From contig CBDDEL010000017.1 of NCBI GenBank assembly GCA_965226885.1, forward strand, positions 384,001-448,000: a DNA stretch of 64,000 nt, read 5' to 3'. The position numbers were made by a program, and so were the translations under genes. The notes beneath the pieces are model-generated. The model was given only the letters and a program-made list of their open reading frames with translations, had not been told where the DNA came from and made no database searches. Source of the stretch: Opitutales bacterium. GTDB lineage: Bacteria > Verrucomicrobiota > Verrucomicrobiia > Opitutales > UBA2987. This document shows positions 1-64,000 of this stretch, in pieces (positions within the stretch are counted from its first letter, which is position 1; every line of letters starts with the position of its first letter).

Positions 1-481
1 GGTGAAATGGAGAACCGAATCAAGGAACAGATGCAATTGTTCAGCGAGCGCACCAGCGCCCATCAATGGTGGGCCAATCAGTGCCGATTGCTCTTGTCGG
101 CGCTGGCCTACACCTTGATGGAAGCCATGCGCCGGTTAGCCTTAAAAGGGACGAAGTGGGCGCGGGCCCAATGCCACACCCTGCGGCTCAAATTAATCAA
201 GATCGGAGCGGTCATCGTGCGCAACACCCGAACGATTCACTTTCACCTAAGTGAGAGTTATCCTTGGGCCAGTCTTTTCAACCATGCGGCCCGCCGATTG
301 GTGCCAACCTAAAGGGTGCATTGGTGCTGCCCCCGGCACTACCGAACCAATGGGGGAAAGGGGGCAGTGTCTCTACACCCTGAAAAACACCTAAAAATCA
401 AGACGATCTGCTCAAAATACAAAGAAATCCATCTCCAATAGCAATAACGAGCCAAACTTTACCCTTCATGAAATATCCGGG
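1..481 (+). mobile_element. IS1380-family element, right part (truncated by window start); transposase C-terminus ends at 312
   Basis: ORF MENRIKEQ...AARRLVPT is nearly identical to the copy at 13413-14978. Terminal IR ...ATGAAATATCCGGG ends at 481 and is followed by CTAG. Confidence 0.93.
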
Positions 482-619
482 CTAGAAAAAGCTGCCCTAG
501 AAGCCGCCTGTTATTACGCCAATGCCGTGGCCGCGCTTACGGTGCAAAAAACGGGGGCGATTCCGGCACTCCCATCTTCACGTGAAGTTGATGCTTTCAT
601 AGAAAAACAATCTACCTGA
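482..619 (+). pseudogene. C-terminal fragment of a PfkB/ribokinase-family sugar kinase, interrupted by IS1380
   Basis: Manual translation from the CTAG target gives LEKAALEAACYYANAVAALTVQKTGAIPALPSSREVDAFIEKQST*. This matches the ribokinase C-terminal ANAxAAL..GA.P..P.REV pattern. Not in the ORF track. Confidence 0.75.
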
Positions 620-828
620 AACATGAAATAGTCCATCAATCCGACGATCGCCTGGCGGGAAATTGCCAACGGTATACCGAAAGTCGAGTAACCCTTACTT
701 AATATAAGGGCAGAAGACATTCATGATGTCACCACAATCAATTATAACGAGTTGATTTGTTCGTTGAAATGACTGAGCGAATTGATTCGAAAGCAATACT
801 TAGATCCTATCTCAATTTCGCGCTAATA

Positions 829-2184
829 CTATTGTGTAATTTCTTCAGGGCGAACCAGTCGCCATGGGTACACTTGATTTTTTTCGGTTTCTTTGATTTC
901 TGGCCGCGGTTCGGCAGCTCGTTCCATCGCGGCCAGAAGTTTTTTCTTTAAATGAGCCGCTACGGCTGCATGGGATTTGCATTCGATCAGGTTCTGCAAC
1001 TCGTAAGGGTCGGAGTAAAGATCGTAGAGATTAGCTTCCTCATAAAAATCGGAACCCGCGTGTTCATTACCATCCAGGTTTGGAGCCGACACACAATATT
1101 TCCAACGTTGCGTTCGAATGGCTCGACCGACTTGTGATTCGCTGATCTGGATAAAGACTTCCTGGTTCCATGATGCATTTTCACCGCGCAGGCGCGGCAT
1201 CAGCGAACGCCCCGCAAACGAGTCGGGTATCTTGATGCCGGATGCCTCAAGGAGGGTTGGAGGCAAGTCAACCAGGCTCACAATTTCAGTCCGCCTGCCG
1301 CCCATATCGAAGCCCGGCCCCCAAAAAGCCGCTGGCACGCGCACGGACGCTTCATGGCAGGAACGTTTGAACTCCCGGTTTCTTGTTTTGAAGTGGCAGC
1401 CATGATCGGATGTGTATAAAATAATGGTTTCCCGGTCTATTTGAAGGCTCTTCAATGCGTCCTGAAGCCGGCCGAGCGCTTCATCAAGCCTCTTCACCAT
1501 CCCGAAATAACCGCCCAGGTGTTGGCCGCTGGAGCCGCCCAAATGCTGGAGATCGGGCGGAATCCACTGACCCGTATATCGTTCGCGATAACCGTCAGGT
1601 GGAGGAAAATCGTCCAGGTGGTTCTGCTGGTGCGGTTCCAGAAAGGAAAGGAAAAGAAAGAAAGGATCCTCCTTTTGATTGGCCTTATCGACAAACTGAA
1701 TGGCAGCATCGGTCATGGCGTCCACTCGATACCCGGGAAGTTTTACTCTTTCATTGTCCTCGTCGAAAAGGATGCAATCATATGAGTCCGAACACAATTC
1801 GAAGAGATTGGCCGCCAACCAGTATTCATAGCCGCCCCGTTCGTTTTTAGGGACGGCGCCCGGCTCGGAACCCAGGTGCCACTTGCCAATATACCCCGTT
1901 TGGTAACCGGCATTTCGATAATGATGGGCCAGTGTTTTAAGATCCGGGTGCAAGGGAATATTGTTCCTCCAGCTTCCCGTTTGCGTGGCATAGAGCCCGG
2001 TTTGCAGACAGGACCTGGCCGGACCGCAAAGCGGCTGGCAAGTGATGCATGTGTCGATGTGCGTGCCCGAACCGGCCAACCTGTCGAAATTGGGAGTGAG
2101 GTTCAGAGGATTGCCATGCAGACCAGAGGTATCCCAGCGCTGCTGATCGGTAAAAAATACGATGACATTCGGTTTCCGGCTCAT
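829..2184 (-). CDS. Cys-type (formylglycine-dependent) sulfatase
   Basis: PNVIVFFTDQQR, CGPARSCLQTG (CxPxR), GKWHLG and YTSDHG motifs. Confidence 0.93.
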   Translation of the reverse strand: MSRKPNVIVFFTDQQRWDTSGLHGNPLNLTPNFDRLAGSGTHIDTCITCQPLCGPARSCLQTGLYATQTGSWRNNIPLHPDLKTLAHHYRNAGYQTGYIGKWHLGSEPGAVPKNERGGYEYWLAANLFELCSDSYDCILFDEDNERVKLPGYRVDAMTDAAIQFVDKANQKEDPFFLFLSFLEPHQQNHLDDFPPPDGYRERYTGQWIPPDLQHLGGSSGQHLGGYFGMVKRLDEALGRLQDALKSLQIDRETIILYTSDHGCHFKTRNREFKRSCHEASVRVPAAFWGPGFDMGGRRTEIVSLVDLPPTLLEASGIKIPDSFAGRSLMPRLRGENASWNQEVFIQISESQVGRAIRTQRWKYCVSAPNLDGNEHAGSDFYEEANLYDLYSDPYELQNLIECKSHAAVAAHLKKKLLAAMERAAEPRPEIKETEKNQVYPWRLVRPEEITQ

Positions 2185-2407
2185 TTTTCAGGATTACGCA
2201 TTACGCTGTAGATAATTATTTAAAAATAGCCACAGAAAGTAAGAATACGTTATTTCCCTTTTTAACCACGGATTATAAAACATTGGGGTTCACTTACAAT
2301 TAACATCAGATGGATAAAATATAAAGGCTGCGACACATTGCAAATGTGGAAGAGTTTGGAGTTACAATATTTGTATATATATTGACAAATGGGCAATGCT
2401 AAATAGG

Positions 2408-2423
2408 GTAAACGTTCAGTTAC
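2408..2423. promoter_or_regulatory. Palindromic operator GTAAAcgttcaGTTAC (1 mismatch)
   Basis: In a divergent intergenic region; TTGACA at 2382-2387. Confidence 0.7.
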
Positions 2424-2543
2424 TTTTAGCGAGAGAAAAATGAAATTTTTGCCTTTTTACAAGAACTTCAAATGGATATGCAATTAAATTCTAACGCATA
2501 TGGATCGGCAAATTGTAGAAATTGAAACAGGTTCATCAAAATC

Positions 2544-3386
2544 ATGCGTATAGCAATTACAGGAGGGAGCGGCAAAATCGGCGTTTATACCGTCAGAGAA
2601 TTCCAGGAGCATGGCTACGAGGTGCGCAATCTGGATGCGGTGCGGCCCTCCCATGAAAACCTACCGACCACCATCGTAGATGTTGCCCATTTCGGGGATT
2701 TGGTTAGCTGCCTGAACGGTTTCGATGCCATCGTCCACCTGGGAGCAATTGTTGCGCCGGGCCGGACTTCCAACAATACGCTTTTCCGCACCAACACACA
2801 GGGTACATTCAATGTGCTGGAAGCCGCCTCCGTGCTTGGAATCAAAAAGGTGTGCCTGGCCTCCAGCATCAATGCCCTGGGCATGGGTTTCAATCTGGAA
2901 CAGCGATTCCGATACTTTCCGGTCGATGAACGGCACCCTTGCCAACCGGATGAGGCTTATGGCCTGAGCAAGCAAGTTGGTGAAGTCGCAGCCGACGCGT
3001 TTAGCTTACGGTTTTCCTGGATGACACTCTGCAGCATGAGATACCCGGCGGTTTTTACTCCCGAACTCTATCAAATTCTCGACCGATCAGCGCCGCACCG
3101 CCGCAAGATTCTCTGGGCCTACGCTGACGTTAGAGAAGTGGCCCGCGCCAACCGTTTGGCAATTGAGGCCGATTGGACCGGGCACGAGACGTTCTATATA
3201 ACTGCTGACCACACCTTATCGCAAACCCCTACACGGAAACTCCTGGCAGAGCATTACCCGAATGTGGAAACAAGAGGTGAAATGGCCGGGCACACCAGCC
3301 TCATCTCATCGGCCAAAGCGGAAAAACTCCTCGGCTGGAAACACCAGCGGCAGTTAGAGACTGAATTGAAACGAGTAGGGAAATAG
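2544..3386 (+). CDS. NAD-dependent epimerase/dehydratase (extended SDR, uronate dehydrogenase-like)
   Basis: TGGSGKIG Rossmann motif; YGLSK catalytic motif. Confidence 0.88.
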   Translation: MRIAITGGSGKIGVYTVREFQEHGYEVRNLDAVRPSHENLPTTIVDVAHFGDLVSCLNGFDAIVHLGAIVAPGRTSNNTLFRTNTQGTFNVLEAASVLGIKKVCLASSINALGMGFNLEQRFRYFPVDERHPCQPDEAYGLSKQVGEVAADAFSLRFSWMTLCSMRYPAVFTPELYQILDRSAPHRRKILWAYADVREVARANRLAIEADWTGHETFYITADHTLSQTPTRKLLAEHYPNVETRGEMAGHTSLISSAKAEKLLGWKHQRQLETELKRVGK

Positions 3387-3398
3387 GGGTCGAATACC

Positions 3399-4256
3399 CT
3401 ACCCTTTGACCGCTCCAATCTGAATTCCGCGAATCAAGTACCTCTGCAGAACCACAAAGACGAGGATCATCGGGATAACGGACATTGTAATTGCGGCCAT
3501 TAAAAGATGGGTCGATTGCCCGATTTCGGAATCGAAAAAGAGCAAACCGATGGGGAGCGTGTAATTGTCCACATTACGGAGCATGACCAGGGGCCAGAAA
3601 AAGCTGTGGTAGTTGCCCACGAAAGTGAAAATGGTGAGGGCAATCAACCCCGGACGACTGAGCGGTAGAATAATATCCACATATATGCGCCATTTGCTGG
3701 CCCCGTCGATCTCCGCCGCCTCGTCCAGTGAAGTTGGGATGGTGAGCATGAACTGACGCAATAAAAATGTCCCGAAGGCACTGAAGGCGGCCGGTAAAAC
3801 CAGGCCCAGAAAACTGTCCACGAGGTGCAGGTAAACCATAATCTGGTAATTCGAGATGATCATGACCAAACCGGGCAGCATGAGGGTGGAAAGGTAAAGC
3901 AGAAACACCCTGTCGCGGCCCGGCCATTTCAAACGGGCAAATGAATAAGCCGCCAGAGAACTGGTAAATACCTGCAAAAAAGTAACCCAGGAAGCGATAA
4001 AAATACTGTTCCAGTAAAATCTTCCGAATGGAATGACGCGAAATACTTCAGCATAATTTTTCCATTGAAAAACGCTCGGTATCCACTCCGAGCTTCCCAA
4101 ATCGATCAACGGTTTGAGGCTGGTCAGAACCATCCACACAAACGGTAAAATCATGAGTAAGCTGACGCCGGCCAAAAAGAAATGGAGGAAGCCGCCGGAC
4201 AGAAAATCGCTGTTGATTAGCGGGTCCTTCAGGGGTTGTTTCTGCGGGTTAATCAT
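3399..4256 (-). CDS. Carbohydrate ABC transporter permease (MalG-type)
   Basis: EAA loop SLDEAAEIDGASKW; hydrophobic helices; likely start MINPQK at 4256. Confidence 0.92.
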   Translation of the reverse strand: MINPQKQPLKDPLINSDFLSGGFLHFFLAGVSLLMILPFVWMVLTSLKPLIDLGSSEWIPSVFQWKNYAEVFRVIPFGRFYWNSIFIASWVTFLQVFTSSLAAYSFARLKWPGRDRVFLLYLSTLMLPGLVMIISNYQIMVYLHLVDSFLGLVLPAAFSAFGTFLLRQFMLTIPTSLDEAAEIDGASKWRIYVDIILPLSRPGLIALTIFTFVGNYHSFFWPLVMLRNVDNYTLPIGLLFFDSEIGQSTHLLMAAITMSVIPMILVFVVLQRYLIRGIQIGAVKG

Positions 4257-5733
4257 TGACGTAGCGATTCCCGAATTTGAAATTGAAAACGGTGATCGTG
4301 AAAACGAGCAGGAAGAGTGTCCACACAACGGCCGAAGCGTAGCCGAGGCGACCCGTTTCGAATCCCTCGATATAGACGAAATAACTCAAAGTAGTGGTGG
4401 AACCGGCCGGTCCGCCTTCGGTCATGGTGCGTGCCATTTCGAATCCGCCCTGGAGACCGGCGATCACACTCATTACGACGATGAAAAAAGTAACAGGAGC
4501 CAGTTGTGGCCAGGTAATATGCCAAAATTTCTGCAATGGGGTAGCCCCGTCGATATCTGCCGCTTCGTAGAGCTCGATCGGGATATTACTGATTCCGGCA
4601 ATATAAAGGACCATATTATTGGAACCCACAGCCGCCCAAAAAGCCATAAATATCAAGGCCGGTTTGGCCCAATAGTAATCGGAGAGCCAATCGGGCGCAT
4701 CCAGGCCGTCCGCCGCCATGGAATGCAAGTTCAAAAATACCAACGTGAGACCAATCAGGCAAAATTGCAAGGTCATCAAGCCGATTGAAAACATCAGGCT
4801 TTCCCCAAATCCCCGGTCGCTATTCATAGGAATAAGCCGCTTCCTGACAAACATGGGATATGCGCAAACGACAAGCAGAACAGCTACAAGGACGAGCAGC
4901 CATTTGCCCAGATTGAATGATTGAACCCAATAGCAGCTGCATACCGCTGGCAAGAGAGTAAAGGCCGCCGACCAAATCAATCCTTTTGTAGCCAGGTCGC
5001 CATCAAGCCATTCCCGCGCCAATCGGCGAAAATGGCGGAATACAATGAAACAAAGGCCTCCCAGGCAGATCAAACCGGCGAGAGTACCGGTAAAGGGTGG
5101 TAGCGAATTGACCACATTGGCGAGGGCGTTAAGCATCGGATGCAATGCGCTGTTGAGGGGGCCGGTTTCCGCATTGTATATTTTCTTCCACAAAAGAAAA
5201 GTGGCCACCCCGGCCGTGAAATGGGGTGTATAAAACAAGGTCCGGTAAAAAGTGGAACCGGCCAGCGTCCCGCCTATCAGCACGAGCCCGGCCAAACCTC
5301 CCAGCAGAAGCCATAACCCCGAGAGCCGAAATCCGAGCAGGAAGAGAATCAGGACTCCAGTCACTAGGACGGAACCGATGAGCAGCCGGCGGCGGGTGCT
5401 CGCCCTCTTTCCCCGCAGATTCTTGGTCAGCAGAAGTGCGGCCAGCAGGCTCCCCCCAATGGTAAAGGGTATTCCTATCATCAGGAACATCGTGTTTCCC
5501 AAAAAACGCCAGAATTCTTTGTGGGAAAAAAGGAGGGTGAAATTGGCCAGGCCCACCAGTTCCGGAATGCCGTCCTTAAACATATTGTGATGGCGGATAT
5601 CCCAATTGCTGAAGGCGATCAAAAGGCTGGCTATAAGCGGCAATATGGTAAATGCGGCAAAGCCGGAAATATTGGGTAGAAGAAAAAACAAACCCGTCTT
5701 CAGGTTTCGCAAATCTTTACGATCCAGTGCCAT
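4249..5733 (-). CDS. Carbohydrate ABC transporter permease (MalF-type) with extra membrane segments
   Basis: ELYEAADIDGA EAA motif; GRLGYASA; 494 aa. Confidence 0.9.
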   Translation of the reverse strand: MALDRKDLRNLKTGLFFLLPNISGFAAFTILPLIASLLIAFSNWDIRHHNMFKDGIPELVGLANFTLLFSHKEFWRFLGNTMFLMIGIPFTIGGSLLAALLLTKNLRGKRASTRRRLLIGSVLVTGVLILFLLGFRLSGLWLLLGGLAGLVLIGGTLAGSTFYRTLFYTPHFTAGVATFLLWKKIYNAETGPLNSALHPMLNALANVVNSLPPFTGTLAGLICLGGLCFIVFRHFRRLAREWLDGDLATKGLIWSAAFTLLPAVCSCYWVQSFNLGKWLLVLVAVLLVVCAYPMFVRKRLIPMNSDRGFGESLMFSIGLMTLQFCLIGLTLVFLNLHSMAADGLDAPDWLSDYYWAKPALIFMAFWAAVGSNNMVLYIAGISNIPIELYEAADIDGATPLQKFWHITWPQLAPVTFFIVVMSVIAGLQGGFEMARTMTEGGPAGSTTTLSYFVYIEGFETGRLGYASAVVWTLFLLVFTITVFNFKFGNRYVND

Positions 5734-5735
5734 TG

Positions 5736-7226
5736 TTATTTCGTTTGGGTAAGTTTATCTTGGGATGGTGATTCTTCCGACCATCCCCGGAACACGTAAT
5801 ATTTTTTGTAGAAAGAATTCCCGATCCATTCCAGGGGGACCGGCTTCCCTTCCCTGCGCAAGCGGTCAATCTCCCCCTGTAGTTGCTGCAGGCGGTCGAA
5901 TTCTTTCTTCAGTTTCGGATCCTCGCTGATATTCCGGGCCATCTGCCGGTTGATGCGATCGGTCACATCCTGAGCCGCTTCCTGAGGGTTCATCGAACCT
6001 GAGATGAGGCTCTGCCATGCGTCTTTGGCAAAGCGATTGACTGCGTAGGGAAGAATAAAAGGACTCACTATGGCACTAATGGCAATAGAGCGGGCAGCCT
6101 CCGCATAAGGCTCATGAATCTCCCATTCGTTGGGATAATCGGGGGGCCGCCGATAGGCCTCGATTTCCGTGTAACGTGGAACCGGCGGAAGGGAATCGGC
6201 ATCGTAAACAATTTGCATATTGTAACGCTCGCTGGTAAAAAACTTCAGCAGGTAGGCGGCCAGTTCTTTCTTATCGGAACCGGCGTAAATGGCCGTACCG
6301 GCCGAACCGAAAAGGGTGTTGCGGAAGTGGCTGTTGGGCGGTTCCCGCAGCGTCAAACGCAAATGTTTGTATTCCCGCAACTGGATGAGGGCGTAACGGC
6401 CGTTGGTGGTGAGGGCGTAGCGCCCCCGGGCAAAAAGTTGGATTCTGGAGGTTACGGTATCGGAACCGGCAAAAAAATCGAGGTCCGCCTGGCTCGGTAG
6501 AATGCGATCCTCGAACATCCATTTGTAAATCAAGCGGTAGGTTTCGACACTTCGTGGATCGTCCAGAATGCATCGGGTGAGGGTTTCGTTAAACAACGCC
6601 AGCCCCATGCTCCGGCGCATCACCTGGCGGTTGACCATATCGGCGAAAAAAATGGTTTGCCTTTCCCCCGGCGGATTGGCCCGGCGCACGAATTCCTTTC
6701 CCATTTTTTCAAACGTGGCATGATCCCATATTTTCAGGGGCGGCGCCATGCCGTGCTCCTCCAGAAGACCCACGTTGACAAAGTACATCTGGACAGACGT
6801 CCCCCTGGGGAAACTATACTGCGCCCCGTTTATAATGACCGAGGGGTATTTCGCTTTCCAGGTCTTATCGGGCCCGAACCCGTGTTGGGCAGCCAGCTCG
6901 GTGAGGTCTTCGAGCATCCCGGTAGACTCAAGCAGCCAGGGCTCGTCCCGGACCATGTCGATAATGTCTGCGCCCACGCCCGAGACGCCCTGGATCAGTT
7001 TTTTAGAAATATCCCGGTTGGAGCTGTCGATGCGCAATTCCATTGGCGGATAACCGTTTTCCTCGATCCATTGGTGGAACTGCTTCACTTGCTGCTGACG
7101 GGCCTCATTGGTGCTGGTCACCCAGTAGAGGATCGGCTTGCCGCTTCGCACCTCCGGCCGGGATAGGTGATTGAGGGCGGTGGCGCCAAGCAGTATGAGA
7201 AGAATGATGGCGAAAAGGTATTTCAT
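5736..7226 (-). CDS. Sugar ABC transporter substrate-binding protein
   Basis: N-terminal signal/anchor; SBP family 1-like segments (DIIDM..LEDLT, YSFP...MYFVN); lies upstream of the permeases. Confidence 0.85.
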   Translation of the reverse strand: MKYLFAIILLILLGATALNHLSRPEVRSGKPILYWVTSTNEARQQQVKQFHQWIEENGYPPMELRIDSSNRDISKKLIQGVSGVGADIIDMVRDEPWLLESTGMLEDLTELAAQHGFGPDKTWKAKYPSVIINGAQYSFPRGTSVQMYFVNVGLLEEHGMAPPLKIWDHATFEKMGKEFVRRANPPGERQTIFFADMVNRQVMRRSMGLALFNETLTRCILDDPRSVETYRLIYKWMFEDRILPSQADLDFFAGSDTVTSRIQLFARGRYALTTNGRYALIQLREYKHLRLTLREPPNSHFRNTLFGSAGTAIYAGSDKKELAAYLLKFFTSERYNMQIVYDADSLPPVPRYTEIEAYRRPPDYPNEWEIHEPYAEAARSIAISAIVSPFILPYAVNRFAKDAWQSLISGSMNPQEAAQDVTDRINRQMARNISEDPKLKKEFDRLQQLQGEIDRLRREGKPVPLEWIGNSFYKKYYVFRGWSEESPSQDKLTQTK

Positions 7227-7295
7227 CCAAAACCGTTATTATTAAATTGGCCTCTTCTTCAAAGAATACGGAATAAAAAGCCTTTTTCAATCATC

Positions 7296-8159
7296 TTAAA
7301 TTGAAGGATAAATTCTGGATCGAAATTCGGGCCGGCCTTTGACTTCACAGGGCAAATGAAATATGTCGCCGTCCAGCCCTTCGTCCGATGGATCACCCGC
7401 CGTGGTGATGAAAAGGCGGTTAAACTCATCACCCCCAAAGACGATTGAGGATACTTTTTCAACCGGCAGATGGATTTTTTCAATAACCACGCCGTCCGGA
7501 GTGTGTTTGCAAACTGCATAACCGCCCCACCTGGCTGACCAGAGATTGCCATCGGCGTCAACGGTCAACCCATCGGGGGTCCCCTCCCCTTCTTCGGCCG
7601 TAATAATCGTTTTGCGGTTGGAGATTTCCCCGCTGGCCCGATCGTAGGAAAAGCGGAAAACTTTTTTTCGCGTTGAACAAGTCCAATAAAAGGTTCCCAA
7701 GTCGGGCGAAAACCCCATCCCGTTAGCCACCCGGGTTTCGCATAAAATCTTCGTCATGCGCCCATCGGTATCCAGTCGGTAAAGCCCGCCCGAGGATTCG
7801 TCACAGCCGATGGTTCCGGCAAATACCCTTCCTTCGGGATCGGCGATGACGTCGTTGAACCGCCTCATTCCCTCGTCTTCAACAGTGATAATGGAATCAA
7901 CATCGCCGTTCTCTTGCAGCACGGCTATGTCGTCCTCCCGAAAAAGCAAAAGGATTCCGTCTTCCTGTATTGTAAAACCCCCGACTGCCGGACCGCCCTG
8001 GTAAATTACACGAGTCTCTTTGGTAGCTGTTTCATACCGGTAAATAACCTTTCCCAGTATATCCACCCAGAAGAGACTTTTTCTCCGCTCGTCCCATAAT
8101 GGGTTTTCACCCAATCGGCATTGTTGGTGAACTAGGACTTGCGGCTCCGGGTGTGACAT
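7296..8159 (-). CDS. SMP-30/gluconolactonase family lactonase
   Basis: LGENPLWD, RFNDVIADPEGR, NGMGFSPD and PDGLTVDADGNLW motifs. Confidence 0.93.
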   Translation of the reverse strand: MSHPEPQVLVHQQCRLGENPLWDERRKSLFWVDILGKVIYRYETATKETRVIYQGGPAVGGFTIQEDGILLLFREDDIAVLQENGDVDSIITVEDEGMRRFNDVIADPEGRVFAGTIGCDESSGGLYRLDTDGRMTKILCETRVANGMGFSPDLGTFYWTCSTRKKVFRFSYDRASGEISNRKTIITAEEGEGTPDGLTVDADGNLWSARWGGYAVCKHTPDGVVIEKIHLPVEKVSSIVFGGDEFNRLFITTAGDPSDEGLDGDIFHLPCEVKGRPEFRSRIYPSI

Positions 8160-8197
8160 GAGGAAATTATGGCGATAAATATTGACAACGACATTGA

Positions 8198-8213
8198 GTA
8201 ACTATTTGGTTAC
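8198..8213. promoter_or_regulatory. Palindromic operator GTAACtatttgGTTAC
   Basis: In a divergent intergenic region; TTGACA at 8182-8187. Confidence 0.85.
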
Positions 8214-8280
8214 TTTTGTCGTATAAGATGATAAAAACGATTTCAAGGAAAATCTTCGATTGCGGACAAAAAGGCAAGGT

Positions 8281-9231
8281 ATGAGAAAACGGCGTTTAGG
8301 AAAAACCGATTGGCAAATCAGTGAAATTGGTTTCGGCGCCTGGCCGATTGGCGGCATCATGTATGGCGATGTGCCGACAGAGGACGCTGGCGCCGCCATC
8401 CGCGCCTATGTCGAAGCGGGCGGAAACTTCATTGATACCGCCCGTGTTTACCGCACGAGCGAAGAAATAATCGGCCGCACGATTTACCAATGCGCCCGCC
8501 GTGAAGACCTCATTATAGCCAGTAAAACCAAAGCATTGGACGCTGCGGGCATCGAAACGGACCTGGCCGAAACCCTTCGCCATCTGCAAACAGACTATGT
8601 CGATCTTTATTACATTCACGAGCCGCCCGAAGATGCCGATGCCGCCCACGAGGTTCTCGAGGTCTTTCAATCGCTCAAAAAAAGGGGGTTCATCAGGGCT
8701 GTCGGCGCATCCATCAAGGGACCCAATGTAACCAGCGCCACGGTGGACCTTTGCCGCCAATACATGGCCACCGGCTGCGTCGATGCTCTGCAGGTGATTT
8801 ACAGCATCTTTAGGCAAAAAATCCGGGAAATTATGAACGAAGCCCTCAAAAACGATGTTGGCATAGTGGCCCGGGGCATCCTCGAAAGCGGTTTCCTGAC
8901 CGGCAAATATAAACCCGGCCATCTTTTCGTGGAGGGAGACCACCGCAATCGCTGGGGCCGCCGCGGGCTCGATCATTGCCTTCAATGTGTGAATGAGCTG
9001 AAAGAGTTCGCCGCCTCCCGGCAGATCGAAAACCTCAATCATCTTTCCATCCAGTTCGCCCTGCGGCCAAAAGCTGTCTCCACTGTGATCCTGGGTGGAA
9101 AAACCGAACAACAGGTGATGGAAAATCTCGATACGCTCCAGTCGCCGCCTTTGGATGCGGACCTGCTAGAACAGCTGGCAGAGTTGTATGGCGGCAGGAC
9201 TTCCGAATTCAATATTCCCGAATCCGCTTGA
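8281..9231 (+). CDS. Aldo/keto reductase
   Basis: RRLGKT..SEIGFGAW, NFIDTARVY and LQTDYVDLYYIH motifs. Confidence 0.93.
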   Translation: MRKRRLGKTDWQISEIGFGAWPIGGIMYGDVPTEDAGAAIRAYVEAGGNFIDTARVYRTSEEIIGRTIYQCARREDLIIASKTKALDAAGIETDLAETLRHLQTDYVDLYYIHEPPEDADAAHEVLEVFQSLKKRGFIRAVGASIKGPNVTSATVDLCRQYMATGCVDALQVIYSIFRQKIREIMNEALKNDVGIVARGILESGFLTGKYKPGHLFVEGDHRNRWGRRGLDHCLQCVNELKEFAASRQIENLNHLSIQFALRPKAVSTVILGGKTEQQVMENLDTLQSPPLDADLLEQLAELYGGRTSEFNIPESA

Positions 9232-9241
9232 AGGGCGACCA

Positions 9242-9622
9242 TCAGAGCCGGGCAACTGCGTCGATCTCTACTTTGATGCCTTTCATAAGCTGCGCCCCTA
9301 TCGTCGTTCTGGCCGGCCGGACATCCCTGAAGAATTCCCCGTAGGCCTGGTTAAAGCCCTCAAAATATTCCATGTCGGAGAGATAACAGGTGCATTTCAC
9401 GACATTGTCCCGGGTAGCGCCCGCTTCTTTTAAAATGGCTTCGATGTGGTCGAGTGTTCGCCTGGTTTCCTCCTGGATGGTTCCCTCTACCAATTTTCCG
9501 GTTTTCATATCGAGGGGGCCTTGGCCGCTGACATACAGCCACCCATCGCAAACAATTCCGGCCGAAAATAAACCATAAGTGAATTTTTTATCCGGGTGTT
9601 GAATCTCTTTTTTTGACATCAT
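9242..9622 (-). CDS. RidA/YjgF family enamine/imine deaminase
   Basis: LYVSGQGP, RPARTT (catalytic Arg) and VEIDAVA motifs. Confidence 0.92.
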   Translation of the reverse strand: MMSKKEIQHPDKKFTYGLFSAGIVCDGWLYVSGQGPLDMKTGKLVEGTIQEETRRTLDHIEAILKEAGATRDNVVKCTCYLSDMEYFEGFNQAYGEFFRDVRPARTTIGAQLMKGIKVEIDAVARL

Positions 9623-9671
9623 CTTTAGCAAACGAAATTGGTTTTCTAAAACTCCTTACAGGTTGACACAA

Positions 9672-9687
9672 GTAACTATTCAGTTAC
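9672..9687. promoter_or_regulatory. Palindromic operator GTAACtattcaGTTAC
   Basis: In a divergent intergenic region; TTGACA at 9663-9668. Confidence 0.85.
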
Positions 9688-9727
9688 TCGTGGTGGCTGT
9701 TTGCAATAAAAAAAGAACCTTTATTTT

Positions 9728-11236
9728 ATGAAACGAATTGCCGTCGGTCAGATCCAGCAGGAAACCAACACCCTTAACCCCATCCTGGCGAAGCGGGAGA
9801 ATTTTGAAGCTTATGGGCTGGCGCGGGGAGACGAGATCATGGCCCACCATGGCGATGTCAGTGAATTGGGCGGATTCGCCGCTCTTCCCCAAACCCTTGG
9901 GCAGGATGTCGAATGGCTCGGCTTGATCAGAGCCAAGGGCCACGCCGGAGGCCCCCTCTCAGATGCCTTGCTGGAGGAATTCATCGAGGCGGCCTGCGAA
10001 CCTCTCCGCCGGGTTCCGGTGGATGGCGTGCTTTTGGCGCTGCACGGGGCGTTGGCTTCGACCGGATGCCCGGATGCCGAGGGCTCTATCCTGAAACGAG
10101 TGCGGGAAACGGTCGGCCCGGAAGTCCCCGTAGTGGCCACCCTTGATCTCCATGCCAATATCACCCGCCAGATGGTGGATGCGGCCGACGTGCTGGTCGG
10201 TTATCACACTTTTCCGCATATTGACGCCATGCAAACGGGGAGGCGCGCCGCGCGCGTTTTGGCCGACCTGCTGTTAAAAGGACCCGGCATTCGGGTTTCG
10301 GCGACAAAAATTCCCATGGTCGTCAACACACGGGGTTTTACCACCGACAAGGGCGTCATGGCGGATATTTACCGCCGCCTGGTCGAGGCGGAATGTGAGG
10401 ATGGGGTAATCTCCACGGGGCTTTACATGGCGCAGCCCTGGCTCGATGTGCCGGATCTCGGCTGGACACTCTACCAGGCATTCAGGTCCGAAAAACCACC
10501 TTTGCAGGTGGAGCCATTGGTGCGCGAATGCTGGCAGGCGCGAAAGCATAATCAAGCCGTCCTTTCCACTCCCACAGAGGTCGTGCAGGAAGCTCTCTCC
10601 ACCAAGGGCGGCCCGGTCGTCATCTCGGAAGGCCACGACGCCACCAACTCCGGCGCACCGGGCGACAGCACCCGTCTCCTGGCGGCGCTCATCAGCCGCC
10701 CCATCCCGGAAGGCGGAGCCTTGACCTTCTGCGTCGATAAGGAAGCGGTCGAGCGGTGCCACCAAGCGGGTTCGGGGCGCCCCGTCAAATTAATGGTTGG
10801 CGGGCGGCGAGATCCTTTTTCCGAACCGGTGGAACTGGAGGGGACCGTGTCTAGCCTCGGCGCAGTGAGGTTCCTGCTCTCCGGTCATGGCGGGCACAAT
10901 CTTCCCGTTGACTTGGGGCGGGCGGGCGTCGTAAAGAACGCTTTCGCGACTATTGTGTTGACCGAGAGGGAAGGCAATGGCAGCAGCCCGAAACTGTATC
11001 AATCCGTGGGCATCGACCCGAAAAAGTATAAAATTGTGGTTGCCAAAAGCCCTGAGGGATTCCGCCATGACTATGAACCAATGGCGGCGGCCATTCTCTA
11101 CTGCGGAGCGCCCGGATGCGCTTCGGCCAACCTCAAGGAATTGCCTTTCCATCTGGCTTCGCGGCCGCTCTTTCCACTGGATGACTTCGATGACCTCGAT
11201 AAAGCCGCCTGGACCTGGACCGTGACCAAGCAATAA
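9728..11236 (+). CDS. M81 family (MlrC-like) metallopeptidase/amidase
   Basis: QETNT, LALHGA, TLDLHANIT, YHTFPHID and DATNSGAPGD motifs. Confidence 0.9.
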   Translation: MKRIAVGQIQQETNTLNPILAKRENFEAYGLARGDEIMAHHGDVSELGGFAALPQTLGQDVEWLGLIRAKGHAGGPLSDALLEEFIEAACEPLRRVPVDGVLLALHGALASTGCPDAEGSILKRVRETVGPEVPVVATLDLHANITRQMVDAADVLVGYHTFPHIDAMQTGRRAARVLADLLLKGPGIRVSATKIPMVVNTRGFTTDKGVMADIYRRLVEAECEDGVISTGLYMAQPWLDVPDLGWTLYQAFRSEKPPLQVEPLVRECWQARKHNQAVLSTPTEVVQEALSTKGGPVVISEGHDATNSGAPGDSTRLLAALISRPIPEGGALTFCVDKEAVERCHQAGSGRPVKLMVGGRRDPFSEPVELEGTVSSLGAVRFLLSGHGGHNLPVDLGRAGVVKNAFATIVLTEREGNGSSPKLYQSVGIDPKKYKIVVAKSPEGFRHDYEPMAAAILYCGAPGCASANLKELPFHLASRPLFPLDDFDDLDKAAWTWTVTKQ

Positions 11237-11244
11237 AACGACAA

Positions 11245-12558
11245 ATGGACGCCATAAACTCCTCGCAGCTATTCCAACGGGCTCGCCGCTCTTTGCCAGG
11301 TGGAGTCTGTTCCTCCACCCGTTACAACGCAGCCCTGGAAAAGCCTATGTATGTGACCGAGGCGCACGGCGCACGGTTTACCGATGTTGAGGGACGCACT
11401 TACATAGATATGTGCTGTGGTCACGGGGCTGCCCTTCTCGGGCATGGGCATCCGGCCGTTTGCGCCGCTCTCCAGGAAGCCGCCCGATTGGGGGTTTGCT
11501 GCGCCTTCGACACGCCGCACGTGATTCAACTGGCGGAAACGATTTGCCGGTTCATTCCTTGCGCGGAGAGAGTCCGTTTTACCAATTCGGGATCCGAGGC
11601 TACCCTCCACGCCATAAGGCTCTGCCGGGCCGTCAGCGGGCGGGACAAAATCATCCGTTTCACGGGCCATTTCCACGGCTATCACGAACACACCTACATC
11701 GGCGGCCATCCCCCGCTGGAGGCTCTCGACCGCGCCTCCTCCTACCGCGAATCGGCCGGCATTCCCAAGCCGTTGACACAATTCATCGTGGCCCTGCCCT
11801 TTAACGATCTTTCGGCCGTAGAGAACGCACTGAAATCTCAGTCCCATGAAATCGGGACCGTCATTCTGGAACCGATCGACTACAACAGCGGGGCCATCTT
11901 GGCACAACCCGGTTATCTGGCAGGCCTGCGGGAATTGACGAAGAAATATGACGTCCTTCTCTTTTTCGACGAAATCCAATCCTGTTTTAAAAAGAGTACC
12001 GGCGGCGCGCAGACGGACTTCGGAGTGATTCCCGATATTTGCACCATAGGTAAATCGCTGGGCGGGGGATTGCCCCTGTCGGCGATCTGTGGTCCGGCCG
12101 AAATCATGGATCGATTTAAGCCTCTGGGCGACGTTCAGCACAGCGGGACTTTCAACGGCCCCCTGCCCAGCGTTCTGGCCGGAAACGCCTTTTGCGCGGA
12201 AGTGGAAAAACCCACATTTTACGCAAAACTGGAAGAACTCGGAGAACGTTTTTACGGGGAACTGGAGGATATCATCGACCGCCTGGGCCTGCCCGTTCAG
12301 GCGCCCCATCACGGGGCCCGCTTCGGACTTTTGATGGGCCTGGAAGAAAAACCCATCGACTACCGCGACACCCTCAAGCACCGCTCCGACCTGATGCTTG
12401 ATTTTGTCCGCGAAACAGCCCGGCAGGGGGTTTACTTTCACGACTATAACGGCAATCCCTGCCATCACGGTTTCAGCTGGGCTCATTCCATGGAAGACAT
12501 GGAAAAGGTACTCGAGGCGGTTGAAAATGCCTTAATGCGAATCAAAGATCGATTCTGA
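11245..12558 (+). CDS. Class III aminotransferase (GSA-aminomutase-like)
   Basis: FTNSGSEAT, GHFHGYH, FDEIQS and GKSLGGGLP (PLP Lys) motifs. Confidence 0.9.
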   Translation: MDAINSSQLFQRARRSLPGGVCSSTRYNAALEKPMYVTEAHGARFTDVEGRTYIDMCCGHGAALLGHGHPAVCAALQEAARLGVCCAFDTPHVIQLAETICRFIPCAERVRFTNSGSEATLHAIRLCRAVSGRDKIIRFTGHFHGYHEHTYIGGHPPLEALDRASSYRESAGIPKPLTQFIVALPFNDLSAVENALKSQSHEIGTVILEPIDYNSGAILAQPGYLAGLRELTKKYDVLLFFDEIQSCFKKSTGGAQTDFGVIPDICTIGKSLGGGLPLSAICGPAEIMDRFKPLGDVQHSGTFNGPLPSVLAGNAFCAEVEKPTFYAKLEELGERFYGELEDIIDRLGLPVQAPHHGARFGLLMGLEEKPIDYRDTLKHRSDLMLDFVRETARQGVYFHDYNGNPCHHGFSWAHSMEDMEKVLEAVENALMRIKDRF

Positions 12559-12631
12559 TGCCGAACAGCGATGCAAAATGCGTGATTGCCCCAATGACCG
12601 AGAACCGTTTAATCAATCTGAAACCTTAAAT

Positions 12632-13354
12632 ATGAAGCCACACTTTTTAATTATCGCTCTTTTGACGGTATTTGCCACAGGGGCGACCGGACAAACGGAT
12701 ATCGGGGTGGAAAAAGGCGATTCTTTTGAGATCCTGAGGCTGCCGGACGGACGGATTTTAAAAAACGCCGAAGTGCTCTCCGTGGTCGTCATTCTCGACC
12801 ACGACGGCGGCGTGGAGACCGTCGAATGGGACACTTTTCAGGAAACCGTCAACAATCCCGCGGACACTCTTGCCAATGTGAGCAAACCCGCAACCCGCAG
12901 CGCTTTCAGCGGCACGGCTTTTGAAACTCTAAAGTTCGGCGACAATACCAAGGAGGTTTTCAAAAAGTTGAAGAAGTTGGACATCGTTGACAGGATCGAC
13001 ACTTCGGGAGTGAATTTCGTGGCCTTGATAAACCTCGCCGGTCGTCGTTATTTTCTTTATCCTCATTTCAAGAACAAAGCCCTCTCGGTGATTCGCATCC
13101 GTAGCGAATATCGGGAAGCCGATGAATTTGATGAATACCTGCGTCTGGATTGGGAATATTTGAGAAACCTGGTCATCAACAGATTCGGGCTGCCGACCCA
13201 GGCCCAGGATTTTCCTAAAACTCCCTATTTCCCGAGTAAAAGCCTCCACTTGACGGACGATTGGAAAGGCCTTCATGTCGGCATCCAGTTAGGCGTCAAA
13301 ATAATCGAAGATAAATACTACGCCGTCGCCTACATCTCGAGTAAGAGAGAATGA
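12632..13354 (+). CDS. Hypothetical secreted protein
   Basis: Signal peptide-like MKPHFLIIALLTVFATGATG; no recognised family. Confidence 0.6.
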   Translation: MKPHFLIIALLTVFATGATGQTDIGVEKGDSFEILRLPDGRILKNAEVLSVVVILDHDGGVETVEWDTFQETVNNPADTLANVSKPATRSAFSGTAFETLKFGDNTKEVFKKLKKLDIVDRIDTSGVNFVALINLAGRRYFLYPHFKNKALSVIRIRSEYREADEFDEYLRLDWEYLRNLVINRFGLPTQAQDFPKTPYFPSKSLHLTDDWKGLHVGIQLGVKIIEDKYYAVAYISSKRE

Positions 13355-13412
13355 AAGAATTAACCCGTATCTATAAATAGAATTTCTAGATATTACTCAG
13401 CGGCTCCTTTAG

Positions 13413-14978
13413 CCCGGATATTTCATGAAGGGTAAAGTTTGGCTCGTTATTGCTATTGGAGATGGATTTCTTTGTATTTTGAGCAGATCGTCTTGATTTT
13501 TAGGTGTTTTTCAGGGTGTAGAGACACTGCCCCCTTTCCCCCATTGGTTCGGTAGTGCCGGGGGCAGCACCAATGCACCCTTTAGGTTGGCACCAATCGG
13601 CGGGCCGCATGGTTGAAAAGACTGGCCCAAGGATAACTCTCACTTAGGTGAAAGTGAATCGTTCGGGTGTTGCGCACGATGACCGCTCCGATCTTGATTA
13701 ATTTGAGCCGCAGGGTGTGGCATTGGGCCCGCGCCCACTTCGTCCCTTTTAAGGCTAACCGGCGCATGGCTTCCATCAAGGTGTAGGCCAGCGCCGACAA
13801 GAGCAATCGCCACTGATTGGCCCACCATTGATGGGCGCTGGTGCGCTCGCTGAACAATTGCATCTGTTCCTTGATTCGGTTCTCCATTTCACCGCGGCCA
13901 CAGTATACCTTGTCGTAAAGCTCCTGGGGATCGCCCGGCAGGTTCGTCACCACGAAGCGCGGGTTGGACCCCTGTGCGGTGTGTTCGGCTTTATGGATGA
14001 CCAACCGCAGCCATCGCCACGAATCGGCAGCATAGACGAAGTCCTGGAATAACCGTTGTTTTTTACCCCTTAGTTCGAACCATTCTTTGGCCTGCTTTTG
14101 CAACTGCTGGGCGTCTTGCTGCAAGCGTGCATTGCGAGCCATCCCCACGATGTAACTAACTTCGTTGCGGTCGCACCAAGAGAGTATCCGGTCTCGACAA
14201 AATCCACTGTCGGCGCGCCAAATAATCCGCGTACGGGGCCAGCTTTGGCGAATCCGTTTAACCAGCAATTTGAGGATGGCCCCGGCATGCTTGCTGGCAT
14301 CGATCTTGCTCGGCCGCAGGTAGGCCACCAGCAGCTGATCACCGCAAAAACATATAGCGGCAGAAAACAGTAATGATCATAATAACCGTGGAAAAAACGT
14401 CCCTCCTGGAGCCCGTGCACCGGATTGTCGGTGGCGTCAAAGTCCAGGATGATCTCTTCGGGTTCCTCGGCAAAGGAGCCCATGAACTGTTCGACCAACA
14501 GCTCGTTTACCGCAAAGGCCGCCCGCCGATCCTGCCCGTTTTCAAAACGACACAAAGTCGGCGCGCTGGCCAACGTTTCAATGCGCCCCGTTACCGTTTG
14601 CAACAATGGATCGTGGCGCAGGGTATCAAAGTCGTTCAAATCCTCATAGCCCGCCACCAGCCCGTAAACGCGCTGCCGCAGCATCCCCAAGACCTCATGG
14701 CGTACTTTGCCCTTCTGCCGTTTGTCCACTAACTGTCGGGCCGCTCGTTCGGTCAAGCCCAACTGCCGATCCACTTCCCGGATCAAAAGCAGTCCGGCAT
14801 CCGAAGTAACCTCTCCGCCCTTGAAATCAACCCGCACACGGCGGCCTTTTACCCTTGTCAACTGTAGCTTTAATTGTTTACCTTTTGTCATCGCTGATAT
14901 TGCTTTAATTATTGATCTATCCTGCTGTATATCAGCAGTTAAGCATATCAACGATACTTTTTTTACGAAATATCCGGG
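13413..14978 (-). mobile_element. IS1380-family element (1566 bp) with TTAG target duplication
   Basis: IRs CCCGGATATTTC at both ends; TTAG at 13409-13412 and 14979-14982. Confidence 0.95.
13582..14891 (-). pseudogene. IS1380 transposase with a 1-bp deletion frameshift
   Basis: A5 run at 14346-14350 versus A6 at 21286-21291 in the intact copy; YCFLPLYVF then leaves frame. Could be a homopolymer sequencing error. Confidence 0.8.
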
Positions 14979-15042
14979 TTAGTTCCGTCGATATACTGAG
15001 TCCGTCCGACAATTAAACGATCTCTAATTTTTGTGTGATGGA

Positions 15043-16116
15043 TCAGTATTGGAATGGCATTCTCAGTTCCAGGGTTCGTTCAGCCGGCTTGTAAAATCCC
15101 TGCGGGGCATGGTCGGAGGTGTGGAGATAACATTCGACGCGAACTGTTTTGCTACCCTCGGTGAAGATGAAGAGGCGGCTCATGGGCATAGTTTTTTTGC
15201 CTACATGGTATTTAGTCAAGGCGGCCACATTGACGAAATTGACATCCCATTTTCGCTCGATGTGCGATTTGCCGCCATGACAATCGTCCGGGTTGGTGTG
15301 GGTATGGCCGCCCAGCCAGAGATCGATGGTGCCGGGATGAGCTAGCAGGTATTTCTCGAAAGCCTGTGCGTCCGGCTTGCCATCGACAAAGTAGAGGTAA
15401 GAGGCGCCTTCCGGGCCTCCATCGGGGCAGTAGCCGTGATAATTCGCGATCCAGTTGCCTTCCTCGTCTTTGTCAAAGCCTTCCCATGGACCCGAAGCCA
15501 CGGTCGTATTTTTCAGCATGTGATGGTGCGCCGTGATTATAATGGAATTCTCATTAGCGGCGACGATCCGGCGCCACCATTCATAGGTTTCTCCCGTAAC
15601 GGCTCCCGCCGGATAACCCTTAATGTCGCCCCGCCCCACCGGCGGTCCTCCATCGTTGCGATCTCCCATAAGTAGAAAGAGTATATTGCCAATCCGGAAT
15701 GAATAGCGCTCCCAGGAGCCTTCTACCGGGTAGGGGTAATTATTCCTGTGGACCCCGGAATCAGCGGAGTTTTCGCCCATGGGATCAATCCATTTTTTAA
15801 ACCACCATTGGCATTCTTCATTGGGACCGCTGGCGTCATGATTGCCGACCAGGCAATAGAAATGCTCCCTCCGGTGCTTGCTGGAGGCGGAAAATTGTCG
15901 CGCCACCTCGCGCCCTTCGTCGTCTTGCGGGGGCATCTGGCTGCCGGAAAAATCACCCAGCATCAGGGCCACATCCCAGTCAAAAGGCTCCCTGCCATCC
16001 TCCGATTGCCGAATGGCCTCGGCCAGACTCTCGCGATTTCTGCCGTTTGCCAGATCGGTTCCCACATGGGAGCAGCTGGAGGCCCAGATTTTCAATGTTC
16101 TTACGCCCACAACCAA
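15043..16116 (-). CDS. Calcineurin-like metallophosphoesterase family protein
   Basis: LGD, VGNHD, AHH and GGHTH motifs; the first motif is atypical (SCSH instead of DxH). Confidence 0.75.
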   Translation of the reverse strand: MVVGVRTLKIWASSCSHVGTDLANGRNRESLAEAIRQSEDGREPFDWDVALMLGDFSGSQMPPQDDEGREVARQFSASSKHRREHFYCLVGNHDASGPNEECQWWFKKWIDPMGENSADSGVHRNNYPYPVEGSWERYSFRIGNILFLLMGDRNDGGPPVGRGDIKGYPAGAVTGETYEWWRRIVAANENSIIITAHHHMLKNTTVASGPWEGFDKDEEGNWIANYHGYCPDGGPEGASYLYFVDGKPDAQAFEKYLLAHPGTIDLWLGGHTHTNPDDCHGGKSHIERKWDVNFVNVAALTKYHVGKKTMPMSRLFIFTEGSKTVRVECYLHTSDHAPQGFYKPAERTLELRMPFQY

Positions 16117-16143
16117 TTTGATTTTGAATACACTGTCAGCCTG

Positions 16144-17034
16144 TCATTTTTCGCTGAAATGCCGGGCCATCTTTTTGCGCAGGAATTCTACGCTCTGGTG
16201 CAATTGCTCCATCCCATCGACACCATCCTCGATGCTTATCCAACCGTTAAAACCAACCTTGACCAAAATGGAGAAAATCCGGTCGTAATCGTTGAGTCCC
16301 TGGCCGATGGTTCCATGGGACAATCGCTCGGCATAGCCCAAACTGTCCATTTCTTCCCGGCGAAGGTCTTCCAGGCTGCCGGAAACCAGGTAACGATCAC
16401 TGGCGTGCATGGTGACGACACGATTTTTCACCTTTTCCAGCATTTCGATGGGGTCCTCTCCCGCCAAAAGGGTGTTGCTGGGATCGTAGTTGACTCCGAA
16501 CCAGGCCGAGTCGATACGATCGACCAATTGGCAAAAGACATCCATGTGCTGGGCGAATTCCGAATAGCGCCAATAATTATCCTTATAATGATTTTCGATG
16601 GTGAGAGTGACTCCGGCCTCGGCGGCATGTCCGAGGCAGGCCTCAATGCACTCCACGGAATATTCAATGCCCTCCTCCCGCGAAACTTCGGGCCGGCGCT
16701 GCCCGGAGAGCACCCGGCAATAACGACCTCCGAGCGCCCAGGTCAAATCGATCCAGCGTTTTTCAAGGTCCACTTGCCGCTGTCGAAATTGCGCATCCGG
16801 GTGAGTAAAATCGGGTGAACAGCAAAGCATGGGGATTTCGAGTTCATTATCTTCCGCCATCCGCCGGTAGAGTGTCGCATCTTTTTCTTTCTTTAGTTCC
16901 AGAAAACCGGCGTAAAACTCCAATCCTTCGATGTCGAGTGTGGCCGCCAATTCTATCCATTCCCGCAATTTCATGGCGCCGGAAAGGCACAGGTCGTCCA
17001 AAAACGCTTTTGGAAATGCGGCTAACTGAGGCAT
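16144..17034 (-). CDS. Sugar-phosphate isomerase/epimerase (xylose-isomerase-like TIM barrel)
   Basis: LTIENH, NYDPSN, MHASD and WISIED metal motifs. Confidence 0.88.
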   Translation of the reverse strand: MPQLAAFPKAFLDDLCLSGAMKLREWIELAATLDIEGLEFYAGFLELKKEKDATLYRRMAEDNELEIPMLCCSPDFTHPDAQFRQRQVDLEKRWIDLTWALGGRYCRVLSGQRRPEVSREEGIEYSVECIEACLGHAAEAGVTLTIENHYKDNYWRYSEFAQHMDVFCQLVDRIDSAWFGVNYDPSNTLLAGEDPIEMLEKVKNRVVTMHASDRYLVSGSLEDLRREEMDSLGYAERLSHGTIGQGLNDYDRIFSILVKVGFNGWISIEDGVDGMEQLHQSVEFLRKKMARHFSEK

Positions 17035-17039
17035 GTGAT

Positions 17040-17750
17040 TTACTGATCGCCGCCGATGGCCACATCCCCATAAGCGTGCACCTTGTCGCAGATCAGGCGC
17101 AAAGAAGATTCCAGATCGCCCCCGGCGGTGCGGAAAGCGTCGGCGTCGATGGTCAGGGGCGCTCCCAGGACGACCAGCGGAGCCCCGTATTCAGGCGTTC
17201 GCACGGCTTGCTCGAGGGACAGACCGCCCACCGCCTGAACCGGAACGCTCACCGCCGCAACCACTTCGCGCAACCGGTCGAGGGGACTCGGCATGCGACC
17301 GCCCCCCGCAGCGATCCCGCGACGCTCGTCATAACCGATATGATGGATGACAAAATCGCATCCCAGGTCTTCAAGCCGCCTGGCGCCCGCCGCCATGTCC
17401 TTACAGGCGAGATTGTCGCCCATCACCTCGACACCGAAATCCCGCCCCGCCTGAACCACGCATTTAATTGTTTCCGGATGAGCCCGCGCCATCACCACCA
17501 CATGGGTGGCCCCAGCCCCGGCCATCATCTCGGCTTCCAAGTAACCGCCGTCCATCGTTTTCAAGTCCGCCACGATGGGAACCTCTGGAAACCGCTCCCG
17601 TAGTGCCTTGACCCCGTGCAAGCCCTCGGCCAGGAGCAGCGGAGTGCCCGCTTCCAGCCAATCGACTCCCGCCCGGAGAGCCATCTGGGCCGTTTCCAGC
17701 GCCTCGTTGATATCCGTCAGATCGAGAGAGATTTGAACAATGGTTTTCAT
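17040..17750 (-). CDS. OMP-decarboxylase/HUMPS superfamily protein (3-hexulose-6-P synthase or 3-keto-L-gulonate-6-P decarboxylase-like)
   Basis: QISLD, LEAGTPL and VADLKTMDGG (DxKxxD) motifs. Confidence 0.88.
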   Translation of the reverse strand: MKTIVQISLDLTDINEALETAQMALRAGVDWLEAGTPLLLAEGLHGVKALRERFPEVPIVADLKTMDGGYLEAEMMAGAGATHVVVMARAHPETIKCVVQAGRDFGVEVMGDNLACKDMAAGARRLEDLGCDFVIHHIGYDERRGIAAGGGRMPSPLDRLREVVAAVSVPVQAVGGLSLEQAVRTPEYGAPLVVLGAPLTIDADAFRTAGGDLESSLRLICDKVHAYGDVAIGGDQ

Positions 17751-17820
17751 TCTGGAACTTCTATTCCCAAATACTCATTTTGGTCAAAAAAAGATTGATT
17801 TCTACAAGTCACCGGACAAA

Positions 17821-17836
17821 GTAACCAAGTAGTTAC
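17821..17836. promoter_or_regulatory. Palindromic operator GTAACcaagtaGTTAC
   Basis: In a divergent intergenic region; reverse-strand TTGACA at 17856-17861. Confidence 0.85.
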
Positions 17837-17870
17837 TGCGGAGAGGAAAAACAACTGTCAATTACTATTT

Positions 17871-18845
17871 ATGCTCATTGATGTTCATAATCATATCGGG
17901 GTGGAACTGCTTTTCTACCTGCACGGCGATTTCCCCTACGGGCAGGATATTCCAGCCTTGGTCGAAAGAGCGGATTCGCACGGGGTTACCCACTGGGTCG
18001 TATTTCCCTTTGTCAGCAATCTCACTTGCGATTATGGAGCCTTGCGCGGGGGGAAAGTGATTCCTTCCGGTGGGATCGAAAAAATCCCCTACGCCTATGA
18101 AAACCGGCGCTTGATGCGGGAGGTTTACGATTATTTTCCCGAATTTTCGAACCGCTTTCTTCCCTTGCCGATAATCGACCCCAATCGGCGGACAGCGGAA
18201 CAGATTAAGGCACTGAAACAACTTCGGCAGGAGTATCGCTTTTATGGATTTAAAATCCAGGGCAGCATCATTCGTTCAGAGGTCAAGGGACTCTTGCGGG
18301 ATGGCCGGGGTTTTCTCGATCTGGCCAGGGAATGGGACATCCCCGTGCTCATACACAGCAGCGTGGCCATAGACGATATCTGGTCGCAGGCGGTGGACAT
18401 CCTCGATATCGCCGAGGAACATCCAGATGTGCGCTTCTGCCTGGCTCATTCCTGCCGGTTTGACCGTTTCTGCCTGGACCGTCTGGCCGAATTGCCTAAT
18501 GCCTGGTTCGATTGCTCGGCTCACGTCATTCATTGTCGAAGCGTTGAGCAGGGTTTACCCAACGTGGCAAGCGGAGATCGCCTCTTCAGGAGTGATTACA
18601 CGAATCCACCTCAAGTTCTTGCAGACCTCTATTCCGCCTATCCGGAAAAACTGATGTGGGGCAGCGATTCTCCTTTTTATAGTTGGATTTCAATGGAAGG
18701 AAGAATAGCCGTTCCCCTCAAAAGCAGCTATGCAACCGAGGTGCAATGCCTATCGGCCCTGCCTCCGCAGGGATTGTCCCGAATCACCGTGGAAAACATC
18801 CTGCAATTTCTAAAATTGCAGGAAGATTGCGCCCTCTCCGGTTAA
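17871..18845 (+). CDS. Amidohydrolase_2 family protein
   Basis: IDVHNH, PVLIHS, LAH and LMWGSDSP motifs. Confidence 0.85.
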   Translation: MLIDVHNHIGVELLFYLHGDFPYGQDIPALVERADSHGVTHWVVFPFVSNLTCDYGALRGGKVIPSGGIEKIPYAYENRRLMREVYDYFPEFSNRFLPLPIIDPNRRTAEQIKALKQLRQEYRFYGFKIQGSIIRSEVKGLLRDGRGFLDLAREWDIPVLIHSSVAIDDIWSQAVDILDIAEEHPDVRFCLAHSCRFDRFCLDRLAELPNAWFDCSAHVIHCRSVEQGLPNVASGDRLFRSDYTNPPQVLADLYSAYPEKLMWGSDSPFYSWISMEGRIAVPLKSSYATEVQCLSALPPQGLSRITVENILQFLKLQEDCALSG

Positions 18846-20352
18846 CGTAGAGGCTGTCCCAAAAGGGTGATTTTTGCGAGGGCTTTTGATAGGCGCTCAT
18901 TTTAGAGGTATTTGCATTTGGGAGAGTATCAACTTTGCTCTCCTATGACGTTAGGATACTGGTTTTGGGGTCCGGTTGCCTGGTTTTCTTTGTATGAGCC
19001 GACAGTACGGCTGTGAAAAAGTATTGTCCTTGCTTTTCCGCTCTCTAGGCCGCCGCTTTGGTTTTTAGTTCGTCTTGCTGGGCCAGCATCTTGGCTACTT
19101 TCCATAGGTTGTGCGAGAGTACCGACCAGGCTACGCTGATCGAGCGGTTGGCAAAGCCTTTGCTGCGCAACCGCCCGGCCTGCCAGCGATTCTTCAATAC
19201 CCCGATCCGCCCTTCGGTGCTGGCCCGGCGCTTTTGCAATTGTCTGAACAGTGGTTCCTCCATCCGTTTTTTCAACTGCTTCGGATCGCGTGGACAGAGC
19301 GCGTCGTAGATTCCCTCCTGGGCTAACTGCCGGCGGGCCCGCTGGGAGGCAAATCCCCGGTCCGCGCACATGGCCGCTATGGGTTCTTCCAGGTTGAAGC
19401 GGTTCTGTCTTTGCAAACTCTCTTGCATTTGTTCATTTTCGCTTGGAGTTCGGCTGCCGTAGAGTTTCCAGTCCAGCAGGTACCCTTCAACGCTTTCTCC
19501 CAAAAACAGGGTGTTGCCGAACTCGACCTCTTGGCCCGCTTTACCTCGCACAATCACCTGCCCATCGAGTTCGTAAACACTCAAGACTTTCTCTGCGTTT
19601 TTCACCTGGCGGCCGCCAATGATCCGCTCGTGCGCCTGTTTGATGACCACCGGGATTTGCTCGCTCATGCGCTCCATCCGGGCGAGGATCTGTTGGACCT
19701 GTTTTTCGCTGTAATCGCTTTGCTCCCAGCAGGCTTGCAATAATTCCCGGTGACTGCGGGCATGCTCCCCGATCCGTTTGAGCAGCTTTTTCATCTGCCT
19801 CAAGATACCCTTGCGCTGCCGCGCGCTGTCCTTTCGCCGCCGGCTGTGGGTCATCTGTATGCACAGCCGATTCATCTGCCGAGCCAAGGGCTCCGGTTCG
19901 ATCGGCATGCGATGGCGCAAACCGGCCTTCTCGCGGATCAGCCGGATCGCTTTGAGCAACGTGCCGGCTACATCCTTGAGTAATACCCAGTCCGTCGGCC
20001 AATGAATGTTAGCCTCCAAACAGGTGCCGTCGATCAGGCAAATGGTGGTGTCAATCGGCTTGTCCAATCCCACCTGCCGGGCCAGAAGGGCATCGCCCAC
20101 CACCTCAGTCAAGGTCCGGTGCAAGGCCCTCAACTGCTCTTCGCTGAAAAACTTCGAGGCCCGCTCCAGGGTGCTTTTGGAGATGCCCCTGATGCCATCG
20201 ATCTGCCGGACACGGCAAAAGTCGGCCAACAGATCGCTGCTGCCCAGAGCCCGCGACAAATGCCGAAACGAAATCCCTCCGAGCAGACGGCCCAGCGTAT
20301 CCATGCGCAGTGCCTTGATGGCAAAACTGGCCCGCTGCCGCCGGGCCTTTAG

Positions 20353-21919
20353 CCCGGATATTTCATGAAGGGTAAAGTTTGGCTCGTTATTGCTATTGGA
20401 GATGGATTTCTTTGTATTTTGGGCGGATCGTCTTGATTTTGAGGTGTTTTTCAGGGTGTAGAGACACTTCCCCCTTTCCCCCATTGGTTCGGTAGCGCCG
20501 GGGGCAGCGCCAATGCGCCCTTTAGGTTGGCACCAACCGGCGGGCCGCATGGTTGAAAAGACTGGCCCATGGATGACTTTCACTTAGATGAAAGTGAATC
20601 GTTCGGGTGTTGCGCACGATTACCGCTCCGATCTTGATTAATTTTAGCCGTAGACTGTGGCATTGGAGCCGCGCCCACTTCGTCCCTTTTAATGCGAACC
20701 GGCGCAAGGCTTCCATCAAGGTGTAGGCCAGCCCCGACAAGAGCAATCGCCACTGGTTGGCCCACCATTTATGCGCGCTGGTGCGTTCGCTGAACAATTG
20801 CATCTGTTCCTTGATCCGGTTCTCCATCTCACCGCGGCCACAGTATACTTTGTCGTAAAGCTCTTGGGGATCGCCCGGCAGGTTCGTCACCACGAAGCGC
20901 GGGTTGGACCCCTGTGCGGTGTGTTCGGCTTTGTGGATGATAAGGCGTTGGCGCCGCCACGATTTTGCCCCATACTCGAAGTGCTGAAACAGCCGTTGCT
21001 TTTTGCCGCTACCCTCGAACCATTGTTTGGCTTGCTCCTGCAACTGCCGGGCCGCTTGCTGCAAGCGTGCATGGCGGGCCGTTCCCACTATAAAATAAAC
21101 CTCGTTGCGCTCGCACCACGAGAGAATCCGATCCCGGCAGAATCCGCTGTCGGCACGCCAAATAATCCGCGTATGGGGCCAGCTTTGGCGAATCCGTTTA
21201 ACCAGCAATTTGAGGATGGCCCCGGCATGCTTGCTCGCATCGATCTTGCTGGGCCGCAGGTAGGCCACCAGAAGCTGATCGCCGCAAAAAACATACAGCG
21301 GCAAAAAACAGTAATGATCATAATAACCGTGGAAAAAACGTCCCTCCTGGAGCCCGTGCACCGGATTGTCGGTGGCGTCAAAGTCCAGGATGATCTCTTC
21401 GGGTTCCTCGGCAAAGGATCCGATGAACTGTTCGACCAGCAACTCGTTCAGGGCAAAGGCTGCCCGCCGATCCTGCCCGTTTTCAAAACGACACAAAGTC
21501 GGCGCGCTGGCCAACGCTTCAGTGCGCCCCGTTACCGTTTGCAACAAAGGATCGCGGCGCAGGGTGTTAAAGTCGTTCAAATCCTCATAGCCCGCCACCA
21601 GCCCGTAAACGCGCTGCCGGATCATGGCCAGCATCTCATGGCGCACTTTGCCCTTCTGCCGTTTGTCTACTAATTGCCGGGCCGCTTGCTCGGTCAAGCC
21701 CAACCGCCGATCCACTTCCCGGATCAAAAGCAGCCCGGCATCCGAAGTAACCTCACCGCCCTTAAAATCAACCCGCACACGGCGGCCTTTTACCCTTGTC
21801 AACTGTAGTTCTAATTGTTTACTTTTTGTCATCGCTGATATTGCTTTAATGTTTAATCTATCCTGCTGTATATCAGCAGATAAGCATATCAGCGATACTT
21901 TTTTTATGAAATTTCCGGG
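20353..21919 (-). mobile_element. IS1380-family element (1567 bp), divergent isoform, nested; TTAG duplication
   Basis: IRs CCCGGA(T/A)ATTTCAT; TTAG at 20349-20352 and 21920-21923. Confidence 0.95.
20522..21832 (-). CDS. IS1380 transposase (intact, 436 aa)
   Basis: VTSDAG, LDFDATD, RADSGF and RGEMENRIKE motifs. Confidence 0.95.
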   Translation of the reverse strand: MTKSKQLELQLTRVKGRRVRVDFKGGEVTSDAGLLLIREVDRRLGLTEQAARQLVDKRQKGKVRHEMLAMIRQRVYGLVAGYEDLNDFNTLRRDPLLQTVTGRTEALASAPTLCRFENGQDRRAAFALNELLVEQFIGSFAEEPEEIILDFDATDNPVHGLQEGRFFHGYYDHYCFLPLYVFCGDQLLVAYLRPSKIDASKHAGAILKLLVKRIRQSWPHTRIIWRADSGFCRDRILSWCERNEVYFIVGTARHARLQQAARQLQEQAKQWFEGSGKKQRLFQHFEYGAKSWRRQRLIIHKAEHTAQGSNPRFVVTNLPGDPQELYDKVYCGRGEMENRIKEQMQLFSERTSAHKWWANQWRLLLSGLAYTLMEALRRFALKGTKWARLQCHSLRLKLIKIGAVIVRNTRTIHFHLSESHPWASLFNHAARRLVPT

Positions 21920-22236
21920 TTAGACCCATTGGCTGCCACCCCTCCAAGGCCAGCTCAATGGCCTGCGATTCCACCTCCGAGTCGATCAGCAGCCGATCGA
22001 TTCGATCAATGGTGGCGCGGAAGTTATCGTAATCGAGGCACCGGTCGACCACAGTTAAAGCTGGACGCAGGAGGCATTGGATGGCTATATTTTTCATAGA
22101 AAGGGCTATATTGATTTTCGCTAACTCAATTATAGAACCCTTTTTTGGCCGGATCGAGCAAAAACTTGCTCTTTCCGGCTCTTTTTATCAACGTCATCCA
22201 GTTGACTATAAAATCTTTATATTTTTGGGACAGCCT

Positions 22237-23397
22237 CTAACGTACGCAACCGCGCGCCTCCACCGGCCAGCGGCCAATCCGACCATTTTCGTGGATGACA
22301 TGCACTTCGTCGGTCAGGTTGAGAACCGGGCACACATGGGCCACTACGAAGCGTAATTTCTGCCCGATTTTCAACTCATCAACATCCTCGCCGGTGAGGA
22401 AGCCGTGCTCCTCGCTTAATTTCGTAACGGTAATCCGCCTGCCGTCAGCTGCCAGTGCCGTTTCTCCAGCCGGCGTCTTATCGCTGCTGAAGACTTTCGT
22501 GCCTGCGTCGATGAGAGCCAGTCCGGGCTCCGGTTTGTCAACGACGGTCGTCAAAATAGTCAGTGCAACTTGTTCCCACTCCATCGTCACAACCCTGTGG
22601 GTATGGGATAGGTCGCCAAAAACATAAGCCCCCGGGCGAACCGCATCGACCTCCGGCAGGGTCGCCATGATGGCGGCGGTAACGCTGCAACCGGGCCAGA
22701 TGCGCAAATCGGGATCAACCCTTTCCTTCAATGCCATCAATTGAGCGTGTACCTCACGGGCGCACTCCGATTTTTTTTCCGGAGGGGCCCAGTAACAATG
22801 CCCTTCGTGGGTGTAAATGCCATGCAATTCAAGGTGTGGCAGCCGCCGGATGACTTCTGCCAACCGGATGCCTGCCTCAAGACCTCTGGCCCCTTCGCGG
22901 CCAACCCCGGTGTCCAGGGCCATCATAACTGGAAGTTTCAGGTCCACTCCAGCCAGCACCCGCTCCAGCGCTTCCGCCTGGCCCTCGCTCGTGCCAGCCA
23001 TAACCAACTCGCCAACCTGCCCCGAGATGGCCTTGAGCCGAGGCCCTTGGAGGGGATCGACAATTGAATTGGCGATGAAAATCGATTCGACGCCGGAGGG
23101 TAGCATGGCTTCAGCCTCCCCAATTTTGGCGCAGGTTAAACCGACCGCTCCGGCGGCAAGCTGCTCTTTAGCCACCGCAACCATCTTGTGGGTTTTAATA
23201 TGCGGTCGAAGCTCGACCTTATGCCGATCGCACACTTGCTGCATGCGGCCGATATTATCCCGCATCTTTTCGCAATCGACGAGCACGCACGGAGCTGGCA
23301 GTTCGGCCAGTTCGCTGGTGACTCGGAAAGTTGTTGTTCCGGTTGGAATTAAATTTTCAGTTAACCTATTGTCATTCACCATTGCTATAGATTTCAA
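22237..23397 (-). CDS. DSD1/D-threonine aldolase-family PLP enzyme (fold type III)
   Basis: LRPHIKTHK (PLP Lys), RPGAYVFGD, SEEHG and HVCP motifs. Confidence 0.9.
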   Translation of the reverse strand: MKSIAMVNDNRLTENLIPTGTTTFRVTSELAELPAPCVLVDCEKMRDNIGRMQQVCDRHKVELRPHIKTHKMVAVAKEQLAAGAVGLTCAKIGEAEAMLPSGVESIFIANSIVDPLQGPRLKAISGQVGELVMAGTSEGQAEALERVLAGVDLKLPVMMALDTGVGREGARGLEAGIRLAEVIRRLPHLELHGIYTHEGHCYWAPPEKKSECAREVHAQLMALKERVDPDLRIWPGCSVTAAIMATLPEVDAVRPGAYVFGDLSHTHRVVTMEWEQVALTILTTVVDKPEPGLALIDAGTKVFSSDKTPAGETALAADGRRITVTKLSEEHGFLTGEDVDELKIGQKLRFVVAHVCPVLNLTDEVHVIHENGRIGRWPVEARGCVR

Positions 23398-23425
23398 AAA
23401 ATATTTTTTCTTCTCGATTTCAGAT

Positions 23426-25546
23426 TTATGCTTTCAATACGTAAACGTAAATCGGGCTGCTCCAGGCCATGTGGCCATCTTCCTGCGTAACCCGAATATA
23501 AATAGGGTTGTCCCCTTTGCGGAGCTTGTTTATGGGGAGTTCAAAGGAGAGATGGCGGGAGCCGCCGATATCCGGCAAGCGTGATATTTCAATCTTTTTT
23601 TGTAACCCTCCGCATTTCCAAACGCGAACTTTTTGCCCTATGGAACGAATGGAGACACGGACTTTCCTCTGAACGGTTTCCAATATCAAATCGCCGTTAT
23701 TATTGTTTCCCAGGGTAAGTATCGCTCCCGATACCCCGCCGGTCGTGATCGACTCCCATTGCAAGCGCGATCGGCCCGTCTTCTTTAGCGGGTTTTCCGC
23801 ATTCCAAAAGTTAATGGGCTGAAAGGAGCGAATCGTGTTTCCCGTTATCTGGAGACTGCCGTCCCAGGCAACCATGCGCGCCCGCCCGCGGATTTCCGCT
23901 CCGCTCCAGGTCACTTTTATACGTTTCCCCGCATCCTTTTTAGAATATCCGTAAACACGTTGAATCTCGTCGAGGCCATTTCGAATATCGACATACTGGA
24001 TCGGAGCTGACCCGCAAACATTTACCTGCAAACGCGGGATGCCCCCCTTATTTTCGAGGCAGTCTCCCATTATTGCCTCCCTCCCGTCAGCAGTTCTCAA
24101 GCGAACGTCGACCAGGCAGCGGTTGCCCGTGGTTCCATAAAAATGGCGCTCTCTCAAAGCCTCAACCAGGTGGGCTCGATCCAGTTTGCGCAATAAAACA
24201 CAGGTTAGTCCACCCAGCGACCCGAATTTTCCCGCTCCCGGGTAGGAGGCTCCCGGACGCCCTTTGTGCCCGTCCGAATTAGCGCAGATACCAACCCGGC
24301 AACCCCGTTTCAAAGCGTCCTCGACCAGCCACTCGAATGTGCCCCAAGCCGAATGAACTTCGACTCCCCACTCGAGTTTCGGATCATGTATGCTGAGATC
24401 TGCATATCGTCCGCCAACGTGAGCGAATACAAAGGCTTCTGGCCGATTCTGCTGGCGAAGGCGCTTAAAGAGATGGGCCGCCGTCGGCGAGTCCTCGAAA
24501 GACGACTTCAATCCCGGCAGCAGATCCCGGCTGCTACGCGTAATCTTGCCCCCCTCGGATGAAAACCAAACGTTGCGGTCGCCGCCCAGCGGCGTATTGC
24601 CACTCCATTCATAACCGGGGAGGGTGACAAACGATCCAGCTTTATTAAAGGCCTTGGTAACCGTATTCAAATGCTCCCAAAACTCATCCGTCATCTGGAA
24701 ATCATTGCCTTGGTGGGCGGCGAAATCGACCGGCCCGCAATCGCGCGCAAAGGTGAAATAATCCTCAATCGTGTTCGTCCCGATGGTCTCCTCGGACTGT
24801 CCGTGCAGGTCTCCCCAATACCTCTTCCAGGGATCGTCCGAAGCGATTACCTGGATGGGATTGCTCTCAGCTTCCAGACCGGTCTTTTTATCATGGAAAT
24901 TTACTGTGACAATGCCTTCACTTGCAAAACCCGAATGCCGTTGGGCTTTTGGTTTTGAAACCGGATTGCCCCATATATCCAGCAACTTGAGAAAGCTAAC
25001 GAATCGTTCATTAATATGAACCTGTGAAGGGGCGATACCAACTGCGCGCACTGGTTCACCCGGAATAATGCGCAGGAAGGGGGATCGCTGCAGTTCCTTG
25101 AACCGGTAGGATGCAAAAGGATCCACCAGGGTCTTGAATTCAAAAGAACTCTCGCAAAACGTCTGCATGCGCCACCCCGGAGAACCGCCGGAGGTGTCCC
25201 CGAAGCCGACCGTTATTTTTTCTCCCTTGTTGAGAAAACCGCCCATCACCTTGAGGAAGAGGGAACGGCCCCAGGGGCGGGTATGCCCTTTGGGATCCCA
25301 GCGTGGTTCGATGCGGCAATCGCCATTGGTCGTTATGCTGCAATAGTTGGGGCGTAGAGGATCCGTAAATTGCGGTTCGCCGAAATCCCCGGCATAACGA
25401 AACACCACTTTGACAAAACCTGTTTCATCAATGGGATGTCCAGCCGTATAGGTATAGGTAAGCGAACGGTAACTTCCGGCTATAACGGCCCGCCGAGGGG
25501 TTATCGAAGCTCTTCCAATATCAGCGCCGTGATTGAAGGATTTCAT
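23426..25546 (-). CDS. DUF3604 (PHP-like) domain protein
   Basis: YWGDLHGQSEETIG, PGYEWS, GGDRN, NSDGHKGRPG and C-terminal AWSSPI motifs. Confidence 0.8.
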   Translation of the reverse strand: MKSFNHGADIGRASITPRRAVIAGSYRSLTYTYTAGHPIDETGFVKVVFRYAGDFGEPQFTDPLRPNYCSITTNGDCRIEPRWDPKGHTRPWGRSLFLKVMGGFLNKGEKITVGFGDTSGGSPGWRMQTFCESSFEFKTLVDPFASYRFKELQRSPFLRIIPGEPVRAVGIAPSQVHINERFVSFLKLLDIWGNPVSKPKAQRHSGFASEGIVTVNFHDKKTGLEAESNPIQVIASDDPWKRYWGDLHGQSEETIGTNTIEDYFTFARDCGPVDFAAHQGNDFQMTDEFWEHLNTVTKAFNKAGSFVTLPGYEWSGNTPLGGDRNVWFSSEGGKITRSSRDLLPGLKSSFEDSPTAAHLFKRLRQQNRPEAFVFAHVGGRYADLSIHDPKLEWGVEVHSAWGTFEWLVEDALKRGCRVGICANSDGHKGRPGASYPGAGKFGSLGGLTCVLLRKLDRAHLVEALRERHFYGTTGNRCLVDVRLRTADGREAIMGDCLENKGGIPRLQVNVCGSAPIQYVDIRNGLDEIQRVYGYSKKDAGKRIKVTWSGAEIRGRARMVAWDGSLQITGNTIRSFQPINFWNAENPLKKTGRSRLQWESITTGGVSGAILTLGNNNNGDLILETVQRKVRVSIRSIGQKVRVWKCGGLQKKIEISRLPDIGGSRHLSFELPINKLRKGDNPIYIRVTQEDGHMAWSSPIYVYVLKA

Positions 25547-25598
25547 TTCAATTAATTGACAGGTTCCCTACTCTAAACATTCCAGGTGAAATAGAGTC

Positions 25599-26387
25599 TC
25601 AAGCAAATCCGCTCACACCTGTTTTCCGGCGGGCTGCTTCTAGATAAAGCACATCCAGTGGCTCGACGTTGCCCAGGTTGATATTCGATCCCAACTGCCT
25701 TAAAAGCGTATTGGTAATCGATGGCTTTTGCATGCCCATGGGGCCAAGCCACCATCCCGGAAGTTCCATAATCAGTTTTTCGAGCGGAAATCTCTCTGTC
25801 AGCGCCTTCACCAGATCGGTTCTCATTGTGTCGCCTTCAATGAGGTCGGCAGCCTCGATAAATACTTTCCATGCGCCCGCCGCAAGGCAGTCTTCGACAT
25901 CGGTCAGGACTGAGGCGATCTCCGTAATTTTCACCTTCGATCCCACCTCACCCAGCACTTTGAATCCATATTCATTACGCGCACTCTCAATCAGGTTCTT
26001 TTTGAATGCAGCAGTAAATGGGGCTGTGTTGTCCGAAACCTCGATCAAGCGAAATCCAGCCTCCCGGGCATCGGCAAGGTATTCTTTAACGCAGTCGCGG
26101 CTAACGGCGTATTCGAGAAACTGGCCTCCGGGAAACGCTTCCACCTGGTTTTCGCGGTAGATTTCCAGTTTGCGGGTTAAAACGTGGCGGGGTAGCAGGC
26201 CGGGAATGCCAACGGCAATTTTGGCCAGGTCAATATATTCGCCGGACGTATCCAGCAAATCTTTCTGGGCGGAAACGCCCAAGCCCCAATCGATAAGCAT
26301 CGTAAGGCCTTCCTCGCGAGGTTTGCTGGTTCGCTCTAACACGGGCACGTTTTGAAACGCGCGTTCACTATACTTTTCATTTTTCAT
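25599..26387 (-). CDS. comA: Phosphosulfolactate synthase (ComA) family protein
   Basis: KPREEGLTMLID, FPGG, IEVSD, GEVGSK, VFIEA and NINLGNV motifs. Confidence 0.85.
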   Translation of the reverse strand: MKNEKYSERAFQNVPVLERTSKPREEGLTMLIDWGLGVSAQKDLLDTSGEYIDLAKIAVGIPGLLPRHVLTRKLEIYRENQVEAFPGGQFLEYAVSRDCVKEYLADAREAGFRLIEVSDNTAPFTAAFKKNLIESARNEYGFKVLGEVGSKVKITEIASVLTDVEDCLAAGAWKVFIEAADLIEGDTMRTDLVKALTERFPLEKLIMELPGWWLGPMGMQKPSITNTLLRQLGSNINLGNVEPLDVLYLEAARRKTGVSGFA

Positions 26388-26448
26388 GGTTTAAATTATT
26401 CACCTCATTTTGTTCCCCCCTCGCCTCCGCTCCACGGTTGTTTTTCCC

Positions 26449-27450
26449 TCAAGTCGCCCGGCCATAATTTTCCGCCACAACAGTATGAATCAAGGGTCGA
26501 TTATTTAAATAGTTTTGAAGATTGCCCAGGGCAGACTCGCCGCAGGCTCGATCACGTTCCACAGTGGCACCGCCCATATGCGGCAGAAGCGTGACGTTGG
26601 GCAACTCTCGTAGAGGTGAATCCTTTGGTAGTGGTTCCACCGCATATACATCCAATGCGACCTGAATCCGCCCCTCGCGGGCGACCCGGCAAAGAGCTTC
26701 CTCGTCAACCACCAGACCTCGCCCCACATTGACAAAACAAGCGCCTTGAGGGAGCAAACGAAGAAGTTTCTCAGTAACGATTTTTTTAGTCTTGCCGGTT
26801 AAAGGCTTTAATTCCACCAGCACATCGGAATTCGCAAATAACACTTCCTCGCTGGAGACTCTTTTTACACTGTATTTATCCAATACCTCATTGGGGACAC
26901 CGGTATGGGCGCTGATTTCGACCTTGAAAGGTTTCAGAAGTAGAACCAGGGCCTGGGCAATGTTGCCAAAACCGTGAAGCCCCACCCGCAGGTTGAATAA
27001 ACTCCGGTTCTCGGTCGTCCTTTCACGCCAATTGCCGTGTATTTTTAAATCGATGCCATACTGCATCGTCCTGCGCAGGCCGCAAAGAATCAGCATCAGC
27101 GTACACTCCGCCACGTATTTTCCTATAACGTTTCCCCAGTTAGTTACCGAAAGTCCAGCTGCAATCATCTCACGGGTTACTTTTCGGCGCACGGTACCCG
27201 TTATGTTGCAAAGGTATTTCACGCTGCCGCCGTTGGATAAAAGGCAGGAATCGGGAAGCGACGGGTAAGCCCAGGCCCCCATCACCACTTCCGGCTGGAA
27301 GTCAAGCAGAGCTTTCTCCCAGCGATCGTCAAAGGGAGCCGTTTCCCGAATTTCATACCCGATTCGGGATAATTCCTCCCTCAGATCGAGTGGAAAAAAC
27401 CGCTGCATTTCCTCTTCCGTCAAAGCAATCAGTAATCGTCGATTAATCAT
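26449..27450 (-). CDS. D-isomer-specific 2-hydroxyacid dehydrogenase
   Basis: GLHGFGNIA, VNVGRG, ALDVYAVEP and LPHMGG motifs. Confidence 0.92.
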   Translation of the reverse strand: MINRRLLIALTEEEMQRFFPLDLREELSRIGYEIRETAPFDDRWEKALLDFQPEVVMGAWAYPSLPDSCLLSNGGSVKYLCNITGTVRRKVTREMIAAGLSVTNWGNVIGKYVAECTLMLILCGLRRTMQYGIDLKIHGNWRERTTENRSLFNLRVGLHGFGNIAQALVLLLKPFKVEISAHTGVPNEVLDKYSVKRVSSEEVLFANSDVLVELKPLTGKTKKIVTEKLLRLLPQGACFVNVGRGLVVDEEALCRVAREGRIQVALDVYAVEPLPKDSPLRELPNVTLLPHMGGATVERDRACGESALGNLQNYLNNRPLIHTVVAENYGRAT

Positions 27451-27464
27451 TTGTCTGCCTTAAA

Positions 27465-27480
27465 GTAACTAAAGAGTTAC
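27465..27480. promoter_or_regulatory. Palindromic operator GTAACtaaagaGTTAC
   Basis: In a divergent intergenic region; TTGACA at 27488-27493. Confidence 0.85.
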
Positions 27481-27526
27481 TTTTCATTTGACAAGGATCT
27501 TTTTCTGCCTTGCCATGAGAAACCTT

Positions 27527-28999
27527 ATGAAAGCTGTCATGGTAATGTTCGATTCGCTGAACCGGCATTTTCTTTCCCGATATGGCTGTCAGTGGCCGAG
27601 CACACCGAATTTCCAAAGATTGGCGGAAAAAACCCTTACCTTCGATACCTCTTTTGTCTGCTCGATGCCGTGTATTCCAGCCCGGCGGGATTTGCATACC
27701 GGCCGCCCGTCTTTTCTCCACAGGCGTTGGGGCCCGCTGGAACCCTTCGATGTCTCGGTTCCCGAAACATTGAAGGAGAACGGCATTTCTTCCCATCTCA
27801 TTACGGATCATTATCATTATTGGGAAGATGGCGCATCTACCTACCATAACCGCTACAGCACTTACGAATTTTTCCGGGGCCAGGAGGGGGATCTGTGGAA
27901 GGGTCTGTTGGGTGAACTTCCCATTCCCAGCCATGAAAACCCGCAGGACAGGCGCCAGAATTGGATCAACCGTTCTTTTATGGCGGAGAACAGCGAGCAT
28001 TGCCAAACCCGCACCTTCGACGCCGCCTGTGATTTCATTGATCGCAACCATGAGGCCGACAATTGGTTTTTGCAAATCGAGTCCTTCGACCCCCACGAAC
28101 CATTTTTTGCCGACCAGGAATACCGCTCCACCGATGAAGACGAAAGCGACGATCCTCTCTTTGACTGGCCGAACTATGGTCCGGTTACGGAAAGCCCTGA
28201 AAAAATCGCCCGTGGGAGAAGGTCCTACGCCGCCCTTCTGCGAAAGTGCGATCAATCACTGGGCCGGATTCTGGATTTGATGGATGGGCACAACCTTTGG
28301 GAGGATACCATGTTCATCGTCTGGACCGATCACGGTTTTCTCCTCGGCGAGCACGATTTGTGGGGCAAAAACATCATGCCGCTCTACCGTGAAATATCCA
28401 ACACGCCCTTTTTCCTCTGGGATCCGCGATGTGGAAAATGCAACGAACGCCGCGCCAGCCTCGTTCAACCGGCCATTGATCTGGGGCCGACCCTCCTCGA
28501 TTTCTTTTCCCTGCCCCGCCCCGAGACAATGATCGGTCAAAACCTCGCCCCCGTGATTTCTCAGGACGATCCGGTTCGCAAAAAGGCCATTTTCGGCCAT
28601 CATGGCCAGGATATCCATATAACGGACGGGAATTATATCTATATCCGGGCACCCATTAAGGCGAACAACGCACCTCTTTTCAACTATACTTTGATGCCCA
28701 TGCGACCCCAAGCTTTTTTCCAGGATCACATGTTAAGGGATGCCGTTTTGACAAAAGAATTTTCCTTTACGCGAGGGCTCCCTGTCCTGCGCTGCCCGTC
28801 GGACAGGTTTCAAAAATTCACCACAGGAGGACCCGGACAGCACCTTCTTTGGGACCTGCGCAACGAATCTTCTCCCGACCACGCGATACGCGATCCCGAT
28901 CTGGAAGAACATTTTTGCCGTAGCATGGTCCGCCTGATGGAGGAATGCGAGAGCCCTTCCGAACAATACGATCGAATGGGTCTGGGCAACTTTCGATAA
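27527..28999 (+). CDS. Cys-type sulfatase
   Basis: MFDSLNRH, CIPARRDLHTG, DPHEPF and WTDHG motifs. Confidence 0.92.
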   Translation: MKAVMVMFDSLNRHFLSRYGCQWPSTPNFQRLAEKTLTFDTSFVCSMPCIPARRDLHTGRPSFLHRRWGPLEPFDVSVPETLKENGISSHLITDHYHYWEDGASTYHNRYSTYEFFRGQEGDLWKGLLGELPIPSHENPQDRRQNWINRSFMAENSEHCQTRTFDAACDFIDRNHEADNWFLQIESFDPHEPFFADQEYRSTDEDESDDPLFDWPNYGPVTESPEKIARGRRSYAALLRKCDQSLGRILDLMDGHNLWEDTMFIVWTDHGFLLGEHDLWGKNIMPLYREISNTPFFLWDPRCGKCNERRASLVQPAIDLGPTLLDFFSLPRPETMIGQNLAPVISQDDPVRKKAIFGHHGQDIHITDGNYIYIRAPIKANNAPLFNYTLMPMRPQAFFQDHMLRDAVLTKEFSFTRGLPVLRCPSDRFQKFTTGGPGQHLLWDLRNESSPDHAIRDPDLEEHFCRSMVRLMEECESPSEQYDRMGLGNFR

Positions 29000-29035
29000 A
29001 AGGCTGGGCCGGTTTACCCTTCGCCCCTATTTCAT

Positions 29036-30199
29036 TCACTGGAAAACATACTTCGCAATGCGTTCTTCATCGGGGGCCACCCCCAACCCCGGTCCCTGGG
29101 GGAGAGCGTAGGATCCGTTTTTGGGACAGAGCGAGGGGTTAGAATATTTGTCCGAAACCTCGATTTGGGTCGGTTGGTATTCCAGCAGGAAGAGCCTTTC
29201 GGTAGCCGCCGCGATGTGCAAGGCGGCCGCCGTGTACTGGGCCATGCCGGAACCGATATGGGGCGCCACCGGAACACCGTAGGAATGGCAAAGGGCAATG
29301 ACCCGCTGCCCTTCGGTGATTCCCAGTCGCCCGATGTCCGGTTGGGCCAGATCGACCGCCTTGCGCTCCAAACGCTCCTGGAACCGATAGCGGGTGCGTA
29401 ATTCTTCCCCCAGAGCGATGGGCAAATCGAGAACCCGACACAATTCACTGTAATTCCCTACCTCCTCAAAATTAAGGGGGCACTCCAGGAAACTCACCTC
29501 CAGCCCCTCCAGCGCACGGCCCAGTTCGATGGCTTCATTTAAATCGTAAACCCAATGGGCATCGATGAGAATCTTGATGGCGTCCCCGAACTCCCGTCGC
29601 AGTTTTTCCACGTGCTGGATATCTTTACGCACTCCGAGTCCGAGGGATATTTTAAAGGCCGTGAATCCTTTTTCGATCCATTCTTTAATTCGGTCGATTT
29701 GCTCCTCCACCGATTCGGCGGGAACGCCTGAAACGTAGCAGGGAATATTTTCGCGATAGGAGCCACCGAGCAGTTTATAGACCGGCTGCCCGGCCGCTTT
29801 GCCCACGATGTCCCAAAGCGCGATGTCGCAGGCGGAAATGGCGTCCACCATGAAACCGGCGTCATGGCCGCGATCCCTCAACTGATCGTAGATGCGGTCG
29901 CGCAATACGGCCCGATCATACGGATCCTCCCCGATCAACCGGGGGGCCACCAGTTCGTCCACCAGTTTTCCGACTACATGCGGCACGATTGCCGCCTGGG
30001 TTTCGCCCCAGCCCACGATCCCGTCATCGGTGGTTATTTTCACCAGATAGGTTTCCGCATTCAACGGATAAATGCCGCGGTAATGGCCGTGCCCCGTATA
30101 GGCGCCCACGCCCTTGACACTCTGACGCTCATCGTGCCCACCCATATAGGAATAGCCCGGTATACGGATGGGAAAATTTTCTACTTTTGTAATACGCAT
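29036..30199 (-). CDS. Mandelate racemase/muconate lactonizing enzyme family (acid-sugar dehydratase-like)
   Basis: DIALWDIVGK, IDAH, LECP, GEE and QPD metal ligands. Confidence 0.92.
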   Translation of the reverse strand: MRITKVENFPIRIPGYSYMGGHDERQSVKGVGAYTGHGHYRGIYPLNAETYLVKITTDDGIVGWGETQAAIVPHVVGKLVDELVAPRLIGEDPYDRAVLRDRIYDQLRDRGHDAGFMVDAISACDIALWDIVGKAAGQPVYKLLGGSYRENIPCYVSGVPAESVEEQIDRIKEWIEKGFTAFKISLGLGVRKDIQHVEKLRREFGDAIKILIDAHWVYDLNEAIELGRALEGLEVSFLECPLNFEEVGNYSELCRVLDLPIALGEELRTRYRFQERLERKAVDLAQPDIGRLGITEGQRVIALCHSYGVPVAPHIGSGMAQYTAAALHIAAATERLFLLEYQPTQIEVSDKYSNPSLCPKNGSYALPQGPGLGVAPDEERIAKYVFQ

Positions 30200-30210
30200 G
30201 ATAAATTTGG

Positions 30211-32274
30211 TTAAGGGGTGCAGGTCAGAAGCGGTTCGGAAACGCCGTTTTCCTTCAATCGGGTCATTAGTGACGCCACTGTAAAATTTTCCACCGTGCC
30301 GCTTGCTAAATAGTAAAGCCGTCCCGAAGGGCGCTCCGCCAGAGCGGCATGGTAAACGTTCTCCCAGGAATCCCGCATAGCGGCGGGTTCTTTCGGCAAA
30401 AAGAGGGTTGTCGTCTCAGCCGGAGCCACCAACTGCAACGCCCGCAAGCCGTCGGCGGAAAATTCCGACGGTATCCGTTTTTCCACTGCCCTATTGCTGA
30501 AAAGAATCGTATTCAAACACCGCAGGGCATGGAAAGGCGGCCGCGGGTTGCACAGCGTGTCGAGGAGGCCGTGGCGGATATCCATTGTTCGGTCCAGATC
30601 GATTAGGGGTTCGAAAAATAACCTGCAATCCGGCAGGAGTGCGGCGGCAAAAAGCGATTCAACCGCCTTGAGGGTATTCCAATGGTCGTTCAGCGTTGGG
30701 AGTTCGAGGAGAAAATCGATGCCCCCGATATGGCTGAGAGAGGCTTGATCGAGCAAACCGTTAATCTCTTCCCAAGGGCTTGTGGAGGTTTCCAAGCGGC
30801 AGAGGACTCGCTCAACGAAAAAGTCCTTTTCCTTCAGTGCGTCATTGAGTTGAACCAATTCTTTCAATCGATAGCCAACCCGTGTGCGGGCGTGCTGCTT
30901 GCCCTCTGTCCTCCGACCCGGAATGATCGCACAGAAAGCGATGCCCTCCACTCCCAGCGCCCGTGTTTTTTGTAAAAGGGCGCAGCTTTGCGGCGATGGA
31001 AAAATCGCGTCCGCCAGTTGAATCTCCCAAGCATCGACCCAACTCCCGCAACTCTCGATCAAGCCTGGAAGCTCTTCAACCTCCCCTTCGGGCAGGAAAA
31101 CCGTCAACTCGAATCCCTCGTCCCGCAGCATGGAGAGCCGTGCCGACTGTTTCGCATCCATCAAATCCGTCCATGGCGCCCTCACCGCCCTGACTCCAAG
31201 TTCGAGACAACTGAGAAAAGGGTAGTCGTTGCGAACCCTTTGCCGGATGGTGGACGGAAAAGCGATCGGGACCTCGGCAGATGTAACCAACGGGTGGAGC
31301 AGGGTTATACCCAGCGGGGATTTGGGGAGAGTGCCGGGCAGACGGGTAACAAGACGCTGTGAAGAGCCGCCATCGGCAATGGAAGCTTCCGTTTCCCCTC
31401 CCGTTCTGAGAAAATGCAGGTCGATCTTTTCCTTCCGAACCCGAAAGAGGTAAAAGCCGAGTTTCGGGGCGTCGTCGCGACCCTGTTCCGGGGGCGGACC
31501 GCCGGGAAAAACAGTTCCGAATCCGGGCCGGGTAAAAGATGGCGACACCAGCGTATAAAACCGGGCCGGGCCGATTCGGTCGAAGAATTGAAAATGCACA
31601 TGGCCGGTGGCGAGAACCTCAATAGAGTAGCGACGGACAAGTTCGAGCAGCCACTTACGGGCCGGTTGGCCGATATTGTCGTAATGGCCCAGAGAAGGTT
31701 CATTCTCATCCCAAAGGTAGGGCGGCAGATGAAAGAAAAGGAGTTTTCTGGCATTCTTATTCGCCTCCAGGTCGCTTTCCAGCCATTCTCTTTGCCGCTC
31801 CTCCTGCGGCAATCCCGAATTGAGTATCTGCGAGTTCAAAATGATGAAATGGCAATCCCCATGATCGAAACTGTAGCAGGAAGGGCCGAATAGGCGGTGG
31901 TATTCTTCCAGAGCTGCAGGTTTGACGGCATCGGTGGGCATTGTCTTGTCCGGCTTGTCCCCGACATCCTGGTTTCCGGCCACATGGCGAAGGTTAAATG
32001 AATACTCCTCTAACTGCGCCATGGCTTCCCGCCTGGCCTCGGCAAAATCGGCGGAACCTGGATAAGTCTGCGTCAAATCCCCCATGTGGATGACCCATTC
32101 CGGCTCTAGCGAGGCCACCAATTTTAAGGCCAATTCGATGCGCGCGGTTTGCTTACGCCGCGATTCGAACTCCACTGGTCGGTCCCCCGGATCCATCATG
32201 TAGTGGGTGTCGGCAATGACCACAAACTGGCACTCAGCCGGGGGTAACAGAGATAGATCGAAGTGTGAACGCAT
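30211..32274 (-). CDS. Metallophosphoesterase domain fused to an unrecognised ~390-aa C-terminal domain
   Basis: ADTH, HMGD, GNQD and TGHVH motifs in the N-terminal ~290 aa. Confidence 0.75.
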   Translation of the reverse strand: MRSHFDLSLLPPAECQFVVIADTHYMMDPGDRPVEFESRRKQTARIELALKLVASLEPEWVIHMGDLTQTYPGSADFAEARREAMAQLEEYSFNLRHVAGNQDVGDKPDKTMPTDAVKPAALEEYHRLFGPSCYSFDHGDCHFIILNSQILNSGLPQEERQREWLESDLEANKNARKLLFFHLPPYLWDENEPSLGHYDNIGQPARKWLLELVRRYSIEVLATGHVHFQFFDRIGPARFYTLVSPSFTRPGFGTVFPGGPPPEQGRDDAPKLGFYLFRVRKEKIDLHFLRTGGETEASIADGGSSQRLVTRLPGTLPKSPLGITLLHPLVTSAEVPIAFPSTIRQRVRNDYPFLSCLELGVRAVRAPWTDLMDAKQSARLSMLRDEGFELTVFLPEGEVEELPGLIESCGSWVDAWEIQLADAIFPSPQSCALLQKTRALGVEGIAFCAIIPGRRTEGKQHARTRVGYRLKELVQLNDALKEKDFFVERVLCRLETSTSPWEEINGLLDQASLSHIGGIDFLLELPTLNDHWNTLKAVESLFAAALLPDCRLFFEPLIDLDRTMDIRHGLLDTLCNPRPPFHALRCLNTILFSNRAVEKRIPSEFSADGLRALQLVAPAETTTLFLPKEPAAMRDSWENVYHAALAERPSGRLYYLASGTVENFTVASLMTRLKENGVSEPLLTCTP

Positions 32275-32334
32275 TAATCAGCAAAAATTTTTGAAATTAC
32301 TTCTCCTCGACATAGCATTTGACAAGCACTAAAA

Positions 32335-32350
32335 GTAACCATTTAGTTAC
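32335..32350. promoter_or_regulatory. Palindromic operator GTAACcatttaGTTAC
   Basis: Flanked by TTGACA (32319-32324) and reverse TTGACA (32352-32357) in a divergent region. Confidence 0.87.
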
Positions 32351-32413
32351 TTGTCAAGGTTGAATTGGTTGAATTCATTTTCTGACTGGAAGAATATTCT
32401 GGAAACGCGATTT

Positions 32414-33955
32414 ATGAAAAGAACGGATATCATCGTTGTCGGAGCCGGCCACAATGGGTTGGTCGCGGCGACCTATCTGGCCCGTGCCGGTTTGGAGGTT
32501 CATGTTGTTGAAAAAAAACCCTGGGTCGGTGGCTGCGCCAGAACGGAGGAAGTTTGGCCGGGTTTTCATTTTTCCACCTGTGCCCACTTGATTCATGCCA
32601 TTCACCCCAAAATCATGCGTGATTTCAAGCTGAAGGACCGCGGTCTGCGATGGGTGGAAACCGCACCCACCATCTATCTGCGGGAGGATGGGACCTATTA
32701 CGGTCCGCCCGGGCACGTTTCTCTCCGCAATCGCTGTGCCGGGAACCTGCAAACCGCGAAGGAGCAAAAGGCCGAAATTGATTACAACGCCTTTAAATTG
32801 AGCCTGAACCGGATATTCTCCCCCTACCGTTTGTGCCCTCCGCCTTCTTTGGAAGAATTAATGAGGAAACTTGAGGGAACCCCGGAGGAGACGATCCTGA
32901 AAAGGGCGCTGGAAACGAAACTTTGGGATTTACAGGAACAGTTTTTGCAATCGCCCATGCAACTCGATCAATATGCCTGGGAGGGCGCAGCTTTTAACCG
33001 AAACCCGCTGGCCCTGGCCCTGGCTTATAGTTCCATTGAGGAGCCGGAGGAGGGAGAGGGAAGAGGAGAAACGCCGGCCGTGGGATATGTCAAAGGAGGC
33101 ATGGGCGAATTGAGCCGCCTCCTTCTCGACAACGCCCGAGAGGCGGGGGCGACCGTTCATTGCAATCAGGCGGTTTCCCGTTTTATCGTCGAGGGCAAGG
33201 CCGTAACCGGAGTGGTATTTTCCGATGGCGGGGAAATGCGCGCCCCGCGGGTTCTTTCCAACATCGATCCCATTCAGACATTTACCCATCTGGTTTCCGG
33301 CCAACATTTCCCGGCGGGCTTCCGGCAACGTCTGCAAGAGATTCGTTCCAATGTATCCTGCCTCAAACTACTCGCCGTTGTGAAGGAGTTGCCGAAATGG
33401 ACTCATTGGGACGGTGACCCGGATAGAATACATGAGGGGGCCCTCCGCCTGGGTGTATCCCGCCGGCAAGTCTCCGCAGCTTATGACGACCTGGAAGCGG
33501 GCCGCCCGCCCGCCCGCCCGATAATGAGCGTCAATTTCCCTTCCTTCAAAGATGCCAGTCTCGCGCAAAAGGGTTTTCACACCGCATCGGTATGGATTTT
33601 CCCGGCATCGGCTCAATTAAGGGAAGGAAGCTGGGATGACGCGAGGGAGAAGGTGACCGAAAACCTGATCGACCGGATTACGGAATACGCGCCCAACTTC
33701 CGGTCTTCGATCGTGCACAAAAAGCTGCGCACACCCCTCGACCTGGAACGCGATAACTCCCTCACCGATGGGTGCATCTGGCACATTCAACACGAAGGTG
33801 AATTACTTTTTTGGAACCGTCCCCTACCCGAACTTTCACGATACCGGACGCCCCTCAAAGGCCTCTACCTCTGTGGGGCCGGGCAACACCCCGGCGGAGA
33901 AGTGAGCGGCCTGCCGGGACATAACGCGGCCCATGAAATCCTTAAGGAGTTGTAG
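32414..33955 (+). CDS. Phytoene desaturase-family FAD-dependent oxidoreductase (COG1233-like)
   Basis: GAGHNGLVAA, GGMG and LYLCGAGQHPGGEVSGLPGHNAA motifs. Confidence 0.9.
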   Translation: MKRTDIIVVGAGHNGLVAATYLARAGLEVHVVEKKPWVGGCARTEEVWPGFHFSTCAHLIHAIHPKIMRDFKLKDRGLRWVETAPTIYLREDGTYYGPPGHVSLRNRCAGNLQTAKEQKAEIDYNAFKLSLNRIFSPYRLCPPPSLEELMRKLEGTPEETILKRALETKLWDLQEQFLQSPMQLDQYAWEGAAFNRNPLALALAYSSIEEPEEGEGRGETPAVGYVKGGMGELSRLLLDNAREAGATVHCNQAVSRFIVEGKAVTGVVFSDGGEMRAPRVLSNIDPIQTFTHLVSGQHFPAGFRQRLQEIRSNVSCLKLLAVVKELPKWTHWDGDPDRIHEGALRLGVSRRQVSAAYDDLEAGRPPARPIMSVNFPSFKDASLAQKGFHTASVWIFPASAQLREGSWDDAREKVTENLIDRITEYAPNFRSSIVHKKLRTPLDLERDNSLTDGCIWHIQHEGELLFWNRPLPELSRYRTPLKGLYLCGAGQHPGGEVSGLPGHNAAHEILKEL

Positions 33956-33968
33956 AAACGAACGTCCG

Positions 33969-34784
33969 TTATTCGTTGAAATAACTGTATATCAAAGCCT
34001 GAATGCTGCTGGGGTGTGTCCGTTTGATCTCCCATCTTTCTGCATGTTCCTCGTCGCGCCGGAAAAAATACCGCATCTCGTAGGGTGGAGAAATATGCGG
34101 GTAGCTGAATCGGCCGGGATCATTTTTCAAATCCTGGGCCGCTTGCTGGGCGCCTTCGGACATTTTTAAACGAGCACTTTCAGGAGACAGGTGCCGCGCC
34201 CCAAGCTTCGCACGAGCGCATTGAGCGGCGGATAAATTTTCCATTCCATCCGGCAAGAGTCCCTCTTTTACCGAAACGGTTAGGATTCCCGGCGTCAATG
34301 ACTCCGCCTCTTCGCACAATGCCTTTTCACCCGATGCAAAAAAAGAAGGAACCCCAAGTTCCATGGCGCAAAGGGCCACCTGGCCGAATTCGCCAATTGA
34401 AATGCCATTGAGGCTAACGTCGATATAGGAGAAGCTCTGGGTGTGGGTGAGATGGGAAAAAGGAGTCCCCGCTTTGGCGTGCTGCCCGATCCAGCAAATG
34501 CCATCGTAAGTGTTGTCCAACCCTGGCGGGTATTCCATTCCTGGACCTCGAATCAGATCGACCCGAGGATCGAGCAAGGCCGGATCGATGCCTCCTTCGC
34601 CATGACCATCGAGCACGGTTATGGCGGAGACGCCGCCCGCATAGAGCCCCTTGACAGCCGCGTTCACTTCCCTAGTCAGGAGAGCTTGTCCATGATTATA
34701 AAATATTCCATTTCGCACACACCAGTTTTCGTAATCGAGTACACCGGCCACACCTTCGATATCGGTTATAATGTAAATTTTCAT
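33969..34784 (-). CDS. M55 family D-aminopeptidase (DppA-like)
   Basis: MKIYIITDIEGVAG, DGHG, GQHAKAG, HTQ and IGE motifs. Confidence 0.9.
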   Translation of the reverse strand: MKIYIITDIEGVAGVLDYENWCVRNGIFYNHGQALLTREVNAAVKGLYAGGVSAITVLDGHGEGGIDPALLDPRVDLIRGPGMEYPPGLDNTYDGICWIGQHAKAGTPFSHLTHTQSFSYIDVSLNGISIGEFGQVALCAMELGVPSFFASGEKALCEEAESLTPGILTVSVKEGLLPDGMENLSAAQCARAKLGARHLSPESARLKMSEGAQQAAQDLKNDPGRFSYPHISPPYEMRYFFRRDEEHAERWEIKRTHPSSIQALIYSYFNE

Positions 34785-34809
34785 CGTCCCTGGGTCGTTG
34801 GGTTTTGAA

Positions 34810-36345
34810 TCAAACTTTCCCCCCGTTCAACATATCCAAATCCGCTTCCAGATCAATATCCGGCGGAACCAGCAGTTCATCCGATTTTGGTTTTACTCTT
34901 TTGCCCCACGCTTCCAATGCTTGATATCGCCGGTCATTTTTCCTAGATTCCGGGCGAACCCATTTAGGGTTCCAATTTTTTTCCAGTTTGGCCAAAAGTG
35001 TCTGTCCGATTTCCTCATACTCCGGTTGACCCCAAAGATCATTTTCTTCCGCTCTGTCTTCATTGAGATTGAACAAAGCCGGCGGCAGGTTTTCATCATC
35101 GACATATTTCCACAACTTCCAGGGACCCGATCTTATCATCTTGGCCGCAAAATAATCACTATCCCCAACGGTATCCACAAATTCGCTGAAAGTTTCATTT
35201 TCCCATTCGCTGGAATCCTCATTTTTCAAGAGCGGAAGCAGTGAGCGCCCCTCGATCATAGGGGGAGGCTCGCCTCCACCCAATTCACATAGAGTAGGAC
35301 CAAGATCCATCAGATTGCAGACTTGGGAAATCGATCGACTCGATCCGAATTTCGCGGGATTCCTGATAATCAGTGGAATGGATACACTTTCCTCGTAAAA
35401 ACTGCTCTTCCACCAACAGCCCTTGGTGCCCGCCATCTCCCCATGATCAGAAGTATAAACGACCGTAGTATCTTCCTTCAACCCGTTAGCTTCGAGTGCC
35501 TCCAGCACCTTGCCGATCTGCTGGTCGAGAAATTCACACATGCCGAAATAGGCGGCCCGGGCAATGCGTATCCGACGTTCGGAAATCGGCGGATCGTCCA
35601 GATCACGGATTCTCCGGAATCGTTTGATGGTGGGCGGGAGGTCTCTTGGAACCGTGGGCGCCTCCACTAATGGATAATAATAATCGAATAGATCGTCGGG
35701 GGCAAAGAAGGGGCAATGCGGAAGAACGTACCCGACAACCGCGGCGAATGGTTGCTGGGAATCTCTTTTCCCTTCGAGATAAGCGCAGGCCGCCTCGGTA
35801 ACTTGTTCATCAAACCATTGATAAAAAGTTCTCCCCTTTCCCGACATTTCAACCGAGGCCCTGGTTTGACCGGCAGTTTCTACAGGAATCCGGCTCCATA
35901 AATTCTGGTGATCCGGCTCGGAACCGGGAGGGCAGGCCGAAAATTCTCCCAATGGCCGTTCCATAAAACCACCTAGTTGATCCTTTCCCACGAAGTGCAT
36001 CCGGCCTATAAGGCTCGTCCTATAGCCAACTGCCCCCAGCGAATGTACCCATGTTGGGGTATTGGGATCAAGCATGTGGCTATTGTCCCAAACGCGGTTC
36101 CGGCTCGGCGAATTGGAAGTAAGAAAACTCATGCGGCTAGGTACACAAATGGGAGCAGGACAATAAGCCTCGTCAAAACGAACCCCCTCAGCCGCTAACG
36201 AATCCAGATTGGGAGTTCGAATAATCGGATTTCCGTAGGCGCCCAAGCAAGACTTGGAGTGCTGGTCGGACATAATGACGAGTAGGTTCTTCATCGACAA
36301 ATAGCGTGGCTCATCAGAAGAAAAAGACTTGTCTTTATTCTCCAT
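34810..36345 (-). CDS. Cys-type sulfatase (choline-sulfatase-like); may start at 36294
   Basis: MSDQH, CVPSRMSFLT, GRMHF and YTSDHGEM motifs. Confidence 0.92.
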   Translation of the reverse strand: MENKDKSFSSDEPRYLSMKNLLVIMSDQHSKSCLGAYGNPIIRTPNLDSLAAEGVRFDEAYCPAPICVPSRMSFLTSNSPSRNRVWDNSHMLDPNTPTWVHSLGAVGYRTSLIGRMHFVGKDQLGGFMERPLGEFSACPPGSEPDHQNLWSRIPVETAGQTRASVEMSGKGRTFYQWFDEQVTEAACAYLEGKRDSQQPFAAVVGYVLPHCPFFAPDDLFDYYYPLVEAPTVPRDLPPTIKRFRRIRDLDDPPISERRIRIARAAYFGMCEFLDQQIGKVLEALEANGLKEDTTVVYTSDHGEMAGTKGCWWKSSFYEESVSIPLIIRNPAKFGSSRSISQVCNLMDLGPTLCELGGGEPPPMIEGRSLLPLLKNEDSSEWENETFSEFVDTVGDSDYFAAKMIRSGPWKLWKYVDDENLPPALFNLNEDRAEENDLWGQPEYEEIGQTLLAKLEKNWNPKWVRPESRKNDRRYQALEAWGKRVKPKSDELLVPPDIDLEADLDMLNGGKV

Positions 36346-36349
36346 AGAT

Positions 36350-36365
36350 GTAACCGTTTAGTTAC
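36350..36365. promoter_or_regulatory. Palindromic operator GTAACcgtttaGTTAC
   Basis: In a divergent intergenic region, immediately upstream of the sulfatase ATG. Confidence 0.85.
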
Positions 36366-36602
36366 TATTTATTGAATTTTGTAAAGTTCTTTTTATAGAG
36401 CAAAAAAATTATTGTGATGTTTCGTATTATTTTGCGTTGGATGTAATTTGAAATTTTACTTAGGCGACAAAGGACATGGCAAGCTGTAGAAAATCCGAAT
36501 TCGCGGCGGGGGCCTGATATCTACGAATGAAAACGTCACGAGATTCTGGAACTCAGGTCTGAGATAGGATTCGAATTGTCTGCAATCAATTTGGGGAACC
36601 AG

Positions 36603-37664
36603 ATGGTAAAAAAAATACGGCTTGGATTCATTGGCACAGGCAACATGGGCCATGTGGCCCACCTGCGTAATTATCTTGCAGTTCCTGACTGCGAAGTATG
36701 CGCGCTGGCGGAATTGAGGCCGCAACTGGCCAGGAAAGTCGCCCAACGCTACGGCATCGGGCAGGTTTATCGCGATCATGAAGAACTACTTGCTTCAGCC
36801 GATGTGGACGGCCTGGTCGCCATCCAGCCGTTTGTCCGGCATGATCGACTTGTGCCGAAGTTGCTGGAGGCCCGTTTGCCCCTGCTCATCGAAAAGCCGC
36901 TCGCCCACTCGGTGGAAGCGGGAGATAAAATACTGGCGGCGCAGCGGAAGACGGGAACGCCGCTATATATTGCCTACAACAAGCGCAGCGATCCGGCTGT
37001 GGTCTGGTCGATGGCGTTGATGCGGAAATGGCAACAGAGTGGCCAATACGGGCCGCTCAGGTATATTCGCATATCTATGCCGCCCGGAGATTGGAGGGCG
37101 GAAGCTTTTACCGAACTCGTAAGGACAGAAGAGGTACGCCCGTCACCGGAAATCCCGCCACCCCCTGAAGGCTTTAGCGAAGAATTAGCAAAAGAGTACA
37201 AATATTTTGTCGATTACTACATCCATCAGGTGAATCTTCTGAGGCATTTACTGGGGGAAGATTACGAAGTTGCGTATGCCGATCCGGCTAGAATCGTTAT
37301 GCCCATAAGGTCCCAAAGCGGCGTGCCAGGGATTCTTGAGATGAACGCCTGCCGAACTACCCGCGATTGGCAGGAAGAGGCTTTTATAGCGTTTGAAAAA
37401 GGCTGGATAAAAATAGCTTTGCCCGCGCCACTGGCCGTTAATCGATCTGGGAGTGTCACGGTTTTCCAGGATGCGGGCGATGGGGCCATACCTGAAAAGT
37501 ATTCTCCCACACTGCCCATGATCCATTCCATGCGACAGCAAGCGATTCACTTCGTCAGCACTTTGCGGGGGGAGAAGACCTGCCTGTGCACTGCCGAAGA
37601 AGCCATAAAAGACCTTCGCACCGCGAAATCCTACATCGAACTTTTAGGAGGCAGGCAGGGCTAG
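36603..37664 (+). CDS. Gfo/Idh/MocA family oxidoreductase
   Basis: GFIGTGNMG and IEKP motifs. Confidence 0.9.
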   Translation: MVKKIRLGFIGTGNMGHVAHLRNYLAVPDCEVCALAELRPQLARKVAQRYGIGQVYRDHEELLASADVDGLVAIQPFVRHDRLVPKLLEARLPLLIEKPLAHSVEAGDKILAAQRKTGTPLYIAYNKRSDPAVVWSMALMRKWQQSGQYGPLRYIRISMPPGDWRAEAFTELVRTEEVRPSPEIPPPPEGFSEELAKEYKYFVDYYIHQVNLLRHLLGEDYEVAYADPARIVMPIRSQSGVPGILEMNACRTTRDWQEEAFIAFEKGWIKIALPAPLAVNRSGSVTVFQDAGDGAIPEKYSPTLPMIHSMRQQAIHFVSTLRGEKTCLCTAEEAIKDLRTAKSYIELLGGRQG

Positions 37665-37666
37665 CC

Positions 37667-38491
37667 ATGAAGAAAGAGCAAATCGCCATAAACACTGTTT
37701 CCTTAACCATAGACGATCTGGAAGCGGCCTTGGGAGCGATCCGGGAGAGCGGTTTCCTTAAAGTGGAGTTCGCCCTCCGCCAGGTAAAAGAGTACTTCAA
37801 AGCAGGGGGTTCGACGGAAAACCTGCGTCGCGTCCTGGACCGGCTGGGGCTGCGCTGCATCGGCGGTTTTGAATGTATTTTGGCCTGTTTTGCGAAAGAA
37901 GAACAGCGCGAGCGAAACCATGTTCTGCTGAGGGAAAATGCCGGGCTTCTGGCAAATCTGGGAGCCCGCAACATGGTGATAGGGATAGACCGCCCAGATT
38001 CTGCCCAACTAGAGATGGCTCATATTAACGTCATTGCGGAAACCCTCAAAACGGTCGCTGACGATATCGCCGGGACGGGAGTCAGTCTGCTCATCGAATT
38101 TAACTGGGGCTCGATTAAAACCTTGGATGCGGCAGCGCAAATTGTCCGCCGTTCGGGTGCTGCCAACGCGGGCGTCTTGTTCGATCCCGCGCATTATTAC
38201 TGCACACCGACGAAATTCGACCAGCTCGGGCCGGAGAATGTCGCTTGCATCAAACACGTCCATGTGGACGACATGGAAGACATCCCGGCGGAATTCAGCA
38301 ACTGCAATTCGAGTCGCGTCCTGCCGGGGGAGGGCTGTCTCGATCTGGCGGCGCTGATCGGCCGCCTGGAGGCCCATGGGTATGGCGAAGATTACTCCAT
38401 CGAATTGTTCAACAAGGATTTGTGGAAGCTGCCGGTTCCCGAAGCCGCTTCCCTGATGTATGCCAGCATGGAAAACCTCTGCACTCCTTGA
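37667..38491 (+). CDS. Sugar-phosphate isomerase/epimerase (IolI-like TIM barrel)
   Basis: LIEF, FDPAH, HVHVDD, RVLPGEG and SIELF motifs. Confidence 0.88.
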   Translation: MKKEQIAINTVSLTIDDLEAALGAIRESGFLKVEFALRQVKEYFKAGGSTENLRRVLDRLGLRCIGGFECILACFAKEEQRERNHVLLRENAGLLANLGARNMVIGIDRPDSAQLEMAHINVIAETLKTVADDIAGTGVSLLIEFNWGSIKTLDAAAQIVRRSGAANAGVLFDPAHYYCTPTKFDQLGPENVACIKHVHVDDMEDIPAEFSNCNSSRVLPGEGCLDLAALIGRLEAHGYGEDYSIELFNKDLWKLPVPEAASLMYASMENLCTP

Positions 38492-39150
38492 TTTGCCTTT
38501 CCAGTGGCGCAACGCTTAAACTTTAACCAATTATTGCAACTGTCATGACTGAATTGAAAATGAAAACGCGTACGGGAGGATTTGTCATTGGTTTCCGAGT
38601 CGGCACGGGCGGCTGGCAAGAAAATCTCAATACTGCTATCGACTGGGCTCTGAAGCAAGGCTTTGGGGCGCTCGATCTGGTAGGCCGACCTCCGGAAGAC
38701 ACCAAACGTGTTCGGGAGACCGGTTTGCAGGTAGGCTCTGTGGACTTGGTCGGCTGGAAGGCGCTGCTTTCTCCAGATCCTGGCAAGCGCCGCCAAGCAT
38801 TCGCCGCCGCAGAATCGCATATCAGGTCCTGCGCGACGTTCGGGGCGCGTAATTTTTTCACTATCATGCTGCCCGAAGATCCTTCCCTTGAGCGGGCGGA
38901 AAACTTCAAATACATGGTGGAGAGCTATGGCGCTATGGCCCCGGTTCTTGAAAAAACGGAAAGCCGTATTGTCATAGAAGGCTGGCCTGGTCAGGGAGCG
39001 CTTTGTTGCACACCGGAAAGCTGCCGGGCCTTTTTTACCGAGTGTCCATTTGCTTGTATGGGTATCAATTACGATCCTTTGCACCTCATCCGTATGGGTA
39101 TTGAACCGCTTCGATTTTTGCGTGAATTTGCCCCGCGCGTATTTCACTTA

Positions 39151-40281
39151 TACCAAATCGCAAAAGGATTGATAAAGATTAAAAAACAGCTATAAAGGCG
39201 GAATGAGAAGATATATGGGAACCGATGAAGACCGTGAACGTATCAAGAAATTGCTCAACAAAGAGGCTGTCGGCTGGCGTAAAGAGCGTTTGGTGGCATT
39301 AAAAATGGGCTTCCAGCCGCACCACAGCATTGATGAAATTGGAGCCATCGTGGGCCGAGGCAAAGCGACGATCCAGCGTTGGTTTGACAAATATCGTGCT
39401 GCAGGGCTCGGGGCGGTGCTTACACGCGCCTACAAAGGCGGGATCAAAAGCCGTTGCGACAAAGAGGTGGAGGCCTTCTTGCTCAATGGTTTGAAGGTCG
39501 CGCGCTGGAACACAGCCGTTCAGGCGGGGCAAGAGCTGGAGCGACATTTCGGGCGCTCCTTCGCCTACAAGACGGTGTGGCGATGGCTAAAAAAATGCGC
39601 CGGGGTGCTTCGAGTCCCTCGCCCCGTGCATGAGAAACGGGACTCGGCAAAAGCGGAAGCGTTCAAGCGAGACTTTTTTAAGATCCTCCAGGAGCTTTCC
39701 CTCACCCGAGGCAATCGGGTTCGGGTGTGGTTTGCCGATGAAAGCCGTTTTGGTTTGCTTCCGGTGTACCGCCGGTGCTGGACGCAAAGAGGGCTTCGGC
39801 CGCACAAAAAATATCAGACAAGATACCAGTGGAGCTACTGTTACGGAGCCCTCGACGTGGTCAACGGCGAGATGGTATGCATCCAAACCCCTAGCACGAA
39901 TCTACAGTGGACGGAGGCTTTCCTCCAACAGATCAAAAAGCAATATCCTGAGGAGGAACATGTGGTTGTATGGGACGGGGCAGGCTTCCATCCGCACGAC
40001 TCGGAGCACCCCAACGTCCCCCCGGGCATACATATCGTGAATTTGCCGCCGTATAGTCCTGAACTCAACCCGATTGAAAGACTTTGGGATATGATACAGG
40101 ATCAAACGGCCAACAAACTGTGGCCGAGCATTGAGCGACTCGAAGAAGTCGTCGCAACCCATCTCAAAGACTGGTGGGAGGACACTGAAAAAGTCCTCTC
40201 TTTAGTTGGCGGAGGCTGGCAGCACATTCAAGCAAACGCTTCTGCCAAATAATTTATTATCATACCTAATGAGATTTGGTA
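39151..40281 (+). mobile_element. IS630-family element (1131 bp)
   Basis: 25-bp imperfect IRs TACCAAATC...TGATAA (20/25 match); flanked by TTA on both sides. Confidence 0.92.
39203..40252 (+). CDS. IS630 transposase (single ORF, intact)
   Basis: FADESRFG, WDGAGFH and LPPYSPELNPIE motifs. Confidence 0.95.
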   Translation: MRRYMGTDEDRERIKKLLNKEAVGWRKERLVALKMGFQPHHSIDEIGAIVGRGKATIQRWFDKYRAAGLGAVLTRAYKGGIKSRCDKEVEAFLLNGLKVARWNTAVQAGQELERHFGRSFAYKTVWRWLKKCAGVLRVPRPVHEKRDSAKAEAFKRDFFKILQELSLTRGNRVRVWFADESRFGLLPVYRRCWTQRGLRPHKKYQTRYQWSYCYGALDVVNGEMVCIQTPSTNLQWTEAFLQQIKKQYPEEEHVVVWDGAGFHPHDSEHPNVPPGIHIVNLPPYSPELNPIERLWDMIQDQTANKLWPSIERLEEVVATHLKDWWEDTEKVLSLVGGGWQHIQANASAK

Positions 40282-40580
40282 TTACACGCCAAGGACACCA
40301 TCCGCTTGCCGGACGATCTGTATGAATACGGCACTGAGCAGCCGGCCACTTTTAAAAAGAAACACCGTTATGGAGGATTTAGCTGGCGCTACACTCTGCC
40401 CGGGCTGGGCGAGGCGCCATGGACGGAGATATTCCGTCTATTGCTCAAGAGCGGTTACACCGGAATGGCCAGCATCGAATTGGAAGACGAGAATTTTAAC
40501 GGTGCCGAGGAAGGGGAAAAATTTGCTTTGGCACACTCGATGCGATACCTTGCCGGTTGCTGAACCCGGTTTCGCTGAGG

Positions 40581-40604
40581 ACCGGCAGACCGGCAGACCG
40601 GCAG
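40581..40604. repeat. (ACCGGCAG)x3 tandem repeat
   Basis: Direct reading of the sequence. Confidence 0.9.
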
Positions 40605-40637
40605 TAGTGGAAAGTTTTAACGAATATAAACACTTCA

Positions 40638-41531
40638 ATGCTCTTGACGCCAAAAACTTTTGCAGGAGATGAGATGGAGGGCCCATTGACAACTGCTTGG
40701 CGATTCAGTCAAGACGGCACAGCCGGCTACATTTCGGGCGGCCATGGGCACGGCGTCGAGATCACTTGTGGCGCGGATTCCGAACCAGTGACGCGACCCA
40801 TGTGCATGAACTTGGAGCATTACTACGCGCGCGGAAAGCCCGGTACGTTCGTTCCCCGCTACAAGGCAGAGGTGCATTCCGAGTTGATCTCGCAGAATTC
40901 GGTTCGGGTATCCATCGAGCCCTACGGGAGTTGGCGTCTACGTTCGACGATCACTTATCGTCTGCTGCCTGAGTCTACCATCGAGGCGGAGTACAGCTTT
41001 GCCTTCGAGCAGGCATACCCTGATTTTCATGTGCTCATCAGCAACTACTTTAACGAACCCACCGAGCCTTTCCTGCGTATTGACGGCAGGTGGACACAGC
41101 CTTCGTTGGGTGAGAAGGAGCATCGCAATTGGCCGCGCGACTCCGAATCTCGCAGGCTCATGAGCGCCACCATGGCCACGATCAACGCTGATCCGGAGGC
41201 GCTTTCAGATCAGGCCCGGCCCATCGACCAGCAATGTTACGAGCATCCCATCATGATATCTCCAATTCGCGATACCGGGTGGAGTGTTGTTCACGTCATT
41301 GAACGGGATGCGTGTCCAAGCATTTCGGCTAACCGGCGATGGAATGCACATGATTTCTCGCTTATTGGTCACAATGTCGCTGAAGGTGAGACCGTTGTGT
41401 GCCGTGCCTGGATGGTTTACACGAAACTTGAGACATTTGATAAAGCCCTGGGCCTGGCTGATCAACTGACACGGAAGCCGAACAAACAGTCTGAGTCGGA
41501 CGCGCAAGAATCGCGCGCCGCTCAACCGTAA
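40638..41531 (+). CDS. Hypothetical protein (beta-rich; cassette-like, reads into the attC-like site)
   Basis: 297-aa ORF; its stop codon lies inside the attC-like palindrome. Confidence 0.65.
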   Translation: MLLTPKTFAGDEMEGPLTTAWRFSQDGTAGYISGGHGHGVEITCGADSEPVTRPMCMNLEHYYARGKPGTFVPRYKAEVHSELISQNSVRVSIEPYGSWRLRSTITYRLLPESTIEAEYSFAFEQAYPDFHVLISNYFNEPTEPFLRIDGRWTQPSLGEKEHRNWPRDSESRRLMSATMATINADPEALSDQARPIDQQCYEHPIMISPIRDTGWSVVHVIERDACPSISANRRWNAHDFSLIGHNVAEGETVVCRAWMVYTKLETFDKALGLADQLTRKPNKQSESDAQESRAAQP

Positions 41532-41539
41532 CGTTGTGC
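41477..41539 (+). other. Integron attC-like recombination site (63 bp)
   Basis: R'' GCCGAAC - 5 bp - L'' GTCTGAGT - imperfect GC stem - L' GCTCAAC - 6 bp - R' GTTGTGC, with extrahelical bases. Confidence 0.7.
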
Positions 41540-41555
41540 CACTAGAGGAATTGAC

Positions 41556-42500
41556 ATGAATACGAAGAATCTCGACGAAGGAACACTCGAAGCAAATCGA
41601 ACGGAGCAACATCCGAATCGCGACAATGCCGATGTTCCCGATGATGTCCGCTTGGAATTAAGGTTGCCCTACGGAGAAGTAGAGGGCCGCCAACTGACAC
41701 TCGATTTGTTTACGCCTAAGAGCCAGCCTTCTCATCCACGCCCAGCCATCGTTTTTCTTCATGGCGGCGCTTGGTGGGAGGGGAGTCCAAGTCAGTTCCA
41801 TTTTCAGGCCGCCCATCTGGCTTCACGATATGGTTTTTTCTCAGTTAGTGTTGACTATCGTCTGAGCCGGGAAGCACCATTTCCCGCAGCATTACAGGAT
41901 GCGAAGTGCGCGGTACGATGGGTCAGAAGCAAATGTGATGATTTTAATATAGATCCGAACCGCATTGCCATCTGCGGCGGCTCGGCAGGAGCTCACGTTT
42001 CTTCCATGATGCTCACCACTGCCGGAGTATTTGAATACGAAGGGTCAGGTGGGAATGATGGATATGGTAGCGATGTAAATCTCGGTATTCTGTTTAACGG
42101 TGAGTTCGATATGTGGGATCTTGTCAATAAAGGCAGTCTCACAGAACCGATGCGTCTGTTCATGGGAGGAACACCGGAAGAAGTTCCAGACCGTTACACA
42201 GAACTCAGCTCGATAGATCGAATCCATTCAACCGTCCCTCCCATATTGCTCCTCCACGGCACGGAAGACAAATGTGTCTCACATAATCAGTCCCTTGCCT
42301 TTCACAAAAAGCTCACGTCTTTGGTAAGTCATTCCGATGTGGAGATTTATGACGGCAAACCGCATGCCTGGTTTAATAAGGAACCCGACAGGACAATCAC
42401 CACCAAACGTATGGTTCGCTTTCTTGTTAATCAGTTTGGTCTAAAAAAGAATGAGACAGTAACGGGCGGTTCCGACAAAACACCGGCATCAGGCCCGTAG
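41556..42500 (+). CDS. Alpha/beta hydrolase (BD-FAE/carbohydrate esterase-like)
   Basis: FLHGGAW, VDYRL, GGSAG (nucleophile), HGTED and HAW motifs. Confidence 0.9.
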   Translation: MNTKNLDEGTLEANRTEQHPNRDNADVPDDVRLELRLPYGEVEGRQLTLDLFTPKSQPSHPRPAIVFLHGGAWWEGSPSQFHFQAAHLASRYGFFSVSVDYRLSREAPFPAALQDAKCAVRWVRSKCDDFNIDPNRIAICGGSAGAHVSSMMLTTAGVFEYEGSGGNDGYGSDVNLGILFNGEFDMWDLVNKGSLTEPMRLFMGGTPEEVPDRYTELSSIDRIHSTVPPILLLHGTEDKCVSHNQSLAFHKKLTSLVSHSDVEIYDGKPHAWFNKEPDRTITTKRMVRFLVNQFGLKKNETVTGGSDKTPASGP

Positions 42501-42525
42501 TAAACTACAATCCAGGTATTAAGTT

Positions 42526-43416
42526 CTAGCCTAATTCAGGTCCGGCCGCGGCGAAAATTTCATTGGGTCGCCCGAAGGGTGTCCGTCGTCCTTTGCCCAT
42601 GCGGACAAAATCCCGCTGACGGGTGAATCCGCGAGAGCTCAGCCATTGGCAAAGTCCCTGGCATAGCAGAGGCGCGTCTATAAATACCGGCCCCTGCAGT
42701 CGGGCCAGGGCAAATGCGATTAATCTTTGCCCGATTTCCTCGTCTTGGGCGACCACCGGTCCGATTTGCGTAGCGGTTCTGCCATCCCGGCCCAGGAGGT
42801 ATCCCAGCACGTTTTCTTTTATGTCGCGGTAGGTGCAGCAAAAGTCTCCGCTGCGGCCATACAGTTCCCGCAGAACGAAACCTCTGTCGCCGCCGAAGCG
42901 TTCTGCATCCCAGGCGCAGATTTCTTCGAGTTCAGGGCCGGATATCGATTGAACTTCTGGTTGCTGCGGTTCGTGGCCGCCGCCTGCTCGATATCCCTCC
43001 CCGGAGGCTTGCCAGCGGCTTAAAGGGTAGAGTTGGCTAAAACCTAACCGCTGGTAAACTTTTTGCCCCGCTTCGGTCGCATCGAGGATCGAGACAACGC
43101 CTTGCGCCTCCAATTCCGCTATGCAGGATTTCACCAATTCCGTGGCCAGTCCGCGCTTCCTCCAACTCTTCGTCACCAGCACCATACTGATCCAGGCGAA
43201 GGAGCCGCCGAAAGGGAGAGTGGCTGCTGTGGCAATCAACTCATTTTGACCGGTGAATAGTCCCCTAGCATTGCCCCGCGCGATTAAAAATTCCCAATCG
43301 CAAATGGTTTGGTTCCAATTGGCTTCTTTGGATAGCATGAGGGCCGCTCCGGCTTGTGCGGTTGTCAGCCGGTCCATTCGCAATTCTCCAATGGTTTCCA
43401 TTTTTGGTTTCGCCAA
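42526..43416 (-). CDS. GNAT acetyltransferase (YitH-like two-domain)
   Basis: WISMVLV..WRKRGLA, LDATEAG..VYQRLGF and QIGPVVA motifs. Confidence 0.88.
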   Translation of the reverse strand: MAKPKMETIGELRMDRLTTAQAGAALMLSKEANWNQTICDWEFLIARGNARGLFTGQNELIATAATLPFGGSFAWISMVLVTKSWRKRGLATELVKSCIAELEAQGVVSILDATEAGQKVYQRLGFSQLYPLSRWQASGEGYRAGGGHEPQQPEVQSISGPELEEICAWDAERFGGDRGFVLRELYGRSGDFCCTYRDIKENVLGYLLGRDGRTATQIGPVVAQDEEIGQRLIAFALARLQGPVFIDAPLLCQGLCQWLSSRGFTRQRDFVRMGKGRRTPFGRPNEIFAAAGPELG

Positions 43417-43440
43417 GAGGCGCCTTTTCCAGACGATTCT

Positions 43441-44490
43441 TCAAGCCAGCCAGCGATCGATGTTTTCCTTCACGAAGGCGTCGTCGTTGAAAGTGGGGTA
43501 AGCTCGCTGCACACGATGGAGTTCCTTTTCCTGGCCGGGGGAGAGCGTCAATTCTTGATCGAGACATCGGCGGGAGGGGACCAGACCTTGTCGGCGCAGC
43601 ACCTCCAATATTCCTGGTATACACCCCGAAAACTGATTGGCGGCATCAAAAATAGCCGCATTGGCGTCGGTTAAGGCGATATTCATTTTGAGCCATTTGG
43701 CCGGGATTTCCTTTTGCCCCCGGACTCGTTTAAGTTCCTCCAGCAGTTGGACCGCCCGTTGCGTCCAAACGCCCCATTGCCCCAGCAGTCCTCCGTTAAA
43801 CAAACGGCAACCCTGTTTCCCTCCCACCGGAAATTCATAGATCGTCAATAGATCGAGGATGATATTGTCGTCGTTACCAGTGTAGAGAGCAATGTCCTCG
43901 CGGCCGCTTTCGACAACGGCTCGAACCACATCAAGCGTCTGATACCGGTTGAAGGGCGCGATCTTGACCGCCACGACATTGGGGATCTCGATAAATTGCC
44001 TCCAGAAATCAAAACTGAAAAGACGACCTCCAACCGACGGCTGCAAATAAAACCCGATCACAGCAATCTCTTGAGCGACCCTCCGGCAATGCTCCAGCAC
44101 GGCGGATTCCGGCTCGCTCCTCCAGGCGCCTAGACTGAGTAAACCGACTTCGTAATTAAGGGAGAGAGCAGTTTGCGCCTCCTGCAATGCCTGAGCGGTT
44201 TTGCCGCACAAACCGGCGATTCGGGCAAATCTCTCCCCTTCCCTTCCTGAGTACGCATCAATCTCCTCCGAAACGAGCCTCAAAACCGGCTCGAACAAGC
44301 CATGCTGCGGATCGCGGATTTCAAATTGAGTTGAATGCACCCCGACTGCCAACCCACCCGCTCTTGCATCGATATAGTATCGCACCAAAACCCTCTGATA
44401 TTGCTCCGACCAAATACCATTTTCATTGAGAGCCAACGGACAGGCAGGCACAACCTGCCCTTCTAGCAAGTGTTCGCGCAATCCTTTCAA
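43441..44490 (-). CDS. DHDPS/N-acetylneuraminate-lyase family aldolase-like protein
   Basis: PACPLAL, GVHSTQF, FYLQ, VAVKIAPF (Schiff-base Lys) and YTGNDD motifs. Confidence 0.85.
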   Translation of the reverse strand: MKGLREHLLEGQVVPACPLALNENGIWSEQYQRVLVRYYIDARAGGLAVGVHSTQFEIRDPQHGLFEPVLRLVSEEIDAYSGREGERFARIAGLCGKTAQALQEAQTALSLNYEVGLLSLGAWRSEPESAVLEHCRRVAQEIAVIGFYLQPSVGGRLFSFDFWRQFIEIPNVVAVKIAPFNRYQTLDVVRAVVESGREDIALYTGNDDNIILDLLTIYEFPVGGKQGCRLFNGGLLGQWGVWTQRAVQLLEELKRVRGQKEIPAKWLKMNIALTDANAAIFDAANQFSGCIPGILEVLRRQGLVPSRRCLDQELTLSPGQEKELHRVQRAYPTFNDDAFVKENIDRWLA

Positions 44491-44605
44491 TTTAACTCAA
44501 TAGTTTTCAATTTGTTATGAATGACTAGAACCTGTCTTCTGCTGTTTTTCAATCTTTGATTAGGTGGATGCGGTGGAGGTCAAGGGGGTAGGAGTTGGGG
44601 TGGTT

Positions 44606-45634
44606 TTAGAAATTTCCGGTGCGTTGTTCGAAGAGGGTCGGTTTGCCCCAGGTTTCTCCGTCGGCTTGCAGCCAGAACGCCGTCCAGGCGATGATTTGCT
44701 CTATGTCCACTTCTTTGCCGTTGAACAGGTGCCGGGATTTTTGCGCGTTGTTGAGCCAGCCCGTCTTCGCTTCCTGTCCCGTGATGATCGGCTTTTTGTC
44801 GAATATTTCTCCGAATCTTTGGGCCACCTGGCGCACCGAGAGGGTTTGCGATCCGGCCACGTTCAGGATGAAGGGCGGAGAGGTCGCGTATGATAGTGTC
44901 TGGATGATGTAGGCGATGGCATCGCCCTGCCAGATGGCGTTGAAATGCCCCGTGGTGACATCGATGGGCTTGCCTTGATAAACTTTTTCCGCTATGTCCA
45001 TGAGTATCCCGTAGCGGAATTCCACCGAGTAATTGAGCCGCACGATGGTGCAGGGTGTGCCCTGTTGGCGCGAGGTGTGGATGAATGCTTCCTCCCGGCC
45101 CAGGCAGGAGCGCGCATAGGTGCCCACCGGGTCGGTCTGGTCCTCTTCCCGCGACCCGCCCGAGCTTATCGGCACAAAGGAGTAGACGCAGCCGGTGGAA
45201 AAGACTACCAGGCGCGAATGGCTGAACTTTTTGGCCACCAGTTCCGGCGTGTACACGTTCATCCGCTGGAGCATCTGCGGGGCGGAGGCGGTGCCGAATT
45301 TTATCCCCGCCAGGTAAAATATGTTGGGGCAATCGGGCAGTTCCTCCAGTTCCTCGGCCACGCTCAAGTCGCACCGATGGGTCTCGATGCGGAACTTCTC
45401 GAAATCGATGCGCGGGCGCAGGCTCTGGAAGCGCGATACCGCTATCACACGGTTGTCCCGGCCCAGGAGCCGAAAGCCCTCCTGCAGGGCCAGGGACAGG
45501 TGCAGCCCCATCTTTCCCCCCGCCCCCAGAACCATGACATCTCCTTTGACATTTGCCAGTGCCTCTATTGAGTTCGGGGTCGGTGTGGCAATAAACGAGT
45601 CGATCTCCGCGGTGTGGCAAGGCAAGATTCCCAT
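44606..45634 (-). CDS. NAD-dependent epimerase/dehydratase
   Basis: LGAGGKMG, FSTGCVY, YARSCLGRE and RLNYS motifs; AAGGA upstream of ATG 45634. Confidence 0.85.
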   Translation of the reverse strand: MGILPCHTAEIDSFIATPTPNSIEALANVKGDVMVLGAGGKMGLHLSLALQEGFRLLGRDNRVIAVSRFQSLRPRIDFEKFRIETHRCDLSVAEELEELPDCPNIFYLAGIKFGTASAPQMLQRMNVYTPELVAKKFSHSRLVVFSTGCVYSFVPISSGGSREEDQTDPVGTYARSCLGREEAFIHTSRQQGTPCTIVRLNYSVEFRYGILMDIAEKVYQGKPIDVTTGHFNAIWQGDAIAYIIQTLSYATSPPFILNVAGSQTLSVRQVAQRFGEIFDKKPIITGQEAKTGWLNNAQKSRHLFNGKEVDIEQIIAWTAFWLQADGETWGKPTLFEQRTGNF

Positions 45635-45670
45635 TGGTTCCTTTAAAAATTTGACAAAATTCAATAAATA

Positions 45671-45686
45671 GTAACTAAATGGTTAC
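45671..45686. promoter_or_regulatory. Palindromic operator GTAACtaaatgGTTAC (putative TetR autoregulatory site)
   Basis: Directly before or over the TetR start; TTGACA at 45651-45656. Confidence 0.87.
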
Positions 45687-45690
45687 GTGC

Positions 45691-46335
45691 ATGAAAAATA
45701 AAGACAAGTCTTTTTCGAGAAAAAAAACGCGGCCCCCCAACACCCGCGAGCGATTGCTTAAAACTGCTATCGGGCTTTTTTCCCGAGACGGCTACAACGG
45801 GGTCTCGGTGGACAAAATCGTGAACGCTGCCGGCGTCAACAAACGGATGGTCTATCACTACTTCGGGAGCAAGGAAAACCTCTACCATGCCGTCCTGCTG
45901 GAAGTTTACCAGCGGCTCGAACGGCTCGAATTGAAAATTTTTGAAAAGCCTCAATCGCCCGAGGAGACCCTCAAACACATTCTCTCCAGCTACTTCACCT
46001 TCCTGGCCGACAACCCCGAATTCGTCAACCTGCTGCTGTGGGAAAACCTCAACCATGGCCGTGCGATCCAAAAACACGGCCACCTGCTGACCAAAAACCC
46101 GGTCATCGCCCACCTCGGCGCCATCATCGAAGAAGGCAAGGAAAAGGGCATCTTCGAGCGTTCAGTCAACGTCAAGCACTTGCTCATCAACTTCATCGGA
46201 CTGTGCTTCATCTACCACTCCAACCGCTACACCCTGAGCCAAGCGCTGGAAATGGATTTGGGAGACAAAGAAGTACGCCAAAACGGCCTCGAGCAAGCCC
46301 TCCACCTCGTCCTCGACGGCATCCGCAGCAAATAA
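45691..46335 (+). CDS. TetR/AcrR family regulator (NicS/RutR-like C-terminal domain); alternative start 45679
   Basis: HTH ...AAGVNKRMVYHYFGSKENLY; C-terminal ENL..G and SNRYTLS features. Confidence 0.93.
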   Translation: MKNKDKSFSRKKTRPPNTRERLLKTAIGLFSRDGYNGVSVDKIVNAAGVNKRMVYHYFGSKENLYHAVLLEVYQRLERLELKIFEKPQSPEETLKHILSSYFTFLADNPEFVNLLLWENLNHGRAIQKHGHLLTKNPVIAHLGAIIEEGKEKGIFERSVNVKHLLINFIGLCFIYHSNRYTLSQALEMDLGDKEVRQNGLEQALHLVLDGIRSK

Positions 46336-46358
46336 AAGAATTGCCTACAGATCGTATT

Positions 46359-46398
46359 CGTAAGCAATGACGGCCTGGCGTAAGCAATGACGGCCTGG
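46359..46398. repeat. Perfect 20-bp tandem duplication CGTAAGCAATGACGGCCTGG
   Basis: Direct reading of the sequence. Confidence 0.9.
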
Positions 46399-46447
46399 CT
46401 CCACTGCGCAGAAATATCCCGAAGCATGTTCAACAGGCAAGATTTCC

Positions 46448-49213
46448 TTATTCCCGTAATCTTGACAGTTGGATTTGCGCCCCGTGGTATTCGGCCGAGT
46501 CTTCCAATGCGGTTTCTATAACGGCCTCCAGCAATTCCCCGGCTTCCGTCCGATGATTGTTGACGAGTTTATTTTGAGCCATGAAAAAGAGCGCTGTCGA
46601 ACGCTGTTGCTGCTTTGTGAGGTCCATCACAGCCTGATTAGCGGCGGATAATACCGTTTCGCGGGTGGTTTCGCCGCTAAAATAACCAGCCAGTTTCGTG
46701 AGCCAATCGTTCTTTTCGCTCTCGGGCCTGATTTTCAGGTAGGCTTTGTATTCGGCCAGCGCGATCAGACCTTCACCCAAAAAATCGCGTGCCAGGTAGT
46801 GGTAAAGACGATCGGTATCATTTACCTCCACTGCGGGAAATGCCAGCAGACGCCTGAAATCATCGAACGATTGTGGGTATTGGGCATCGTAAAAATGGGC
46901 GATGCCGCGAAGCTGGTATAACAATGCTTGGTCCGGGTTTTTGGCCAATGCCGCGGTGAAATCGGCCACTGCTCCCTGAATATCGTGAACCAGCATTTTC
47001 AATTTTCCGCGCTTTTCATAGGCGGACGTCGCATCCGGTGAAAGCCGAAGAAGGGAATCCAGATCGGAAATGGCGCCCGCAATATCCTGCCGCAGGTTAC
47101 GCAGAGAGGCGCGCGCGGAGAAGTATTCCGGTATGATGGGGGAGAGTTGAATCGCTCTGTCAAAATCGGCCAATGTGCCCGTGAGGTTACCTTTTCTATA
47201 AATGGCCAGGCCGCGATTGAACCATATACTGGATTCATCGGGACGAAAGATGAGGGCATCGGTATAATCTTCTATCGCTTCGTCTAAGTCGCCCTCTTCG
47301 ACTTTTGCCCATGCCCCTTGCAGGAGGTTCTCCAGGTAAGACGGATCGTTTTCGAGGATCGCTTCGATATCTTGCCTCGATCCTGCAATGTCCTGCAAAT
47401 TTACCTTGGCCCGGGCGCGGGCCGTTTTGGCCCCGGCCAGAGACGGATCGCGTTCCAAGGCCAGATTGGCGTCCTCAATGGCCCCTTGCCAGTCCCCGTC
47501 CGATATTTTGGCCCGACTGCGGTGGTAATAACCATCGGCGTTATCGGGCTGTAGGGCGATCGCGCTGGTGAAATCATTGATTGCCTGTTCCAGTTGCCCC
47601 AATTTGGAGTATGCTTGGCCGCGTTCCCGGTAAGCCGGAATAAATTCGGGTTTCAAGTTAATCGAATGGCCAAACAACTCGATGGCGGCTCCGAAATGGC
47701 CCGCTTTCACTAAATCTTTTCCCTGGTGGTAGGATTTCAGGTAAAATTCCGGGTCAATTTCGTTGATTTTGGCGTAATCCAATTCCGCCGTTTTCCCGTC
47801 ATCCGCCAGTCGGCTAAATTCAGCGCGGCCAAGCCTGGCCTTGATGTCGAGGGGGTTGTTTTCCACCAGCTTCGAATAATCTTTCATGGCGCCTTCCGTG
47901 TTGCCCGTTTCAGCTTTGATGTGAGCCCTGAAAGCAATCGCCTGGCCGGCCTCAGGATTGCCCTCAATGATTATTCCGAGATCTGCCAGGGCGCCCTCGG
48001 TGCGGCCGGAAAGATAACGGGCGCGGGCACGCTGTAACCGCACCAGCCAATCGTCGGGAAATTCTTCCAGGGCGAAAGTGAAATCCGAAATGGCACCTTG
48101 GTAATCCTTTTGCGCCAGTTTGATATTGGCGCGGATGACATAGGCGGTCTGATTGTGGGGCGCAAGTTGGAGAGCTTTTTGGAGGTCTTGCCGAGCTCGA
48201 TCAAATTCCAGCATGTCGGCCAGGGTGGCAGCACGGGAAGTATAGCCATCGACGAATTCCGGCAGCAATTCGATGGTCTTTCCGTAATCCTCCGCCGCCC
48301 GGTTCCATTGGCCAAGACTGCGAAAGATATTTCCTCGAAAAAAATAGGGTCGCCCCAATTGGGGATTCAGTTCGATGGTCTTGCTCAAGTCTTCCAGGGC
48401 ATCTTCCCTGCGGCCCTCGCTTAATCGGAGAATGCCTCTGTGCCAATAGGTGTCGGGAAAATTCGGAGCGTTTGCAATGACGTTGTCGAAGTCCGCTTCG
48501 GCGGCATGGGGCGAGTCCATTTCCACATAGAGCAGGGCGCGCCGGTAATAGGCATCGATATTATCCTGAGGCCGGATTTCTATGGATCGTGAAAAATCGG
48601 CCAAGGCTGCCTCGTAATCGCCCCTGGCTTGCCGGGCGATGGCGCGAAGGTGGAGAATTCGCCAGTTCTCACCTCGCACCAGGAGATAATCCTCATAACC
48701 TGCGATGGCACCCTCTATATCCTCCAGTCTGAGTTTGAGGGGCCCCAGTTTTTCCAGCGCTTCGACCGTGAGCAATTCGCCCCGGTAGGCAGTCTCATAG
48801 TCTTCCAAAGCCCCTTGGTAATCGCCGTTTTTTTTCAGCAAATAGCCACGCCGCAAAACGGCCTCGCGGAAGCCGGGATCGAGGAGGAGCGCCTTAGTGT
48901 AACTCTGCAAAGCGCCTTCAATTTCTCCCAGCGCCTCGAGTGCCTGCCCGGAGTACAAATATATTTGAGGGGCCTCTCCATAATCCTTGATGATGACTTC
49001 CAAAATTTCCAGTGCCCGTTGGTAGTCGCGTTGTCCGATGGCTTTCTTGGCATGTTCGAGAAGATCGGTTGCCAATGAACGCGATTTAGATTGAGGAGTC
49101 GCAACGGAGGTCGAATTGGCGACCACTGTGGAAAATGCCGGAATAATGATTAAACCGAAAATACAGAAGATAACCTGAAACCTGAAACCTGACAACTGTA
49201 TCCTGTTTCCCAT
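46448..49213 (-). CDS. Secreted/membrane-anchored TPR-repeat protein with an NlpI-like C-terminus
   Basis: Many ~34-aa AY..RG...G....A..D...AI.L.P repeats; hydrophobic N-terminus. Confidence 0.88.
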   Translation of the reverse strand: MGNRIQLSGFRFQVIFCIFGLIIIPAFSTVVANSTSVATPQSKSRSLATDLLEHAKKAIGQRDYQRALEILEVIIKDYGEAPQIYLYSGQALEALGEIEGALQSYTKALLLDPGFREAVLRRGYLLKKNGDYQGALEDYETAYRGELLTVEALEKLGPLKLRLEDIEGAIAGYEDYLLVRGENWRILHLRAIARQARGDYEAALADFSRSIEIRPQDNIDAYYRRALLYVEMDSPHAAEADFDNVIANAPNFPDTYWHRGILRLSEGRREDALEDLSKTIELNPQLGRPYFFRGNIFRSLGQWNRAAEDYGKTIELLPEFVDGYTSRAATLADMLEFDRARQDLQKALQLAPHNQTAYVIRANIKLAQKDYQGAISDFTFALEEFPDDWLVRLQRARARYLSGRTEGALADLGIIIEGNPEAGQAIAFRAHIKAETGNTEGAMKDYSKLVENNPLDIKARLGRAEFSRLADDGKTAELDYAKINEIDPEFYLKSYHQGKDLVKAGHFGAAIELFGHSINLKPEFIPAYRERGQAYSKLGQLEQAINDFTSAIALQPDNADGYYHRSRAKISDGDWQGAIEDANLALERDPSLAGAKTARARAKVNLQDIAGSRQDIEAILENDPSYLENLLQGAWAKVEEGDLDEAIEDYTDALIFRPDESSIWFNRGLAIYRKGNLTGTLADFDRAIQLSPIIPEYFSARASLRNLRQDIAGAISDLDSLLRLSPDATSAYEKRGKLKMLVHDIQGAVADFTAALAKNPDQALLYQLRGIAHFYDAQYPQSFDDFRRLLAFPAVEVNDTDRLYHYLARDFLGEGLIALAEYKAYLKIRPESEKNDWLTKLAGYFSGETTRETVLSAANQAVMDLTKQQQRSTALFFMAQNKLVNNHRTEAGELLEAVIETALEDSAEYHGAQIQLSRLRE

Positions 49214-49216
49214 ATT

Positions 49217-50728
49217 TCAATCCTGTTGCCTGCAATCAAAATGATCAAGAGGCCAGACCGGTCTGCGAATATTTTTGTAGGGCAGGGATTTGAGGTTGCT
49301 GGCGCACGGTCCCGGCGTATCCACTTCTATATTGAGCCGGGCGATTTTGTCGTAAGCCTGCCGATGGGCCACAGCCGCCTTGACATGGATCACGCCAAGC
49401 CGTTCGGGATCGATCCCTTGGCTGCGCCACTGACCGAGGTCGAAGGGGGGCGTTTTTCTGCTCGTCAGGAGAATAGTCGAATTTTTATGCTGGACAACCG
49501 CGCATGGTCCCATATCAACGGTTTTACCGGCGATGGCAGCGAGATGGCTGTGCGGGTCTTCGAGTTGAAAACGGCCATCGGAGGTTGAGACCAGCTGGAC
49601 TTTTAAAGTTAACGATTCGGCCCCGATAACCCCGCTATTTCCGCCTATGGCCAGTTCCACCGTTGCTCCCAAAGGCGACTTCAGCACCTCTTGCACGGCC
49701 TTAGGATCGTTTATTATGGAGCCAATGGAGGGAAAGGAAAATTTGAGCATTTCCTTTAGAACCAGAGTAAGATCGCCGGGAGCGCCCCCGCCTATATTGT
49801 CGGCGGACTCGACTATGACGGCTGGAAAACGGTTCTTTTTTTCAATCAGCGCTAACAGCGCTAGCGCATCATTGAGCGGAAGGCCGGGTTTGGGGCCTTT
49901 GTCTTTCCGTTCCCAGGCCAGGCTTTCCAGATCGTCGAGAACTCCTGCGCAGTCCGTTGAACTGCCGGTCGAGACAAGGGAAAAAGAGACCCCGCAATCC
50001 GCCATATCGGAATAAGCATAGCCCGCGAATACATTCACTACCTCGATTCCTTCTGTTTTCGCCTCCGCCTGGCGGGCCCGCTTCTCGAGGGATTTCATCG
50101 GTTCTTCAGCCGTTGCGGTGGCGCTGGCATTGAGCACGATGGAAGTCTGCCGCCAGATCGTTTTGGGACGGCGCCCGGAAGTAAGACAGCTATGGAGAAG
50201 GTGGGCGGCTCGTATGGCGGTGGCGCGGGCGTCCGTGTGGGGATTTTTCCGATAGGTGACCAGGCAATCGGAGAAACGGGCCATTTTCTCCGTGAAATTG
50301 CAATGCAGATCGAGAATGCCGAAGAGGGGGACCTTTTCCAAACCAGGCAGCCCTCTTATACGGGAAAGCAGCTCGCCCTCGACGTCGGGAAATGAACGCG
50401 AGACCATGGCCCCGTGAAGAAAAAGAAACACCGCATGGATGGTGGTGTTCCGGCCATTGGGCAGGGAATTGAGAAAATCGGCCCAGAAACTCTCCACCAC
50501 TTCGTCCTCGACCATCCCGCCGGGCGTAGCCTGATACAGAACCCCGGGAAAGACCTGCCAGTCGTTGGCCTCGGCCACTTCGAGAAAGCCGTCAACGGGA
50601 GAGGGGGAACCGCGAAAATCGAAAATGGATTCGCCCCGGTATTGCTCAAAGACTTTCAGGGGGGTTGACGAGTTTAGGAAGGTGTGCGTTTCATGCCGCA
50701 ACCCGGCGAAAAAAATGTTCCGTTTCAT
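49217..50728 (-). CDS. M81 family (MlrC-like) metallopeptidase/amidase, second paralog
   Basis: HETHTF, LFLHGAM, LDLHCN, YRKNPHTD and DNIGGGAPGD motifs. Confidence 0.9.
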   Translation of the reverse strand: MKRNIFFAGLRHETHTFLNSSTPLKVFEQYRGESIFDFRGSPSPVDGFLEVAEANDWQVFPGVLYQATPGGMVEDEVVESFWADFLNSLPNGRNTTIHAVFLFLHGAMVSRSFPDVEGELLSRIRGLPGLEKVPLFGILDLHCNFTEKMARFSDCLVTYRKNPHTDARATAIRAAHLLHSCLTSGRRPKTIWRQTSIVLNASATATAEEPMKSLEKRARQAEAKTEGIEVVNVFAGYAYSDMADCGVSFSLVSTGSSTDCAGVLDDLESLAWERKDKGPKPGLPLNDALALLALIEKKNRFPAVIVESADNIGGGAPGDLTLVLKEMLKFSFPSIGSIINDPKAVQEVLKSPLGATVELAIGGNSGVIGAESLTLKVQLVSTSDGRFQLEDPHSHLAAIAGKTVDMGPCAVVQHKNSTILLTSRKTPPFDLGQWRSQGIDPERLGVIHVKAAVAHRQAYDKIARLNIEVDTPGPCASNLKSLPYKNIRRPVWPLDHFDCRQQD

Positions 50729-50733
50729 CGCCG

Positions 50734-51603
50734 TTACTTGGAAGATGGCGATCCCCGGAAGTTCGGATTTTGGGCATCGATGGCCAGGCGTTTTTGCTGC
50801 GACAGGGCACTCGCCATGGGATGGGTGACGCCGCCTTCCACGCTCAACGTTTGCCCGGTTATGCCCCCGCCAGCCTCGCTTAGAAACAAACACATCGGGG
50901 CCAGCAGGTCGGTTGGGACGATTCGCCTGCGCACCGATTGCCAGTTGATCAAACGCTGGTCTTTCTCCTCATCGCGCCCCTCCTTTTCCACCACAATGGC
51001 TCCTGGTGAGATGCAATTGACGGTTATGCCGCTGGGTCCCAATTCATGGGCGAGGGAGCGGGTCAAGCCTACCAAAGCGCCTTTTGAAGCCACATAGGCG
51101 CTCATATAAACCCCGCCCAGGTCAAAGGTTACAGACCCAATCAGTAAAATGCGGGGGGCCTTACTTTTCTTTAAATGCGGAAGCAATTCGCGCGTAATAT
51201 CGATGGCCGGCTCCACATTGGTGGCCATGACCTGGCGAAAGAAATCCATGTCGAGCTCCTCGAAACGGCGGCGCGGGTCGATGGCGGCATTGTGCACGAT
51301 GCCATCGATGACCTCGTGCCTGGCGGCGATTTCATGGCTGGCCCGGATGCGCGCTTCCCGGTCGGCAAGGTCGCATACGGCATATTCGATGCCACCCCCG
51401 CAGCCCTCATATTCCTCCTGGATTCTTTTCAGAGCGGCCTCTTTGCGGGCGACTAAAATGAGGTGGATTCCCTGGGCCAGAAGTCCCGGAATCAAGCCCA
51501 ACCCAATGCCGCGATTGGCACCCGTAAGGATGATCTTTTTCCCGTCAAGGTCATCAAAATGGAAACCGGGTGAGTAGGTTAGTTTGCCAGTTGGTTTGTT
51601 CAT
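50734..51603 (-). CDS. Short-chain dehydrogenase/reductase
   Basis: TGANRGIG, HNAA, YVASK and VNCISPG motifs. Confidence 0.92.
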   Translation of the reverse strand: MNKPTGKLTYSPGFHFDDLDGKKIILTGANRGIGLGLIPGLLAQGIHLILVARKEAALKRIQEEYEGCGGGIEYAVCDLADREARIRASHEIAARHEVIDGIVHNAAIDPRRRFEELDMDFFRQVMATNVEPAIDITRELLPHLKKSKAPRILLIGSVTFDLGGVYMSAYVASKGALVGLTRSLAHELGPSGITVNCISPGAIVVEKEGRDEEKDQRLINWQSVRRRIVPTDLLAPMCLFLSEAGGGITGQTLSVEGGVTHPMASALSQQKRLAIDAQNPNFRGSPSSK

Positions 51604-51694
51604 TTTAAAAAATCCGTATTAACCATGATGTTCTCAAAAAGTAAGAGCATTGCTTCTAAATTCCAGCCCAAATGGGCTTGAAAGTTTACAAAAA

Positions 51695-51710
51695 GTAACT
51701 AAAGGGTTAC
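51695..51710. promoter_or_regulatory. Palindromic operator GTAACtaaaggGTTAC
   Basis: Intergenic, ~90 bp upstream of the SDR-MlrC-TPR unit. Confidence 0.85.
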
Positions 51711-51793
51711 CTTGCGGTTTGTAAAGCAGATAAACTGAATTTCTACACTATGAATGAGCGACAACGTTTTCACGCCACCATGCAGTCCGGAGG

Positions 51794-53298
51794 TCAATTA
51801 TGCTGGAGAGGGGTGTTGCTTTCACCACCTTGGGGCGGGGTGGGCCATTGGAGGCCGCGTTGACCGCATAATCCCCGGTTGGGCTGCGGCTCATAAGGTT
51901 TGTCCGGCAGTCCCATTAATTTTCCATCCCGAACCCATTCTTTATCCGCTCCGTAGAATTCATTTATGAGCAGGGTGGTCAGCTTTTTAAGAATTTGGCT
52001 GTTTTCGGGGGATTGAGCCAGGTCAGTGGATTCATCGGGGTCCTTCTCCAGATCGAAAAGCTGCAAGTGGTTGCCGACGGGGTAATAAATAAGTTTATAA
52101 CGCCCATCGTGGATCATGCGCGTGGCTGTGTCGTCCTCGCCGTATTCTCCGTAGAAAAAATCCCTTTTTCGCTCTCCCGCCATGGAGAGGCCCTCGACCG
52201 AATCGGGGATCGGTATACCGGCCAGGTCCAGCAGGGTGGGCATGACATCCCGCAGCCCAACCAGGCGGCCGTCAACCCGGTGATGCCCGATGCGCTCATC
52301 TCCTGCCGTACCCACGAGAATCATCGGTATGTGGGCGGATTCTTCATAAAACAGCCGCATGGCAAATCGCCGGTGTTTGCCCAACATTTCTCCGTGATCG
52401 GAGGTGAACAGGATAATGGTGTTGTCCAGCAGTCGTTCCTCGCGCAGGGTCCCGATGACTACCCGTATTTGGTGGTCGATGTGGGTGCAGAGTGCATAAA
52501 ATGCCCGCCGGGCCATGCGCACTTCTTGTTCGGAATATTGTTCCCACTCCAGCTCCCGCTGTCTCAGCGCATAGGGCAATGCGTCCCCATCTTCCGCCCA
52601 TGAGCCCACCTTGGGCAAGCCGGGATCGATATCCCGATAGAGGTCCAGGTAGCATTGGGGCGGTGTCAAGGGTAGATGGGGATGGGTGTAGCCGAGGTAC
52701 CAAAAACCCGGTTTCCGTGGGTCCCGACGCTGGATCATGCGGGCCATCTGCCGGGTCGTCCAGGTTGTGGGATGGCAATGTTCGGGCAGATGCCAGGGGC
52801 GGCATTGGTAGTCGTTGTTGCTCAAACCATGTGCGAATTGCTGCCCTGCGTAGCCGTTTTCTCCCAGAAAAATTTCGTAATCGTCGGTCGTGCCAAATTG
52901 CAGCCGGCCTTCTTCGTTGAGAATAGCGTCGTCGAATCCGATGCGGTCCCGCTGGGGGTAAACGTGCAGTTTGCCAGCCGCAAAGGCCTGATAACCGGCC
53001 TCTTTAAATACCTGCGCCAAAGTGGGAAAGGCGGGCATCTCTAGGGATTCGTTGAAGCCGCGGTCACCGTGGGTGCGTGTGGTCGTTCCGGTCATGAGGC
53101 TCCGACGGGCTGGTATGCAGACCGGTTATTCGGAGTAAGCCCGTAAATAACGAGTCCCATTGCGTGCCAATTGATTTAGGGTCGGTGTCAGTATGCTCGG
53201 ATGCCCCGCGACGCCCAATCGGGAAGCGGCCCAGCGGTCTGTCGTAATAAGCAGAGCATTAGAACATTCGGTTTTTGTTTATGTTTTTGTCTTTTCAT
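51794..53298 (-). pseudogene. Sulfatase pseudogene (8-bp duplication frameshift plus in-frame TAA)
   Basis: MKRQKHKQKPNVL, then duplicated AATG(T/C)TCT (53253-53268), then LLITTDRW...AYSE*PVCIPARRSLMTG with the stop at 53126-53128. Confidence 0.85.
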
Positions 53299-53640
53299 GG
53301 TTGTAGAGGAAAACTAGGCGCTGAATTCCCGACTGAGAGATTTGTGCATTCCAAGGGTGAAAATAGAAAAAAGGTTCTCCCTTACGAGGCGGGCGAAGGC
53401 GCCATCCAGGAGGCTATTGAGGTCGGCCTTCCAAATATCGGAACGGCTGAGGACGACCCCGGTCAACCGGCCCAGGCTCTCTTTTGATCTAAGGTCCGTT
53501 TTCTCGTAGGCACGATAAAAAAAGTCCGCATGGAGGTGGTCGTTGACCGGGTAGCGGCCGCTGTCATTTCGAGGTTGGTCTTTGCGACCGCAAGCATGTC
53601 CGTCCGCATCCATTTCCACGACTTTCATGAATACTATATA

Positions 53641-55471
53641 GAGGCTGTCCCAAAAATATAAAGATTTTATAGTCAACTGGATGACGTTGATAAAAAGAGC
53701 CGGAAAGAGCAAGTTTTTGCTCGATTCGGCCAAAAAAGGGTTCTATAATTGAGTTAGCGAAAATCAATATAGCCCTTTCTATGAAAAATATAGCCATCCA
53801 ATGCCTCCTGCGTCCAGCTTTAACTGTGGTCGACCGGTGCCTCGATTACGATAACTTCCGCGCCACCATTGATCGAATCGATCGGCTGCTGATCGACTCG
53901 GAGGTGGAATCGCAGGCCATTGAGCTGGCCTTGGAGGGGTGGCCGCCAATGGGTCTAAAGGCCCGGCGGCAGCGGGCCAGTTTTGCCATCAAGGCACTGC
54001 GCATGGATACGCTGGGCCGTCTGCTCGGAGGGATTTCGTTTCGGCATTTGTCGCGGGCTCTGGGCAGCAGCGATCTGTTGGCCGACTTTTGCCGTGTCCG
54101 GCAGATCGATGGCATCAGGGGCATCTCCAAAAGCACCCTGGAGCGGGCCTCGAAGTTTTTCAGCGAAGAGCAGTTGAGGGCCTTGCACCGGACCTTGACT
54201 GAGGTGGTGGGCGATGCCCTTCTGGCCCGGCAGGTGGGATTGGACAAGCCGATTGACACCACCATTTGCCTGATCGACGGCACCTGTTTGGAGGCTAACA
54301 TTCATTGGCCGACGGACTGGGTATTACTCAAGGATGTAGCCGGCACGTTGCTCAAAGCGATCCGGCTGATCCGCGAGAAGGCCGGTTTGCGCCATCGCAT
54401 GCCGATCGAACCGGAGCCCTTGGCTCGGCAGATGAATCGGCTGTGCATACAGATGACCCACAGCCGGCGGCGAAAGGACAGCGCGCGGCAGCGCAAGGGT
54501 ATCTTGAGGCAGATGAAAAAGCTGCTCAAACGGATCGGGGAGCATGCCCGCAGTCACCGGGAATCAGTCACCGGGAATTATTGCAAGCCTGCTGGGAGCA
54601 AAGCGATTACAGCGAAAAACAGGTCCAACAGATCCTCGCCCGGATGGAGCGCATGAGCGAGCAAATCCCGGTGGTCATCAAACAGGCGCACGAGCGGATC
54701 ATTGGCGGCCGCCAGGTGAAAAACGCAGAGAAAGTCTTGAGTGTTTACGAACTCGATGGGCAGGTGATTGTGCGAGGTAAAGCGGGCCAAGAGGTCGAGT
54801 TCGGCAACACCCTGTTTTTGGGAGAAAGCGTTGAAGGGTACCTGCTGGACTGGAAACTCTACGGCAGCCGAACTCCAAGCGAAAATGAACAAATGCAAGA
54901 GAGTTTGCAAAGACAGAACCGCTTCAACCTGGAAGAACCCATAGCGGCCATGTGCGCGGACCGGGGATTTGCCTCCCAGCGGGCCCGCCGGCAGTTAGCC
55001 CAGGAGGGAATCTACGACGCGCTCTGTCCACGCGATCCGAAGCAGTTGAAAAAACGGATGGAGGAACCACTGTTCAGACAATTGCAAAAGCGCCGGGCCA
55101 GCACCGAAGGGCGGATCGGGGTATTGAAGAATCGCTGGCAGGCCGGGCGGTTGCGCAGCAAAGGCTTTGCCAACCGCTCGATCAGCGTAGCCTGGTCGGT
55201 ACTCTCGCACAACCTATGGAAAGTAGCCAAGATGCTGGCCCAGCAAGACGAACTAAAAACCAAAGCGGCGGCCTAGAGAGCGGAAAAGCAAGGACAATAC
55301 TTTTTCACAGCCGTACTGTCGGCTCATACAAAGAAAACCAGGCAACCGGACCCCAAAACCAGTATCCTAACGTCATAGGAGAGCAAAGTTGATACTCTCC
55401 CAAATGCAAATACCTCTAAAATGAGCGCCTATCAAAAGCCCTCGCAAAAATCACCCTTTTGGGACAGCCTC
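53641..55471 (+). mobile_element. ISNCY (ISDol1-like) element, second copy; 6-bp TATATA duplication
   Basis: 15-bp IR GAGGCTGTCCCAAAA; TATATA at 53635-53640 and 55472-55477. Confidence 0.92.
53781..55276 (+). pseudogene. Transposase frameshifted by a 14-bp tandem duplication
   Basis: CAGTCACCGGGAAT twice at 54551-54578; single in the other copy. Confidence 0.88.
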
Positions 55472-56735
55472 TATATATGCGGCCAGGGCAAAGGCCAGGC
55501 CCTTTGGAGGGATGGGGTTCTGGCGGCAAAAGTCAATGATTGAGGGAATGATCCTCTCGGCCATTTTGGAGGTGTAGTTGAGCGAGAGGGTAAGCAGCTT
55601 GTGCTCAATAAAAGGATTGCGGAATCTCTCCAGGACGGCGTCGGTATAATCGGCCGCTTGCCGGTAGGGTATATCCATGCTTGGACAGGCTTCTTCATAG
55701 AGCATTCTGCGCAGATAGGAGAGGATGAGGGGGTCTTTCATGCTCTCGCCCACCGTGTCATTGCCGACCAGAAAAGAGGGGGCGATCATGGCGCTGTGGG
55801 CCCCGCAGAGGAGACGCATTTTCATTTGGTGCTCGTATTCCAGATCGTCAACGTATCGCATCTGAAAACCTGGAATGTCCTCGGCCGGAAATTTTGCCCG
55901 GACGGTGCGCGCCGGATCCTCTATGACCCATAATTTAAACGGTTCACCGATGGAAAGGGCGTTGTCTGTATAACCCAGTTCCCGGTGAAGCTTGGCGCAT
56001 TCCACGGCGTTGGGTTTTCCCGATATGATCGAATCCACTATAGAGTTGGCAATGATGACATGCCGTTGAAGCCAGTTCTGAAAATCCTCTTCCAGTTTAA
56101 AACGGCGGATCAGTTCCTGGATGCAGTCGCGCAGGAGATCGCCGCTGCGGTAGTTTAATTCCGTCGGTACGATGATGAGACCGGATTCCGCGGTTGAGCC
56201 CAGGCAGCGGTACCTATTATATAGAAAGAGGGTCAGTTTGGCGGGAAAGGAATGTGGCGGGGTGGCATCGGGAGCATCGGCCGGGTCGATTCGGATGCCG
56301 GCTTCGGTCGTTTGCGAAAAAACCAGTTCGAGGGTCGGGGAGGACGCCGCGGTGAGAATATCTTGCCAGTAGGTTGTGGATTTAAATGGAATGATTCTAC
56401 TCATCGAGGAGACGATGTATTTTTCCTCGATCCTGCCGCCGTTTCGCAACCCTCTCAAAATACTTGTGTAAAGACAATCCTGCCGGGCCAGGCCAAGGGA
56501 CAAGTCCTCCTGGGTGAGAAGGCCGGGGTCGACCGGCTGGACGGCGATGCCCCGGCCCGCGAAACGTCCGTTGAGGTTCATCCGGTCGATGATCCAGTAT
56601 AAGAAAGAGCGCAGGAAATTCCCCTCCCCGAAAGTGAGGAATTTCTCCTCGTGCGAGAATGCCTCGGGTGATGGAAGGATGATTCCCCTGGATTCCATCG
56701 CTTTTTGGAAATCATCCCGCTCCATCCGAGTTCTA

Positions 56736-56773
56736 GTCAGTTCGGGGAGATAGTGTCAGTTCGGGGAGATAGT
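56736..56773. repeat. Perfect 19-bp tandem duplication GTCAGTTCGGGGAGATAGT
   Basis: Direct reading; lies just upstream of the uxaB-like start. Confidence 0.9.
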
Positions 56774-56892
56774 GTTTCAATGTAATTTCATCAGAAAACT
56801 CTGCCTTGTGGAGATATCAGTCCTAAGCCAAATGGGTTTATTTCACGATTTCAAAAAAAATTTTACCTTTTTTTTTAAAATCCTTGACAGGG

Positions 56893-56935
56893 GTAACCAG
56901 TTGGTTACTTTGGCTGAAGATAACTATCCAGTTAC
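56893..56935. promoter_or_regulatory. Tandem operators GTAACcagttgGTTAC (56893-56908) and ATAACtatccaGTTAC (56920-56935)
   Basis: Between TTGACA (56884-56889) and reverse TTGACA (56944-56949) in the uxaB/TBDR divergent region. Confidence 0.87.
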
Positions 56936-57121
56936 GTTACCTATGTCAAGAGATAAGAATTACCGCTAACTTGAAACCGGAAAATATTCATTTACCTCAT
57001 GCGTGAAAAATTCCTTAACCAGCTGATTTCCAACATAACAGCCTGTGTTCGTCTCTTCCTGTTTAACCAATAGGCACGCTATACTATATTAATCAACAAA
57101 CAACTCAGATTCGATCCTATC

Positions 57122-59386
57122 ATGAAAAATCAAATACTGCGCAAACTCCAATTATTAATCACATTCACTCTCCTGGGGGCAATTCCACTGCTCGCCCAGG
57201 GCCAATCAATCGAGGAAGACGAAGATATCCTGACTCTCTCCGAATTCGAAGTCACCGCGGACTCCGTTCAAGGCTGGGTTGCCTCCAGCGGCACCGTGGC
57301 CACCGCTGCTGCATCCAAACTGATCGACATTCCGCAGGCGGTCACCATCATCACCCGCGAGTTTCTGGAGGACAATGGTTCCATTGAAGAGCTTGACGTC
57401 ATTCAAATGGCTACGCCCGGAGTACTTATCAGGAACAGTGCAAATCTGGACGTGGACATCAGAGGCTTCCGGTCATTGGCGAGCGGAGTCGACGGAGTGG
57501 TTTCACGGGTGGTTTACAACTATCCATCGATTTTGTTTGAACGAATGGAGGTCGTGAAAGGCCCGGCATCTATGCTTTACGGCTCGTTTGCCACAGCGGG
57601 AGGCTTCATCAATCGCGTAAGCAAGAATCCCCAGCGCGAATTCGGCGGATTCATAAGAGGGACCATAGGCACGTCCGATCTTTACGAAATCGGCGTTGAC
57701 GTGACCGGCCCCATCGACTGGGAGGGCTTCGATGGCAATGTTCAATACCGTATCATCGCCGATATCGTGGAACGGGATAATGTAGCCGGCTATGATGACA
57801 CCTATGATAAACACCATGTAATTTCGGTTGAGTTCGGCTTCGATCTGGGAAAGACCAGCCGGCTACTCATTGGCTATTGGCATAATGACCGCGACGTTGC
57901 GGGGGGGGATCGGGGCATTATCGATCCTTCCACGGCACCGGACGATTCGAACGCCAGCAGGGCCAACCCGGTCAGTTCCGGAGTGCCGCTCCGTGGTTTC
58001 GTTTCCGGTCAGGCTTGGACAGAGTTCACTGATTTTCCCGCGGTCATGCAAACACAGGCCGATATTCTGGATATCAATTACACTTCCAATCCTTTTGCCG
58101 GGTTCTCCTTCAGGACGCATTTTGTATGGGAACACCGCCAACAGTCCGGCAACCTTTTCGGCGGAACCGGCAACAATCTTGCCGATGTTTACGGTGCTTC
58201 ATTATCGGCAAATGACGATGATCAAGAGATACTGAACGGGCTTATTGACTTATCGTGGACTGTTAAGAAAGGTGAAAACTTTGAAAACCGTTTTACCATG
58301 GGGGCCGAGATCAGCTATATTAACGGTACATTTACCCGCGCGGTAGGGGGTGGAGCGACCGTGGTGCCGATGGTGCCCATAACTGTCGCTAACCTCCAGC
58401 CTTATCTGGACCAGCCCTTGCCTGATGTCTTCTGGTCGGATACCGGTGAGAGCGATGAGATCGTAGGTGGGTTTTACGCTCAAAACCGGTTGGGTTTCTG
58501 GCAAAATAAACTGCAATTCAACTTTGGCATCCGTTACAACTATATCGGCGGTGCACGGTTGTTTATCCGAACTCCGACGGGGGTGAAAGGCGATTTTCTG
58601 ACAGACCCTGATACAGGTGAACAAATTGGGAATTTCGATTTCGACGCGAATCAGCGGCATTTTGCCAAGGCGACTTATGTCAGCACTCCTTATGGGTTCG
58701 TGGTCAAGCCGATTGAGCAGCTCAGTTTCTTTTACGGATTCAGCGATTCGTTCCGCTCGAACGGGAGCAACACCCTCACCTTTAGCGGCGAAAGGCCGGG
58801 GCCGTCCATCAGTGAAGGGACCGAATACGGCGTCAAGTTTGACTTTTTAAAGGGGTTGTCGGGAACCATCAGTTTCTTTGATATTAATGTGACCAACCGC
58901 ATTACCGGTGATCCCGACCATGTTTGTTGTAAAATCATCCTGGATCCCATTAATAACGAGGGCTGGGAAATGTATCTCTCTTATGCCATGAAAGATTTAA
59001 CCGTCATGGGCGGCTATTATTCTGGTGATATCAAGGACATAGCAACCGGTTTCCAGGTTGATCGTACTGCCAATAAAACTTTCAACCTGGCTGCCCGTTA
59101 CCAGGCGTCCAAAGGCAGTCTTAAGGGATTGTATTTTGGCGGCAATTATAGCTGGATAAGCGAGATGCTTGCCAGAGGCGGAACCAGGATACTCCCCGAC
59201 TACGAGTTGATGGATGTATTTTTGGGCTATCGTTGGGGTGACTGGAAGTTCCAGGTCAATGGAAAGAACATCTTTGATGAAAATTATAACCGGCGTTATG
59301 TTCGTCCCAGCCTGACGCTGGTGTCTCCGGGAGAAACCTGGCAGTTTTCCGTAACCCGCTATTTCGGCGCTCGTAGCGTTAAATAA
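57122..59386 (+). CDS. TonB-dependent receptor
   Basis: Signal peptide; LSEFEVT; plug motifs DIPQAVTII and ERMEVVKGPASMLYG; beta-barrel C-terminus NGKNIFDE. Confidence 0.92.
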   Translation: MKNQILRKLQLLITFTLLGAIPLLAQGQSIEEDEDILTLSEFEVTADSVQGWVASSGTVATAAASKLIDIPQAVTIITREFLEDNGSIEELDVIQMATPGVLIRNSANLDVDIRGFRSLASGVDGVVSRVVYNYPSILFERMEVVKGPASMLYGSFATAGGFINRVSKNPQREFGGFIRGTIGTSDLYEIGVDVTGPIDWEGFDGNVQYRIIADIVERDNVAGYDDTYDKHHVISVEFGFDLGKTSRLLIGYWHNDRDVAGGDRGIIDPSTAPDDSNASRANPVSSGVPLRGFVSGQAWTEFTDFPAVMQTQADILDINYTSNPFAGFSFRTHFVWEHRQQSGNLFGGTGNNLADVYGASLSANDDDQEILNGLIDLSWTVKKGENFENRFTMGAEISYINGTFTRAVGGGATVVPMVPITVANLQPYLDQPLPDVFWSDTGESDEIVGGFYAQNRLGFWQNKLQFNFGIRYNYIGGARLFIRTPTGVKGDFLTDPDTGEQIGNFDFDANQRHFAKATYVSTPYGFVVKPIEQLSFFYGFSDSFRSNGSNTLTFSGERPGPSISEGTEYGVKFDFLKGLSGTISFFDINVTNRITGDPDHVCCKIILDPINNEGWEMYLSYAMKDLTVMGGYYSGDIKDIATGFQVDRTANKTFNLAARYQASKGSLKGLYFGGNYSWISEMLARGGTRILPDYELMDVFLGYRWGDWKFQVNGKNIFDENYNRRYVRPSLTLVSPGETWQFSVTRYFGARSVK

Positions 59387-59458
59387 TTTCTCGAACCCAA
59401 TTTTAAATCGAGTTTGTATATTATTGAAATAGCAGACCATTAAAACCTTTAGGAAACG

Positions 59459-59492
59459 AAAAGGCGAAAGGAGATTCTCCTTTCGCCTTTTT
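59459..59492. terminator. Intrinsic (potentially bidirectional) terminator hairpin after the TBDR
   Basis: AAAAGGCGAAAGGAG-att-CTCCTTTCGCCTTTTT. Confidence 0.85.
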
Positions 59493-59527
59493 GCGTGATA
59501 AATATATAACATCCAAAAAAAAAGATT

Positions 59528-62500
59528 ATGGAATTTCCACAATTACAGCCCCGGGCCCTAAATCGAGAAACCGTGCTTTCCGGCGCCTCTAAAATCGTGG
59601 TGGCAGCCCCGTCCGAGGAAAGCGGGATAGCCGAGGCGCGGAAATTGGCCGATGCGCTGCGATCCGTCGTCGATAACGTCGAACTTCTCATCGATCCCGA
59701 TGCCAAAACCATTACGGCGGCCAGCGGCCCCGTTTTCCTCATCGGCAATCTGGCCAACAGCCTGTGCGTGAAGCAGCTATACTGGCTCTTTTTATGCCTT
59801 AGCGACCGCTGGTATCCAGGCCCCGGAGGTTACGAGGTAAGGACGCTGCTCGATCCGTTGGGGACCGGCCACAACATCATCCATGCGGGCTATTCCGATG
59901 ACGCAGGACTGGCCTCCGCAATGTCCATTCTTCTGGCCAAAATAGGAAGTCCCCTGCCCTTTCTGAGCGAGGTGCAGGCCACGCGTTTTCCCTTGCCGCC
60001 GAACGAGGTCGAACGGATACACAAAGAACCGATGCCGTTGATTGACAGCGATATGGCGAAATCCGAAACCGCCGTAGGCAAGCTCTATCTGGGTTATCTT
60101 TCGGGGGACCGGGAGCTGCTTCGGGAATCGGCCAAATTCTGGGAGGCGCTGGCGCGTTACGGCGTTCCCCCCGGCGACCACAAAATCAAGGATATGCACC
60201 TGCGCACGCCGTGCATCGTCTCGCTCTATCGATTGCTTGAGCAGGCCGGCATGGTGGAGGAAAGATTGCGGCTCCCTGCGCTGCAACTCATCTGGGAATT
60301 GGCGCAGAGCGATCAAGGCATTTGCCTCCTTGAGGGACCGACATATCAGAACGAAGGCTATCCGCGCCAGAACCACGGCCTCAATCCCGCTTTTGGCTAT
60401 ATCATGGCGGCGGACTATTTCAACCGGCATCATCCCGAGCTGAAAGAACCCCACCGCTGGAAGGAAATAGCGGATGGTGTCTTCTCTCCCTATAACGACG
60501 GAAGCTGGAAACCCATGTGCGACGGCATCACCCACGGCTGGTGGCTTTCACAGCCGGTCATGCTCGATTATGCGCTCTTCGAGCCCGAACATCGTTATCT
60601 GGAAAGCGGCGGAGCGCGCCGGGCGGCCGATTGCGTCCTAGCCGTCACTACCAATGAAGGCTGGCTTCCCAGTTCGGGGGACAGCAATATATTGCGGGCT
60701 TTCGCCGGTCCCAGCCTGCGGGTGGCGGCAGCCTGGTATGGCGATGGTCGTTATCTTTTTGCCCATGAATTGGCACCCCTCTACCGGCGGCATCATTTGC
60801 AGGCTTTTCTCGTGCGCACGTTCTGCACGGATGTGGAGCCGGTCCGGCCGGACGACTGCACCGGCCTCACCATCGTTCCCATGGACCCCCTCGTTTACAA
60901 CGTCTGGGAAACGAACCCCAAACTGATCAAAGAGCAAGGGCGCTCCGACAAACCGCCCCACGCGCCGATTGAGAAATGTTTCGATAAACTCTCATTTCGC
61001 ACTGGCTGGGACCCCGACGACGAGTTTCTGCTCATCGATGGTTTGGGGCATTTTTCGCATTCCTATGCCGATGCCATGGAACTCATTCTATACGCCCGTT
61101 ACGGATTGAGTTTCATCGTTTCGGAACACGGAATACAATACCCAGAACCGGAAAATCATTCCATGGTAACCATCACCCGAGACGGGGAGATGGGCGACAT
61201 CCCCGGCTGGGCCGAAATCCTAAAGGCCGAATACGATGCCGAGGGCAATGGCTACGTCAGCCTGAGGCTGGAGGATTTCGCCGGAGCGGACTGGGTACGG
61301 GAGGTACATTTTCGGCCCGGCGTGGGCGTGGTTATAAACGACACAATCACGGCTACCAAACCGGGCCAATACTCCATCAAGACCCATTTGCGGGTTCCCG
61401 GCCACGCCTCGTTGGAGGATAACACGTTGGTCAGCCATCGCCAATCTCCCACTGCCGGAGCGGTCGAATTCCGGTTGTCGGGCCTGTCTTCGGAGGGTAC
61501 CGCATTCCGGGTCGATGAACAGGACTTGAGCCTGTGGCATCGGACTAGACCGGGATTATCGGAAATTCCACCCGAGAGCTGTAGTGTCACGGCCTGGCGA
61601 CGGCGTTATCATATTGAGGAGACGTGCCTTTCGATTTTTTCAGGACGCATCGCATTGGCCCTGGAACCGGGGGAGTCCGTTTCTTTTACCCAATTCGCCC
61701 AGGCGCTCGGGAAAAATGATGCCCAATATGAGATTGTTCCCGAAGAAGGCGCCGTCACACTTAGCGGGAACGGCCAGTCCTGGAAATTGCCTCTTTCCGG
61801 TCGCGGCGAAAGGAAGAAGTCTAGCGATTCCGCGCCCGCCGGGGGGGGTGTGCATCTGGAGACAACAGAGGTCGTCAGTTTTGACGCAGCTATCAATAGC
61901 ATGGCTCCGGCCGTAGAAGGGCGGCTGGTCTGCGGTTTGCAAAATGGAGTCGTCGCCCTGCTCGACGGATCGGGACGGATCGATTGGGAAAAACAGGTGG
62001 AAGCACCCGTGCACGATGTTGCCGCCCTCGCCGTGGAGGGCCAACAGATGTATTTTGTCGGTCATGGAAAAACCGGGCTGACTGCCCTCAATGAACGTGG
62101 AGAGACAGTGTGGGCTCGCCAAATCGAACGTGACCCGACCTCCTGCGCTTGGTGGGAGTTGAATTATGCCTCCGCAATTCAGGTTAAAGCATTTAATGCG
62201 GGTGGCTCGGCGATGATTGCGGTTGGTTGCGGGGATTTGCAGGTCAGGGGCTTCAATACAGAGGGCGAAAACCTCTGGGGTTTTCTTTATGAGAACGGTG
62301 TGCCGGCCCGCATACGGACTCATGATGTTGATGGCGACGGCCTCCCGGAGATCGTCGTTGGGGGCGAGATTATCAGCAATCAGGCGACTTGCCGCATACT
62401 GACGCACGAGGGCCGGCTGAAATATGAACTGCCCATCGAAGGTTGGACCAGCAAATTGACTTCTGTGGCTTATGCGAAGGTAAAGGGACGTTCCCTTCTG

Positions 62501-62920
62501 GCCTGCGGGGCGAGCCGTGGGCGGAACCTGCATCTATATGATCTTACCGTAGATTCCGATGAACGAATCCCCCACCACTTGTTGGAAAAGAAATTGGGCG
62601 GCGCGGTCACGGGAGTCGGTCTGTTTCCCGATGAAGAGATGGTAGTGGCCGGTACTTCCCAAGGATTCATTACGGCTTTCAATTTCGATGGAGGCACCCG
62701 ATGGATTAAGTTGCTGGACAATGGGGTGACGCTCTTGACGGTTCTGGGGGAACATATCGTCGCCTTTGAAAATGATGGCCGCTATTGGGTGTTTTCCAAA
62801 AAGGGAGAGAGTCTGTCTGGCGGAAAAACAGGTTCACCCGTGGGGCCCTGGCTCGTCGATAATGATTCAGGCGCAATCATGCTGGCTTCGGACGGGAGGC
62901 TTTTGCGCCTGTCTACCTGA
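59528..62920 (+). CDS. Large multidomain protein: helical + heparinase II/III-like region + C-terminal beta-propeller
   Basis: QNH, LSFRTGWD, HFSHSYAD and ENHS motifs; C-terminal W-containing propeller repeats and DVDGDGLPEIVVG. Confidence 0.6.
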   Translation: MEFPQLQPRALNRETVLSGASKIVVAAPSEESGIAEARKLADALRSVVDNVELLIDPDAKTITAASGPVFLIGNLANSLCVKQLYWLFLCLSDRWYPGPGGYEVRTLLDPLGTGHNIIHAGYSDDAGLASAMSILLAKIGSPLPFLSEVQATRFPLPPNEVERIHKEPMPLIDSDMAKSETAVGKLYLGYLSGDRELLRESAKFWEALARYGVPPGDHKIKDMHLRTPCIVSLYRLLEQAGMVEERLRLPALQLIWELAQSDQGICLLEGPTYQNEGYPRQNHGLNPAFGYIMAADYFNRHHPELKEPHRWKEIADGVFSPYNDGSWKPMCDGITHGWWLSQPVMLDYALFEPEHRYLESGGARRAADCVLAVTTNEGWLPSSGDSNILRAFAGPSLRVAAAWYGDGRYLFAHELAPLYRRHHLQAFLVRTFCTDVEPVRPDDCTGLTIVPMDPLVYNVWETNPKLIKEQGRSDKPPHAPIEKCFDKLSFRTGWDPDDEFLLIDGLGHFSHSYADAMELILYARYGLSFIVSEHGIQYPEPENHSMVTITRDGEMGDIPGWAEILKAEYDAEGNGYVSLRLEDFAGADWVREVHFRPGVGVVINDTITATKPGQYSIKTHLRVPGHASLEDNTLVSHRQSPTAGAVEFRLSGLSSEGTAFRVDEQDLSLWHRTRPGLSEIPPESCSVTAWRRRYHIEETCLSIFSGRIALALEPGESVSFTQFAQALGKNDAQYEIVPEEGAVTLSGNGQSWKLPLSGRGERKKSSDSAPAGGGVHLETTEVVSFDAAINSMAPAVEGRLVCGLQNGVVALLDGSGRIDWEKQVEAPVHDVAALAVEGQQMYFVGHGKTGLTALNERGETVWARQIERDPTSCAWWELNYASAIQVKAFNAGGSAMIAVGCGDLQVRGFNTEGENLWGFLYENGVPARIRTHDVDGDGLPEIVVGGEIISNQATCRILTHEGRLKYELPIEGWTSKLTSVAYAKVKGRSLLACGASRGRNLHLYDLTVDSDERIPHHLLEKKLGGAVTGVGLFPDEEMVVAGTSQGFITAFNFDGGTRWIKLLDNGVTLLTVLGEHIVAFENDGRYWVFSKKGESLSGGKTGSPVGPWLVDNDSGAIMLASDGRLLRLST

Positions 62921-62948
62921 GGGAGACAAAAAGAGGAGACGATGTTGT

Positions 62949-63791
62949 ATGGTTGATATAAAGGAAAAGAAACTATCGGTAGTCCTCGTCGGCAGCGGCG
63001 CGGTGCGGGTGAATCCACGGAGGGGTGGAACTTGTCAGGTGGTAAGGGTCGGGGGGCGTAATTTGCTCTTCGATTGCGGGCGTTTGGCGGTCCATAACAT
63101 GACGCAGTTCGGATTTCCGGTCGAGTCGATCGACGAGGTTTACATCAGCCACCTGCATTTCGATCACGTTTGCGATCTGGCGCAGTTGATACTGCTTTCC
63201 TGGAACAACGGAAGGAGTCATAAAATGCCCGTCTATGGGCCGCAGGGAATCGCGGATTTTATGGAAGAAGGCATCCGCAAAGCCTATGCGCATGATATTG
63301 CCAGTCGTCTTTCCCATGGAAAACTAACCCACGGATTCGAGTGGGATGCGACCGAGATTTCCCGTGATGGCTTGTTAAGAGAGAACCTGAACCCCCAATT
63401 CGCCATCAGCACCCTTTCCACTGAGCATGGAGGCTTGAACAATATCAATTATCGCCTCGATGCGGGAAACAAGCGAATCGTCATCACGAGCGACACGGAA
63501 CCGGACGAGCGGCTGATCGAATTCAGCCGTGGGGCAGATCTTTTGATTGTGGAATGTTCCGGCACTCAGGAGTTCCTCCAGACCCAAGGTTGGGGAGGCT
63601 GGCACATGAACCCGGAAGAGGTCGGCCGTCTGGCCCGCAAGGCAGACGTCAAGCAGGTCGTAATCAAGCACCTGGTGATCGAGAATTTTTCCGACGATCC
63701 TCAGGTCTCAGAAAAAATGGCGGAAAAAATCAGACACCTTTGTCCCAGCGAAGTCCTGGTCGGCGAAGACGGGATGCGATTCGATTATTAG
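62949..63791 (+). CDS. MBL-fold metallo-hydrolase (RNase Z/arylsulfatase-like)
   Basis: LFDCG, SHLHFDH, SDT, ADLLIVEC and KHL motifs. Confidence 0.88.
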   Translation: MVDIKEKKLSVVLVGSGAVRVNPRRGGTCQVVRVGGRNLLFDCGRLAVHNMTQFGFPVESIDEVYISHLHFDHVCDLAQLILLSWNNGRSHKMPVYGPQGIADFMEEGIRKAYAHDIASRLSHGKLTHGFEWDATEISRDGLLRENLNPQFAISTLSTEHGGLNNINYRLDAGNKRIVITSDTEPDERLIEFSRGADLLIVECSGTQEFLQTQGWGGWHMNPEEVGRLARKADVKQVVIKHLVIENFSDDPQVSEKMAEKIRHLCPSEVLVGEDGMRFDY

Positions 63792-63843
63792 AACCTATCG
63801 TAAGTTAAAACGTCCGGTCTTTCCGCTTGGTAAGGAACCATGA

Positions 63844-63999
63844 TCAGCCGGAAAAATCCTTGAGATCGCGAAGCATAACCTGAGCCGCGTTGTATCCGGG
63901 CAATCCCGTAACATTTCCGCCAGGATAGGAAGAGGAACCGCATAGGTAAAGCGAATCGAAGCAGGTTCTGTAATGCCCGGCACCGGGGAATGGGCGGTT
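63844..63999 (-). CDS. C-terminus of a second phytoene desaturase-family oxidoreductase (truncated by window end)
   Basis: Manual translation NRPFPGAGHYRTCFDSLYLCGSSSYPGGNVTGLPGYNAAQVMLRDLKDFSG*; paralogous to the end of 32414-33955. Confidence 0.8.
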   Translation of the reverse strand, partial: NRPFPGAGHYRTCFDSLYLCGSSSYPGGNVTGLPGYNAAQVMLRDLKDFSG

Positions 64000-64000
64000 A

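Follow-up and report, generated by a model that had tools for sequence, protein, structure and literature searches.

A palindromic operator predicted to place an island of putative sugar-acid catabolism genes under one TetR-family repressor in an Opitutales bacterium

In the genome of an Opitutales bacterium (Verrucomicrobiota), a stretch of 64,000 nucleotides, referred to here as the window, carries the palindrome GTAACY-N4-RGTTAC again and again in front of genes of very different families, which raises the question of which protein binds it and whether these genes serve a single process. The first-pass annotation interpreted the pattern as the regulon of a single TetR, and the sequence comparisons described below support this interpretation. 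The sites, their positions, the gene families and the co-occurrence of the TetR with the motif form the established part of the account; as a whole, it is likely that a TetR repressor released by a ligand controls an island dedicated to the catabolism of N-acylated amino-sugar acids.

The island had been estimated at more than 55 kb, a figure borne out and extended, given that it reaches beyond the window to 73 kb. It comprises 23 units and 50 non-IS genes, three of its genes being broken; for the window, the earlier figures (19 units, about 40 genes) stand, with 42 genes found there. Its features are the following:

829..64000: part of the island within the window, with 42 of the 50 non-IS genes
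To about C17:457,865: continuation of the island, with two more operator-marked divergent junctions; a GntR-family gene lies past its end
2408..2423: weak operator (one mismatch), between divergent genes for a sulfatase (829-2184, -) and an NAD-dependent epimerase-family protein (2544-3386, +)
8198..8213: operator, between lactonase, SBP and two ABC permeases (3399-8159, -) and an aldo-keto reductase (8260-9231, +)
9672..9687: operator, between a Rid-family gene (9242-9631, -) and M81 peptidase, class III aminotransferase and unknown (9728-13354, +)
17821..17836: operator, between HPS-like, xylose-isomerase-like barrel and metallophosphoesterase (15043-17750, -) and an amidohydrolase (17871-18845, +)
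27465..27480: operator, between 2-hydroxyacid dehydrogenase, ComA, DUF3604-like and fold III PLP enzyme (22237-27450, -) and a sulfatase (27488-28999, +)
32335..32350: operator, between metallophosphoesterase and enolase-superfamily dehydratase (29036-32274, -) and a phytoene-desaturase-like FAD oxidoreductase (32351-33955, +)
36320..36391, minus strand: 72-bp copy of the tetR promoter containing the operator 36350-36365, on the sulfatase side
36576-42500, plus strand: divergent partner of the 36350 site, with Gfo/Idh/MocA, two barrels, unknown and esterase
43441..44490, minus strand: core DHDPS/NAL-fold class I aldolase-like protein, with invariant Lys176 and Tyr148
44606..45634, minus strand: core extended SDR, in which YxxxC replaces YxxxK
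45671..45686: operator, between the SDR-aldolase-GNAT unit (42526-45634, -) and tetR (+)
45691..46335, plus strand: TetR-family repressor, 214 aa, TetR_N plus TetR_C_29
51695..51710: operator at a tandem junction, ahead of SDR, M81 peptidase and TPR protein (46448-51603, -)
56893..56935: double operator, perfect at 56893-56908 and with one mismatch at 56920-56935
51794-56725, minus strand: one side of the double operator, with an IS-split tagaturonate reductase and a broken sulfatase
57122-63791, plus strand: its other side, with TonB receptor, beta-propeller and metallo-hydrolase

The nine perfect GTAAC-N6-GTTAC sites and the two one-mismatch sites (2408 and 56920) reported at first were all recovered, and each of the nine also fits GTAACY-N4-RGTTAC. 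As had been claimed, every non-IS divergent junction of the window is marked (9/9, eight by a perfect site and one by the mismatched site 2408). Two further perfect sites lie beyond it, C17:449508 and C17:455529, each at a divergent junction, so that island-wide 11/11 such junctions bear the operator, one of them with a mismatch. Site 51695 is not divergent; it is flanked by two minus-strand genes and precedes the SDR at 51603. That all genes fall in operator-led strand runs is an automatic result of the marked junctions, and internal promoters are possible within these runs. In dinucleotide shuffles of the window (n=100) the mean was 0.00 perfect sites and 0.38 sites with at most one mismatch; nine copies of some palindrome are not rare, since other patterns reach at least nine in 11 other of the 75 genome windows, several of these patterns being of low complexity. 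The whole genome contains 12 perfect sites, 11 of them in the island; the twelfth, the sole one outside it, is located on another contig (C14), ahead of a second tetR copy. The mismatch of site 2408 falls on a position that is 99% conserved among foreign sites, and its weight-matrix score is no higher than that of six background matches elsewhere; the matrix was trained on sites chosen with the same pattern, and it therefore ranks sites and is no independent test. Nine weak matrix matches outside the island, some coding and some intergenic, were inspected, and none was tied to the regulon.

It is extremely improbable that the sites are chance occurrences or scars of recombination or insertion instead of operators. 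About 32% of the genome is high-copy repeat, and a look-alike, GTAAC-N10-GTTAC, occurs 141 times inside IS; nevertheless, the flanks and 4-nt centres of the operators vary from site to site, the 36350/45671 pair excepted, and the motif is conserved upstream of orthologues at 44–55% protein identity. Its conservation upstream of the SDR together with its absence from SDR carriers that lack the TetR, both described below, strongly disfavour this explanation. The look-alike itself (144 genome copies, 141 identical) belongs to a repeated IS and has nothing to do with the operator. In contigs of three other runs, which wholly or partly span three sites in 22300-39100, the sites are unchanged; this carries no weight because the divergence is only ~0.2%.

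In the exceptional pair, site 36350 came from the tetR promoter by copying: the 72 bp at 36320..36391 (-) are 87.5% identical to the tetR promoter, operator and first nine codons, and the copied tetR start is joined in frame to the sulfatase gene, 17 codons before the apparent own start of the latter. Copying as the general source of the sites was ruled out because 36350 and 45671 share 48/60 flank nucleotides, and the other 77 pairs 14–30.

In agreement with the first-pass annotation, which placed most of them near a TTGACA, this hexamer was found exact and correctly oriented within 30 nt of 8/11 window sites (6/9 perfect), compared with 1.4% of 20,000 random genome positions, a control that is not promoter-matched. 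A scan for E. coli-type promoters yielded a full -35/-10 promoter overlapping the operator at 0/4 sites in 27000-46500. The operator 45671-45686 stops 4 nt short of the tetR ATG, and the same spacing is seen in the C14 copy.

The TetR is the leading candidate for the protein that binds these sites. Both its domains score above the cut-off (TetR_N, 57.4 bits; TetR_C_29, 93.6 bits against a cut-off of 26.2), which places it in the TetR family, and TetR_C_29 was found just twice in the genome. The other occurrence is the C14 protein, whose gene was duplicated together with the operator and the SDR (1757 bp, 96% nucleotide identity). The TetR had been described as the only regulator present; indeed, no other regulator family appears among the 50 island genes, but the assembly holds two near-identical tetR copies. 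Its description as NicS/RutR-like survives in part. It shares with NicS-type TetRs the C-terminal TetR_C_29 domain, which is linked to Pseudomonas NicS; the likeness is one of Pfam domain, and the targets here include no nicotinate pathway genes. RutR orthology fails, with 55.1 bits against the TIGR03613 cut-off of 368 and a PDB match confined to the first 120 residues.

The type of system is already known. KstR of Mycobacterium is a TetR repressor that recognizes a short palindrome in its own promoter, with 16 and 31 sites, often located between divergently oriented genes, and a regulon of 74–83 genes, many of them clustered beside the regulator gene as they are here (PMC1995591). Its operator, TnnAACnnGTTnnA, is 14 bp long, and its experimentally shown regulon concerns lipid and cholesterol catabolism in actinomycetes (PMC1995591); in contrast, the sites described here lie almost all within one island. 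Given that half-site and spacing differ from those of KstR, and that the targets are of sugar-acid type, a KstR orthologue was ruled out. For RutR of E. coli, also of the TetR family, a single dimer binds a 16-bp palindrome whose half-site TTGACC has T2, A4, C5 and a pyrimidine at position 6 in common with GTAACY, but its 20 sites are chromosome-wide and serve pyrimidine and purine metabolism (PMC2952853). No rut operon was found among the targets, where a Rid-family gene stands alone. A NikR motif with GTAAC was rejected, having a different half-site and a 13–14 nt spacer (PMC545781). The literature searched, which lay outside curated regulon databases and most subscription journals, yielded no account of this TetR-operator pair.

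Comparison with other genomes links the motif to the TetR. The SDR adjoins a TetR orthologue in 48/80 foreign loci, and a de novo palindrome search upstream of these SDR orthologues ranked GTAAC-N6-GTTAC top, with 33/48 regions perfect and 46/48 within one mismatch; spacers of 4, 5, 7 or 8 gave 0/48. Fifty TetR-positive genomes contain 166 sites, in 42/50 of them, versus 14 for a reversed control, the other 8/50 having no perfect site; 57 TetR-negative relatives contain 7 versus 28 for the control. Nine sites occur in L037, titled a Horticoccus isolate. Among 200 sampled genomes of the phylum, the SDR occurs in 34 and the TetR in 5, all within those 34. A site adjoins the SDR in 5/5 TetR-positive and 0/24 TetR-negative loci fetched, and a perfect site occurs anywhere in the genome in 4/5 TetR-positive and 0/29 TetR-negative SDR carriers. 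A genome from the same genus (G001) has SDR and aldolase and lacks both TetR and site. The compared genomes are related and these counts are thus not independent, but they show the motif going with the TetR and not with the pathway gene. It follows the TetR across genomes and is confined here to the island and the tetR duplicate, so that the refutation foreseen in the first-pass annotation, a motif spread genome-wide in step with another regulator, does not hold.

Upstream of the TetR orthologues themselves, the motif is directly present in 19/80 foreign loci; the other 61/80 have no site with at most one mismatch just upstream of tetR, and autoregulation is therefore not universal. The recognition helix is invariant across 149 orthologue matches, a partly circular result because its peptide was itself a search pattern; the sequence NKRM(V/L)YHY is also kept in three orthologues found independently of that search. 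Binding by this TetR is deduced from sequence comparison, and the site often precedes the SDR instead of tetR, so it could be argued that another regulator owns the site and the TetR merely travels along. This is highly improbable, considering that the sole site outside the island sits at the tetR duplicate, that the island encodes no further regulator family, that the motif is missing from genomes with the SDR but no TetR, and that TetR_C_29 is so rare in the genome. It is very probable that the TetR binds the site and acts as a repressor.

Do its targets form one system? Most of the island is probably co-induced. A second island, in genome G106, carries seven sites and a 42%-identical TetR, together with nine orthologues at 42–72% identity in a different gene order; the mixed set is thus found again as one unit. 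About 14/50 island genes have an orthologue of at least 40% identity in an operator-marked foreign locus, and many have no match whatever in the foreign loci compared. At one locus (L220), M81, aminotransferase and amidohydrolase orthologues lie near a TetR orthologue, with an IclR among them, and no operator site was found there. Alternatively, the TetR may bind the site while the island gathers several unrelated catabolic cassettes under one repressor, which would respond to something general, for example contact with a host or an anionic intermediate that the cassettes share. The set is indeed very mixed (ComA, HPS-like, PhyH, WelO5-like, GH51, TPR), GC3 ranges from 0.47 to 0.76 between genes, the majority of genes have no orthologue at an operator-marked locus elsewhere, one promoter was acquired by copying, and foreign targets include several glycoside hydrolases as well as Gfo/Idh/MocA, a 3-keto-glycoside hydrolase and DUF7133-cytochrome c. 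Nevertheless, seven genes from four units here follow one another without a break on one strand in G106, again behind this operator, and the SDR-aldolase core is constant; this alternative is considered somewhat unlikely.

The two core proteins are ≤20% identical to any solved structure, and their predicted folds yield families only, no substrate. The aldolase adjoins the TetR orthologue in 46/80 foreign loci; its model (pLDDT 91.5; best structural match Z 31.4, rmsd 2.3, 289 aligned) predicts a TIM barrel in which Lys176 and Tyr148, unchanged across 28 sequences, would be the Schiff-base lysine and the relay tyrosine. Its top 28 structural matches have many different activities at 10–20% identity, and at E <= 1e-50 it has at least 8000 relatives. 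Relatives of both the TetR and the aldolase, at 83–84% identity, lie on a contig of 87.5 kb (P0125, P0006). The SDR has the fold, a GAGGKMG motif and invariant Tyr173 and Arg180, with Cys177 at the position expected for Lys.

The neighbours of the TetR bear on the substrate. NagA-like proteins recur beside it in 26 loci, DegT aminotransferases in 24, GlcNAc 2-epimerases in 20, UxuA-like proteins in 9 and serine dehydratases in 6, as does a NagB-like protein with an altered phosphate loop, and the G106 island has heparinase II/III-like genes and sulfatases. No sugar kinase family was matched among island genes or annotated foreign proteins. Loss of phosphate binding is suggested for the NagB-like protein alone, because the NagA-like one retains by alignment the Asn and Arg of the anion site. 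NagA, NagB and GlcNAc 2-epimerase, the mainstays of this argument, have no genes in the window. From these data, the chances seem even that the substrates are N-acylated amino-sugar acids derived from a sulfated acidic glycan. Polysaccharide utilization loci and sialic-acid or hexuronate clusters likewise combine a TonB receptor, sulfatases and lyase-like genes (here in G106) with a deacetylase-deaminase-epimerase-aldolase logic and UxaB and UxuA-like ends; unlike them, the system described here has TetR control, no identified SusC/D pair, no kinase and a core distant from solved structures. A nonulosonic acid of the sialic, pseudaminic or legionaminic type, cleaved by an analogue of N-acetylneuraminate lyase ahead of epimerase, deacetylase and deaminase, would fit the DHDPS/NAL fold with its Schiff-base lysine and the recurrence in foreign loci of GlcNAc 2-epimerase, NagA-like and NagB-like proteins, a sodium symporter and PseC/LegC-like aminotransferases. 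Such a substrate is quite unlikely, given that NAL structures (Z 26–31, 10–20% identity) are no closer matches than the rest of the family, kinase and sialidase families are unmatched among annotated site-led genes, and UxuA-like and tagaturonate reductase genes indicate six-carbon acids.

For the N-acylated amino-sugar acids, the following mechanism can be proposed. A TetR dimer would bind GTAACY-N4-RGTTAC at each divergent junction, its own promoter included, and block RNA polymerase both ways, since the site adjoins TTGACA shortly ahead of the start codons. A pathway intermediate binding to the C-terminal domain would release the repressor, so that the 23 units (~50 genes) open together as an uptake and catabolism locus. 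The TonB receptor and ABC importer would take up the substrate; sulfatases, phosphoesterases, esterase and deacylases would strip its substituents; nitrogen would be removed by aminotransferases and by a PLP lyase together with Rid; and dehydrogenases, lactonase and dehydratases would lead to a 2-keto-3-deoxy acid, from which the conserved core, SDR plus class I aldolase, would complete the route to pyruvate, all without phosphorylation. More speculatively, and rather doubtful at present, the regulon may outline a route, so far undescribed and independent of kinases, for amino-uronic acids such as the N-acetyl-hexosaminuronates that lyases free from sulfated glycans of bacteria or animals. In this case, a 5-acylamino-2-keto-3-deoxy acid would be split by the SDR and aldolase into pyruvate and a C3 fragment of serine type, and the serine dehydratase genes adjoining the core in six loci would be accounted for. 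Under the same proposal, the island would record regulon building in action, with operons reshuffled into divergent cassettes that each received an operator, once by copying the promoter of the repressor.

The control mechanism itself is ordinary and would not surprise specialists. The predicted repressor-operator pair belongs to Verrucomicrobiota, a glycan-degrading phylum with scant mapped regulation, and in dozens of genomes the operator is a tag that unites otherwise anonymous genes into one system. It offers a direct path to understanding what the common orphan pair of SDR and aldolase does, and the identity of the TetR ligand would reveal the substrate; in this way the pairing of operator and repressor appears to mark out an unstudied pathway of sugar-acid breakdown.

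The nine perfect GTAAC-N6-GTTAC sites and the two one-mismatch sites that the first-pass annotation had placed in the window are all present at those positions. In 100 shuffles of the window no perfect site appeared, and the mean number of one-mismatch sites was 0.38. In the 5.48-Mb genome the palindrome occurs 12 times, and other spacers of 0 to 14 nt give 0 to 4 occurrences each, except for the 10-nt form, GTAAC-N10-GTTAC, which is part of an IS3-family element and is found there as 141 identical copies. The motif is not spread genome-wide: 11 of the 12 sites are located on contig C17, from 392,198 to 455,529, with nine inside the window and two shortly past its end, and the twelfth is on contig C14, ahead of a second tetR. 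A correctly oriented exact TTGACA is found at 30 nt or less from 8 of the 11 window sites, versus 1.4% of random positions; a scan of 27000–46500 for E. coli-type promoters gave no full match at any of the four sites in that region.

Main features of the island and of the twin block (window coordinates unless a contig is named)
829 to ~73,865: island, 50 non-IS genes, 42 of them within the window
38545–40563: barrel protein gene, split by IS630
43441–44490 (-): aldolase-like core gene
44606–45634 (-): SDR core gene
45691–46335 (+): tetR, predicted repressor
51695: site at a tandem junction, the only one besides those at the 11 divergent junctions
51794–53304: sulfatase gene, broken by a frameshift and a stop near its start
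53314–56725: tagaturonate reductase gene, interrupted by an ISNCY-type element
C14 ~231–307 kb and C17 ~780–837 kb: twin block, 86–92% identity, includes tyrS and aconitase

The earlier proposal that divergent junctions are each marked by a site extends to the whole island, where 11 of 11 carry one (2408 with one mismatch). Site placement defines 23 transcription units, and by a script assignment the site-led strand runs cover 49 of the 50 genes, a coverage that the marked junctions already entail and that adds no evidence of its own. The remaining gene is the broken sulfatase, which lies downstream of the C-terminal piece of the split tagaturonate reductase gene and was thus part of the 56893 unit. 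Beyond the last site-led gene, a GntR protein is the next regulator encoded. High-copy repeats make up approx. 32% of the genome versus 11% of the island, which ranks among the lowest 5% when 464 overlapping windows are compared. Its genes encode four sulfatases, two M81 peptidases, three aminotransferases, a lactonase, a fold III PLP enzyme with Rid, two acid-sugar dehydratases and tagaturonate reductase.

Other genes of this region deserve mention. The ComA (phosphosulfolactate synthase) family gene at 25599–26387 stands by itself in a catabolic unit: its surroundings have no further coenzyme M genes. The proteins encoded at 40638–41531 and 12578–13354 have no Pfam or NCBIfam match; the former is similar to unnamed Atlas clusters of Latescibacterota and Planctomycetota (score 0.97), with recognition below the usual threshold. 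A 2-oxoglutarate enzyme similar to WelO5, of the carrier-independent halogenase family, is encoded directly behind the last operator (L001:11569–12477; C17:455.6–456.5 kb). A separate GntR-led unit without the TetR operator follows the island (L001:14756 onward and L002; C17:458.7–475 kb), and includes an IS-split TonB receptor, an Fe-alcohol dehydrogenase, a DHDPS, four-carbon-acid sugar kinase domains and PdxA. A 94–95% copy of the solute-binding protein gene at 5763–7314, in two pieces approx. 7 kb apart and without operator, is present at C16:426880–435490.

Three tests, on genomes that are related and whose counts are thus not independent samples, indicate that the predicted operator belongs to TetR. 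First, among 80 loci with a TetR orthologue, 48 contain the SDR gene and 46 the aldolase-like gene; in an unbiased palindrome count upstream of the 48 SDR genes GTAAC-N6-GTTAC ranks first, with 33 perfect sites, 46 within one mismatch, and none with spacers of 4, 5, 7 or 8. Second, 50 TetR-positive genomes drawn from those of the 80 loci contain 166 perfect sites versus 14 for the reversed control; these sites occur in 42 genomes and are absent from the other 8. Among 60 order-level relatives, the 57 TetR-negative genomes have 7 sites versus 28 for the control, and in the three TetR-positive ones a site, perfect or nearly so, lies next to tetR. Third, in 200 genomes of the phylum the SDR is present in 34 and TetR in five, all within these 34. 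The site lies beside the SDR gene in 5/5 TetR-positive loci and in none of the 24 TetR-negative loci (out of 29) that were retrieved; genome-wide, a perfect site exists in 4/5 TetR-positive versus 0/29 TetR-negative genomes. Likewise, a same-genus genome (G001) has the SDR and the aldolase, and lacks both TetR and site. Against the link to TetR stand the 8 of 50 TetR-positive genomes with no perfect site, and the position of the site directly upstream of tetR itself, expected in relatives, in only 19 of the 80 loci. In many SDR orthologues (L005–L084), as for tetR in the window, the ATG lies only 3–5 nt after the operator, a distance that suggests leaderless or very short-leader transcripts.

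Whether the gene set is one system can be judged from a second island of approx. 33 kb in genome G106, with its own TetR (42% identical) and seven sites at gene starts. It contains orthologues of nine island genes (42–72% identity). Seven of them (a phosphoesterase, a dehydratase, a 2-hydroxyacid dehydrogenase, Rid, a binding protein and two permeases) are contiguous on one strand there, and in the window island are distributed over four units that each have a site. The genes have changed order, with the predicted operator kept at 5' ends. Against a single system, only about 14 of the 50 island genes have an orthologue of at least 40% identity in a site-marked foreign locus, and locus L220 has three island-gene orthologues near a TetR and no site.

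One mechanism is visible: site 36350 lies within a 72-bp segment that copies (87.5% identity) the predicted tetR promoter together with the first nine codons, and this copy is joined in frame upstream of a sulfatase gene. The remaining sites do not share flanks, and are therefore old or of separate origin. The 1757-bp unit that runs between the stop codons of tetR and the SDR gene exists in two intact copies of 96% identity, which hold the only TetR_C_29 genes of the genome. The second copy, between tyrS and aspS on C14, is at the end of the diverged twin block, and its origin may thus lie in a sister lineage or species, by transfer, or in a co-assembled strain; the regulon argument is independent of it. 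The GC3 of tetR and SDR (44580–46336) is 0.73–0.76, like that of tyrS and aconitase on C14, with most island genes near 0.6, and this unit may have joined the island independently.

The constant core consists of two uncharacterised enzymes. The aldolase-like protein has a DHDPS/NAL fold (model pLDDT 91.5; Z 31.4, rmsd 2.3, 289 aligned residues), with 10–20% identity to solved members and invariant Lys176 and Tyr148; the second core enzyme, an extended SDR, has YxxxC instead of YxxxK. Recurring TetR neighbours are NagA-like proteins (26 loci), DegT aminotransferases (24), GlcNAc 2-epimerases (20), UxuA-like proteins (9), sodium symporters (8) and serine dehydratases (6), as well as a NagB-like protein with the phosphate loop ACAPSQ versus LATGGTP in B. 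subtilis NagB. The first genes behind sites also encode TonB receptors, Gfo/Idh/MocA enzymes, amidases, sulfatases, an M20 deacylase and 3-keto-glycoside hydrolases, and the G106 island has three heparinase II/III-like genes. No sugar kinase family was matched among the annotated genes. By established pathway logic, these findings point, with about an even chance of being right, to N-acylated amino-sugar acids of a sulfated acidic glycan, in a pathway that would end by aldol cleavage to pyruvate; against this reading, the window has no NagA, NagB or epimerase genes.

Relatives of TetR (45–58% identity) occur in Opitutaceae, Puniceicoccaceae, Chthoniobacterales, Terrimicrobiaceae and Methylacidiphilales; most Opitutaceae have 2–10 sites spread across several loci. 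Judged by its order-level relatives, the genome with the island belongs to the Opitutales. TetR was not found in eight same-family genomes, and in four same-genus genomes a 16.8-kb stretch of the island is represented only by scattered pieces; the island is thus lineage-specific among the genomes searched.

The TetR_C_29 domain is linked to NicS, for which no operator was found in print. RutR recognises a 16-bp palindrome (PMC2952853) constructed much like GTAACY-N4-RGTTAC. The TetR had been called NicS/RutR-like, but its score with the RutR profile (55 bits) is far below the cut-off of 368. A close precedent in kind is KstR, a TetR described as binding a short palindrome at 16–31 sites often between divergent genes, with a regulon of 74–83 genes, many clustered near the regulator (PMC1995591). 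Our literature search, which covered papers, found none on this repressor, operator or enzyme cluster. The predicted single-TetR regulon is well supported by these genome comparisons; the repressor-operator pair is new to the literature searched, and the control mechanism ordinary. The regulon has been maintained through gene shuffling, and it tags an unstudied, widespread catabolic route.
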